A DNA stretch of 64,000 nucleotides, taken from contig OZ287068.1 of assembly GCA_965645245.1 (NCBI GenBank), positions 744,001 through 808,000 of the forward strand, written 5' to 3'. The notes under the pieces were generated by a model. That model saw nothing but the letters and a program-made list of their open reading frames with translations. It was not told the origin of the DNA and did no database searches. Positions 1 through 64,000 of the stretch are shown here, piece by piece (positions within the stretch are counted from its first letter, which is position 1; every line of letters starts with the position of its first letter). The position numbers and the translations under genes were made by a program. This DNA comes from Massalongia carnosa (Eukaryota).

Positions 1-1624
1 ACTATGGCTCCGATTTCACTCTAGATGAAGAGGAGATCTTAAACGGCATTCTGCAGCAGCCTCCGCCCAAATTGGTTTCATACCCAGACCTCCCTCTTGC
101 TAACACTGAAGACAATGAGAATATATACACTGCGCGGATCCCTCCAGATTCTCGCTACAGGACCTTGGGCAGCAGTGCCGGCGCGTTTTGGAAGGAGAAA
201 TGGAAAAAGGGAAAGAGCAAAATTCCAGTTGAGATCGAAAGCCACGGCAGCGTCTCTACCGCTGGTAAGTTGTGCGTTGATTGTGAACATGACGAAACTA
301 ATTGATAATCAAGCGTCTAGTTGGTACAAGTGAAAACCGCCATGGGAAAGCTCGCGAAGGCTCCTCGGAGTCAGCTCCAGAGCCCAAGCCCGAGCCTGAG
401 CCTGAGCCTGACGTGTCCGACTTGAGGTCTCCCCTCGAGCGCTTTCGCACCAAACCTAAGAAACCCCTTTCCGTCACCGATCTCGTATCGCCATCATGGT
501 GCGAGCTACAGTACTGGTACAATCTCACCAAATATGGGCGGAAGAGGCGTACACCGGCTATGAAACAAGGATCGGTGGTGCACAAGAAGCTCGAGGACCA
601 GGTTCATCAGGCGGTGGCTGTGGACATTCACAGCAAGGAGGATGCATGGGGATTGAGGATCTGGAACATCATCCAAGGCTTGCAAACGCTTCGAGAAACG
701 GGTATGACGCGCGAGCTGGAGGTTTGGGGCATCATTGACGGCGAAATCGTCAACGGCGTCATCGACGAGCTCTCTTACATCTGCCCGGATCGCGAACTTG
801 AAAAAGCCGCTGATCCTGCCGAGCTCGGCGAACCCCCCCTCCCAGCCAACCAAAGCTCCATCACCCAGTTTCTGAAGCAATATTCCAATAACATTTCGGA
901 TGACAGCAGCGGTGTGCTCCGAGACGTCCGCTCGGTGCTCAAAAAGACCTCCCGCATCTATATCACCGACGTGAAAACCCGCGGCGTCAAAACTATCCCG
1001 AAAGGCGCCTCCTTCCGCCCGACCGTTATGCAACTCATGCTCTACCACCGCCTGCTCTCCGACCTCATCGCCCATAAGACAGACCCAAACATCCTCTTCG
1101 ACCGCTACAGCCTCCAGCCCACCCGCCCCTTCAGCGACGCCTTCATCGCGCAAATCGCCGCCCTGAACGAAACCTTCTACGACGGCCCCTCCCAGTCCCC
1201 CAGCACCACTTCCCCCTCACCACCCTTATCCCCGCCCCTCAAAACGCAGCACGACACTATTGACCTCCTCCTAATGCACAACTCTCTTCACCAGCTCTGG
1301 ACTCTCCTCACACACGAAATCGACCTCACTTTTCCCCACGGCGCTGCCAGCCTTGGGCCCGTCCTCAAGGCTGAGTATCGCGCTCAAACCGACGGCGCAG
1401 TCCTCGGGATGAAAACCTTCCTACACGACGACGACGTCATGGACGATTACCTTGAGGACGGCATGCGCTGGTGGAAAGGCGAACGCGAGGCCCGCGGCGT
1501 GTGTGTCGAGGAGGCGTACAAATGTGGCGTGTGCGAATTCGCCGATGGGTGCGACTGGCGGCGGGAGAAGGTTGAGGAGGCCACGAGGGCGCATCGAGCT
1601 AGGAGGAGTAGAAGCGTGGTTTGA
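1..1624 (+). CDS. EXO5: Exonuclease V (Exo5/Dem1), 5' end truncated by the window; intron ~265-320
   Basis: Motifs LSVTDLVSPSWCELQYWY, GSVVHKKLE, TRELEVWG, GVIDEL, ITDVKTR, QLMLYH; C-terminal 4Fe-4S cysteines KCGVCEFADGCDWR; GTAAGT donor at 265, TAG acceptor at 318-320. Confidence 0.9.
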
Positions 1625-2433
1625 TTGGGGTGAGAGGGGGGAAAGGGGGTTTGGGTAGGGGGAAGATGCATCTGGGGGAACATATGCATGAATGAAGGGT
1701 TTGGGAGTTTGTTCTTATATGCATCCATGTTCTTCCACATATCGGTCAATCAACTACTCGCTCAACCCTCAAAGCACCCAAATATCCGGTGTTTCTCCGA
1801 ATCCCCCATGCTCAAACACCAGTTTCCTAGTCTCTCGATTTCTTCCACATTTCCACTTCCCCTCTTCTTTTCCTCTTCGCCCCAGCACTCTATCCCCAAG
1901 CAACCAACTACATAATAAATATTTTTTAAAAATAAAAGAGCAAGCAGCAATTCAGTTACCTACAACCCCCACCCCCCCTTCCCCTCTTCCCCTAAAAGAA
2001 TATCAATCACAACGAACGAAATTCCGAGACGAGGGGGGTGGAAGTCTCGTTCGTTCGTTTGTAGCCCGAGGCGGAGTGGTGATTTGGTGGATCGGCAACG
2101 GCAACGGCAACGGCAAAGGCAAAAGAGAACGGTGGCGTGCTGACTGGAAGGTCATAGTGTCGTTTGGGAATTGGCGTTTTTCTTAAGGGGGGTAGTTAAG
2201 GAAATGCGATTGGGAAGATGGAATGGCTGGTATGCAGATATATTTCGTTTTTTGCAAGAGGGCGATAGCTTGAGATAATGGATGATGGGATTATAGAAAA
2301 GAGAAGACAAAGGACTGAATTTCTTTGGGGTTTAGTAACGCTACGGTATTTTGTACGTAGGTTAAAGAGTAATTCAAATTTTTGTTTTAGGTCCTCTAGG
2401 TGCTGATTTTGCGCCCTGGGGTGGTTGGAAATG

Positions 2434-3240
2434 TTAGTTGGTTCGATTCTTGAGAGGTGATGAGGAGAAGATGGAGAAGGGCCCTTGAAACACACAGAGC
2501 AATTTGTTGCCCACAAGCCAACACAGATAGAAATACTTACATTCATTAATCTCCTCCTCGCTAATCTCCCTCAACTTGTTCACCTTCGGCGACTCCCCCG
2601 TGACCGCCCCCTTCGCAATCTCCAAGCCACGACCCACCACATTCCCTGTTGTAATAGCGTACGTCGCCGTCCTCGTTACCACCTTGATGACGCCGATACG
2701 CGGATCCTCGGGCCCGCCATCGTGGATGCCGTCGCCTAGGTCGCCCACCCAGGCCTTGAGCGCAGGGGAGTAGTACTCGCGCACGACGGCGCGGTTGGTG
2801 ATGATTTCGGCGGAGCCGGAGATCGAGGCCCATTCACCGGTAGAGTTGAGGAAGGCGATGTTGATGGAGGGGTCGGAGGAGAGGTCGTTGGTTTTGCCGG
2901 ATTCGGTGTTGGTGTGGAAGAGGAGGTCAATGCCGCCGCTTTCCTAGAGGGGAAGACGGGGGTTAGCGGGAAATCGATTTGAGATGGAATGTGTTGGTGG
3001 GAAAGGGGATGGGGGTAGCTAGGCTGAGGTCTGGCCGAGACTTACTTGGGCGGCGACGGCCATACATCTGGATGTCAAGAGCCCGCTGCTTTCGATCCTG
3101 GTCGTCATCATGCCAAACTTGCTGTTCGAGACGAAGTGGACGAGGTCCTCGATCTTCTCTTTCAGGGCCGGTTCATCCTTGTTCTTGGACTTGTAGGGGT
3201 CGGCGTGCTTGCCGCCGGTGTCGGTGTTGCTGAAAGACAT
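2434..3240 (-). CDS. bli-3: BLI-3-like blue-light-inducible protein (pyridoxamine 5'-phosphate oxidase-like fold), 3 exons; last exon uncertain
   Basis: MSFSNTDTGGKHADPYK...KFGMMTTR...SRCMAVAA; intron 3045-2944; ESGGIDLLFHTNTESGKT...YSPALKAWVGDLGDGIHDGGPEDPRIG. Confidence 0.85.
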
Positions 3241-3542
3241 TTTGGAAGCGGGGGGAGGCAGGATGGAATAATTTCGTATGGCAACGGTATGTTTAACGGA
3301 TTGTGGTCTTCTGAACGGAATTGAGACGGGTTGAGGAGAGTTGGACGACGAATGGCGCAAGAAGTAGTGACGGGGCGCCGATGACGAAATGCAACGCGGG
3401 GCGTAAGGAGAGAGAAGGTGTGATTTGGTGAGTCTCATCTTTCCCTGGAGTTTGTTTAGACTGAGGTTTTCCTTCAATCAAGATTCCTGCTGTCAATGGA
3501 TATGAGGATATAGGAATTACCTGCATGAACTTTCATATCATC

Positions 3543-3692
3543 ATTGTTGTTGTCGTCGTTGTCGTCGTTGTCGTCGTTGTCGTCGGCGATGACATCTTGG
3601 TCCGCAACCCCCGCTCCCCTTGTCTAACTTTCTGCAGCCCTTTACTCCTCCTCCTCCTCCTCCTCAACAACAACAACAACAACAACAACAAC
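3543..3692. repeat. Compound microsatellites (GTT/GTC)n, (CCT)n, (CAA)n
   Basis: Seen directly in the divergent intergenic region. Confidence 0.85.
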
Positions 3693-4046
3693 TTGACGTT
3701 ACCATCACATCAGAACATCGAAAACAAGGAGGAACTCAACGAGCTCACGAAGTGAGAAAAACCAGCTACCTCTACGCTGGTCTTCGAATTAGGCATCCTC
3801 CAATGATCCCCGTGTCAATAAGGCTCTACCTAACTAGTCGAACCAACGTGGCATATTCTCATTCTCCCATACGCTAATCCGCAGGCAGCAGAATCATGTA
3901 TCAACAATAGTAACCCCAAATTAATCCCCCTGTCTCTAGCCATCTATCCTCATCGCAATTCCTTCCACCAATCAATTACCATTCCAACCAGAACCTTTTA
4001 GAAACCATCCACAAACCAAACCAAAACCAAAACCAAAAACCCCCCA

Positions 4047-4586
4047 ATGACAATCAAACCCTGCCAACCCACCACCTCTCCTCCTCCGGCAACCAACCAC
4101 CCACTACCACCGCTCCTTTCCCTCCCCCCGGAGCTTCTCGTCCTCATAATCCAGCCCCTCCCCTATCCGGACGCACTCGCCCTCAAACACTCGTCCCCCC
4201 ACCTCTACCCGCTCATCGACACCTCGATCCGGCTGAAAGTGGCCTGGCTCGTGTCGCGGCACGAGCGCGGTCTCGCGGGGCCGGAGCGTAAATGCGTGCT
4301 CAAGACGGATGCGGCGTTTTGCGCCAGCGGCGGGGGGGAGGTGCGCGCGATTATGGAGCGGAGGAGATGGCATTGGGAGTGTAAGGGGGGGGATTGCGAG
4401 GTTTTGGTGGGGAGGAGGTGTGAGGGGGAAGGGAGGAGGAGAAGTAGGATGTGGGGATATGAGGCGATGGTGAGAAGGGTGGTGGGGGGGAGGGATGGGA
4501 GATGGGATGAGAGGGTTGCGGGCGTGTTTTGGGGACTTGTGTTGGCTGCGATGGCGGAGTTGGTGTTATGGTTGTTTTTCCGGTAG
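4047..4586 (+). CDS. Small F-box domain protein with hydrophobic C-terminus
   Basis: F-box-like LLSLPPELLVLIIQPLPYPDALALKHSSPHLY; Cys-containing segment; C-terminal TM-like stretch. Confidence 0.65.
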   Translation: MTIKPCQPTTSPPPATNHPLPPLLSLPPELLVLIIQPLPYPDALALKHSSPHLYPLIDTSIRLKVAWLVSRHERGLAGPERKCVLKTDAAFCASGGGEVRAIMERRRWHWECKGGDCEVLVGRRCEGEGRRRSRMWGYEAMVRRVVGGRDGRWDERVAGVFWGLVLAAMAELVLWLFFR

Positions 4587-4906
4587 GGGAGGGGCGACGA
4601 GGGAAGACGAAGGGGAGTGGATCGGTTCCGCCAAGGGCGGCCTATTGTTTGGAAAATCAACAATGCTATGAGCAGTGGCTCCTGGAGAGGGTGACGAAGG
4701 AGAAGATCATTTCATCGTGATGGAAACAGGAATGAACACAGCAACCGTAGCCAAGTTATCCCATTGATGTTTAAAAACCATATACCCAGTTCCACAACTC
4801 GGCAATAATCCGTTCCATCCCTTTTTTTCTTCCCGACAACAGCAGCCAACCCTCCAGACCGACTGTTCCCCAAAACCGCTTCAACAGAAATACTCGAAAC
4901 AGCCCG

Positions 4907-7320
4907 TCATAAATGCGGAACGTTCACGCTCGCCAGGACTAGGTTCAGGATACTGACCATCCCCTCCCCCAAAATGAGACCGCTAGCAAGGACAATAACC
5001 GGAGTCTCCTCCTGTCCGCGATGAACGCGCCAGTACCAGCTAATCGCGCCTCCCATCGCGCGCGCAAGGGTGAAGGAAGGCACGTTATACATGCCTAGAA
5101 AACCCGGTTAGGTTGGAGGAATCGTCCCGCGGTCAAGAATTCATGCTTACCAACGGCCACGGCAATTCCCCCGGGCACCCACGGCTGCCACCGTTTGCCA
5201 TTGCCCACTAGCCTTAGAACCGTTGCTCCGGTAAATATCATCCCCGCCCCAAGCGCCCATTGCCAGGCCATAGGCGGCAGTCCCTGCCCCGTCACCAACC
5301 TTGCTGTAAATATCCACACGTACGCCGTCGGGACTTGGAACATTCCGCTCGGAACCTCGTACACGCTGGTGTACAGCTGGTAGACCCCCGCGCTCACGAT
5401 TGCCCCCACGAAGCTCCCAATCATTTGCCCGTAGAACTGCGCTTTGGGCGCCGCACCGAGCAGATGCCCCGCCTTGAGATCCTGCATCATATCGCCGGCC
5501 TGTAGGGCCCCGGACTCTGAAATGGCGCCCGCGAGCAGGTTTATAATGATGGCGTTGGGGTTGGAGGCGGGGATGACGAGGGCGAAGAAGAGCTGGGTGA
5601 GCTTCGAGATCCCGGAAACGGGGTTGAGGTCGGTTTCGCCAAGGGCTCGGACACCCATGATGGAAAGGAGCAGCGCAAGGAGGATGGCAAGAAGGATTGC
5701 GTAGAATGGGATGAGGGCGTTGAATACGATGCGGACGGAAAGAATGCAGACACCGATAGATAATATTGCAAGAATGACCACCATGCGATTGCTCACGAGA
5801 TGCTCGGGAGGTGCGTCGACTTCAGGAAGATCCTCAGATTGGCTAGAAAAATCCGTCTCCGGCTCGTACGTGTTTGAGGTTTGGTGGCCTAGTGAAGCGG
5901 ATTCGGAAGAGGTCCTAAGAGCCGTATATCCGTCTCTCTTCAACCAATCTAGATGGAAATAACTTCTGAATGATCCTCTTCCTACAGGATCTTTGATCTT
6001 TGCAAAATACCGAGGTGCACGAAGCACCAAGGGACGGAGAATTAACCATCCCAAGCTAATCAACGAATCCGCCAGCATGATTGTCAGGCTCACCCAAACT
6101 ATCCAGCCTTTGCTTCCAGATTCCCAATCATTGACAGGACCTGGCGCCCAGCCTTTGCTCTTGGCCAACGGAGATAATATTCCCCAGCCGACGAGAGCTC
6201 CAAGCAGCATATGAAAGGTTGTCGCTGGACCCATGATGATCCCTGAAGAAAACGAATGCGGATCAGAAAGAGCAACCAGAAGACGCCGTGCTTGCTCTGT
6301 ACTTACCTTGTCCAACGTATGCAGGCGATGGATTGAGCGTCCACAGCCACTGTGTTGCCAGAGGTAGCCCAAAAATGGGAAGGCTCCGTAAATGTGGAAT
6401 GAAGTATTGGACAAGCGTCTACAATATTAGGATGTATTTTAGGTATTCGAACATTCTTTGAATTGAAAACCTACATAAACAGCTGATACGAAAAAAGCTA
6501 TCAGAAGTAATCTGATCTTGGCCTTCCAATCATTCCGATGATCCACTCCTCTCTCTTGCTCGTCTTGCCGAGCAACTTCATCTCCGCAATTGTTTGGAGG
6601 TATTCCGGAAACGCTGGATGACCGAAGCCTATCCTGACTCCTCCTTTTGAACGTCTCCAAACAATCTTGAGTCTTCGCAAATGTATCCCCGTCCTGATTG
6701 CCATGGAGAACGCCTATTATCAACGCGGTAGCTGTTCCGCTAGGAAACTTGAGCTTTTCACGTATGATAACCTCCCTGCGCAGTGGAACCGCAATGACAA
6801 CCCCAAAGAAACAGATTCCCACAGCCCATATAATCAATTTGCCTGTTCCCAGGACTAGAGGTCCATTTTCTTCCGTTCTCAGCAAGTAGTTTAGGGCTGG
6901 CATGACACCTACAAATCCACAGCCTAGAGGCATTGTCCCAACAGCACCGGCGACCGTTGTGACGAGCACATTCTCGACGGGAGTAAACGGATAGCTGATA
7001 TATTTGGCAACTAGCTTGAAATATGCAAAGCCAATCAGTGCAGAAGGCATTGTCATTCCGCTGATCCAGCCGGTTTGCAACCCAAAGTAGGTATTGGAAA
7101 AGCATATGATAATACCAATGACAAGACCGACGAAAATGCCGCGAGAGGTGAAATTCTGGCCCTGGTCTGCCTTTTCAGCGAGGAGCTTATAAGCCTCACT
7201 CCGTCGTCGAGCCATCGTCTTGGTCGTCGTCGACTTGTGACTACTAAGCCCATCGGCTTCTTCGTTAGTATCATGGTTGCTGCTTGCCTGAGAGGTAGAT
7301 GAGCCTCTGTCAGGAGACAT
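4907..7320 (-). CDS. OPT-superfamily oligopeptide transporter (YSL/YGL114W-like), spliced
   Basis: NTYFGLQTGW, FTPVENV, LKFPSGTATA, ALGETDLNPVSGISK, GDMMQDLK, ASGLILGEG; many TM helices over three ORF segments joined by introns. Confidence 0.92.
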
Positions 7321-7813
7321 GGTACAGAGTATTGCGGAGGGCTTGCACCGTCGATTGACTGCAGTGCTGGCCGTAAAGCTGACTCCACAGAGAAAGCATC
7401 ATAGTAATTGCGCTAGTAGCTGCATAGTACATTTATCGTCATCTAATTAGTTAGTCATCGGATGCAAAAACTTATGACCAGTATCACGTGACGTGCAGGT
7501 ATATTTTGTTACGACTGCGAATCTCTTTCTCATGATACTTTACTTACGGAGTACTTTATGAGGAGTTCTTCCATTTAGCATTGTTGAAATTTATCAAGAC
7601 TTGCTACAGTGTGTCAATCCTTGTTTCCGTAATTACAATCATAGTTCACAGACTCATTGATCTATTATGCCTCTCTCGTCGATCGTTCTCCGTTGTATTT
7701 TCATTAAAAGACGTTTCGGAATTAGAGGACCGAAAGACGTAGAACATTTTTCCATTAGCCTTCCTCCGCTCCAAGGTCCAGCGGCAACGAGATGGTGGCT
7801 CTGGACTACCCAC

Positions 7814-9668
<1,855 letters not shown>

Positions 9669-10426
9669 TTTAGATGGTTGAACTCCAAAAATGTCCACGT
9701 GCTCCGTGGGATGTGTTCGCTACACAGTTGTTGACATATTTCTTCATTTAGATGTTTTCTTTCTGGGTGCCGTGGGAATGTCCGGCTAATTCTGCCGCCA
9801 CACACACTAAATCAAAAGATTCAGCGTTGAGCATTTGGGGACGTGAATACTCCATGTCGCGGCTGTGATTGGTTTGAAATATACGCTTTCCCTAATAAGC
9901 CCTTAGGTAGGAGAATCTCATTGGTAGTTTAGGAACTTAATTTGAATCAAAATATGGCAGAAGTACAGAGTACGGAGTGCAAAGTATCTGTAAGCTTGCA
10001 CGTGCCTTGCTTGACTGCGTTAGGCATAACCTCTCGTTCCGAAGCTAAAGGATGCTTGGTCTATTGGACTCCGCTATTAAAACCATGTTGCTCCGTATTT
10101 CCACCCCGTCCTCGCACATATCCCCACTCCGCTGTCTCCGAACCCATTTTCGGATCCAGTGACCCTGGAGCCCGTGACTAGATATTCATTTATTACTCCT
10201 CCTGGTGGTACAACTCTTACTATTGGCCTCGAGCGAAGTTGAGCCTGCGTGTCATACAAGTTTATTCATAAAACTGCCAATTTTTGCTGCCATCTAGGTT
10301 TTCAGTTATCTTACGCGGTACGGGAGGCCGACACGTCACCGTCGACTTTTTTTATCCTGCTTCCATTATTCGTTGTTTCATCCTTCAATACTGAAGTATC
10401 TATCGCTTGACCGCAGCTTGACCGAA

Positions 10427-12217
10427 ATGACAGATACTCTCTCCAACACCTTAAAGCGACCTCATCCAGAGGATGACCTTTCAAACGCCCAAAAGAAATC
10501 CCGTTCAAACAATGGCTCTCCTGTCCCTCATACTAACGGCACCGTACCCAGCGGCAATCCAGACATCAATAAGATCATGGCGGAAGCAAGAGCGAAGGCC
10601 GCCGCCGTTGCGGCGAGGCTTCAAGGATCAAAAGTAGGGCAGGTTGGCTCAGTAGCTCCGCCCTCGTCCTCACCTGGAGCGGCATCTGCTGCAATTAGTA
10701 GCACATTGTCACGGATAGAGCAGATGAAGGCTAGAGTAGCTGCTGCGACAGGAAAATCCAGCGCTGTGAGTCAGCAGAGGCCAGTAGCGCCAACTGCTAC
10801 CTATCCAGGACCGGTATTTGAAGATGGAATATCACGAGCGAGGGGGGGACTAGATGTGGGCCTGCACCCAGCTTTGATAGGAGACTCTGGCCAAGATGCA
10901 AGGTCTTCGAAGAACAAGCAGGCTATACAGCCAAAATTTGCAACAACCATGGCGAACCGCCGCGCAGAGTCCCCTGTCGGTCAGTCTTCGAAAACGAGCA
11001 AGGGAGGAAAGAAGCCGCTAGACCTCTCAGGCCCGTCTGCGGAGGAAACAAGAAGCAACCCATACTTTGATGCGTCTCTGGGTGCGAAAACAGCCACTCT
11101 ACGAGCCCGAGGGTCAAGACAGCTGGTGTTCAACCAAAAGGGTAAATACATCCAACAAGCAACCGCGCTCCGCCGCCAGGCCGCGCTTGAGCAGATGAAA
11201 AAGCGAATTGCCGAATCTTCCCGTAAGGCTGGCATTGATGAGGATCTGGACACGGAAAAGGCCTTCCTTGTCCAGCCTCCTCCCGAAATCGAGTGGTGGG
11301 ACGAAGGCCTGGTCAACGGGCCCAGCTATGCCTTTGTCGACACTCCGCACGGTCTGAAACTTGACACCCCAGACTCAATCATCACTCTCTACATCCAGCA
11401 CCCCGTGGCCCTTGAACCGCCGCAGGAGAAAAACATGCCCCCTCCAAAACCCATGTTCCTCACACCCAAAGAACAAGCCAAAACTCGGCGCCAGCGCCGC
11501 ATGGCCGACCTGAAAGAACAACAAGCCAAGATCCGCCTTGGCCTCGAACCCGCCCCCCCTCCTAAAGTGAAAAAATCTAACCTAATGCGCGTTCTCGGTG
11601 AAGAAGCCGTCAAAGACCCCACCGCCGTGGAAGCGCGCGTGAACCGCGAGATCGCCGAGCGCGCCCAAAAACACCTGGACGCCAACGCCGCCCGTAAACT
11701 CACCAAGGAGGCCGCGCACGAAAAGCTGGCCGAGAAACAGGACAAGGATGCCGCACGGGGAATCCACGCCAGCGTGTACAAGATCGATTCCTTAGCCAAT
11801 GGGCGGCATCGGTTCAAAATCGCCAAGAACGCAGAGCAGCAAGCTCTCACCGGTCTATGCGTGCAGCACCCGCGCTTTAGCCTCGTGGTGGTAGAAGGCG
11901 GCGCGCACAGCATCATGGCCTTCAAGAAGCTGATGCTGCAGCGCATCGACTGGACGGAGAATAGCAGTCCGGCGGCCGTGCGCGAAGGCAACAAAGACGC
12001 CGCACAACTGGCGGACTGGCTCCGCGCCGAGGACGAACGTGGGGAGCTGAAGGATCTAGGCGGCAACCGGTGCACGTTGGTGTGGGAAGGGGAGCAGAAA
12101 ACAAGGGCCTTTCGGAAGTGGGGCAGTCGCGTGTGCGACACCGACGCTGCGGCCAAGGAGGCGCTGGGCCGGGCGAAGATGGAGAGTTTCTGGACCTTGG
12201 CCAAGAGTTTGAAGTGA
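10427..12217 (+). CDS. PRP3: U4/U6 snRNP protein Prp3
   Basis: PPEIEWWD, YIQHP, IRLGLEPAPPPKVKKSNLMRVLG, DPTAVEARV, VVVEGG..FKKLML.RIDW, CTLVWEG. Confidence 0.95.
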   Translation: MTDTLSNTLKRPHPEDDLSNAQKKSRSNNGSPVPHTNGTVPSGNPDINKIMAEARAKAAAVAARLQGSKVGQVGSVAPPSSSPGAASAAISSTLSRIEQMKARVAAATGKSSAVSQQRPVAPTATYPGPVFEDGISRARGGLDVGLHPALIGDSGQDARSSKNKQAIQPKFATTMANRRAESPVGQSSKTSKGGKKPLDLSGPSAEETRSNPYFDASLGAKTATLRARGSRQLVFNQKGKYIQQATALRRQAALEQMKKRIAESSRKAGIDEDLDTEKAFLVQPPPEIEWWDEGLVNGPSYAFVDTPHGLKLDTPDSIITLYIQHPVALEPPQEKNMPPPKPMFLTPKEQAKTRRQRRMADLKEQQAKIRLGLEPAPPPKVKKSNLMRVLGEEAVKDPTAVEARVNREIAERAQKHLDANAARKLTKEAAHEKLAEKQDKDAARGIHASVYKIDSLANGRHRFKIAKNAEQQALTGLCVQHPRFSLVVVEGGAHSIMAFKKLMLQRIDWTENSSPAAVREGNKDAAQLADWLRAEDERGELKDLGGNRCTLVWEGEQKTRAFRKWGSRVCDTDAAAKEALGRAKMESFWTLAKSLK

Positions 12218-12667
12218 ACAGGGGGCTTTTTCTGGACGGAGGTTCGCTTTGCTTGTGTGCGCACGGGGTTGGGTCATCCATCGGTAGCGAGGGCGAGACT
12301 GCATCTGGCGAAAATCTTTTCTAGAGCGCAGTTCTGTCTACCTACCTACCGAGGTATTATATTCTCCACATCCTGGAAAAGAAAGATAGGGAGACAGATA
12401 CGTAGTTAGAGCTGGCTGGCTGGTCAGGGGAGCTACATATCATATGTGCTCGTACACCACCACCATTACCTTTCACCTCTACTCGAGATATCTATATCTA
12501 AGTATGTATCTCAACCATAAACTCCCATTACTCTTGAACAAATCCAATTCAACCCTAGCCCGACATTTCGATAGTTACATGGTTTAGATGGAATATATCT
12601 CTACTACCTATCCCTCCATCTCTCTCTATGTAATAACTAATCCCCCATTTGTCTGTGTATCTATCGA

Positions 12668-12708
12668 TCGATCTAGTCTAGTCTAGTCTAGTCTAGTCTG
12701 GTCTGGTC
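12668..12708. repeat. (CTAGT)n/(CTGGT)n pentanucleotide microsatellite
   Basis: Seen directly. Confidence 0.8.
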
Positions 12709-13361
12709 TCCTTTCCTGCTTTTTCTCCTTGTTCTTTTCCGTGGTTCCCCCAACCCCTTCTGTTACCATCCCATTCTCACTCTCATCTCTCCAATCCAAA
12801 CCGAACCGAATCGCACCAAAGCTTCCTTTCCACCCCCCCCCCCCCCCCGTAAATCCTGCAACCTACAAAACAAACTCAACACCAGCTTTGTATCTTGCGG
12901 ACAAAGAACGTTTTTTTTAAATAATTTTTAGTTCAATTTTGATTGATTGAACGAGGTTGATGAGGAGGAGGAGGAGGACGACGACGAAAAGGGGGTTCCT
13001 ACCTACATATCGCTGAGTTGGATATATACTCGTAGATGAATGCTGTCCCTGGAAAAAATTGAAAATTGGGAGATTCGCGGTGAGTGGGATGACATACTTT
13101 GTGTATGTGTGTATGTGTGTAGGAGGATTGGATTAGATTAGATTAGGTAAGGGAGGTAGGGGTAAAGAAGCTCAATGGGAAGCCATTTTATTCGGGGATT
13201 CAGAGACGCCAAAAGACTCGTTGGGGGTGGCAGCAAGGAAGCGTTCGATGATTGACGACCAACGAGGTCTTTTCTTTTTAACACAAAAAACAAACAAACA
13301 TATAGCTTAGGCAGATGTAAAATTGAACTTCAATAAGGGCCCCTCCTTTCGCTCCACTGCC

Positions 13362-15802
13362 TCATCCATCCTCGCTCCTCCCCCCAGCCCGCGTGCTTCG
13401 CTCGTAGAAATCCAGCGTCAGCGCGGCCATAAACGCCGGGATCGACCCTCGACCATCCACCCACTCGGCCACCAACCCCCCAATCTCGCGCGCGAACCCG
13501 CCGGCCGCGCCGCCGCTGATGGTCATTTTCCCGCCCTCGCCGTCGAACATGAGATATCCCTTTTCGCCTCCGTTGTCTGTGTCATCGTCGTCGTCGTCGT
13601 CGCCGCCGCCACCGCTGGGAGTGAAGAGGCTCGTGAGCCGATACTTGCCGCCAGGCGTGGGGTCCATTTGCCAGCCCAGCAAGGAGGCAACGGCCAGTCG
13701 GAGCGAGTGCCCCGTTTTCGACCACGCTTCCATGTGCCGCTGCATGCTCTTGTCCTTGTCACGCACCACCGCCTGCAGGGCCCGAATCTCGTCTCGCGCG
13801 CTGGCGAGGGAGGCCGCGGGCACGGATTGCGCAGGCGGGCTGCGGCGCTCGAGCTGGGCTAGAAGAGCCTGGTTTTCCTCCCGGAGAGTGGCAAGGGTGC
13901 TGAGTTTCAGGCCGGCAGCGGCGGCGGTAGGATTGTCGCGAAGCGCGAGAATGCGTGTTTGCGAGGCGGTTTTGAGAGCCGAGAGGTACGTATTAGTGGC
14001 AGCGTGGTCGGTCTGGAGCACTGCATGCTGCTGTTGAAGGGCGGAGAGAGTGTCTGCGAGCTGTCGGTTTTTGCGAGAGAGCTGGCCGATGCGCTCGTCG
14101 GGCTCGTCGGAGGGATGGGGCCGCTTCAAGGGCGGGGGGAGCTGCGGGCTTTGATTGGCCCCGTGCATAGAAATGGTTTCGTTAAGGGAATGGAGCTCGG
14201 AACGATATTGATCGACGAGGGACTCGAGGCTTTGGATGCGCTTGGTTTTTTGCCCGTCAAATTGATTTTCGGAGTGGTAGGTCAGTTCCTCGGAATCAAA
14301 GGTTTGGAGCTGTTCGCGGAGATATTCGACTTCTTTGACCGCAAGGGCTCGTTGGCGTTCGAGGCGTGTCTTTAAACGGCTGTCGCCCGCTCCGTTGGCT
14401 GTAGCGCGGATTTTCTCCATCTCCACCTTGATGCCATTTCGTTCATCCTCCAGGCTTTTGATAATCTCGTCCTTCTCGGAAAGTTCTGGATGTAACGCAC
14501 CTAACCGTTCCACCAAAGATGCATTTTCCAGACGTTGCTGAACCAATGCGCGGGCTAAAGCTTCTGGAGTATCAAACTCAACTCCGATGCCTGCTCCGGC
14601 TTCATTTTTGAGGTACGAAGTCCAGGACTGTCTCTCATCCTCAAGGATCTGGCGCTGAAGTTGTGCTTCCCTCAGATCCCGGCGTAAATCTTCCATCAGG
14701 CTGAGCTTGTGCTCCAACACCCGTTTCTCCTCTTCTACTATTTCTACGACCTTGTGGTTCCGCCTAAAATGTCTCAGCTCCGCGCTCTGATCTCTGTTTG
14801 TGGATTCAAGTTTTCGAATATGCGCTACCGTTTCTGATAGTTCTCTTTTAATCACAGCAAGCGTTTCTGCATCGCCATTTTGCGCCTTTAGCCTTAAGAC
14901 CTCACTCTCTAGCCGGCCCATTTCGGATTCTTTCTGAGACAGCCTTTCCTGCGTGGTCTGGAGAGTAGACGTTTTGTTCTCCAAGTCAGTCCGGAGATCA
15001 TTAAGGTTTTTTTGGAGCGTAACATGTTTAGACTCGATTTCTTGTAATTGGTGTTTGTACTGACGATCCACCGAAGAAAGCTCTGTTTGTCCCTCTTCCA
15101 CGTCTTCAATCAAAGACCGATTCTGTTCCTGCAGATTCCGTAGCTTCTTCTCCAAGTCTTGTTGCTGGTTTATTGCCTGGTCCTTCGTCTCCTTCAACTC
15201 TCGGCTTAAAGCCTCGTATTTGTGGCTTGTGACGTGTTTACTGCTCTCCGAAGCCTACAACATGTAATTAGGTTTGTTGATTCATTCAATCAAACCTTCA
15301 ACTGACCTGGGCCCTCTTGAAGTCTACTTCTGCTTTAATTTGTACATCGCGAAGCTCCTTCTCGTGCCTCAAGTTTGTGAACTCCCGCTCCTGTCTGAAA
15401 GACTCCAATTCATACTGCAAAGTTTTGACTTGAGCGCGAAGATCTTCGTTGCCAACATCTACTTCCTCGTGAGCACTTAGCTAATAAAGTCATGGGTGAG
15501 ACATGCCTGGTTTAACTGCCTGCGACTGGCGAAACGTCTGGTGCAAGGGAAGATGTGGCTGCGCAATAAGGTTGCCCGTGATGAAATCATATGCAGGCTG
15601 AGTATTTGCTATCCTGCTAGGTCTGAGCTGATACGTGTCAGCGATGATGCTGGGAAGCGCAAAGCATGAAATTCTCATCACCTACCCGAGAGCTGCCAAT
15701 CGTACTCAATTGCGCATCATGAAACTTGTCCCTATTCGCAGATTGCCCTCCCTCATCAAGAGCCTGACTGCGCCTTCGAGCTGGACGCATTGGAGAACTC
15801 AT
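13362..15802 (-). CDS. MAD1: Spindle assembly checkpoint protein Mad1, multi-exon 5' end
   Basis: Long coiled coil, VEIVEEEKR, RLERQRALAVKEVEYLREQL, Mad2-interaction-like RILALRDNPT, C-terminal AVASLLGW...IPAFMAALTLDFYE; start codon inferred. Confidence 0.88.
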
Positions 15803-16204
15803 GTTGACCCTAGCGGGCGCTTTACGTTTACAAGGCAAGAAGCATTTACGCAAACAGCGCTTCATCCCAAGCTAAGACCCCTGATCACATGACATACGAC
15901 TCTTCAAGCAAGTCAATGCGTAAATATTCTCCACTCGTTTCCGCGGCATTGAAGATTTACAAATCCAGCTTTGCTTGTTACGATTGGTTGATATCACCAT
16001 GAGGATATCATAAAATATATACCTGATTAGCGTACGAGTGGAGGGATCGAGCTCATAGTTCCTAAAAATCAAGGGGCCCGTAAGGATTACACCTACGAAT
16101 AAATAGTGATGGGAAGGGAGTCTTGACGCTGTTGCATCCAAGTTACTAACATATACGGAACTACAGTATGTCTCGAAGGAATCTTTCATTCTATTTATTA
16201 CCCT

Positions 16205-16795
16205 TCACTTCCCGACTTTCCCCCCGCTTCCGCAACCAGAAAACATATCATCGCTATCTGACGTAGCAGCTGCTGCAGAAAAGAAATCCTTTGTGCTAAC
16301 TCCAGCCCCAGTGTTCTCCGAGTCTGCGGGGCTGACGAAGAAGTTGTTCTGGTTGGCGCTGGCAAGCTGAAGTTGGGGCGCATCCGGTATGGCGAGATTA
16401 CCGGAAGTCGTAGAGTTTAAGTCGAGGGGGAACCGATTCGGCTTTGTGGGTGGCGGTGAGTAGGTGCCGTAAATTTGAGCGACAGACGGAAAATCGAGAG
16501 GGTTTTCGTATTGCGCTCCTATCGATGGGTCAGGGCCTTGACCGGTTTGGCCGACAGCCTGAGGATCTGCGCTTTCGGTCTCCGGCAGGCCGGCCACTGG
16601 CTCGATGGCTGAAGGTTCGACACTGGATTCATCATGTATTCCGCCCGGGGGAGGCTTCTTGCACGGGACCCAGTCCAACGAGTCGTCGGGGTTTGGGTCA
16701 TTGTAACCGCTATTATAGTAAGGGTTGTCGATTAATCCCTGACTCTTCGGGTAACAGTACTCGGCGCATCCTATTTCTTTGCGGAAAAAGCCCAA
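16205..16795 (-). CDS. Hypothetical protein (probably the last exon of a small spliced gene)
   Basis: 196-aa ORF with cysteines and a P/S/D-rich tail; no family recognised. Confidence 0.3.
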   Translation of the reverse strand: MGFFRKEIGCAEYCYPKSQGLIDNPYYNSGYNDPNPDDSLDWVPCKKPPPGGIHDESSVEPSAIEPVAGLPETESADPQAVGQTGQGPDPSIGAQYENPLDFPSVAQIYGTYSPPPTKPNRFPLDLNSTTSGNLAIPDAPQLQLASANQNNFFVSPADSENTGAGVSTKDFFSAAAATSDSDDMFSGCGSGGKVGK

Positions 16796-18283
16796 AGGGG
16801 GCTCGAGTTCAGCAAGGATTCATCCGAAGACTAATTAGCAAAACGATTTCCTCCATTCCGAAGGAGACCAAGCCTCTGCAAGCACCAGGGGGGAAAACAT
16901 GTATATCTTACTATCTCGAACCAGAAATGTGCAGGTTGGGTGTATGCTGAATTCCATACAAATAGTAGTCAGACCTAAAGCTGATATCTGTATAACGGGC
17001 TGAGATTATGAAGGTGTCACGCCGTAAGGGTTTCGTCTTTGGTCTCAACTGTTGGTAGTAGGGAATGACGGAGTCAATAATGATTCTGGGATGTTGAACC
17101 TGGTCGAAGACGAAGGGCGTGCCAGGGCAAATAGAAATTTTCTGTTAATACGAAGGCAGTACTTTTCGGTGGTCTAGACAGTTTAATCAGCGCAGGTGAA
17201 CCCGATGATGCTACTGATTGACGATAGGAATAGCAGTGACCCGCGAGGACCTACAGACTGATGCTAGATATTTTAAACCAGTTGGAAGAGAAAGAGTGAA
17301 ACGTATCCGTACTTACAAACGTAACCTGCGCATAGATATACAATGGGAGTTCAAGCATAATAATCCAACATTTCCATCGTAGTAAACCCATTGTTTGCTG
17401 GCGCGAATTGTATTATTATTTGAGGACGTTCGAAGCGGATTGCCCCTTCTCTTTTGAACCTTTGGCTGATTAGACGGGAAAACAAGTAAGGTGGCTGCGT
17501 TATTCGTGCCGTGTCCGACTCCAAGGCCCAACACAAAAACGGCAGACTTCGATGATATCTGTTATGGAAAATCCAAACTTCCATCTAAACATTAGGTTGT
17601 TAGCTAGTTATAAGAACGTAGAATGGCCTATTCAATTGATAATGAGTATCTTAAAACCATCGAGAAGCTCAGTAACAGAAGAACATTATGAGGAGCGAAT
17701 GCGCGCACTCTCACGGATACAACCCCACGTTATGGCGAAACACGGGGAAATGGCTGCTTCCGAGAGAGCTTTTCCCTAATGTTTGTGTGTGAAGTTAGCA
17801 AGGCGGGGGTGGATACTGCTGGTGCAAAGGAATGGCATTAGATGGTCAAGGCTCAAGAGGAACAAGAAAAATCAAAAAGATTCGGATGGTATGCAGCTAC
17901 CAATGCCAACGGCTCTCTTTCACTTGCTAAAGTACATTGTAACCATCCTGCTCGCACTTGCTGATGCAAGTCTCTAACGAGCTTCCACATAGACAAAAAG
18001 AACAGGTATCTGTTGCAACCAACCCCTGCCGCCGGTCAGGGGAACCAACCGGGGGTTTCTTAGAAGTGAAATAAAAGATCTGTGGCTCGCCGTAGCAGTG
18101 GCCATGATATTGAGAAATTTGGAAATATTGGCTGAGGACTCATCAAGAGATGGGAATACATTAGAAAAGTGGAGGCCAGGCCACATAGCTGAAATCTTCG
18201 CAATATATCGCTGGCATCGAAAGGTACATTTCCCGCCTTGACCTGCAATGATTATTATGTATCCTTCGTACACCCTGTGCTGA

Positions 18284-20207
18284 TTACAAGGCTTGTCCTG
18301 GGACCGGCTTCCGTAGCCTTTCTTGTTGATGCGAGAGTGGAATCATCTGGTCCGGTCTGGTAACAGCTTGTAAATGTAATGGAGTTCGTTCCATATTGTT
18401 CGCATTTGGATTCATGGGACTTGGGCCAGGGGGGCTATTTCTCCGCTCGCGGACCTGGCTTGCTGAATTGCTGCGTCTTTTCCCTCCTGGCGGTGGCATG
18501 TTAGGGCGCTGTGGTCCGCCACCGTAAGGTCCAGGGGACATGGATCGCTGAACAGGGCGAAGAACGGGTGAAGGTGACATCGATCTAGGATCACGGCCGT
18601 AGGGATTTGGAGGCCCACGGCTACTAGCAGGCGATGATGGACGTTGTTGGGGGCCGCCGAACATACCTGGAGGTGGAGGTCCTCTTGGAGCAGGGCCACG
18701 ATCTCCCGGGGTACGTGGCTTAACAGGCCGAGCAGAAAGGCAGGTACGAGGTGCAACACCTTGCTCTGAGCGGTCAAGACGAATGCAAAGAGCCTAGGGA
18801 ATGTGTGTTAGTAGCTACACGTTTATATATACGGAGTTGAACGAGTCTTACCCATCCATCGTCATATTCATGTAAAAGTCTTACAAGCTGACCGGCCTGC
18901 AGCCCAATCTCATCCTCCATGGATGGCTTGAAGTCCAGCTGAATGCGATGAACGCTGCTAAGCGGCGGGCCATGCGTGAAAGCTCCAGGAGACACCACTG
19001 TTAAACTGTACTCTGAAGCTCCGCTGGGTGCAGGTGAGGCGGAGCGAGTCGGGGTCAAGTTGTGTTGATTGGGTATGTTATGACGCTCGGCCCGAGCAGC
19101 CGCAGCCGCAGCAGCATTCGAGGCCTCTGGCGTAGGAGTTTTAACACGAAGAGGGGCAGGAATCTCTGCTGGAGGGGGCAAGTTTGATCCCAATCTAGAT
19201 TGGTCTGATGTAGCTGCATGATTCCCAAAGGGATTGGTCGGTGTGTTTGCTTGGATTGGTAGCACGTTCTTGTCCGATACTTCTGCGTGGTTGCCAAATG
19301 GATCTGTCGCCTCACCGACTTGCTTCGATGCCGACGGTTTCTCCGAATATTGCTCGCTTGGTACATGCAGCCCAACCTGAATTGGACCACCCGTTGTAGC
19401 CAAGGCGTTGCCGCTTTTCCGACGCGATCCAAGATCCGGCAGGAATTGCGTCACAGGGCGCAGGCTCAGGCGTGGCGCGGTGGCAGTTGTCTGCGTAGAC
19501 TGCGTGCTCAGTGTCCGCTCAATCATAGGTTTGCCAATTTGGGCTTTCTCGTCATCGGTCTTCTCGTAAGCTTTTTTTTGCTTCTTGTTGCGTCGCAGAC
19601 AGCAGAAACCCACGGCTAGCAAGACACCAATGCACAAAAGTATACCAATCGCGAGCCCAGCCTTTGCTCCACCCGACATGCCTGGGGACTCTGTTGTAGG
19701 AACCGCAGTTGGAGTAGCTGAAACGGCGCCGCTGGCCGCGGAGTTATCGACCAAAGACGAGCCTGTAGGAACAGAAGCTCGAGTGGAGTGCGCAGACGTT
19801 GCAGAAACCGAGTCCGTTACAGGTGTTGTCGTCACAGCTTTTGAGGCACTCGAAGAAGCAGAGGCAGCTTTGATTTGGGAGGTGGCAGAAGCGGTCTCTG
19901 CGGGGTCTGCTTTGGACTTTTGTGTCGCATGAGCTTTGGTGATCTCTGCTTCGCTAGAACTTGCGTCTTTGATTGACTCTGGTTCCGTGGTAGGGTGAGC
20001 TTTAGCCGACTCAGGTGCAGCAGAATTCATGTCGTCTTTAGAGCCATCCATCGTTTTATATCCTCCAATGGGGCCATCAAATGTCTTTGACGCGGTCACA
20101 TAGACAACTGAAACCACAGTGGCACCATTTCCCTGTGCTGGCTCCGCATTCCGGATGCGATGAGCTTCTTGCTTGTGCTGGTGATGAACATGATTATGGA
20201 GAGGCAT
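18284..20207 (-). CDS. Single-pass membrane protein with S/T-rich ectodomain, SH3 domain and Pro-rich tail (Fus1-like architecture)
   Basis: TM AGLAIGILLCIGVLLAVGFCCL; SH3 VHRIQLDFKPSMEDEI..VRLLHEYDDGW, intron 18852-18794, then ALCIRLDRSEQGVAPRTCL. Confidence 0.85.
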
Positions 20208-21436
20208 TGCGAAAGATTGAATGAAATCAACGAGAGACCTCGCAGCTATGGATTATCCAGTCGATCACCCTCGCCTTGTTCGTCGAGGATCGTAGGTGGT
20301 GAACGAAGTATTAATATCCGGTTTCCTGAGAGGGTATTTCACTTCCCTCTGCTGGAATGTAAATAAGAGACAAAAGAGCGTACACGATTGCTGTGCCTGC
20401 CGATAAAAGAAGGATGACAGACAGCAAAAACGTGGGGGGGGACTTCAAAGTAGGTAAAGTGCGTTGAATGAGGAATGACAAAGAACGTGGGTGAGGTGGA
20501 GGTGAGGGAGCGCGATGAGGAAGATCTTTCTACATTGGCGGGGAGTGTTGAGGTGCTGGAAAAGGGACAAAAGATCAGAAAAGCGCGAAAATAGACGAAA
20601 TTGCGGTGCACTCAATCGGGATGCGCTAGTAGGGCTAAGCTTCCAGGAACCGCTATACTGTTTCGGTGCTAGTTAACGCGAGTTTACCCAGAGGCCCGAT
20701 TGGAGTCGCAATTTCTTCCTTCACCCATCTTCGTCCCTCTCACTGGTTATTGCAGAACAAAAAACGGGATTGCGACCAATGTCACGTTTCAGCTTCCCGT
20801 CAAAGACTTTTGTTCCAAGATGTATCTTCTTTCTACTTCACGAGGCAACATTCACTCGGACCAGCTTTCCGGGAAGGGTGGGAGGCATGAAAATCTGCAG
20901 CATGCAGTACGGAGTACTTTGTATTGATTTTGCGATCTGGGAATGCACGTCAATGGATCATGGGCGCCTGATGTGATTGATGATACATAGATACATACGT
21001 CTAGGTAAGGTTCTTTCTTTGGGCCGTTGTTCTTAGGCCCAATCTAAGCGATCATGTGGCGTAACTTAGAGGCTCGAGTCACACACAGGTCACAGCGACC
21101 TACAACTGGCTGACATTGGATGGAACAAATCATGCAAGAAATCATTTGCCTGCACAAGGAAAGAATCCTTCCACATGCAATATATATCATGGCTACAGAG
21201 CACTCCGTTCAGAGTAGTTACCTGTAGCACCAGAACGAGGATCCTAGAGGTACCGAGGTACCTAAGTACCCAAGTGCCTACGTGGCTGGAATGTTAATCA
21301 ATGCACAGAATACCTTGGTAGCTTGTGCCGTAAACAGTCAAAACGGCCTAAAAAAACACCGTGGAGCTGTGACGCCGTGAAGCCGAGTTCAGAGATAGGT
21401 ATAATATTTCACAGAACGCTTTGTAGTTATACGTAC

Positions 21437-24388
21437 TCAATTAGCTATATACTTACCACTCACCACTTTCCGCACCAGGGCCACCTCCTTCCAAGTCCCT
21501 GACGAGCCTACTGCCGCTCCCTCGTCGGCAAATGGGTTAGCCCCACCTTCTACACCAACGCTAGTCATCTGGCTTAGGCTCAGGCCACTTCCTAGCCCTG
21601 CGGAGTCCTCGCCGCTGATCTCCCACCTCACCTCGACGCTGCCAGGTTTGGCTTCAGACTCGGTGCTGAAACGGGCAAGGAGCTTCTGAGGCGCTTCGGC
21701 GTAGCCGTCCAGGGCAACGTCCCCTAGTTTCCAGTATATAAGTGATTTCTCCTTAGAAAAAGTGCCGACGGGTTTGGATTGGCAATTGAGCGCTTTGGCG
21801 TGCTCGATGTTGATGATGACAGTGACGTTTCTGAGGGTGACACTTCTTTTGACGGGAGATACGAAGGCGGGATTGAACGAATAGCTGAGTATGACAGATG
21901 CCTGGGTTGACTCAATCTTCCAGCTCGGATTCAAAATCATCGGTGCATGGGCGGCAAGGTTGGACTCTTCAAGATGGACCTGGTACTTGAAGGCCACGGT
22001 GGTGCGGGGAATTTGGGATAAACTGACAGAGTACTCCCCAGACCGCGATGGTAGTTGTGTGATGAAGGTAGGATTGGGAGCCACTTTCTCAAGCACAGGG
22101 AAATTCTCTAGTCTGATGTTTTCCCTCCCTGAAGGAGAGGTAGCCCCGCCTGGGTTGTGGGCTAAAGCAAGCTCGCCAATGACAACGGCTCGGGTTACTT
22201 GGCCTTGAGAAAAGCAAGCGCTAACGGTCTCAACCGCTGATGCATTGAGGCCTGGGAAGTACATCTCAGGGTGCTTTATGGGCGCGTTCATCATGCTGCT
22301 CATGGAATGCGAGGATCTGACGGACTGAGCATCTGAATTATGAGGAGCTTCTGGAGATAAGGGGACCGCTCTAGCGACGAGGAAAGGAGATCCTGATGAT
22401 GGCATAGGTGAATCTCCAATGTTGGGAACTTCGGGTGTTTGCGGTGAAGGTACAAATATAGTATTTCTCACATCTCGCCGACCTCGATTTACTGTGGGTT
22501 TGCGGGGGGTAGCCACTTGCTGTATCCATGTAAGCGCGATAAAAGCATATGCCAAAAGGATGACCGCCACTGACTGCTCGTAAAGTATTGGCAACATTAG
22601 ATAGGGCTGACTGCGCGTCACTGTCTTCTTCTTTGATTGGATCGCTTCTTATGTCCAATCTAAATTGAGGTTCTAGTTCTCTGGTTTTTTGTCAGCCAGT
22701 TCTTTTTATGTGATACAGATCAATCGTACGATATGCCAGCTTCCTGCTGCGCGCGTGATATGTCATCACTACTCGGAGGTGGTATGTTGAAGCCGTCCAC
22801 GTCACGCTGAATCTAAAAAAAATCAGCTAGAACCAGAGTTAATTGGTCAACCAAAAGCACGAACCTCTGCGGGAGGCTCAGGCGCAGACATTGACTGCTG
22901 GTCTTGACGCTGAGCTTGATCATGACTTGCTTGAGCTCCATTGTTTGTAGGCAGGCTCGAAGATCTGATAGGTGGAGGCAGGGTTCTCTCTCCGTTCATC
23001 TCGTCGTCTGCCCGGCGCTGCTCCGCATGCGGCTGAAAATTTTCCGTTGGAGTCCTTACGTGGGGTTGTGGTGATGGAGGTTCTCTATGAAACGAAGAAG
23101 AGTTCAAGTTCACCACGGACGCTTCTGGCGATGGAATTGTTTGCATATTCTTCGAGCTAGTCCCTCGTCTAAGCGGATTTAGGTTTGGTCGCGACCGCTT
23201 CTCAGGGGTTGATGGACGATCTATAGATTTGGAGTTTTGACGTCGCCGACCCATAACGGTCCCAAATCGCTTTAGGCCCCCGAATGGCGAGCGGCGCTGA
23301 TCTGGGCCTGCTTGGCTTTAGCCTTTGTTGTTCTGAAGAAAAGAACGTAACAAACCTGGAATAGGCCCGGATCTCGGAGCCCCCCCGGACACGAACGATC
23401 TTTCGCTAGCACCGTCATCATGTGATCGAATGGGTGGCGGAGGCACCAATGAGTTGTTTGTGGCAGACCGACTCTTTTGTCTTGATGCCAAAGACGGTCT
23501 GGCCCCAGACATCCTTGCCGCAAAAGTCGAGATCTCATCGGCGGTATCCACATTAAGAAGCGCGTTCAGACAACCCTCGGCAGCGATACGAGTTTTCTCG
23601 ACCTGGTCGATCTCGTGTGTCTGGAACTGGGTGAGGACATCCCGAAGATGATTTACTCGGTTTTCGTCAAGCGCCTGAAGGCGCTCAAAAACATAAGGTG
23701 CCTGAGATTCCCACTGCTGAGCAGCATTTTGAACATCAGACGTTGCATTCGAGACCTTTGTCGCCGAAGATTTTCCGCCCTTGACCTTCTCAATCCGTTT
23801 CTGTGCAATTTCTAGATCCTTTCCCACCGAAGCCAAATTCCCTTGTATAGTACTCATAGCTTGCATCTCCTTGTTTTTGCTTTGATAGTCTCGCAAAGGG
23901 CGCTCTATATCTGCTTCGATTTTCTGCGCAAGGGTACCATGGGATTGAGCGAGAGTTTGCGTAGCGCTAACGATGTTTTGCCATGCCGTTTGGAATACTC
24001 TGCTACCACTCAGCATAGCTCCTCAATAAAACAACTGTGTCAAGGGTATACCCAAGCTCGGAGGATACATCCTGCGGTCGCCTGCTTGCAAGCCTCTTCA
24101 AGCCTTGGACATACGCTTCTTCGATGCGCCGTCGCTCCTGCGCCAATGGTGAGCGGATGCTTGGTCTTAGCGTTGAGGATAACCACATACGCCTAGCCAG
24201 TCAGCAATATCACAATTGATCTTTCTAATCAATTTAATCCTTTCTTCCAAAACCGTGACAGCTTGACCGGGTTGCAAAGATCCCTGGATTTGAACAGTGA
24301 GCGCATGCCCACCGCGTGTAGGGGGTTTCTTGCAGAGAGGTTGAGCGCCTACCAACAAAGCTGGATATTCGGAGCGGGAGAAGTCCAT
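21437..24388 (-). CDS. SYP1: Muniscin/Syp1 endocytic adaptor (F-BAR plus mu-homology domain), multi-exon
   Basis: MDFSRSEYPALL start, ERRRIEEAYV, WESQAPYVFERLQALDENR, PGLNASAVETVSA..GELAL, FPVLEKVAPN, VVSGKY end. Confidence 0.9.
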
Positions 24389-24905
24389 GCTGATTATGTC
24401 CAACCTGAGCGATGAATACAGAAATTATGTGATGAAATACATGATTAAGACCCTTCGGCCTTCGGAGCATTCAGTGAAGAAGACTCAGGAATAGGATCTT
24501 TGTAGGGTTTCGGAAGCGGGTAACGGAGTCGTAAGCAGTAGTTAAATTGAGTAGCGCGGCGCCATATCCGATATAGGTTCGAAAACACGTGATATCGAAG
24601 AGTTAACCATGAATCGTCAAACGACAAAGAACTTACTACGTAGACTTTGCACTTTACACTTTGCACTTTGCCTTTGAGTGTGAAGGTGTTTCTGGCAAAG
24701 CTTCCATTTGACATGTCAACTCTCAGTCGGAACTACTTGCCTTTCTTCCGAGGTTGATGACGAGAAATTTTGGTTTCTGACCACCTTTCTTTTAAAGGCG
24801 TTGCTCTTGGATTTGTCAATCTCTCCATAGGCTGACTACCCAGGCCATATGGCGTTGTGAAGAAAAAAAGGATTGTTCATTCAGGGAAATCACTGGCGTT
24901 GCGAG

Positions 24906-26347
24906 ATGAGTGGTATGGAAGGCTGGCGGTCTAGCCTGAATTTCTCCGACCGTATGAGCTCAGTGTTGACGATGTAAGTGATTCTTCACCAAGCAAAAGA
25001 TTATATTAGCTGACCTCTTCCAGCACAGCATCTTATCAGTCGGCATTTCCAAAGACTTCTCTTTTAGAAGCACAGAGAGAGGGTAGAACCATAGAAGTTG
25101 ACATACTTGCTCAGGCCTCGTCTTACGAAGGTATCGCCAACCCCATAGAGCGCCACCAGCCGATGATACTAACAACACCACAAGTTAGATTACAACACAC
25201 TCATCCACAAGAAAATTGCAGGTCTCAACGCTCTCTCTAGCTTTCAAACTCCCGAAAAACATATTGAAACTCCGCTCGCGGAGCAAATCCCTCCTGGCCA
25301 GCAAATCGGCCCCTACAGCAACGCAACCTACCACCAACGCGGCCTCTTCTCCACCATCTACAAAGCCCAAACACCAGACTCTACCCTTCTCGCGCTAAAA
25401 GTGACAACCCCATCCCAAGCACTTCCCCCTCATGATCCCTACCGCGAAGCCCGGATCCTCAACCACGTCGTGCATCCCTCCATCATACCCCTGCTGTCCG
25501 CCTCCACCTTACCTGGTGGTCTCTATCTTCTCGTCTTCCCCTTTGTCCCTTTCGATCTCGATACTCTGCTTCATACCCACTTGCGTGAAGGTCATGCCCT
25601 TTCCCACGCCTGCTCAATCCTTCATGACCTCTTCTCCGCCCTCGCCCATCTCCACTCCCTAGGCATTATCCACCGCGACGTCAAACCCTCTAACATCCTC
25701 CTCGCTTCCCCCGCCGGCCCAGCCTACCTGGCCGACTTCGGCATCGCATGGATGCCCGGGGACCGAGCGTCCGAGCCAGCAGAGCAGAAAGTTACTGATG
25801 TGGGCACAACGTCGTATCGCCCTCCCGAGCTTCTCTTTGGTCATGCGGCATATGGATGCTCTATAGATTTGTGGGCCGCGGGATGCGTCGTAGCGGAGCT
25901 TTTTCTCGAATATGGCAAGACTCTTTTTGATTCTGGCGCATTGGGGAGCGAGTTAGCTTTGATCCAATCGATCTTCAAGACACTGGGAACGCCTACACTG
26001 AAGATTTGGCCCGTACGTGGGAGAAACCAGCTTTCGGAATTGATGATGCATTTGCATTTGAAGAGAGCTGTATGCTAACATGAGCATCACCAGGAAGCAG
26101 CCCAATTCTCCGCATGGGGGAAAATCGAATTCTACATCTTCCCACCCAAACCGTGGGTAGAAGTACTACCAAACGCCTCAAAAAACGCGAGGGATCTCGT
26201 CAGTCAATTGGTGCGTTATGAAAGCCGGACGAGATTAGATGCTAGCAATGTAAGCTGAGTGAAGATTTTTTCTTCAGTTTCACGCACTAACATCCTTCCT
26301 CCCTTCAGGCCCTAGAGCATCCCTTTTTTCAAGATCTCCATTCTTGA
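24906..26347 (+). CDS. CMGC Ser/Thr kinase, CAK1/Csk1-like CDK-activating kinase, multi-exon
   Basis: GLFSTIYKA (no canonical Gly loop), LALK, IIHRDVKPSNILL, LADFG, VGTTSYRPPELLFG, DLWAAG, LGTP..WP, ALEHPFF; start inferred. Confidence 0.75.
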
Positions 26348-27912
26348 GGCTAGAGAGGAAAGGAGGATAAAAGAAGGTTTATCGAGAAAAAGATAATTCG
26401 GGGAAATTGTTCCGACGCCAAAACAAGCGGGACTCGCCAAATGATTGTATGCAGCAGATACTTGGTATTATGAGAATAATGTATTGATTTTACAGAATTG
26501 ACCTATAAAGTGACCCTTTTCATTTCCACTTCTCTGCCCGGCTTACTTTTCAAATATTACTCTCAACCCCCTTTTGATTCCTTCCCTCCATCGTGTGGAT
26601 TCCCCTACCTCACCAGTCTCCCACAGTTTATCGAAACCATTACAACTACAAATCATCCTGACATCTACGGTCAACATCATCCATCCCATCCATCATCCAA
26701 AAGTCTCCCAGCCAGCAGCCATCCCTATCAAGCAGGATTTCCCCCACTCTCCTAGGGATCAACGCAAAAAACCAAGGGCGACCAGTTCATGGTGACTAGC
26801 ATACCTGTATTATCAGCCCCAGTTTCTTTACCGCCAAACGCTTTCTTAAAGCAGATCGCGCAGTTTATAATAGGACAGGTGAACCCTCCTAAACATTACA
26901 TTACCAGAAATCAAATACTACGTGGGCAACAAGGCCTAGCTAGAGCCTATGCAATCAGCACCGAATGGAGCAAATGACGAAATTAATTCCTATCCAAAAA
27001 CCCACGTCTCCAAAACGAAAGCTGCCCTGAGAAAAGCCCGCCTCCCGAGAAGCCCATACATGTCCGACAGAGGGAGGGAAAACTTGCTCCATATGATGTA
27101 CCAGACCAATTGTGTAAACGGGACAAACCTGCTCCCTCGATCAACACACACACTCTCTCTCACTCTCTCTGTCTTTTGCCCACTCTTCCTAAGATCTCCG
27201 GTGTACCCCCCCAAAACACCTTTTTCTTGAATTTCTTCTGCAGAGATCCCGAAATCAAGGAACTCGTAACGAAAAGAACAAGAAAAAAACCGGATCCAGC
27301 AATTTCCCCCATGTGCGTTGCGAGGGGAGTGTAAACCTTTTGGCTGCTTTTTACTCTTTTTTTTTGGAATCATACCGTTTATTCGGATTAGGGAGTATGC
27401 TCTCCACATTCACCAGGTTGAGCGCTCTTCGGGAATTCGGACTAGAGGAAAAAGGGGGGGTTTATACTAGTTAGTAGGCCTAGAACACCTTCAATGAATC
27501 GACATTGGTCTCTACCAATCTGTTCCCCGAGCGATTTTTGAGGGGCACAGGGGGGAGGGGGGTCGGCTGAGGAGGGGGGTTCCGGGAGATGTTGTGAATC
27601 AAGGAGGTCGTCGAACTAGGTAAGATTGTTAGGTTTTGAGAGCACGAGGTAAGACTTATTGATAATTCGTTTGGAACACGTTGAGGGCTGTGCCGAAGTC
27701 GGGTTATCGGAGTGTGGTAAAGAAGTTGATATAGTACACTAGGGGTTTTCAGAGTAGAATTTCGACTTTTATAAATAAACCATTATTTCTTATTCTATAA
27801 ACCATTATTCCCGTATTTGCCATTTGCTCTGAGTCCCCCTATCACCTTAAATTTCAAAAAGATTAATAAACTGCTTATCGCCTTATCTGATCATCATCAA
27901 AAATCAATCATC

Positions 27913-29169
27913 ATGAAATTCTCTAAAGCATCATCTTATCAAGCTTCTGAAATGCCTCGATACAGCAACAAGCTTCTTTTACAAAGAGATCTGTACCACC
28001 TTTTCTTAGCCAGTAGTACTCTTGCCACCTCTTCCAATGAGGCCGATGACGCTTTGGAATACCTCATTCTTTCTGAAGGATTAAAGGATCAGAGATATCT
28101 TTTTTCCAGATCTTCCATTCTCAAGTCCAATTGGGCCGTTCGAGTCCTTCCCACTCTTTCAGATGATCGATATCGAGGCTATTTACGAATGAGTCGTATC
28201 TCCGTTCAACGAATAGTTGATTTAATTCGATCCGATTCGGTCTTCCAAAACAATTCCAATATTCAACAGGCACCGGTCGAAAGTCAACTTCAATGTGCCT
28301 TATACAAGCTTGGTCATGATGGTAGCGGAAGCGGGTTTCTTTCAACTGCCACCTTTTGGGGAGTATCCGAGGGACACGTTTTCGATTGTACCAAGCGAGT
28401 GGTGGAGGCCTTATGTCGGTTGAGGAATAGCTTCATCAAATGGCCAACTGCAAGAGCTAGGACAAGAGAAAGCTTAGCCAATGATACTCGAGAATCAGGA
28501 TTTATCGGAGTAGTAGGAAAGGTGGATGGGACGGATATAGTGCTCGGTACCAAACCTGGAGGTCGTTATGACGGCGAATTATTCTTTAATCGAAAGAAAA
28601 GATACGCCCTGGATTTATGTGCCGTATGCGATTCCGACAAAAGATTCATTTACTTCCTCAGTGGTTGGCCAAACTCTCAGCACGATCAGAGAATCTTCGC
28701 GGCGGGAGATTTGAATAGAAATCCTCATCTTTACTTCTCGGAAGGGCAGTATCTTCTCGGCGACAGTGCCTACACCAATTCTCGCTATTTGGTGACTCCA
28801 TACAAGGCCCCTCATACCAGAGATGCGAATGTTCGAAAGTTCAATAGAAGACTGTCTCGAATTCGTATTGACATCGAGCACACCTTTGGAATTTTGAAAG
28901 GAAGATGGAAAAGTTTAACCGGGCTGAGACTTCGAATTAGAAACAAAAAAGGTTACATCTACGCCATTCGTTGGATTACTGCATGTGTAGTACTGCATAA
29001 CGTTTTGTTGGACATGCATGATGAATGGGAAGAAGAAGAAGGATGGTGGAGATCAGAAGAGGAGGCTCATGATGAAGAATTAAAACATTTGGCTACAAGG
29101 CAAATGATGGAGGGCATTTTGAAAAGGGAACAGGTAAAAGATCTAGTTCTCAATGATATTGGCAGATGA
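27913..29169 (+). CDS. Harbinger-type DDE transposase (DDE_Tnp_4/HARBI1-like), intact ORF
   Basis: GKVDGT, GWPNSQHD, LLGDSAY, FNRRLSRIRIDIEHTFGILKGRWKSL, ACVVLHN. Confidence 0.92.
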   Translation: MKFSKASSYQASEMPRYSNKLLLQRDLYHLFLASSTLATSSNEADDALEYLILSEGLKDQRYLFSRSSILKSNWAVRVLPTLSDDRYRGYLRMSRISVQRIVDLIRSDSVFQNNSNIQQAPVESQLQCALYKLGHDGSGSGFLSTATFWGVSEGHVFDCTKRVVEALCRLRNSFIKWPTARARTRESLANDTRESGFIGVVGKVDGTDIVLGTKPGGRYDGELFFNRKKRYALDLCAVCDSDKRFIYFLSGWPNSQHDQRIFAAGDLNRNPHLYFSEGQYLLGDSAYTNSRYLVTPYKAPHTRDANVRKFNRRLSRIRIDIEHTFGILKGRWKSLTGLRLRIRNKKGYIYAIRWITACVVLHNVLLDMHDEWEEEEGWWRSEEEAHDEELKHLATRQMMEGILKREQVKDLVLNDIGR

Positions 29170-29218
29170 CTATTAAGCAAGATGCATCTCATCTTTGAGA
29201 TATCAATGAAATAAAATC

Positions 29219-30188
29219 TTATCTCTGGGACGTCTTCTCCAGCTCGATTTGTAGTCGTCGCATGGTCTCCTCATGTTGCATTTTAGCCATGATAATGGAT
29301 TCTTCATGCTTCAAAATAATCTCCTGATGATGCTGATCTCGTTGCTTGATTTCTAGATCATTATTCCTTTGCAGTCTAGCCTGATCAATCTCGAAATCTT
29401 TAGATTTCATGAGTTGAACCTCAATCATTGCATCACCCACGGACTTGTTTTTAGATCTTTGCTTACTTAGCTTGGGACGAGACGTCTCGCTGTCGCTGTC
29501 CACATTCCAGGGACGTTTAGTGGATGATCCCATCTTCTTATTAAGGGTAGAAGGTTTTAAATGTTTAACCGTCTTCTTCTTCATCGGACCTTCTTTCAAC
29601 AAATCCGTTTCGGATTGATTATCTTCATCTGTAGTCTTATCCTTAAGATCAATCTCGAAGTTATCATCTTCTGAATCATCGTTCAGTTCTTTTCCGCCTG
29701 TCATCAATTCTGTAGTAACATCAGGCTGAGTGGACTCTATGAGAAATGGAGGGGTAATAGTAGGTAGATCCCCCATGATCTCTTCAAATTCATAGTACCA
29801 TGCGCATTTCTTCAAGATAACCTCCTTGATTGTCTCCCCGCGAGTGTTGTCGGCGACAACATCATGATTGGTAGGATCCACTCCCCATCCAGTTGTATCG
29901 GCCAGACTCCGCGTCTCTTTGAAAGTCTTTATCATCTGACCGATTTTGTCCCTCGTCTTTTCCTTTGAGATGTCCGGTCGTTGCAGTCCCAATCCACTTT
30001 CTTCCAACAAACGTCTGGATGCCTCCACTTTATTACTTCTTTTGATAGGTGTTTAGATGAGTAAGGACTCCATCGCCATCTCGAAAGCAAAGCCATTGAA
30101 CAATCTGCTGAATGTCTTCATCTTTCCATCTGATGTTGGGAGCCTGGCGAGTTCGAACGATACGAGTAGGAGGGGGTGTGGACGTCAT
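29219..30188 (-). pseudogene. Harbinger ORF2 (Myb/SANT-like DNA-binding accessory protein) with a 1-bp frameshift near 30041
   Basis: ATG 30188 gives MTSTPPP..IRWKDEDIQQIVQWL, then TAA TAA; the +1 frame continues VEASRRLLE..TGWG..KKCAWYYEFEEIMGD to a C-terminal coiled coil. Confidence 0.78.
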
Positions 30189-30245
30189 CTTTATTTTAGA
30201 ACTGTTGGGGCTGATTCTGAGAATTTCTATTAACTAGATTTTGAG

Positions 30246-30399
30246 CCCTGACAAGAACACCCTGACAAGAACACCCTGACAAGAACACCCTGACAAGAAC
30301 ACCCTGACAAGAACACCCTGACAAGAACACCCTGACAAGAACACCCTGACAAGGACACCCTGACAAGAACACCCTGACAAGAACACCCTGACAAGAACA
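30246..30399. repeat. Tandem array, 11 x 14 bp CCCTGACAAGAACA, inside the Harbinger element
   Basis: Counted directly; one variant unit (AAGGACA). Confidence 0.95.
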
Positions 30400-32472
30400 G
30401 TGGTCAGCTATGAAAGAAGACGAGGTAGTAGTATTCTTACCTTAACTGTACGATTCGTTGATGCCGTTGATCATTTACCTTATAATTCTGATGAATGAGG
30501 TTAGTGGATTGAAGGATTTATGAGATACGGGTTTATGAGATAATGGTTTATCGGTCGATTTTGACCGATAAACCATTATTCCCGTGTTCCCGTATTTATA
30601 AAAAAAAGGGATAGAGTTAAACCTATATAGGTTTAGTCTGCTTACTAATATTTACGGGAAAACGGGAATAATGGTTTATAGACTCGAAAATTTCTACTCT
30701 GAAAACCCCTACTATAGTCATTCATTTTACTTATACAAGACATGTCTTCGTCCGGTTTGGTTCGGTTCAGATCTGCTTGCTACCATAGGTAGAATCCACC
30801 CTTTATGAATGCCCGATTAGCGTTATAAAGAAAACAAGAAGCCAGCCAGGACAGCCTCTTCGCGTTCTCACCGTCTTCCCCAAGCCACCTCGCACAGCAT
30901 GCTCGCTCCGTTTCCTGCTCCTCTCGCCCGCCATCTGCACGATCCACGCAAGATCACCCTTAGCAGCCCTTGGCTTTCAGTGCTTCAAGCCCAAGCCCAG
31001 TTTCCGGTCCCGCGCTTCCGATCCCGAGGCTCCCGACCCCAAAGGCCGTAGCTCCATCGGTTGAGTCCCATGTGCTTGCAACATCCTTGGCCCCACCGTC
31101 GTTGGGGAGAGCAAAAATCCCGTTAAGCCAGTCGGCGTCGTCGCCTACCACGCTTCTTTTCTCCTCTTCCGTTGACGTTCCAACTGGACAGACAACGGGC
31201 TTGTCCCTATTTGATGGGGATTGCTCACCCTTGCGGTCTTCGGGCTGTCGGTTCTGGTTCACGGGGATCTCGACGGGGGGCTCGCACGCTGCTGCGTTAC
31301 CCTCATCATTCTATGTATTTATAGCTCGGAGTAAGCGTAAGCGCTTTTGGGTTGTTTTGCTGATCGTTGAAGGTAACGGATGCAATGAGAATCGAAAGAT
31401 GAATGACGTGGGAGTAGGGATTGCCCCCTCCCCAAAAAGGCCAGGGAGTATTTTGGGGGCCCAAGGGGAACGCAAAACCAAAACTCAAGAGTGTTGAAAA
31501 GGGTTCTGTTTACATCATAAAGGGAACAGCAGACTTCGTCGCTCGGATAGGGACATGATCCGTGAACTTTTCAGGTGAAGAAAATTCGGGTCAGCAATTA
31601 TTATAATCCACATTGGAAGCTTAGGAGAAGAGGGTGTCTCACACTCGCTACACTTGATGTAGTTGAAATTACGCCAAGTTCCACGTCTATAGAGGCAACA
31701 GAGGTGATAATGGTAAGCGGGCAGCGTGCACTTAGTTTGTGCGGCGAAGCTCCATTTCAGAAGCATGAAGCTCGTGAGGCAGGGTAAGCTGAATGTCGAG
31801 AAGCGCATGCTTTCTGGCTTTGTTGGGACGAGCCACTCGAAACGAAACGAAAATTTTTTGCTCGAGCTTCCGACGAAAATGCCTATTTATGCAGACAGGC
31901 ATGAGGAATCTCATTCTCCCTCCCTTCATCGGAACTGTTTTGTCGAGCATGGCTGTTTCAGCCATTACTGAACGGCCTGCCTGCCCCAGCCCTATCAACG
32001 CTCACTTTCTCGTCTTCTTTCCGAGCTGAAGCTTGGTTAATTAACTTAGGCCCGTCCACGCGACCGACCACATCCATCCGAAAGAGAGAGAGAGAGAGAG
32101 AGGACATGGACCGGTGGCGCTGACTGCCTTTCTTCTAAATTAGCCTCCGACTTATGACAACGTGGATGCGAGACGAGAGCACACGGGGCCTTCCTTTAAA
32201 GGTTCAATTGCCAATCCGTGTGAATCGGTTACGTAAACTTTATGTGTACGGACGCGTTGGGCTGTTTCAAAATGTTCGTAGGGGAAGCAATGTCCACAGC
32301 AGAGGACAGAGTACTCCGAAGAAAGAAACGAAAAGGCATCCAGTTATGTCGTAACGGGTCCGCATTTGCGCTGTTCTTGATATAATGCCAAAGTTCCTAG
32401 AGGTACTTAAAATACCAGATATTATATTAATATGCCCGTCGCTTAATAAACAGAGCGTTAAGCCCCTTCTTC

Positions 32473-33854
32473 CTACAACGGATACTCCCGCTCTTTCTCG
32501 TCCTCCCCAATCTCGCCACTCTCTAGCTGTCTCCGATGCGCCTGGTCCAAAAATCCCAACAGCACCTCCCCATACCTTGCACGCCCCTTGTACCTTGCTG
32601 TCTCCTCTCCCCAGCTCCGCACCGCGCTCGCCAGCCTCCCTGGCACCCCCTTCTCCCTCGCCACCTTCGTGATGGGCTCGAAGTATGTGCGGATCGTAAA
32701 CACAATGCCTCCGCTCCTGGGCAGGCGGCGCAACGTCTGCCGCTCGGACCGGAAGTGGTGCGCATCGAGCACCTGGCTGGTCTGCGCGCGCGCCCAGCCG
32801 GCGTCCTGCGTGGTGCTAGTGCCAATTTCGTCTTCGGGGCCAAGGCTAGAGCTCCAGGCAAGGTTGTCATCGACTTGGATGAAGTAGTTGTGACGCACGA
32901 CCGGATTCTGCGGCTGCACGCGACGGAAGAAGTTCTCCATGCCGCGCTGTAATTTTTGCTCGTAAGACGGGACGTGGCCGGACGTGTGGATTTCTGACAG
33001 GGCCATCCCGAATTTATCGGAGAGCCGCCAGAATCCCGCGAGGAGGATGCTACCAGCGAGAAGGTAGTAATTGCCGTCGGCGCGCTCAAACATAATAGCT
33101 ATGTCGTCTTGGATCAGGCGCGCGGCGATGGCCATAGGGTCTTCAGCGAGGGGGGGTATAAGGGAGAAGTTTTCATTGGTATGGAGATTATGGATGCCGG
33201 TAGCAGTTTTGCGGTACAGGCTAGGGTAGCGTTGGGGAAGATAGGAGAATCTATTGACTTGAGTTAGGGGCAATGGGTAAGGGTTGGCATTCGAAGAGTT
33301 TTAAGGTAATTTGAGGAAATAAATGAAACTAACAGCTCTTCTAAAAGCTCGACAGCGCCATCGTAGGCTTCTGGAGCTGTACGGCAGCATTGAACACCAC
33401 GCTCCTGGATACGTTGTACTTTGATAGCATGCCATTCTAGGAACTGGTTATCAAGCTCAATCCATTCGTCCCATTTCATGGTTCGCAGCCCCATCGTGAT
33501 ATAGTGCGGTCCGTATTTGAAAGGCCGATAAGGGATCGGAGCGGTTTTGTGAAAATCCCAGTTGGGATACGGTGCTGCTGCTGGCCGTTGAAAATCTATC
33601 GGCTGCCATACTCCTGGAGGTCGCACAGGGTGTTTAATTGAGGCTCCTGTGTCCCTTGCGATTGGCTTTGCGAAGCCAAGCGATATGGCAACTTGGGTCG
33701 CTGGCTTCAAACGTTTAAACGCTGCCGCAGTGACCAGCCAGGTTACGCTTAAGAGCAGCACCAAGCTGTACAGGCTGCTTCGTGAAAGAGCGAAATCTGA
33801 CACTGTTCTAGTGTCGGTGTCCATCAGCGAAAAATTTAAATGAGACGCAGCCAT
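32473..33854 (-). CDS. DUF3445 family protein (heme-dependent oxidative N-demethylase alpha-like), one intron
   Basis: PIPYRPFKYG..ITMGLR..WIELD, LIQDDIAIM, GFWRLSDKFG..EIH, RHNYFIQVDD, RSERQTLRRLPRSGGIVFTIRTY. Confidence 0.85.
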
Positions 33855-34321
33855 TATCTCAACATGAGATATCCTCTCAAAATTGATGAGAAAGTGCGGG
33901 GGTGGCTTCCGATAAGCTCTACTTAGATAGGATATGCATTTCATGACGTTCTCGACTCGGACTTGCATGACGTTGTGCATATCACTGAACTTACCAGGGA
34001 AGGTTCCCCTTAGATAAGCCGTCTCGTGTGTACTGTTACTCAGAAGGCTTTGAGAAAACAGAGGAATTCTGCAATTGAAGACTGACAGGAAGAAACGCAA
34101 CATGTCTATCCTTCGAGTGAGCGTATGCACTTCATACCAAAGGTGGTGAATGGTTGAACTCATACTCGTAGATTCGTACCTTATCTTGCAAACTTATCGA
34201 AGACAAGAGTACCTATACATAAGACGTACTAGGGGCCATCAGAACGCCTTTTCCCAAATCTATCGAGCGCAACCCAAAGCCAGGTTGAGCACGACCCATA
34301 GGCTATGAAAGCAGATAGCCG

Positions 34322-36202
34322 TTAACTCTTGCGTCGCCGCAGCAAGCAGTAGCGACCCCAATTTCTCTGGAACCGCGTCGGAATAGTCTTCCAATCTGGT
34401 ATCCACAAGATCCGGCTCAGTAAGCTGGTTTGTGATGAGTCGAGGAAATCGCTGCATTTAATGTGCTCCCAATTCTCGGTATCTAGCACATAGTTAGGTT
34501 CAAGGGACGATGCCTGGGTTCCCGAAAAGTACGAGTCGATAAGAAATGTGCAGTGATCAATGTCGATCTGTTGATTGTTAGCGGAGAAAAGCGGCGAGTT
34601 CCATGTTTGCCATGTACATACATGTTTTCCAGAGTCTTCAATGTTTTGATCATTCATCCCTGGTGGGTCAATCCACGTTCCGGGAAAGAGACCGAAGCCA
34701 ACCTTGGCCTCGTTGAATTCTCCAGGAAGCAAGCCATCAAAGGCGCTCTTAACAAATTTGGCTCTCATGCCACCTGGTAGGAAGTAGGAAGATGGAAATC
34801 GATACCACTCCTTGCTCAAACAGACAGTTTCTTCTAATTTGATGTACTCGGGTCGTCGTAATGAGGCATAAATTTGAAGAGGCGCTCGATACGCGGTTAC
34901 GAGACCAACTGTCCTGAGGGTCCCTATGCTGATGGCAGAGATGACGAACATACTTACAACGGCCAGCTTGATTTTCGCAGGGACCTTGCCCACGATCTTA
35001 CTTGGATCTGCCGACCCGATGTAGGAAAGCATATTGTGCAATGCAATCGCCGCATTAAGGCAGAGGAAAGGATACATAGGATACATAAACCTTTCTTCCT
35101 TATGTGGCTGAGCGGAGAAGATAGTGAGCCACAAGTAGAAAGGGCTGATGAATACCAAGCTCCTAATCGAGGTTTGTTTAACTGCTGTTCGCCCACGAAA
35201 TAGGAATTCCAGAATAAGAAGAGGCCCGGCGAGGAGGGCTAGAATAAACCAAAGATTGAAGTTGAGGAGAAGATTACGCAGATAAAAATCCCATGGCTCA
35301 GTTCCAAAGATGCTAGGTCCGCGGGAAGAGCCACTGAAAATGTTGTAAATCACAATACGCCAAGGCATGACCACAACCTTGTGATAGAAAAAAGTGTCTA
35401 TGCTGACTTGCAAAGCCTGGAAAGATTCAGCAAATGTACTTTGTCAAAAATAAGTTTTAAATATTTCACTAACCAATACAATCAGTGACCTCATGATTCC
35501 GTCCAGATAACGAAATGCAGCCTCGCTTCGATCTTTGGTCAAATATGCAAGAAACATATCTTCCATCATGTAAGGGACAATAAGAGCGGCTGAGAAAGGC
35601 CAGCCAACAATGCTCCCAATACCAAACCACATGATACCAGGGGCGGTTTTCAGTCCACCGCGCCAGTCCATGAAGGCTGCCGCGCCCAGCATTGCAGTGT
35701 ACATGGAAAAGCTTGAGGGTAGATAAGCCGCAGATGCATGGAACATGCCAGGACTGAACAACATTGCGATCATGAACAAGATACCCACTCTAGGGTTTAA
35801 GGTCCTGGAGATAGCAGCGAAGAGGCGAGTTTCACTTGCCGCGCAAGCTATTGCAAGTGTCGTACGGATAACATAGAATTCGAAAGATTTGTTGGAAGTT
35901 AGAAGAGATCCAAGTTTGCCGATGAGAGCATGAATGACAATATACAACCAGGTCCGTATGGAAAATTCCGGGGCATATTCCCAAGTCTGTAATCCGTAGC
36001 GATGGTTAAGATAGTGCGTGGGTTCCCAGTAATTAAACACCTCATCGCAATCTTGGATAGGGGCGTAGAGTGCAGCGATTAAATTTATGGCTGCAAATAT
36101 AGTGAAAATAATATTTGAAGGTACTATAAACTGGCCTCTTTGCTGAGATTTAGTCTTTTGATATGCCTGCTTAGTTGCGGGCTGCTCGGATGTTAAACCC
36201 AT
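34322..36202 (-). CDS. ALG9: Alpha-1,2-mannosyltransferase Alg9 (GT22), spliced
   Basis: IQDCDEVFNYWEP, QTWEYAP, AYLPSSF, GTEPWDFY, QPHKEERFMYP, KEWYRFPSS, GMNDQN. Confidence 0.95.
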
Positions 36203-36739
36203 ACCGCTTCTTGTGTTTTATGGCAGTCTGCCAGATAAATAGAGTAATGATGTATCAGTTAAAACCATCAAAACCGAAGCTAAGTAGGTGTCTTGAGAGC
36301 TGTAAAACGTTGAACGTTAACGTTGCAAGGGATAGAAAGAATAGGGGTCCAAGTGTAGACTTCGATCGGGATCCGGCCCGACTCGACCCTGACGGAAACT
36401 AATCAACCCTAAAGGCCGGTGGGGGCCCGTACGAAAATCGAAAACTCTAAATCCCTAAAAACCTTAATTCCAAGTGGGCATCTCCTTGAAACATATAATC
36501 CTTCCTCGTAATGTAATAATGATTAGCTGTAATACACCATCTTTCGAGAGTTAGGACTAAAGGTAAGGGGGTGGGAGATTTTCCAGAAGGGAAGATTTGG
36601 GAAGTGAACATACTTCGAAGCGGTTTTAGAGGAACTAGGCATAAACGGGTTAAGCAACGGGGTTTGCAACGCTAGTCTTAAATTCTCAGAAAGAGTATCT
36701 ACGTCTCGCTTATCCCTTGTTCCTTCCATGTGGTATCAA

Positions 36740-36856
36740 TACCTCTCTGGGCGACTCCGCCATTCTAATACTGTTCAGACGGGAAAAAATTCCTACCTCT
36801 CTGGGCGACTCCGCCATTCTGATACTGTTCAGACGGGAAAAAATTCCTACCTCTCT
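36740..36856. repeat. 54-bp tandem duplication (two copies plus a short partial third) just past the NAF1 stop
   Basis: Units start at 36740, 36794 and 36848; one mismatch between the full copies. Confidence 0.9.
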
Positions 36857-36868
36857 TCAAAACCGGAT

Positions 36869-39457
36869 CTATGGCGGTCCTCGAGTCAGAGTCCGAAGCA
36901 CGTCAAGTCGCTCCTGAGCGGCGCGAAAGGCGGCGTCCGACTCTGGGGAAGAGTGCGCCTGAGCCTTGTGTGAAACCGGGTGAGGATGTGGAGAATGATA
37001 CGGGTGTTGCTGTTGATGTGGCTGTGGGTTTGACTCTGGAAGCCATTGCTGTTGCGGGATAGGAAGCGAAGGCTGCTGCGAGGCGAAGAAGGCAGGATTG
37101 ATGTAAGCACCTGGTGGAATATTAGAGGGGGTTTTTGGGGGCGTAAAGAGCGGTTGTTGGTAAGGTGCGTATGGAGTGGGTGGGTGATTGTAATTGTTGT
37201 TGGGGTAAGGATACTGGGGAGGTGGCTGGGGCGGGTAATTTTGAACGTAATATTGGTGTGAAGGGGATATTTGGTTGTAAGGTACTTGATGACGAGTTGA
37301 CGGGCTTTGTTGTACGAATGGTTGCGGGTATGATTGGTAGGGGGGACTCGGGTTTGGCACTAATGAGGACGTTTGCGCCGGAGGATAAGAGCCAAGGGCA
37401 TTATTGCTAATAGGAGGTGGTGAGGTGTGAAATGTGGTAGTGTCGGGTCGCTGAGGAAGCTCATTCTTTATGTGACTGTTGCTAACTCCGTTGAAACGGT
37501 CGTTTCGACCCCTTTGACCGGTTCCATTTCTCTGATTGTGGTGATGTCCATGATCATTCCCATTCCTGTTTCGGTCACTGAACCCACCACGAGTTCTATG
37601 AGATCCCCGACCGCCTCGGCCACGGTCTTCGCGGCCTCTTCCTCTATTCACGCGGTCTCGCTCTCCTCGGTTTCCTGTTTCGGTGCTTCGTTGCGTATTG
37701 CATGCTTCTATTGGTGCCTCCCGCTGACCCATAATCTCATGAAGGTTGGAGGGTCTTGCCAAAGGCGTATACAATCCGTCGTCTTGATCATTATTTTCAT
37801 TCCTTAATGCAGCTTCGCCATCGCCTTCCAGAGGATGTTCCCTGGGCCTATTATAAGGCTGATTGCGGTTTTGCTGGACATTATGTATGAAACCATCGTT
37901 GACAACGTGTCTTCCCTCACGTCTAGACTGCTTCGTCATCTTCAGCTTTCTCTTATGTTCCGCTTCCGCTTCATCGTCCGAAAACTCCATCTCGGCATCT
38001 CCGACTTCTTCGTCGTGGAGATTTGATGCATCTGAGCCTTTGTATGCTTTCAGAGATTGGGTAAAGACAGAGCTAGAATGTCGATCAACGTAAAATATCT
38101 TGGTCCCTTGAGAAATGCCGACTTCAGAAATTGCAGCTTCGTTGGTAAATCGTACCGAATAATACGGTTGCTGAACCCTACCTAATGTCTCCGCAACTAC
38201 TCCTATTACAGATCGATCTTCAAGACAAAGTAGGGAGCCAAATTCGAGAACTTGGTTTTCACCCGACGTCTTTGCCTTGATTACCACGAGATTCTCCACG
38301 AGATTCTCGACATTTCCGAGTTCCGAGATTTTCATATCTTCCGTGACTGTAATACTCGGCTTGGGGATTACTTCCTCGGGCTTCTCGTTCAATGTTCGTA
38401 AGGGACCAGATGTTGCGGCATTGCCTGATTTTCCTCCGCCATCATCATCTGAGCCGCCATCCTCCTGCATAAGCCTACGAGCCTGCTCCGCGGGATCAAG
38501 CATCTCATAATCGTCTTGATCACTATCATCAGAAGACGAGGAATCAGTTGACAGATCGGACGAGGAAGATTCAATAGGTGATGAGTCAAGCTCGAATTCA
38601 GCTTCCTCAGTTTTAATCTTGGCTGTGGAGGGTACTTCCATAGAGGGACTTTTTGGTATAAGAGTTCTTTCACAATCGACTGCTAATGAAAAGACTTCCT
38701 GATTGAATTGAGGGTTGATGGGGTGCGCCTCCACAGTATCTTCATTTTTTGTAATAGATGCTTGCAGGCCATTACAACCTATAGATACAGCATTCATAGA
38801 AGGCAATTTGGGGGTAATTTCTACGTCGGCGTTCTCCCCATTTGTTGCTTTCGCTGGAGACCTAGCTCCCGCCCTTGAACTACCATCTGCAATTGATCGT
38901 CTATCATGATCCGGTGATGTTGGCTGGATTTTACATTCATTAATGGATAGAGCAGTATTTTCGCACGAGGTCAACCCATTAAGTGAAATAGTTTCTTGAG
39001 GCTCATTAGCCGTAGATAATTCTTTGGTAATCGAAGATAACTCCTCTACCGAATGTATCTTATCCACATCAAAATTGCCGGCCAAGGGTAGTTTTTCAAG
39101 AGCCAGCGGAGGTGCCTCTATTGACTGGGTTGTAACAATATCAATGCCGTCTTTCCAAGAGAGTTCTTTTCCGGAGAGTCCTTTGATTAGTTGAGGTTGG
39201 AGACAGTCTTCAGAAATTGCAGGTGGCGCACCTGTCAAGGTTGAGGTAGCCTCCAGAGCGGAAACTTCTCTCTTGACTTGAGCTTCCTGCAGGGTTGAAG
39301 GCTCCACGGCGCAGTCGTGACTCTTGAGTGGAGCTTCATTCAATGTTGTTAAGGTCTTTATGTCGTTGCCTTTCGGCAAGTGAACCTTTGGCTGTGGCTG
39401 ATGCTCGAAGGTGTGGTCTTCGAAGACATCATTCGTTTCTATTTTTTCTTCAGACAT
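36869..39457 (-). CDS. NAF1: H/ACA snoRNP assembly factor Naf1
   Basis: Gar1/Naf1 core VLEFGSLLCLEDRSVIGVVAETLGRVQQPYYSVRF, YKGSDASNLHDEE..EFSDDEAEAE; RGG-rich and P/Q-rich tail. Confidence 0.92.
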   Translation of the reverse strand: MSEEKIETNDVFEDHTFEHQPQPKVHLPKGNDIKTLTTLNEAPLKSHDCAVEPSTLQEAQVKREVSALEATSTLTGAPPAISEDCLQPQLIKGLSGKELSWKDGIDIVTTQSIEAPPLALEKLPLAGNFDVDKIHSVEELSSITKELSTANEPQETISLNGLTSCENTALSINECKIQPTSPDHDRRSIADGSSRAGARSPAKATNGENADVEITPKLPSMNAVSIGCNGLQASITKNEDTVEAHPINPQFNQEVFSLAVDCERTLIPKSPSMEVPSTAKIKTEEAEFELDSSPIESSSSDLSTDSSSSDDSDQDDYEMLDPAEQARRLMQEDGGSDDDGGGKSGNAATSGPLRTLNEKPEEVIPKPSITVTEDMKISELGNVENLVENLVVIKAKTSGENQVLEFGSLLCLEDRSVIGVVAETLGRVQQPYYSVRFTNEAAISEVGISQGTKIFYVDRHSSSVFTQSLKAYKGSDASNLHDEEVGDAEMEFSDDEAEAEHKRKLKMTKQSRREGRHVVNDGFIHNVQQNRNQPYNRPREHPLEGDGEAALRNENNDQDDGLYTPLARPSNLHEIMGQREAPIEACNTQRSTETGNRGERDRVNRGRGREDRGRGGRGSHRTRGGFSDRNRNGNDHGHHHNQRNGTGQRGRNDRFNGVSNSHIKNELPQRPDTTTFHTSPPPISNNALGSYPPAQTSSLVPNPSPPYQSYPQPFVQQSPSTRHQVPYNQISPSHQYYVQNYPPQPPPQYPYPNNNYNHPPTPYAPYQQPLFTPPKTPSNIPPGAYINPAFFASQQPSLPIPQQQWLPESNPQPHQQQHPYHSPHPHPVSHKAQAHSSPESDAAFRAAQERLDVLRTLTRGPP

Positions 39458-39522
39458 TTTGATGTTCTCTCATGCTACCTTAGTACCTGGGGTAGGTGGT
39501 TTGGATATAACTGCTGTGATGC

Positions 39523-39551
39523 AAATTTTCATGGTAACGTTATTAGGGTTT
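39523..39551 (-). promoter_or_regulatory. RRPE-like TGAAAATTT plus AAACCCTAA box upstream of NAF1
   Basis: Motifs lie 66-94 bp upstream of the ATG of a ribosome-biogenesis gene; they are short and could be chance matches. Confidence 0.3.
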
Positions 39552-40000
39552 CGCTAAGAATTAAGTTACAGTGAATTGAAGATCCCGCAAACGTCTAAAA
39601 ATTGGTCTGTATTTTACTACTCGTGTCATCTCGGTTTTGTTCATATACTAACCCGGGGACTTTTGGGCGACACGAGTAAGTATACGGTATCTAGGTATGT
39701 AATCGCATTGCTTAGCACTGGAAAGCATCCTTTGAATCTTTGAGTATAAGACTCACTTACCCAAAGCCCTTTGGATATGGATAAAGTCTGGAAATTACTG
39801 ATCAGCGGTCAAGTTCATATCGATTCTGGGTAATCTCATTAAGCGATTCGTTTACATGAGCTATCCTCGATCTGGCCTTATAATAAAGCTGATGTTTGAA
39901 GCTGCTTTATTGAAAGAGTCGGGAACCTTTATCCATAAAGTGCATGATCAAAACCTCATATTTCAACTGTCCGTTCTGCTCATTTGATGGTTAAGGATCT

Positions 40001-40639
40001 TCACGCCTCGCTGTGCCTTACTCCAACTTCTGGGTTTGGTATATTGGTCTGCTCTTCAAAGCCAACATACTTCAATTCAGCGTCCTCCTCCGCCACCTGT
40101 GCTAGCTTGTCGCTGTCTATTTTATTTTCCGAGCCGCTTTGTTCAACGATATCCGCAGCTGCCTCCGCGCTAGGTGACTCTTCTTCTCCCGCCTCGTCAT
40201 CCCCATCATCATCCTTACCCACATCAAGTCTCTCTGCATCCCCGTTATAAACCACCCACCACCCGATCTTCGCCCCTTTCGCCAAATGATTCCGTAATGT
40301 CCCCAAAGCTCCCTCATTCCCCCCCTCCTCAAGCAAGGCGGAAACTGTGGCAGCATCAACGCTCAGCCCACAATCCCTCACTTGATCCGCGACGAAAGCG
40401 AAATCAGAGGCAATATCAAGATCCAAGTCGAGCGAGGGATCGTATTGTTCGACAAACTGTAAGTTTGGCAGTTGTTCCATGACACCCGGCCAAAGCTTGC
40501 GAAAGTTTGCACGAAGCGCTTCTGAGGTAGTGGCGGACATGATCCAACTCGGAGAGGCTGTTTCAATACCCTTATATAGAACATGGAAGACAATTGGTTT
40601 TCGAGACCATTTAAAGCCGTGAACGAGGTAGAGAGGCAT
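40001..40639 (-). CDS. FlbE-like developmental regulator family protein
   Basis: MPLYLVHGFKW, LPNLQFVEQYDP, FAFVAD, LRNHLAKGAKIGWWVVYNGDAER followed by an acidic tail, resembling the FlbE family pattern. Confidence 0.75.
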   Translation of the reverse strand: MPLYLVHGFKWSRKPIVFHVLYKGIETASPSWIMSATTSEALRANFRKLWPGVMEQLPNLQFVEQYDPSLDLDLDIASDFAFVADQVRDCGLSVDAATVSALLEEGGNEGALGTLRNHLAKGAKIGWWVVYNGDAERLDVGKDDDGDDEAGEEESPSAEAAADIVEQSGSENKIDSDKLAQVAEEDAELKYVGFEEQTNIPNPEVGVRHSEA

Positions 40640-41072
40640 TTTCACATGAGAGGAAGCACCAGAGCTTTGTTTAGAGTGGATGTGAGGGACATAGAAGGAG
40701 GTATTCAATTAGTCGTCAATGTACGGAATATGTGAACGTTATACATACTTTGGCCAAAAACGAACCGATATGCTCAACGGACAAGATTTTATCCCATCAA
40801 TGAGGGCTAGGCGGCGGCACATGCATGCAGGCCACAAAACTCAATTTGACAACTGGCAACCCTAAGTTTGACAATTTTTTCTGATTCCGTCAAGTAACTT
40901 TAAAGAAAGAGCATAATATGTACCCGCAATCACTGCGTCGTTGAATTTTCAAAAGGAAACATTTAAAATAAGAACCACAAAGCCTCTGTTGTTATAGGCG
41001 GTTTGGTGTATGGAAATCCATATAATGTTTTAATTACCCTTTTGTTCCCACCCCGCTCAGATATACCTACTT

Positions 41073-41950
41073 CTAGAAAATTCGTGACCATGATTTGACA
41101 GATTGGTAAACTATAAGGTCATGGGCAGAGAAAAGTATTGGGGAAATGCTTTTCATTATCAGATATGCCGACGGTAACGCCAGAGCTGATGGAGAGGTAT
41201 ATTTTTCTAGGGGAAAAACATCACATTCATCAATGGAATTGGGCTCGTTCTCTTCTCTCATTCCTCTAACTAAATCGACCATCACGTAATATATCGAACC
41301 TCCAATATAATTGACACGACGGAACGAGCAAAGGATAGCTATCATACCTACCCCTCTCATCCATTGAGCCAACTCCACCTCCTGTTCCTCGATCACGACC
41401 TGTCTACCACTGAGAACGAGCATGTTTATAGCCAGACACAGTGATACCATGGAGGAAGGCGGCTCTGCATAACCACGCGGTGTGAACGGGAATGGTCTCA
41501 AGTCCCAATTCTCTAGTACTGTATGCTTGCGAAGAGAGAACTGAGATAATTTTGCAAGATGATATAACAGGAGACCCTCTCGTATCGGCAGCAAGGTTGT
41601 ATTAATATGCATGCGTTTGGGATCGTTGACTTCAATGAGTTCTAGGGTATAGCCAATAGGGAGTGCGTTTCGAAGGTATTCGACGCCTTTCGTGTTCGTC
41701 ACATGGCTGAGCTGTCCGAGCAGAGTTTTGCCAAAGCTCATGAAATCGGCGGTTTCGAGTGCCGGCCTGCTTTCATTGATGGCCCATCTACTTTATGTTC
41801 AGTCGTTAATATCCGTACAATCATAGATTCTATCCGGTATCAGAGGCTCAGGGGCTCGCACAATCCGCGATCTCGGCCCAACTGCTCCAAAATTCCCGCA
41901 TAGGCTAGTTCGACCTCGTTCATGCGGCAACCCAAAGCAAATACGCATGC
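41073..41950 (-). pseudogene. Amidinotransferase (glycine/inosamine-phosphate amidinotransferase family) pseudogene fragment
   Basis: WAINESRPALETADFMSFG, QLSHVTN..G, MHIN (for MHID), GGSIYYVMVDLVR (for GG.FHC.T.DL.R); in-frame stops upstream. Confidence 0.75.
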
Positions 41951-42069
41951 TAGAGGTTTATCCGCCCACTTTGCGCCAATTGACGTCTCGGGGCCTATAC
42001 ACTTGCACTCCTTGTCGAAGGATAGCTGCTAATCGTGCTAGACCACTTTCGGAATGCAGAGAGCACCCC

Positions 42070-42545
42070 TCAGTGCTTACCGGCTCAAACACGCTACCGG
42101 CTCAAACACGCATTTTCAACATTTTACACGTCAACAATCAACAATATAATGATCAATTCATATTCAGCTATCGAGGATCGAACTGAAAGTGCAATGGCCG
42201 CGTTACACGATGATTTGTAAACTAATTGTCGAGCTGCAGCCATAGCTTTTGACGCTGCCCTTCGTACGGTTCAAAAACGATGAAAGAAGGCAACTCCAAA
42301 AGCAGTCGATCTAGTATCAACAAAGCTCTGACGGATGAGTACGCCGCGCAACGGGTTGGGTTTTTGCCACAAAATTGCTTTTTCGCCACCGGGTTTTTCT
42401 CTCAAAACTCAACCCGGACACCAAAAATCATAGTGTTCGCCACAAACGGGTTGGGTTTTCAGTAGAGAAACCCGACCCGTTGCGCGGCGTACGGATAAGC
42501 AAGAACAAGCTTTTCGTGATTACATCGAGCGATTGGACAAGGGAT
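42070..42545 (+). mobile_element. Truncated pogo/Fot1 relic (5' end and HTH of the transposase)
   Basis: MINSYSAIEDR..*TNCRAAAIAFD..RTVQKR*..KALTDE[MITE]QEQAFRDYIERLDK aligns by eye to the N-terminus of the pogo transposase at 44758. Confidence 0.75.
42340..42491. mobile_element. 152-bp non-autonomous hAT-like MITE
   Basis: 24-bp TIR TACGCCGCGCAACGGGTYGGGTTT with one mismatch; 8-bp TSD CGGATGAG / CGGATAAG; removing it restores KALTDEQEQA. Confidence 0.85.
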
Positions 42546-42650
42546 TAAAAATTATCTGATTCGTTTTGAGAATCGTTGTCATGAAACGGCTTCGAACCAA
42601 AAGGATCTCGGCCTTATCCGTAGTTGCCCCCTCTATCCTGTCCCTACCTA

Positions 42651-42810
42651 CCGTACCGCAGGTTCATTGGAGCTATCGCAGGTTCATTGGACCTACCGCA
42701 GGTTCATTGGACCTACCGCAGGTTCATTGGACCTAACGCAGATTCATTGGACCTACCGCGGGTTCATTGGACCTACCGCAGGTTCATTAGACCTACCACA
42801 GGTTCATTGG
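42651..42810. repeat. Tandem array, 8 x 20 bp ACCTACCGCAGGTTCATTGG
   Basis: Counted directly; no unique spacers. Confidence 0.95.
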
Positions 42811-42905
42811 TCAGTGCGCGCTGTTCCAACCTTTCTCGATGCGGTTAGATCGAGTACGGCTCCGCCTCCGATCTTCGAAACCATAATTACCCGGTCCCCA
42901 TTAGG

Positions 42906-43120
42906 TGTCTTCGTATTAACTTAGGAAAAGGAGATGAATAGGAGACATCGAAGATCAAGGAAACAAAGGGGTAAGGAGGTGAGGAACAGATATAAAAGAA
43001 GGGGTCGAGTCTCGAAAGTTCTGGCTCCTTGTCCGACGCCTTGAATAGCCAATCTAGCCTAGCTGTAGCTATAGACTCAGTCAATTAGAAAGCTTGACCA
43101 TCCAATCCAGTCCCTTGACA
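42906..43120 (+). mobile_element. Possible short LTR remnant
   Basis: TGTC...GACA termini and internal TATAAAAG, but no matching TSD. Confidence 0.35.
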
Positions 43121-43135
43121 ATCATACTCTTGATC

Positions 43136-44165
43136 TGTAATGGGCTACGAGACCAGTAAGCTTATCACGAGCGAAACTGATCTCGAAAGGGGAAATGCTC
43201 AGCGTGAGAGGAGGAAGATAACTACTACGTGCTAGTCTCCGAGAGTATATGTGATCCAAAGAACTAATGGATGTGGAAGTGCTTGGACCAAGAGATCTCG
43301 TCCGAGACCCAAACGTAGGTTGTTCATAGAATAAAGACTAATTGCTAACGAATACTACAAGATTCGTTCTGATATTTATCCTACTCACCCCAAGCCTATA
43401 GCCTTGGGAGCTTTGGAACCTTAGGAGCTTTGCAAGCCTTGGGAGTCTTGCGAGCATTACAGCCTTGCAATCCACATCCGACTTTATCGCATTACATCCA
43501 ACCATCCCTCAGGATCCATCCACGAACTCGGCGTTCGCTGGATCATCTAGTCAGCCTCGAGCAGCCTTCTAGATCTTCCCTTGCAAGGTAGAACAATTCT
43601 ACCCCCGGCTAGATCCCTCACTACATGCCTCAGGCTATGTAGCTTCATTTCGCCGTCACCACTACCTAGTGATGGAAGGTTACCTCCGACTGAATACCTC
43701 GCTACACTGCGGACCTGCCTCTAGACACAAGGTCTAGACAACGAGGTCATGTAGGTTCATTCAGCCGACATCACTACCAACGTAGTAATAAAGGTTGAAG
43801 CTGAAGTTTACACCGGGGAGCCTAGCTCAAACTGCGTCCAGCGAGCCGTGCCTCCTGCTACCTCTCTTGAACCATCAAGAGATCCAGTAGCTCCGAGTAG
43901 GCCAGTAGATTCCATATAGAGTTCCTCGGCGTCTCCACAGGAGTCCGCCTTACACTCCATGGCAATCTACCACCACGGCCTCGACAGGTGTTTGATCTGT
44001 AAGTAGTCAAGAACGTGATAACAATAACTCCGAAGTTTCGGGGCAAGATGGCAGTGTGACAGCCTCGACGGCTTATGCGACTTCGTACTACGGCATGGTC
44101 CACGCTAGTTAATCCCGCAACCGCCATAGGCGATCACGTATCCCTCTAGCGCCATCCGTATTACA
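43136..44165. mobile_element. Solo LTR, 1030 bp, RIP-like composition
   Basis: TGTAAT...ATTACA termini flanked by an exact 5-bp TSD TGATC (43131-43135 / 44166-44170); rich in TAG/CTA. Confidence 0.8.
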
Positions 44166-44643
44166 TGATCATCAGTGACTGAAGCGATTTCTTGATCGAA
44201 ACCCCGAGTTTCATGTACGAAAACAGAAGCCTCTCGCGATCGATTGAAAATATTACCACGACATTAACGATATGATTGAATATTTCAGCAAATTAGAAAG
44301 GATGATGAGGAAAAAGAAAATAATGAAGAACGAAACAAACTTTCGAAATTGAACGCGAACAAGCTCAAATAGTAATCATCTTGAATTCACGAAAGCCTCT
44401 TTGTTGAAATAGGTATATGAATATGGCTATATGGCTATGATAAAAATGGTAACGATAAAGAGTACTGTTCAGCAGTCTTTGTCTCATAACTGGTCACCCT
44501 CTGCTAAGCGAGGTGATAAGATTATACGAGCCGATCTTATCTAATATCTAAGCTAAGCCTAATACGGCATATATGGTTTCCGTAGGTGCTCTGTCCATCT
44601 TGGGCAGTCGTAGGTGCTACGAAGTTCTGTTAGGAGTTGGATA

Positions 44644-46557
44644 ATCGTGCCAAAACACTAAACCCCAACCGAGTCAGGGTCTAGTGCCCATCACCCTACT
44701 GACGCACTTTTCCCATTTTTACTACCATTTCCACCACGTCGTTCATCCACCACCACCATGACTAATTCATATTCTAATAAGGAGGATCGAATTGTTGACG
44801 CTATAAACGCGTGGGACACGGGTGAATTTCGAAGTATACGCGCAGCAGCCATTGATTTTGACGTGGAAGTTCGTACTCTTCAAAGACGACTTGCTGGAGG
44901 AGGTTCGCGCATTGGCCGAACTCCCCCCAAGGCGTTATCTGATGAACAGGAATTGGCTATTTGTGATTACATTCGAATGCTCGATCAAGCTGAACAATCA
45001 GCCAGATTTCCAATGGTTCGTGGAGCTGCCAATTATCTACTTCGAGAAGCTCATTTAGACGCCTTCACTCCCCCCCACATCGTCAGCAATTCTTGGACTA
45101 AACGTTTCCTCAATCGCAATCCTCAGTTCTTCAAACGAAAATAAAAACCTTTGGCGGCCGAGCGAAAACACGCGCACAATGCAAAGGACATACGTGAACA
45201 TTTCGAGGCATATCGGGCTGCGCGCGAGGCGCGGGGAATAGTGGACGAGGATGTTTGGAACATGGATGAAACGGGCTTTCGAATTGGCTGTGGCAGGGCT
45301 CATTGGGTGGTGTCAGGTCATTCCAGAGAGCCTCTGTTGTTGACAGACCCAGACAACAGAGAATACGTCACCTCCTGTGAGTGTATTAGTGCTGGTGGTC
45401 GAGACATTCCTCTAATGGTGATTATCGCGGGGGTTTTGATTCTCGAAAAATGGGCACAGCAGAACGACCTGAATGACGATGTTTTGTTGACTACTAGTCC
45501 TACCGGCTATTCCAATGATGACTTGGCCATTGATTGGCTGAAATATTTTGATAAACACCGTCGAAAGGGTCAGGTAGGTGCCTGGCGTATGTTGATTATG
45601 GACGGATATGGATCTCATATGACATACGAGTTCTTTACATATGCCAAACGAAATCAGATTGAATTGTTTCGTTTGCCACCTCATTCAACACATCTCACTC
45701 AGCCATTGGATGTAGGATGTTTTCAGCCATTTAAACATTATCATTCCGAAGCCACTGACGAACTGGTACGACTCGGAGGGGCAGATTTCGACAAACTCGA
45801 CTTTTTGTCGATTTTTCAGCGCATGCGAAATCAAACATTCACCTCGGCCACTATATTATCGTCATTCGGAAACACGGGTTTGGTGCCTTACAATCCCGAT
45901 GTGGTAATTCGAAAGTTGAAGGCCATTCAGACCCGAAGACCTGCTACCCCGCCCCCACCTTCGTCAGCCCCATTGCTCGCCAGAACGCCCCGTACGACTA
46001 AAGAGGTGGTTGAATACGGTATGCGTCTCCGTATGAGTCTGGCCAAATACAAGGTGCTCGACAACGAATGGGAACGTCATGTAGGGCGATTTGTGAAGGG
46101 TTCCATTTCCAGCGCTCATGCACGTCAGATTGTTGAACGGGACCTTCTGGCCAGTCATCAACAATCCGTCGCAAAGGCGGCCCGTAAAAAACTGGATGGA
46201 AAGGTCGCCCAGAAGGGAGGGGTCATAACCGTGGGGGACATACGAGCCAAAACCTCAAAACGCTGTCAGAATGAGGTGGAAATGACCAGGCTGGCCTATG
46301 AATGGGCCCCACTAGCTGCTGAAAGAAGCAGATAGCCCTGGACAAAAGGTATAAACGCATCGCTCGATCGATGCCCAGGCAAGCAAAGCTGTTTTACCAG
46401 CGTCATAATCAATGAAATCTTGATTAACCGTTGTTGTCCCCAATTTGTAGCGGAAATGGTAGTAAAAATGGGAAAAGTGCGTCAGTAGGCTGAATGCGTC
46501 AGTAGGGTGATCGGCACTAGACCCTGACTCGGTTGGGGTTTAGTGTTTTGGCACGAT
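44644..46557 (+). mobile_element. Full-length pogo/Fot1 (Tc1/mariner) DNA transposon, 1914 bp
   Basis: Long near-perfect TIRs starting ATCGTGCCAAAACACTAAACCCCAACCGAGTCAGGGTCTAGTGCC; TA flanks at 44642-44643 and 46558-46559. Confidence 0.93.
44758..46335 (+). pseudogene. pogo/Fot1 transposase (HTH, CENP-B-like, DDE_1) with a premature stop
   Basis: WNMDETG, IMDGYGSH, LPPHSTHLTQPLDVG; in-frame TAA at 45142-45144 (RK*KPLA, likely CAA>TAA). Confidence 0.9.
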
Positions 46558-46567
46558 TATTCAATAC

Positions 46568-46765
46568 CTAGTTGTTCGAGCCCATGGAGACGGTCGGGAT
46601 ATCCACCACCTTAGTCGCCAGTTTATCCTCAATCTCGCGGATGAGGAGATTGAGGTCCCAGCGGTCGGCGAACGGGCAGCGGCCGTCGCACACCAGACGC
46701 AGCAGGTTCCGGCCGTCGTAGTCACTTCGGTCGGCCACGGTGGGCCAGCAATCTCGGAAGCTCAT
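46568..46765 (-). pseudogene. N-terminal exon of a phosphotransferase/kinase-like (APH-like) fungal protein, truncated next to the pogo insertion
   Basis: WP...DYDGRNLL.LV..G..PF...WDLNLLIREIE..L...VVDIP.VS.GSNN recalled as the start of a fungal APH-like family; no downstream exons found. Confidence 0.45.
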
Positions 46766-47732
46766 GGTGGGACGGTACGGGAAACGGAAGAGGCAGCGAT
46801 CAGACGAGCGCCGGGTGCAAAGACAGAGAAGCTGAGAGTAAAGGCGGAGGAGGGTGGGAGAAATTGGTTTGGGGTTGTTAGTGGGACGCCACATGTATGT
46901 GTTGCGGCAAATTTAGCGATATTTGCGAATGGCCGGGTGCCATTTGCGAACGGGCCTTGATCAGATAGCAACGTACGGATTGAAGCTGCCATCGGAGGTC
47001 GGAGCCCAAGAGTCTAGCGCGAGGGATGGGCCATTGGCTGAATGACATATTTCTGTAAGCCCCACTCCTCATACGGGCTCTCGCTCCTGCCTTCTTCTAG
47101 AATATATAATTTTCTAATTTATCAAATAGACAACAAAGAAGTTTTTCCGAATCCTACGACAATATGGCTTGAGTCTGGCTCAAACATTCCGCTAGCGGAT
47201 TTCTCCCAGGCCAGAAATCCGCCCAGCAAACTGTCACATGTTGGGCTATGAGTATGTTCTGGGCGGAAATTTTCACCCAAGAACTTAGGTTAGTATAGTA
47301 ATCTGGTCACTGTAAGAATACTTCTAAATATTACAATCTCTATAAAATCTATTCAGTCCGGCTGAAAAATCTCGATCGTGGGTGCCTGCCTACCTCGCGG
47401 CTCGTCGAGAACCTCTCCAAACGAAAGATGTTTGTGAATCGAGTACGGTTGCCTTAGCTGAAGCAGATTTGACCTTGATTTTCGCATTGGTAGGAAGTAG
47501 TAGTTTAGTAACTGTTGTTGCGAGAGCCGCAAGGAATTGGCTCATGTAGTAAACAAAATCTACTTAGGACTGGCCAAACGTCACAGAGCTGCTTATATAA
47601 GCAGAGTCCTGTGGCTGTGCGCTTGGGCTTGTTAACTCTCCCGGCCAGACAGTACTCTACCTCATCAAGCCAACCATCTCTTGGAGTATTGCGAGGCCGT
47701 GACACCCTCTTGCCAAGACTGCCCGGAATTGG

Positions 47733-50456
47733 ATGAGCTCTCTTATTTCCGATCAGCTTCAAAATTTCGGCTGCGAAGCACCAGATTCGCTCGAGATGAC
47801 CCACCTTTCGCAACACGATCGCACCATTATCGTAGAGCATCCTTTGGACGACTCCCTAGATCATCTACAAGATATACTTCGAAAAGCAGAGCAGTCTTAT
47901 CAGCTGGATACGATTTCTTATGATGGAGCTGTTGACAGGACCGACCAAGGACTTCAAATGGCAACGTCAAGGCTTCTCGGTGCTTTGCTTGGATCAGAAG
48001 CAGCCGGTCATCTTCACTCAAAGATTGGAAATCGAGATATAGCTTCTGACTTACTAGCGGTCCGCAAACGCCTCCAGAAGTGTGACTTCAACTACGAACA
48101 CTACCGTGCGCTATCACGATTTTTTATCAAGAAGGTATCGGACGTCGAAATCTGGAACGCCGTCTTCAATCTCATAACCACTCTTTCCCGGATAAGCCCT
48201 CCAGCAAGCATCCCCCCCTCATTCGACGGGACGCCCATCACGCATTCCTCCGCCTCGCAACAAGGTAGCGAGCAGACCAAAGATTTATTGGAAGGACCAC
48301 TCTTTCACGAAATCAAAAATTGTACATACTGAGGGGTTGACGGATTCTTCTCGAAGTATTTTGAAGGCAAAGAGTGGAGTGAACGAGGCAAAGAGATATA
48401 CAATGCCATGAAGAGCCGGCATATCGACGGGCGATGGAGCGACTTCCCAAGTCCACCAGAGGAAAATGCCGTATGGGAATGGCTACGCCGTTTTCAGGAG
48501 GAGTTTCTGTCTGAAGCACAAGGCATCTACTACAAAACCCTAAGTACCAAAGACCTTACTGGTGCTGAAGCCCGACGCCAGCTTGACCTCTTCATCAAGC
48601 AACGAGGCGATACGGCCAGTGCGATACACGACTGGAAGGACGTTCAAGTGATTGGCGAACTTAGAGTATCTAATAAAGAGTGGATGACGAAGCTGCTCCA
48701 GCTCAGCAGGTACGTGCGCGACGTCTTTTTTACTCAGCCAACCCGCCGGTTCGTCCATTGTTTTACTATCTTGGGGATGACCATGGAACTCTGAGTGTTC
48801 GATCGGTCTGGTCCCTACAGCTCAGGTGAATTCGATATCCACAAAGAACCCGAGCAATTCATCCGAGCTATTACAGGCTACGCCATGATGAGCGACGAAG
48901 AGCTGGGCTTGGACACATTTGTTGAGCGGGATGGAGGAGATCTATTCATAACCATCACGGAAGATGCTACTAGAGACGAAAAGAGACTTCAGCTGGTGTC
49001 AGATCCGCTTGTCGTGCAACGAGCCATTATTTGTCGAGGAACAAACTGCTATCGCACCAAGGATTCGAAATCTGTCGCAAGATTCGCATGGGCATCCGAC
49101 AAACGGCCATCAGAGGTAGATCTTCTCAGGATGGCACACCGGAAAGGTGTAAAAGGAGTTGCAAGATTATTAGGTTACCATCGCATAACCAGCATCAAGG
49201 ATATGCGTGACGGATTAATCTTTCCCACTCCGTATCACTTCCGGAATACCTCGCCAAAAGCTTCGTTGTCTTTCTCGCAATCACAATCACAGCAGCTACT
49301 TTCTCAATCTTTTGGGCCGCTCCAACGCTTGAGCTTCGCCGAGACTTCTCCGAGGACCTCTTCGAAGAAACGAAAATCTACGGACCACGAAGCACAGTCT
49401 TCAAAAAGGTCAAGATCCAACAGTCAGTCGAAACTACGCCAGGAACACAAAGCGACAGAAGCCCCAGAGAATGCACGAACAACTGAACGAAAAGCTGTTG
49501 ATAACGAAGCAACGCTGTTCAAAAAGCCAACATCCGTCAATCAAAGATCGAAATCCCATCAGGAAGTGTCGCAAGCTCCGAATGATGCACGTTCAAGGAA
49601 ACGGAAGTCGCAGGACAACGAAGAAAAGTCTTTAAAGCGGTCGAGATCCAACAGTCAAACATCGAGCCAACACCAGGAGAACGAAGCGTCACAAGCTCTT
49701 GTGAGCACACAAGCCTCGAGTTTTTATGACCTAGGTGATGGATCATTTAAGCAACGCCTGTTCGGCTGCCTGGCTATCTCCCCGGCCGGACAAAAAATCA
49801 GTAAATTCGACTCGATCCCGCAACTATTAATGGCGCTCCGCGACGCAATTAAGGCGCATAGGTCCTTATATTTTGATGGAAACATTTTGCACAGAGACAT
49901 CTCGGAAAATAACATTATTATAACAGATCCAGAGAAGGCCGATGGCTTTACTTGGATGCTGATCGATTTAGACCTTGCCATTCAAGTCGATGGCGGGCGA
50001 ACCGGCGCACGGCAAAAGACAGGCACAATGGAATTCATGGCGATCGAGGTGCTACGTGAATTTGATCATACTTATCGGCATGACCTTGAGTCGTTCTTCT
50101 ACGTGCTTATATGGATCTGCGCTCGGCGTGCGTGGGAAAGGGAATTCAAGTGCAAGCTGTTGGATCGACCCAAAGAAAGTATGCTGACGGATTGGTACAC
50201 GGGCAGCTACAAGCAAATAGCTCAAAGGAAAAGGGATGCTATGGGTGTTACTGGATTTGAGGAACTATTAGATGAATTTCCGTGGGTATTCGATTGTCTC
50301 AAACCTCTTTGCAGAGAGATACGGGGTACCCTGTTCCCGTATCGGGATGGGCTGTTTATCGGAACCCCACCGGATCCAGAGGAGTTGTATGGTCCTATCA
50401 ATCGTGCATTTGATGAGGCTATAATTAAGATAGCCAGCGCAGGGGGTTCGGGATAG
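47733..50456 (+). pseudogene. Fungal-specific protein kinase FunK1/Bgt_EKA-like (Pkinase_fungal) with two in-frame TGA stops
   Basis: Three ORFs in one frame; HDWKDVQVIGEL, QPTRRFVH, MEL*VFDRSGPYS, MSDEELGLD, ILHRDISENN, LIDLDLA, TGTMEFMAIE, HTYRHDLESFFY. Confidence 0.9.
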
Positions 50457-52516
50457 CTAAGAATTCGCCTTTTTACATACCAAATGTATATTTGCATCCT
50501 GTTTTAGAGGATGGAGGTGATTCAAGTAGACGTGCAATCACATATTACACTCATCGAACAGTATACAATAACATTGGCGGTTCAATTTAAGCTACTCCGT
50601 ATTCGGCTTTGACCTTGCTGGTGTTGATTGCAACTCGCGATTAGATCTAATATTCATATCAATTGAAACTGCACACAGCCATATGCTTCTCGAGGTTTCT
50701 GTGAACGAGAAATCGTGACCCTTTTCGAGTTTCACACTAGGAATCGCAATAATATTCTTAGCAATTAATGCAAATACTTCACCGTCTGCTATTTGTAGTC
50801 ATTTACTAGTGGCGCAGAGGCGCTCTGGGGAATAGAGCTTACATCAGCGAGAAGTCCTCGGAGTAAATTATTGTACAATCACTTATGCAGCCGCCTAGTT
50901 TCTTCTCTATTTACTGTGTCAAATACGAAAGACGCCTATTAGAGCTGGATGAGTCTTCAGAAATGGATGTCGCCAATGGGTATCCGAAACAAGATCCCAA
51001 GCTCCTACCTCCATTTCTGGCTGCCCTCCACCTTTGCTTCGTCCTTTCTCTGGACTTTTCAGGGTCTACTGCACTCCTACGTTCGTTCACTTTTTTCTTC
51101 GCCTCGTCGATCTGGCTTTTTACCTTTCTTTCCTTATCGACCGACCTACTGTGCAAAGACCGATCCCATACCAAGGTAGAAATCTTAACATGGTAGAGCC
51201 TTTGGAACTCTGGTAAGAATGGTCCGTCTAAAAAAAAAGCTATTGCTAAACTATTTTCTTAAGGCCACACTCGCCGACGAAGCCAACATTGAGGACGAGG
51301 TACCAGACATTGAACACGAGAAGGCAACAGATATTAAAGACGAGGCAGCAACAAACATTGAAGACAGGGGCAATAGGAACGAGATTCCGCGAATAAACAC
51401 GCTGCAGGTTCAGCATGTACTGCTGCAAGGGCCGAAGACCTCAGACCAATCTTCGAGGTCTATAATGGGGCAGCTATCCCATCTTCAATCCTGCTAGGCA
51501 CTGCAGCTTCACCGAAATCTAGCAATAGCCTCGCCGCGTTTTTCTCCCACACCTCGCTTTTATGTGTCAAGGCCCTGAATTGCTTTGTTCCAGGTGTCGT
51601 CTGTACTATTATTTGAATTATCTTTCTCAATGATAAGACGGCTCACAAATTTCGTGCGTATGTATAACTCAGCTGCTCCTGGATCGATCCCATGGTACGT
51701 AAGACATCGAGCTGGATACGGTCTACCGCGGGCTTTCTCGTCAACTAAGCCCTCACATGGTCCGAAGGAGGTCACTAGTGAAGCTGAAGGCAACGCCTAG
51801 ATCGACCTTAAGAGCGAGTGTGGGTGGGAAACGAGGCTAAGGCCAGCGGGTGGGATGAAGCTGAATGCAACGCTTAGATCGACCTTAAGCTGTAAGAGCG
51901 AGGTGTGGTTGGAGAACGAGGCTATGGTCAGGGTGGGATACACCTCTTGATACGGAAGGCATGATGCATTTTCCCACATAGATCCTCGATCTCATGATGT
52001 TGGGATGTACGGCTTCTTTGTGGGCTGGCGACCATCAAAGCGCTTGGTTACAATATGACACATTGATGCTCCGCATCGAGCGTGCTCTCCGGAAATTCGT
52101 GGCGCTCCGATGTGGTGTGGATGGACAACGGGACACACTTATCTCCTCACATACAAAGAGTCACTAATGAAGAGTTTGTAAAGCTCAACATGCGAAAGAA
52201 ACTACGACAAAATCGTGAGCGAGGCTACTACAACGAAGCTCGGATCCTCAGCAAGGAAGTCATCAAACAGCGAGAGAGAAAAGAAGTAGAAAAAGCTAGG
52301 GCAAAAGAGTCGGACACAATATTGCTGGGACTACGAAAACTTTGGGAACGCCGAAGGGCTATTACACAGTTAAAAAGGCCCCAAAATTACCTTCCAAAAG
52401 GCTGCAAATCAAAACCCATACCGCATCTGAATCACCGGCCAAAAAGGGGGCCCAAAAGACGTCTAAGTCATCCCAGGAAGCTAGCTGGAAGAGTAACGTG
52501 AGGGCGATTAGAAGAC

Positions 52517-52550
52517 TTAGGTTCGATCCCTAGCGCTGCCATTTAATTTT
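52517..52550 (+). other. Isolated tRNA-like 3' half (T-arm, acceptor strand, T-rich terminator)
   Basis: TTAGG-TTCGATC-CCTAG hairpin, then CGCTGCCA and TTTAATTTTT; no complementary 5' acceptor strand upstream. Confidence 0.4.
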
Positions 52551-53120
52551 TGCCTCGACATTCCAAAATTGCCTCAATTTTGACCCCTGTATATTGCCAA
52601 GACTGCCAAGACTGCGCGGTTGACCCATAAACCCTCCTAATCCTAAAAGGCTCTAGTACCGAATGTGCATGATTTTGTTAGGCGAGGAGAGTCCTATTTT
52701 GGATTAACCTATTGTGGTCGGAGGCCCTCCGTGTGAGCCGTTGCGTGCGCCTGGCCGCTGCATATGCCAGGGAAGCGTATTTTTTAATTTTTTTATTCAT
52801 TAAGCGTATGCATCCTTAGGATATGACGCTGTGACTGCTATTTATGTACATAAAAAACAGTCAGGAAGTGGAAACCTGGCCCCCAGGGTAAAACCACTCC
52901 CTTTTATTCCATATTGAACGCAACGAGATCGTTCTTCTACCACGCGGTGCATACACCCAGATCTTCAAGCGCTAGGAATCCTGTAGACCCGATGAACTAG
53001 ACAGTGTATCTCCACACGTTCGACGAACATTCTCTCTCTTTAACCGTTTTGGCTCAATAGATGATAGACTGGCCATGATCGAGGGCAGATCGTGGTGTCG
53101 TATAAATGAAGATGTGAAAA

Positions 53121-53338
53121 TGTGGCCATTCCGAATGAATGGGCTTTTTCGATGAGGTGAGAGGCTTCCGCCGGGGGGGTGTGGCCATTCCGACTGAATG
53201 GACTTTTTCGATGAGGTGAAAGGCTTCCGCCTGGGGGGTGTGGCCATTTCGACTAAATGGGCTTTTTCGATGAGGCTTTTTCGATGAGGTGAAAGGCTTC
53301 CGCCTGAGGGGTGTGGCCATTCCGAATGAATGGGCTTT
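53121..53338. repeat. Tandem array of ~59-bp units (three full plus one partial)
   Basis: TGTGGCCATT starts at 53121, 53180, 53239 and 53312; the third unit has an internal 14-bp duplication. Confidence 0.92.
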
Positions 53339-53652
53339 GTATGCCTTCGAAGTAGTGAATGATCAGTAGAGACGTTGATCATTCAAACGGCCACCGAGGT
53401 GGGCTTCAGCGTTGGCGATGATCAGATATTGGCCACCTCCGAGGAGGTGTTGATAGCCTGCACCACGTAGAAGTTTCTGACCTAGCAGGCCCAGGGAAGC
53501 GTATCTACCATGAGGAAAGTTCGATGTGCAATTGCAAGTGACCATCGTAAATGAGCCTCCTGCAATTCTAGAGATCTCAAACTAGGTAATGACTGGGAAG
53601 CAAACCCTTCCCTTCATCGATTCAGCAGAAAAGGAACACTATCAACCAAATA

Positions 53653-54514
53653 CTACGACAAAGCCTTGGGTCTCGACGTGGACCGAGACCTGGTTCGGGT
53701 ACGACGTCTGACTTCAAGAACAAGAAGGAACTCATGGCCATCATGCAATTCACCAAGAGGCCAGTCTACCATATCTCGCACCCATGCCAGGGCTTCAAGC
53801 GGTTCGGTATGGTCGACCCAAAAGCCAGTATTAACATTTGATACAAGTCCGCTGGCGTCCTCGGGGTTGAAGAGACTACCGCTGAGTTTAGCATCTTTGA
53901 TATAGCGTATTGGGGACGCTTTCATAATCTTTTCCGCATGTTCCTTGATAAAGCCAAGTCGAACTGTGTTGATGGAGCCTATAATATTCAGTGTTGGATT
54001 CACAAGTGGTAGTGGTATGAGCTTACTTCCAAATGCTTTGGCAGCAGCCAAGCAAGCAGCTGGATGAGAGCTCATAAGGCCGTAGATATCATCGTCATCA
54101 TGCCTGAGCTGATTTAAGAGACACATTGCAAGTCCTCGCTCTCGATAGTCTTGATGTACTACGAGCTGAGTAACCCAACATATAGTTTTGTTATCGTATG
54201 CCCAGCGGCAAGCGAACGCGTTACCAGCAAGGTGGCCATCGACGGTCACCCTCACGTAAGAACATGTGGCGTCGTCGGGTAGGTATTCCGCTCGAAGTCT
54301 TCCCTTACTGAGTCGTACGTGACTACCTTATGTTCTTCAGCAGGCAAACAAAATCGGTGAGAGATAACTTACCAGCCTTTGCAAACTTGCCTACCACCTG
54401 TACAGCGTGCTCGCCCCAAACGCCGTATTGCTCACTGAAGAGCTGTGAGGCTTCCTGAAGCATGCCCTCCGTGACCTGACTTCTATCAAAGTTTTCAAAC
54501 ACTTGCTTCTCCAT
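53653..54514 (-). CDS. GNAT-like acetyltransferase domain protein, apparently intact, spliced
   Basis: LFSEQYGVWG, intron from 54372, GHLAGNAFACRW..ICWVTQLVVHQDYRERGLAMCLL (GNAT motif A-like), GFWVDHTEP, WPLGELHDGHEF. Confidence 0.7.
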
Positions 54515-54676
54515 CTTCGAACGTCTGTTTCGTGTGCGTCTTCTAGGCTCAATAGACAGTTTATCAGGTAGTGCGGAGAATGCGACGGATTTGCGCGGTA
54601 CTTTCGATGTTCTCATCACGGGAGGCGAAAGGATCCTAAGCACATTATTACATATGAGTAGTGTCCATTTTCAAAT

Positions 54677-57142
54677 GGGAATCAATACCGGGACACCCCT
54701 TTTCACTACCTTGACACCCCCAAGGAAGCTAACCAAATCGGGTATAAATTTCCCTCGGGCGGCAGAAATAACTCGAGAAAACATGCTCGATTTGATGAAT
54801 TCAGGTGTGTTTTAGACAGTCGTTTGATGCTTTCTCGATGATTGTTTCATTGAATTGGGCTTCATTTCGTGTTTACATTTGAAAGGCCTGGAGCAAACCC
54901 ACTCCATCTACTTCAATCGATTGAATAGCTTCACCGGAGGCCACCCCTTCACCTTGTGACTGCCCTCTGCCCCGTCCTCGCCCTCGCCCTCGCCCTCGCC
55001 CCCGCCCTCGCCCCCGCCCTCGCCTCGGAGGCCCATTCAACACCTCCTCGACATGTTCGAACCCTGATAACTCCCGTTGGGTAGAGTTATCAGCCTCCCG
55101 TTAAGCTCTTTCCGATTGTAAACGCATCGCGATTGACGGACGCCCTTGGGGTCGGGCTACTACCTCGGGGTCGCGCACCAATAGCAAAGGATCGATGACA
55201 TTTGGAGGTGGTGATTCGTGGCGATAATAAGCCCGATCAAGGGGGCGCTGAAACCACCATTTGATGTGAATGTCGTCGCGCTGAAGCACATTGGGGGCCG
55301 GGCCAGAAAGCCGAACCTAATTGCAATAGAATTAGTACGTTTCAGGGCTATTTCCTTCAGTTTATCAACTTTCCTGGATTTTATGAGCACATGGTAGCCC
55401 CATTGTTGCTCGAAATGCCCCGGTGCATAATGAAAGAGGGGTCTTTTGATCCAAAAGACGTTCGTACTGACTATGCACCTTCAACAATGCAAAAGGCGTG
55501 ATATAAGCCCTTACATCGCTGTAAAGAGGTCTTCTTAGTCGGGTAGAAAAGCGCATTTTAGCCTCATCCAGTTTTATCACGTACTCTTGATGCTGATTCT
55601 TTAGTAACAAATCAATGTTGTCGACCACCTTTTTGAGATCACCGGTAGAAGATCCCAACTGATGTTTCAAGACAGCATGGCCCCCCTCCACCCTAGAGGT
55701 AGCAATATTGTCGAAATGAAGAACTTTGTCGACGAATGCCTTGACGGATTTTTGTTTATATGGGGCTAGCCATGTGTCTACCAGATACTGCACTTCCGCT
55801 GAATGATTATGTGAATAAGCATCATTCAGAGCGTCCCAATTGACCTCATATTCCTCTTCAGTCTTTGAATAAACCACCCCATGACACATGCTTTCGAAGG
55901 CCATCCAGTCATCGTCGGAATGAGCTCTATGTCTAAAAACAGGTTTCCAATGCTCCTGAACATTCCTGTGAATATGCCACAAGCATAACAAATGACGTGT
56001 GTCAGGAAACACACTGTAAATAGCGGCCATGAGACCAATGTCTCGATCGGTTACTACTACCTTTGGATAGGAAATACTCAGCATTCGATAAAGAATTTTT
56101 AATTGTTGAAAAAACCAAACATAGTCCTCTTTACGTTCTTGACGAAGAAAGGCAAACCCCAAATAAAATGAGGTGTTTAGGGCCGTTGTTCCCATTGTTG
56201 ATATCAATGGTAATTTGTATCTGTTGGTTTTATAGGTGCAGTCCATGATTAACACGTCGGGGATGGTCATCAGGGTGCTTTGACAGGAATCTTTGCTGCA
56301 ATAAAGATGTGTTATGCGATCGAGATTGTCTTTGAGATAAAACGAATTCCTACTGCAATTTAGTATGTAAAATATTGCATCTTCTCCGTACATACCAATG
56401 AGGCCGATTTAACTCCTGCATCAACGCCTGAATGGGAGTCGTCGTCCTAGTGCCTTGTGTCGAATTTCCGCCTTCGCATTGTAAATATCTTGTCGCTTGA
56501 AAAGAGGATTATTGTCATTTATATCGTCAGTCTGCCCGAGCCGAAGAGACGAAAGGATTTGACTCAGTTTCATTTGCACCTTCATTGCGCGCATAATTTC
56601 ATCAGCTATAGCTGGGGTGATAGCAAGTTTTCTGAGCGATGGATGAGAGCCTTCCACGGTAGCAGAGTGATTGTGGCCTGGATTTCGAATATCGCGAATT
56701 ATCCATTCATCGTCTTTAGACTTGACCACTACAGAGAAAGGACAGTCAATGGTCCTGGAGGTTCCATGTAATCGTTTCTGTCCTCGAGGCTGACGGTCCT
56801 TTCGTCCTCGGTCGCAACAAGTATAACATGTGTCTATCAATCCAGTGGTCGCACACTTTTTGGTGCGAAGCTGGCAGACAGCATACCCCTCAGGGCCTGC
56901 GTGTTTTTGCATGGCGACAAGAAGAAGATTGAGCGATCCATATGTTTCGTTCAGCATGTGGGTGGGAGGGGCAAGATTCATATTGATAGCTGATTGGTTA
57001 ATGTGCATGCAATGACGAATAGAAGATATGAGTGCAGAAATTTTCGAAGTTCCAGCTCCGGAACGGATAAACAGCCCGATTTGGTTAGCTTACTTGGGGG
57101 GTGTTAATGTAGTGAAATGGGGTGTCAAGGTAGTTGATTCCC
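54677..57142 (-). mobile_element. Complete Mutator-like element (MULE), 2466 bp
   Basis: ~67-bp imperfect TIRs GGGAATCAA...AAGCTAACCAAATCGGG; exact 8-bp TSD TTTCAAAT at 54669-54676 and 57143-57150. Confidence 0.9.
54900..56981 (-). pseudogene. MULE transposase (FAR1-like zinc ribbon plus MULE DDE), frameshifted; 3' end approximate
   Basis: CCDRG..CPF..HNH; MDCTYKTNRYKLPL, VVTDRDIGL, LCLWHIHRN, TSRVEGGH, MGLPCAH; split over several frames; GR-repeat tail. Confidence 0.9.
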
Positions 57143-57287
57143 TTTCAAATTCAGGATGGGATGAGGGGCTCGACGCTTAGTCATTATATGTTTCGCCACG
57201 TGCATATCTTGGCACACTCGGTATCTACTAATGGCGCCCTCTCTTTTGAATATGGAGGCGGGACTTTTGAAACCGAACTTTATTGTC

Positions 57288-60200
57288 TTAATTCGGCCCT
57301 TCAAACTCTAAACTTCCCGGTAATACCCAACCTGCCATTGACTCTATCTGGAGTCGCGCAGAATCAAACAAATATGTGCCAACACCAGGTATTAAAAACT
57401 GCGGCATTTTGCCATTAATCACTTCCATAGCATGATTAAAGGCTGCTCTGCTCCCATCTAAATTTCTAAGTTGGAAACGTATGGAGCAAATGAACAGATA
57501 AACCAGACCACAGGTGAAAACCTCCTCTTCGAGAGGGTTGTACTTCCTATTCCAGTTTAAAGCGTCGCTCCAGAGTCCTTCAGCTTGAGATAATGGAGAG
57601 ATCCGTGCCCGGGCGATGAGTGCACGAACATGACCTAGTCGGTCGGTGATATCGGGTTCAGTTAACCTGCTATAGATGCCCAAGACTTCCGTGATCAGAA
57701 TTTCTGCGTTGTTGAATCGACATTGTCTGATTTCGACCTCAATCAAGGCAAGGAGCAAACGTCGGAAGCCCTTCGAGTGCTGGCCACGCGCTTTCAGGCG
57801 CTGAATTTCCAGTTTTATCATCTCTTCGGCGTTATCTAGGAAAGAAATGTCCGGTGCCACGCATTGGTTTAAGTTATTTGAGTTTGATCCTTTGCGTTGC
57901 AAATAGTCCAGTTCGCTGTAAAGATCCGCAAGGCTGGACTTTATAATAACTCGCTGAGATTCACGGAGTCCAACCATCGCGAGACAACGTTCAAAACATT
58001 GCTTTGCTTCGTTGAAGTAGCCTTGTCCTTTGAGCGTCCGGCCAGCGAAGTATACTTGGTCCCAAACCACATCCATATGCCTCTGCGTATGGTTTGTGGG
58101 CGGCTTCCATTTCTGTACTTCTTTGTGTGCTTGGCAGAAGTCGAAGTCGTAGGCATGATTGGTAGCCTGAGAGAGGTGCAGGAGTCCTAAGACAAAATGT
58201 GATCTCAGGTCCGGCTCAGGGCTTAAACGGTTGAGGAATTCTTGTATTTGACGTTTCGAGCCGTATACATTACCTCTGAGGCGTAGCAAAACACTCTGTC
58301 GGTGAACGATTTCAGCCCGTAAAGGTACGTTTCCTGGATCTCTCATCGCCGTGGAGGCCATTGAGAGTAAATGTAGTCTCTTTCCTAGCGTCCCAAATCT
58401 AGAGACTGCTAGCAATTTTTCAACAACGTCATTGCCATAAGGAATCTCCAGGCCTGGCTTAGAGTATTCTCGCAAAAGATGTTCCAGGATGGCTAGCAGC
58501 TTCTTCTCCTCTGGTCCAGGTCTTAAAAAAGAGGTAAGTGACGTAGCCAGCTGAAGGAACGGTCAATAAAACTTACAGTGAATATTCTGTTTGATTGCGG
58601 GACAAAGCGTAGCAAAGTAACTCAAAGGCTTGGTTGGTCCAATATGATTTATTCTGAACGTACTGGGACTGGGCTGACTCCCATCCACATACGTAAGTTT
58701 CCATACCATCCGATTCTTCCACACCAATTGCCGAAAGTGAAACGAGTCGATTGACAGCTGGCCACAATTTCCTCCCATCTGAGAGAAGATCTCTGAGATG
58801 TGCGTGGAGACCAGTATTTTGCGGTGTAGTTTCGTATATCACACCAAGCCTGTTCCATCACTGTTGATATATTGCCCGCTCAAGCATGAATTTTGGGATG
58901 TAACCACCCATGGCGTAGAGTAGCGGTGGTATTAATCTTTCCGGCGATACAACCATACTCCTGTAATCGCTCTCCTGAGTACGTGAGAGGCGTGGATTCG
59001 ATGCCCTGATCGTGGGATAGGAATTGGATGCTAGAGTCGGGTATTAGTTAAGACCTTTACGGAGTCTAGTTGATCTCATCCGAAGTCAGGGGTCCATCAT
59101 TGCTTGGGAAGGAACTTGGCACCAAGACCACGAAATCAAGATCAACTAGAGTGACAGGGGTGCTCTTGAAAGCATGAACTTTGTATATGCTCTCGGCTGA
59201 CTTTGGCACATGATCCGAGGTGTAACCAAGGGCGGCGTATATTTCATCAATCCTAGCTCGTCAGCATTGCCTTTGTTAACGGGCCAGAATCCGTACGAGG
59301 GTTTGTTGGCCGTTATACTGCATGCGTTAAGCAGAGATGCGATAAGACCGGGAATAGTGTACCCAGATCCTAAACAATCGCTGTAATCATGTTTCACAAA
59401 CGCGTCTGTTTTGAGATGTTCGAGAATTGATCGTGAGTTTTCATCGTTCGGGATACGGGCAAGGTAGAAAAGAGATAGGGCGTCTGGGAAAGATGTGAGT
59501 GCAATTTCGCAAGTAGGGAGCTTAGAGAACACACTAATGAAGAACAGTTCTGTGGCCCGATAAATCGTCCAACCATGGCTGACTAGGGCAACAATAATGC
59601 CATTTATCCACAGGGCGCTCTTTAGTAATGCTTCGCGGTCACGCTTCCGGCCGGCGGCAATATGTTGGATTATCCGATCAATGGTGTCGTAAGGAATACC
59701 ACTTTTCCTAAGAACTTCACAGTACGACAGTAAGATGAGAGCTTGGAATTTGGCAAATGATGTCTAGAAGTCGGCGTTTATAAGGGAATCTCTGGTGAGC
59801 AAAGCGAACTTTTCCGCCAAGTCGACAAGTCCGTTCTGTGATTGTTCATCTCTCTGGTGGGGTTGTCTCTTGGGTATAACATTGGCGCGATTAGTGAAAG
59901 CTCGGATGGCCTCCTCGTACTGCTTTACAGTATTTAATTCGAGTTCGGTCTGTCTCTTGCGCCAGTCAGCGGCCTTAGGAGCATTCCGTAGAAACCAAAC
60001 CGCAGCCTCGGTCTTTCGTGACCTTTTTACACCTGGTCTTTTAGGATTTCTGCCTTGGGAAGTGTTTGACGATTGGGGCGTGAGTTGTGTTCTAGGCTCC
60101 TGTGATTCGGGTAGTTGTAGTTCGGGCTGTTGTAGTTCGGGCTGTTGTGGTTCGGGCTGCGACAATCCTTGAGACTCTGATGCGTGTAGAATCTTTCGCT

Positions 60201-60366
60201 TCTTAGCAGAGGGATCACCAGATGAATATCCACGGGGACTGAGAAAAACGTGTGCGTCTGATAAGTCTTGCAGTTGCTGGCTGAAGCCAGGGCAATGTTC
60301 GCAGTGCTGGCGTAGATAATCAAACAGGCCTTTGCGGACTATCACGAAGTCATCATCTACCGCCAT
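57288..60366 (-). pseudogene. Large accessory gene (or two genes) with a C-terminal TPR-like helical region; stops in the 5' and middle parts
   Basis: Open 395-aa C-terminal ORF with TPR-like GRTLKGQGYFNEAKQCFERCL; plausible upstream exons; TAG at 59764-59766 within a continuing reading frame; QPELQ repeats. Confidence 0.5.
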
Positions 60367-60628
60367 CTTTGACAGACGAATGGTTGGGGCAACGGATAAG
60401 ATGATTTCTAAAAAGTTAGTTTATTTCCCATAAAATGTAAATTAGACATACAATTTCTGTTAAAGTCGGCCATTTATCTCCAGACTGATAAATATAGAAC
60501 CTGCCATTCTTGTAAACCCACGTTCCGGCGTCAGCACCGCATAGTCTCGCAAACTGATGTGTTTTTTTAAAGAGAGTATGTCTCCTTCTGTTAGATTGTT
60601 GTAACTTTGATTTTGTTGTAGAAGGCAT
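60357..60628 (-). CDS. Small SRF-type MADS-box-like protein, 44-bp intron 60451-60408
   Basis: NRRRHTLFKKTHQFARLCGADAGTWVYKNGRFYIYQS..WP, then KSSYPLP; GTATGT donor, CTAAC branch site, TAG acceptor. Confidence 0.65.
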
Positions 60629-61609
60629 AGTTTAAGTCTCGTGGTGCAGTAAATTAGAGAGCGTAAAAGATTTTATAAAAGTAGCGAGATGTGAATTTAT
60701 AGAGCTTGAGATTACTGCCTCCATAAATGGGATTCGACCTGTAGGAGGCGCCGAAAATGGAGGTTCGGATAATCGGAAGCGCCTTGGTGAGGAAGCGCCT
60801 TTGGGACGTTCATTTCTTGCTGCACTCCATCTTTGCTCCATTTCAGCGTCCATTTTCTCTCGGGACTTTTCCAGGTCTACGGCACTCCCCGTTCTTTCGC
60901 CTTATTCATTCGCTATTCGCTCATCAATCTCACCGTCTGCTCGTCGACCTCTATCTCTATCTTCCTTCCCTCGTCGATGGGTCCCAGCTTAGGCGTCACG
61001 CACGTAGGCCCTACTTTCTCTCAATCGCTCTGGACTCGAGTACTCGCATAAAATAGGTTTAGACTTTCGGCTAGAGCTATGGGGAATTGACCATGAACCG
61101 AAGGCAAAGAGTCTTAACGCTGAGGGGATTTAGAAAGGAATTAGAACACAGAGGAGCAGGAACTGGAGCAAAAGCTGATCATAACTGGAGATTGATACGG
61201 CGTTGAATTTCTAGTTCAGTCGGTCACAACCACGAGCAAAGAAATATTTCAAGCGAAAAGCCTCTTTGAAATACTGCAGATATTCTCGTTCATGTGCACG
61301 ACACGCTCAAGGGCTTTCGCTGCGATCCTTGGTGTTACTCGTCGCTTCAGCGTCGATCTTCGTTATTGAAGTAGACAAGACATTACACGAATGAAAGAGA
61401 AAGCCAGCACCGCAAAGTTGGAATTATAACTCTATGGAACTTTGATCGAGCGGTCCGATCCGCGAACGTCCGACTGCACTCCTGATTATTAGCCACGCCC
61501 TCAGCCGATCATCCTAATTCAGTACAGACAGGCAAGTCTCTAACAACGGGGAAGAGGTGACATAAATTATCTTTATACCTCTCGACAAGGTCGGCGCCAA
61601 GAGCGCTGG

Positions 61610-62370
61610 TCCCCTACGGCGTTTTTGGCCCTAAGGCCGTCTCTTCCCTACGGCGTCTTTAGCCTCAAGGCCGTCTCTCCCCCACGGCGGTTTGTCCCCT
61701 ACGGCGTCTTTGGTTCCGCCCTCCATTTTCAGCGCCTTACCTCTACTTTATGCGGTGTCTTGCCAATTTCCGGTTGCGGCTTCTTTGCCCTCAAGGCGGT
61801 TTCTGCCCCACGGCGATTCGTCCCCTACGGCTTCTTTGGCCCTACGGCGGTCTATCCCCTAGGGCGGTTTGTCCCCTACGGCGGTTTGTCCCCTACGGCG
61901 TCTTTGGCCCCAAGGTGGTCAATCCCCTACTGTGTCTTTGGCCCCACGGCGGTTCATCCCCTACGGCGCCTTTGGCCCCACGGCGGTTCGCCCCCTACGG
62001 CGTCTTTGGCCCCAAGGCCGTCCCTTCCCCACGGCGGTTCGTCCCCCACGGCGGTTTTTCCCCTACGGCATCTTTTCCCTAGGGCGGTTCGTCCCCTACG
62101 GCGTCTTTGGCCCCCAAGGCCGTCTCTCCCCCAAGGCGGTTCGTCCCCCACGGCGTCTTTGGCCCTAAGGCGGCTTTGGCCCCACGGCGCTTCGTCCCAT
62201 ACGGCGTCTTTGGCCCTAAGGCGTCTTTGACCCTACGGCGGTTTGCCCCCTACGGCGTCTTTGGCCCTACGGCGTCTTTGGCCCTACGGCGTCTTTGACC
62301 CTACGGCGGTTTGGCCCCTACGGCATCTTTTGCCCTAGGGCGGTTCGTCCCCTGCGGCGTCCCAAGGCGG
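61610..62370. repeat. Complex GC-rich minisatellite of 16-18 bp related units with ~50-bp higher-order structure
   Basis: Alternating CCCTACGGCGTCTTTGG / CCCAAGGCCGTCTCT / CCCCACGGCGGTTCGT, roughly 40 units; interrupted near 61715-61780. Confidence 0.93.
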
Positions 62371-62700
62371 CTTATATGCGCGTCATACAGAATATTGCTC
62401 TACTTAAAGAGTGGGCGAAGCGGCGCAAGTGGACAGGCACGAATCCGTCTTAGCGGCTTCGTGGATGGGGGAGTTTGAAGACGCTGTTTAAAATTAGATA
62501 TGCGAGGACGGTTGAATGAAAGTAGAAGGTAAAGCGGGAGGAGCAAATAGACCAAAGCCAGACCTATGTTTTTAGATGACTTGACATGCGAAAAGCAGCA
62601 TATACTATATTATAAACGCCCATCGATATATGAAGAACCTAGTCCAGAATACTCGTGCTGCTAGCAATGGAAAAATATGCTCAGACTGCATGTGACATCG

Positions 62701-64000
62701 TTACAAATAAACACTGTGTACCGTAGCAGCATGGTTCTTGAAACGCATGACGCCATGAAGACTTACTCCAACACACGTTGGATGAGGACATAGAATCTCG
62801 TCATCGGAGCGGATTGACTTTAAGCGGCAGCGTTGAACATGTCGTTGAAGGCAGTATTTATTCTTGTATTCGCGAAGCCGCTCGTCCAGCGCCAGGTCAG
62901 GACTCCCGATACAGAAAATGCATTGGTAGGGCCTGCACTTGACCGGGAAAGCTTCTCGTTGTTCGGGCTCTGGCTTGCAGATATCCAGTTTGTAAGATTT
63001 AGATTCTGGTGGTGCGTTTTCTTGATACTCTAGAAATTCTAGAACGAGCTTCCGTTTGTTCGGTGTCGATAGTGAATCTCCTTGATCTCCCAAGGAGTCC
63101 AGTGTGGGCTTTTGCTTGGCGGATATCCGAGGGGCACGACGTTCTTGCAGCCTGCAGAGCGATTATCAGATCGTGGATTATTTTTAATCTCCAAGTATTC
63201 CCGTCCTTGGAGGCGAAGGCTGATTTATCGCAAAAGAAAGCCTCCGCTAGACGAGATCTCTCGATGAAGGCGTGTTTGGTGGTATTCGGTGTGGAAGAGA
63301 CGTTCTCGGAGAATTCGACTGATTCAGATAGTTGCTCCTGGATATCTTTCGTTGGAGCATTGACATCATAATCCGCCTGGGCTTGCTTCAATACAGCTCG
63401 TTCTCGCGTTCGAATCTTGCTGTGCATAGCACGATTAATAGCCATATAGTCATTGTATATGTCTTGTCCTTTCGCTTTTGAGACTGGGCCGTATTCTTCT
63501 CAAATTTCATCCAGCAGCCGATCTTTATAGTTGTAAAGGTCTTGTATATCCTTCTCGAGTTTGATTGCTCCTATTTGTTCGTTATTTAGTTTTTTGGGTC
63601 GTCGAGGATCCAACCATCTGCTCATTCGATTCGCCGCTCGAATAAAATCCGTCTAGCGAATTTCCAAGATATGCAGCCTGGGTATCATATCGAATAATAC
63701 GCGATAGGTAATTAAGCTCAAAGATTGCACTGTTACTATGGTCCATCACAAGATTGCGTACTGCTGGCTTGGAGTTAGGGTCGTCTAAACCCTATAATAT
63801 TAGCTTCAACTCCTTGCATGTTTTGATCTATGGAGAAGAGAGTATTTACCATTAACAGCGTTTCCGGCCCCACGCCGAAGACAATAGGTTGTTAGAACCT
63901 GCGCAAATCCTGTTTCTACCCCGAGACGTTTCAACCACCGATGGTACATCGCATACGTTAGAGCCTTACGAGGGAAAACTGGTGCGAAAAATATTGGGCG
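62701..64000 (-). pseudogene. DUF3435 tyrosine recombinase (Starship captain), 3' part, disrupted
   Basis: WLKRLGVETGFAQVLTTYCLRRGAGNAVN, intron, AVRNLVMDHSNSAIFELNYLSR, RMSRWLDPRRP, C-terminal QCIFCIG..LQRH..CPHPTC..FKNHAATVH; frameshifts near 63660 and 63160, TGA at 63500-63502. Confidence 0.88.

Follow-up and report, generated by a model that had tools for sequence, protein, structure and literature searches.

The right end of the window, as we call the whole 64,000-nt stretch of Massalongia carnosa DNA analysed here (contig OZ287068.1), raises the question of whether a Starship-type giant transposon once integrated beside a block of core genes, and whether the DNA lying between the two is what it carried. 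Starships such as Hephaestus, with its captain HhpA, and Tangerine of Xanthoria parietina have, like the window, a DUF3435 recombinase that reads into accessory DNA. We consider it rather probable that a decayed head of such an element forms the right end of the window and that at least part of 46.6-61.6 kb is remnant cargo.

The minus strand at 62701-64000 holds the 3' part of a pseudogene for a DUF3435 tyrosine recombinase, or captain, as identified with Pfam and by tblastn with relatives. An earlier note on this DNA had claimed a recombinase of this type, quoting the peptides TYCLRRGAGNAVN from position 64000 and NLVMDHSNSAIFELNYLSR at approximately 63760-63700, both of which are present in the minus-strand translation. 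The DUF3435 profile (PF11917), with which the note had proposed to check the protein, bears the claim out. It matches three pieces of the gene, at 63809-64000 with 41.5 bits (E 1.1e-10, profile positions 167-210) against a Pfam cut-off of 25.8 bits, at 63684-63773 with 17 bits (positions 217-242) and at 63002-63499 with 34.2 bits (positions 307-396), the first and last of these spanning profile positions 167-396. A phmmer search with the captain returned 179 relatives at E ≤ 1e-3. A word-indexed homology search with a 166-aa piece of the captain, restricted to longer proteins, gave no match; the un-indexed search found relatives.

The gene is oriented leftward into the accessory DNA, as expected of a Starship captain, and it is incomplete at the end of the window, spliced and broken, all as claimed. 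The window edge cuts it at about residue 312 of about 690 (alignment with P0007), which leaves roughly the last 55% (residues ~312-690) within the window and some 310 N-terminal codons, together with the element's 5' end, beyond base 64000. The visible part consists of the end of one exon (64000-63850), an intron (63849-63785) and the last exon (63784-62704), closed by a TAA at 62703-62701. The frame change at 63849-63785 reflects a normal 65-nt GT..AG intron rather than damage. By comparison with relatives, this part retains the LRR arginine, the MDH histidine and the NYLS tyrosine, motifs which we take to occupy active-site positions, and the N-terminal arginine and the lysine of the catalytic set fall beyond the window. 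The C-terminal tail (62704-62960, minus strand) is rich in Cys and His, as the note had stated, with two C2H2-like motifs (CxxC...HxxxC and CxxxxC...HxxxxxH), and 39 of the 41 related loci keep it. No Pfam family is assigned to it, and a sequence search of the PDB gave no significant match, the best E being 0.041.

The two frameshifts and the stop that had been reported for the captain are seen in this sequence when it is aligned by tblastn with relatives. Residues 1-30 of P0002 (349 aa) align in frame -3 at 63746-63657, residues 33-207 in frame -1 at 63652-63122, and residues 195-349 in frame -2 at 63162-62704. At the first frameshift (63653-63656, minus strand), ...LGNS and TDFIRAAN... are separated by 4 nt in place of the two codons of relatives, and at the second (63162-63164, minus strand) there is a surplus base near 63163, flanked by IHDLI and SLCRLQERR. 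The in-frame TGA (63500-63502, minus strand) replaces an arginine of relatives (LLDEI[R]E.YGP). In 18 of the 41 related loci this last exon is uninterrupted and forms one frame of 343-360 aa that extends from NY[LI]S to the Cys/His tail; the other 23 have no single open last exon, some being cut by the contig end. Database relatives of 150-370 aa were at one point regarded as pseudogene fragments, an idea that was dropped since many of them correspond to the last exon, its start having been placed at the Met of ..MDH.. shortly after the conserved intron.

With two frameshifts and a nonsense codon, the captain can no longer make a full recombinase. Judging from its sequence, the element would thus lack the intact captain that movement requires, which concerns its activity and not its descent. 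Decay is also evident outside the captain, since the adjoining FunK1 gene has two nonsense codons. That the captain is intact, all three lesions being assembly or sequencing errors in an element that could still be active, is very improbable, for they are independent, lie inside 500 nt and include a base substitution (a CGA-type Arg codon to TGA). Although both frameshifts are single small indels, one within an A/T-rich run, and small indels of this kind are typical of long-read errors, the broken FunK1 and the frequency of degraded copies in the captain clade argue for genuine decay. The contigs of two runs, which may be the source data, show no difference over ~14 kb of unique sequence; the read comparison spanned 41001-61000, to the left of the captain.

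The captain clade was characterized using 41 related captain loci from metagenome contigs, which are distant relatives (30-43% amino acid identity) and occur in several copies per metagenome. Ten of them have unrelated AT-rich left flanks, and their alignment begins at an identical base, ~0.6 kb upstream of the gene. At least three sets of copies whose left flanks differ align from this shared 5' base onward, with 99% identity across 9.5-12.3 kb, to the end of the available DNA (L011/L016/L020), 96-97% across 12.1 kb (L007/L008) and 91-97% across 12.4 kb (L022/L038). The captain is the first gene in these relatives, at a razor-sharp 5' boundary, and reads inward. The downstream DNA encodes DUF3723 and FunK1 (L010), NACHT-like and WD40 (L004), HET (L016), SesA and TPR_10/12 (L034) and DUF3638/3645 (L008) proteins. 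The sharp 5' boundary, together with at least 9.5-12 kb of shared downstream DNA containing NLR, HET, DUF3723 and FunK1 genes, therefore makes the clade Starship-like. Relatives and known Starships are alike in that their 5' terminus is sharply defined and lies a few hundred bases upstream of the captain, and in that further DNA moves with the captain, whereas the copy in the window differs by its broken captain and by the lack of visible termini, an empty site and the usual auxiliary genes. The 5'-terminal motif of the relatives occurs once, on the plus strand only, in 18 loci, and the window has one match to it with 3 mismatches, against 3.1 expected by chance. No matching terminal repeat was found in the window or in the related loci.

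Behind the captain, ~290 nt past its stop codon, repeat analysis reveals a tandem array (61593-62410, minus strand) in which a unit of 17 nt recurs ~48 times, with a higher-order period of 34 nt. The sense strand of the captain is the one on which the array is rich in G, and the units begin with GT[A/G]GGG. The earlier note did not mention it. In 25 of 38 related loci there is an array with the same period, place, strand and GTAGGGGA core, so that this feature is common to the window and to a clade whose captains are only distantly related in protein sequence. Copy number ranges from 3.7 to 23.4 units in relatives, versus ~48 in the window. The unit is partly conserved in sequence (the GTAGGGGA core); some relatives have another 17-nt unit in the same place, and relatives with 92-93% identical heads bear differing 17-nt units there. 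In relatives, the array is the border between a conserved head, running from the 5' terminus via the captain to the array, and variable cargo, homology among differing element types ending there, 3.1-3.35 kb from the 5' end.

The part shared by nearly all related copies, only ~3.1-3.4 kb long, brings Cryptons to mind, which are likewise DNA elements of eukaryotes that depend on a tyrosine recombinase for movement. Cryptons are small elements without cargo, and the conserved core of the related copies measures 3-5 kb. The captain could thus belong to a compact, cargo-less transposon of 3-5 kb, the array being its 3' end, and the presence of several copies per metagenome would fit, as would the divergence of L034 after the 4.6 kb that it has in common with L013, L015 and L012/L014. 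We nevertheless find this most unlikely: despite their different left flanks, the copies within each of the three sets keep an identity of 91-99% across 9.5-12.4 kb counted from the 5' end, as far as DNA is available, and none of the 41 loci has an inverted copy of the 5' terminus after the array. Sharing at least 9.5-12 kb of downstream DNA, and having a recombinase of the DUF3435 type, these relatives differ from an element of a few kb made of a recombinase without cargo.

As for the accessory DNA left of the array, the ~20 kb that the earlier note had described as cargo genes do contain MADS-like, TPR, GNAT-like and FunK1 features, but also a repeat nest, a pogo element and a MULE. The first exon of a small MADS-like (SRF-TF) gene (60419-60631, minus strand) scores 29.7 bits against a cut-off of 26, and a 52%-identical exon with the same ...TEIV end lies ~0.8 kb downstream of the related captain in L004/L005, where it is convergent with the captain and so in the opposite orientation to the window. 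A 424-codon reading frame found by frame analysis (59149-60420, minus strand), with one in-frame stop (59764-59766), may represent later exons of this gene or a separate decayed gene; it has no family and no relatives, and an ESM Atlas search with 59767-60420 gave no usable match. The TPR candidate is an open frame of 424 aa (57291-58562, minus strand), the longest unbroken one of the accessory stretch, but its TPR matches in Pfam are weak and sub-threshold, and the ESM Atlas returned generic TPR clusters only. Similarly, the GNAT candidate is an open frame (53656-54327, within a segment at 53604-54327, minus strand), but its match is sub-threshold (20.3 bits versus a cut-off of 27). The 3' part of this segment, 53604-53828, has 75% DNA identity to a stretch 20-250 nt past the stop codon of the related captain in L010/L027. 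FunK1 (Pkinase_fungal; 47703-50453, plus strand) is confirmed by Pfam as to family and proves to be a pseudogene, with in-frame stops at 48330-48332 and 48792-48794, the first of which is read through by the L022 relative and the second of which falls exactly at Pfam profile position 78.

The remainder of the stretch is largely repetitive. A multi-copy MULE (Mutator-like) transposon with ~75-nt TIRs and MULE and FAR1 domains occupies 54669-57149 (minus strand), and a high-copy repeat with a 59/73-nt tandem array (53121-53338), recognized from repeats and read depth, lies at 52340-53673. A multi-copy pogo/Fot1-type transposon (44631-46570, plus strand) has HTH_Tnp_Tc5 and DDE_1 domains, 76-107-nt inverted repeats and one in-frame stop (45142-45144). 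It adjoins a nest of high-copy repeats (42058-44630) composed of a pogo-like relic, a 160-nt MITE (42338-42497) and an insert of ~1.6 kb (42577-44168), inside which a unit of 20 nt is repeated in tandem (42634-42830). Both the MITE and the insert are skipped by contigs of other copies. In all, this transposon nest extends over 42058-46570. According to its description (PMC13486527), Tangerine likewise has smaller transposons nested inside and degraded copies, and a putative degraded Tangerine copy is described there. About half of the stretch consists of transposons and repeats, which illustrates how readily "cargo" is overstated at first sight. At the right end of the core block, with an Alg9-like GT22 gene, NAF1 and two unnamed open frames (34325-42057, minus strand), the flank in common with a ~97%-identical relative ends at 42057 and not at 42651, where the note's feature starts; the relative's contig (9.5 kb, run X1) covers 41001-42057 and stops there.

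Whether the stretch belongs to the captain was addressed by comparing its frames with the related loci. Open frames of at least 70 aa at 42058-62700 match the 41 loci in 13 of 95 cases, versus 1 of 206 core frames, a generic kinase domain. The 13 frames fall in six places, in the pogo element, FunK1, the 53.7-kb segment, the MADS-like exon and the array, and three fragments (the MADS-like one, the GNAT-like one and one of FunK1) are found no more than 2 kb downstream of related captains. These links are short and few, amounting to three non-transposon segments, and FunK1 genes are often numerous. In four runs aligned to 41001-61000, no contig spans the stretch and no empty site was found (five runs contain part of 39001-49000). 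X2 and X3, which may be source data, match the unique parts without a difference, X5 has the same sequence at low depth, and the core-flank contig of X1, labelled a lichen metagenome, has a depth of 28; given this label, the fungus may live in association with lichens. X1 has zero depth in the unique bins at 47004-47670, 50339-52339, 53674-54340 and 57676-59676, which we count neither way since an uncovered part across which no contig joins is no evidence. The 3' end that the note had placed at 41-44 kb was not encountered, and neither a terminal repeat nor an empty site was found for the element of the window. Among 126 frames of at least 70 aa at ~35.4-63.5 kb and 41 frames of 45-69 aa from the unassigned gaps of 46.6-61.6 kb, there is no APH-like gene, although one had been listed, and no DUF3723, patatin-like, ferric reductase or NLR gene. 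Such auxiliary genes are frequent in Starships, not obligatory, and relatives do have some of them, with DUF3723 in L010 and NLR-like genes in L004 and L034. The tetranucleotide distances of the unique accessory parts (18.8-21.0) are inside the core range (16.5-27.1) and RIP indices give no signature anywhere in the window, so nothing marks the accessory DNA as foreign.

All this leaves room for a different view, plausible if somewhat unlikely, according to which only the head, captain and array, survives or ever existed, and 42-61.6 kb is ordinary lineage-specific repeat-rich DNA. The missing boundary and empty site, the lack of auxiliary genes and a composition indistinguishable from the core fit this view, as does the end of homology between element types at the array, from which it can be argued that heads recombine freely with whatever follows. 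However, three accessory segments recur beside related captains when 205 of 206 core frames match nothing, and the DNA after the array travels with the captain for at least 9.5-12 kb in relatives. We thus return to a decayed Starship head with some remnant cargo. An active ancestor, with cargo downstream of its captain, would have been integrated by its own recombinase beside the core block; the captain would have decayed afterwards, and pogo, MULE and other repeats would have inserted. The MADS-like gene, the TPR frame, the GNAT-like frame and the FunK1 pseudogene would be what is left of the cargo in at least part of 46.6-61.6 kb, the 3' end would lie somewhere in 42.06-46.6 kb or be lost altogether, and the element would now be immobile on its own. 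With its cargo in the adjoining 20 kb uncertain, the element is an ordinary decayed Starship head, one more instance of its kind. Such a head beside a core block is nothing unusual, relics being expected wherever Starships were active.

The array has a broader bearing. In plasmids, iteron or partition arrays adjoin replication or recombinase genes, as does STB of the yeast 2-micron plasmid. By analogy only, the array here is likewise a head-to-tail row of a short unit at a fixed place beside a DNA-handling gene; its place is kept, whereas its copy number varies and its unit is only partly conserved. We know of no replication or partition function in Starships and of no protein that binds this array. 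Term searches of PMC11162782, PMC9156397, PMC10104507 and PMC13486527, and library searches, returned no description of a captain-proximal 17-nt array. It is conceivable, though improbable, that the array functions in cis in this Starship clade, offering an element-encoded protein a series of binding sites at a fixed spacing of 17 bp, each with a GTAGGGGA-type core, and that it marks and perhaps creates the junction of a conserved head and interchangeable cargo. The obvious candidate for its binder may be the two C2H2-like fingers at the C-terminus of the captain itself. The array offers a concrete handle on what DNA besides the termini is recognized by Starship proteins, and also on how captains get joined to differing cargoes.

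The gene at the right end of the window had been read as a DUF3435 captain from recombinase peptides, which are indeed present in the minus-strand translation from base 64000. The Pfam DUF3435 model confirms this assignment, matching three collinear minus-strand pieces at 63809-64000 (41.5 bits against a curated cut-off of 25.8, E 1.1e-10, profile positions 167-210), 63684-63773 (17 bits, profile 217-242), and 63002-63499 (34.2 bits, profile 307-396). When the 217-residue stretch encoded by 63652-63002, with its single stop as X, was used to query 1.84 billion representative proteins, we found 179 relatives at E≤0.001 and nine at E≤1e-30, the closest being the 349-aa database protein P0002 (61% identity, E 7e-58). 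In P0007, which is a complete relative of 692 aa (42% identical in the protein search), residue 323 aligns at window base 63967. The window therefore contains roughly the last 380 codons of the captain, and roughly 310 codons, plus any upstream DNA, fall outside its edge. The visible part retains the LRR, MDH, and NYLS catalytic motifs, which we assign to active-site positions. Many database relatives (P0002, P0006, P0012, and others), as well as L004:9905-10882 on a metagenome contig, are 150-370 aa long and begin at the Met of MDH, just past a conserved intron. These look like last-exon-only gene models, an annotation habit that may inflate "short captain" counts in protein databases.

The captain had also been described as truncated, spliced, and broken by two frameshifts and a stop, which translation, alignment with relatives, and tblastn all bear out. 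The frame change at 63849-63785 is an ordinary 65-nt intron that begins with GT, ends with AG, and contains a branch-like CTAAT; splicing it out joins NAVN to DDPNSK, matching relatives. Once this intron is accounted for, three minus-strand breaks are found in the last exon: a frameshift at 63656-63653 (4 nt against two codons in relatives), an in-frame TGA at 63502-63500 (Arg in relatives), and a second frameshift near 63163, where one extra base lies between IHDLI and SLCRLQERR. In independent agreement, P0002 tiles without loss over frames -3, -1, and -2 of the window in tblastn. Of 41 related loci, 18 have the homologous last exon as a single uninterrupted frame (343-360 aa) that spans the catalytic NY[LI]S through the Cys/His tail. 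Because of its three breaks, the window captain is a pseudogene, unless the assembly is wrong at 62-64 kb. The DUF3435 matches and the broken last exon together support the view of a derelict captain.

The 41 related loci (L001-L041) were obtained by scanning metagenome contigs with an alignment of the C-terminal part of the captain, and their captains share 30-43% protein identity with that of the window. In ten loci with unrelated AT-rich left flanks, the alignment starts at exactly one base, ~0.6 kb upstream of the captain gene, and such a common start is the hallmark of the end of a mobile element. In these relatives the terminus opens with an AT-rich motif that contains TTAC. From this common 5' base, and with differing left flanks, L011/L016/L020 are 99% identical across 9.5-12.3 kb, L007/L008 are 96-97% identical across 12.1 kb, and L022/L038 are 91-97% identical across 12.4 kb, all of these lengths being lower bounds that reach the limit of the available DNA. 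A compact Crypton-like reading of the clade is unsupported, since sets with different left flanks are collinear for 9.5-12.4 kb. Downstream of the captain are found DUF3723 and FunK1 (L010), a NACHT-like domain with WD40 repeats (L004), SesA with TPR_10/12 (L034), HET (L016), DUF3638/DUF3645 (L008), or P450 (L002). In Starships, as presented in the report on Tangerine (PMC13486527), the captain is the first gene near the 5' end, with DUF3723, PLP, and NLR auxiliaries and nested transposons. The related loci match that description in the position of the captain near the 5' end and in downstream gene content, and on this comparison of sequences we consider the captain clade to be Starship-like. 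L010 also has a second copy of the Cys/His tail (13981-14253, minus strand; 38% identity across 92 aa), which is oriented oppositely to the first captain, ~3 kb downstream of it, and adjoins a DUF3723 fragment; this suggests nested or head-to-head elements in that locus.

Behind the captain, at 61593-62410, the window contains a 17-nt tandem array of ~48 units, of two alternating types, which read GT[A/G]GGG... on the captain sense strand. The array shared by the window and the distantly related captain clade has a GTAGGGGA core, and the window array gives tblastx matches at the corresponding place in eight loci. Among the 38 loci whose right flank extends for 900 nt or more, TRF finds an array of 17-nt period in 25, and its strand agrees with that of the window array. 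It starts 700-900 nt past the matched segment, that is, ~360-420 nt past the stop codon (~290 nt in the window), and keeps a fixed spacing from the captain ahead of it, as in L034:11288-11508, L013:11309-11569, L008:10641-11037, and L022:11293-11608. At least three GT[A/G]GGG cores are present in 19 of the 25 array-bearing loci; L007, L008, and L033 have another 17-nt unit at the same spot, and the heads of L007 and L008 (5' terminus through captain to array) are 92-93% identical to that of L034 despite the different unit. The remaining 13 of the 38 have no array at that place by TRF, three of which (L011, L016, and L020) have one ~1.9 kb further on. Elsewhere in the loci, arrays of this period are rare (479 kb contain 19, or ~0.008 expected per 200-nt start window), and period 17 accounts for 43 of the 232 arrays with at least 2.5 copies, compared with nine for period 16 and one for period 18. 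Several loci have deeper 17-nt arrays built of other units, such as those at L029:8630-8809 and L030:18558-18667. Most of the 25 array loci are members of a single family, with heads that are 79-99% identical, and are hence non-independent, and the independent comparison is essentially that of the window with one family; three further lineages (L004/5/6, L010/27, and L040/41) have no array. The arrays and heads of L022, L023, and L031 look like G-to-A/C-to-T degraded versions of other copies, with GGGG cores reading GAG or AAA and last exons split into 92-204-aa frames, a decay consistent with RIP in those genomes.

Between element types, homology stops 3.1-3.35 kb downstream of the 5' end, at or inside the array, so that the latter marks the border between conserved head and variable cargo. 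It is non-coding because its period is not a multiple of three and its copy number is variable (3.7-23.4 units in relatives). G-rich cores suit C2H2-like fingers, and, speculatively, the array could offer consecutive binding sites, perhaps recognized by the C2H2-like tail of the captain itself, and act at the head-cargo junction. No description of a captain-proximal 17-nt array was found in the accessible text of Starship papers searched by term or in literature listings.

As for the 42-62 kb stretch, its left end (42058-44630) is made up of nested high-copy repeats and includes a pogo-like relic, a MITE of 160 nt, and an insert of 1.6 kb that carries a 20-nt array; contigs of other copies bypass the MITE and the insert. 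The MITE-like insert (42338-42497) has 25-nt inverted ends and is exactly skipped by contigs of three runs. Across 41668-46400, summed contig depth in public runs X2 and X3 is 100-1000x that of neighboring single-copy DNA; since its peak (43002-44335) covers DNA with no protein-family match, it would correspond to a very abundant non-autonomous repeat in the organism. There follow a pogo/Fot1-type transposon that has long inverted repeats and is interrupted by a single in-frame stop (44631-46570), a FunK1 kinase gene (47703-50453), 50.5-52.3 kb with no recognizable gene, a high-copy repeat (52.3-53.7 kb), a GNAT-like frame (53656-54327), a MULE transposon (54669-57149), a 424-aa frame with TPR matches (57291-58562), an unassigned frame with one in-frame stop (59149-60420), and the first exon of a small MADS-like (SRF-TF) gene (60419-60631). 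We searched 126 frames of at least 70 aa (~35.4-63.5 kb), 21 of which were re-scanned at a looser threshold, and 41 shorter frames (45-69 aa) from the gaps left unassigned within 46.6-61.6 kb; none corresponds to an APH-like, DUF3723, patatin, ferric reductase, or NLR gene. The gene list of the earlier note needs amending: FunK1 is interrupted by two nonsense codons, of which one falls exactly on Pfam profile position 78 and the other is read through by a relative; GNAT and TPR are sub-threshold; and APH-like is absent from the frames searched.

Is this stretch the captain's cargo? The captain reads into it, and three of its non-transposon segments recur directly behind related captains. L004/L005 have a counterpart of the MADS-like exon (52% identity across 63 aa, with the same ...TEIV end), which is there on the strand opposite to the captain. 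L010/L027 have one of the 3' part of the GNAT-like frame (75% DNA identity over 228 nt), and L034/L017 one of the FunK1 tail fragment (44% identical over 55 aa), with shorter FunK1 matches (40-41 aa, 49-50% identity) in L012-L015. As a control, one of 206 core frames matched the loci, through a generic kinase domain, versus 13 of 95 accessory frames, distributed over six places. Against cargo, the unique accessory parts have a core-like tetranucleotide composition, the window shows neither a RIP signature nor element termini, and no contig joins across the stretch in four public runs compared with 41001-61000. On balance, we lean towards the stretch being, at least in part, the captain's cargo; a solo head, whose adjoining stretch is not its cargo, is the less likely reading. 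The earlier proposal, in which the cargo spans 20 kb and the 3' end lies at 41-44 kb, is plausible rather than established. The MADS-like first exon (~62-66 aa) adjoins DUF3435 captains in two lineages, that of the window and that of L004/L005 (L004:11684-11884 and L005:6613-6801), co-directional with the captain in the window and convergent in L004/L005; MADS is not mentioned in the accessible text of Starship papers searched for the word.

Left of 42057, the core block contains housekeeping genes (Exo5, OPT, PRMT3, PRP3, MAD1, muniscin, kinase, Alg9-like GT22, and NAF1) and a Harbinger/PIF-type transposon (27775-29166; DDE_Tnp_4, 99 bits), ~1 kb past whose transposase lie an 11-unit array of 14 nt (30246-30399) and a palindromic stretch (30540-30679). 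In X1, a run labeled lichen metagenome, a relative's contig is ~97% identical over the core flank and ends at 42057, where the repeats start; it fixes the edge of the shared core and is silent on what follows.

What the sequence shows directly is a recombinase gene and its damage, the array, inserted transposons, and a decayed FunK1. An ancestral element would have integrated next to the core genes and later received insertions of pogo, MULE, and other repeats; captain and cargo would have been eroded by point mutations and small indels rather than by RIP. Captains excise and integrate whole Starships, and one with a broken captain is immobile unless a related captain acts in trans (in part from PMC10104507 and PMC13486527, otherwise general background). 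The element is probably a Starship relic of known type, and its conserved captain-proximal 17-nt array is the one feature that might repay follow-up.
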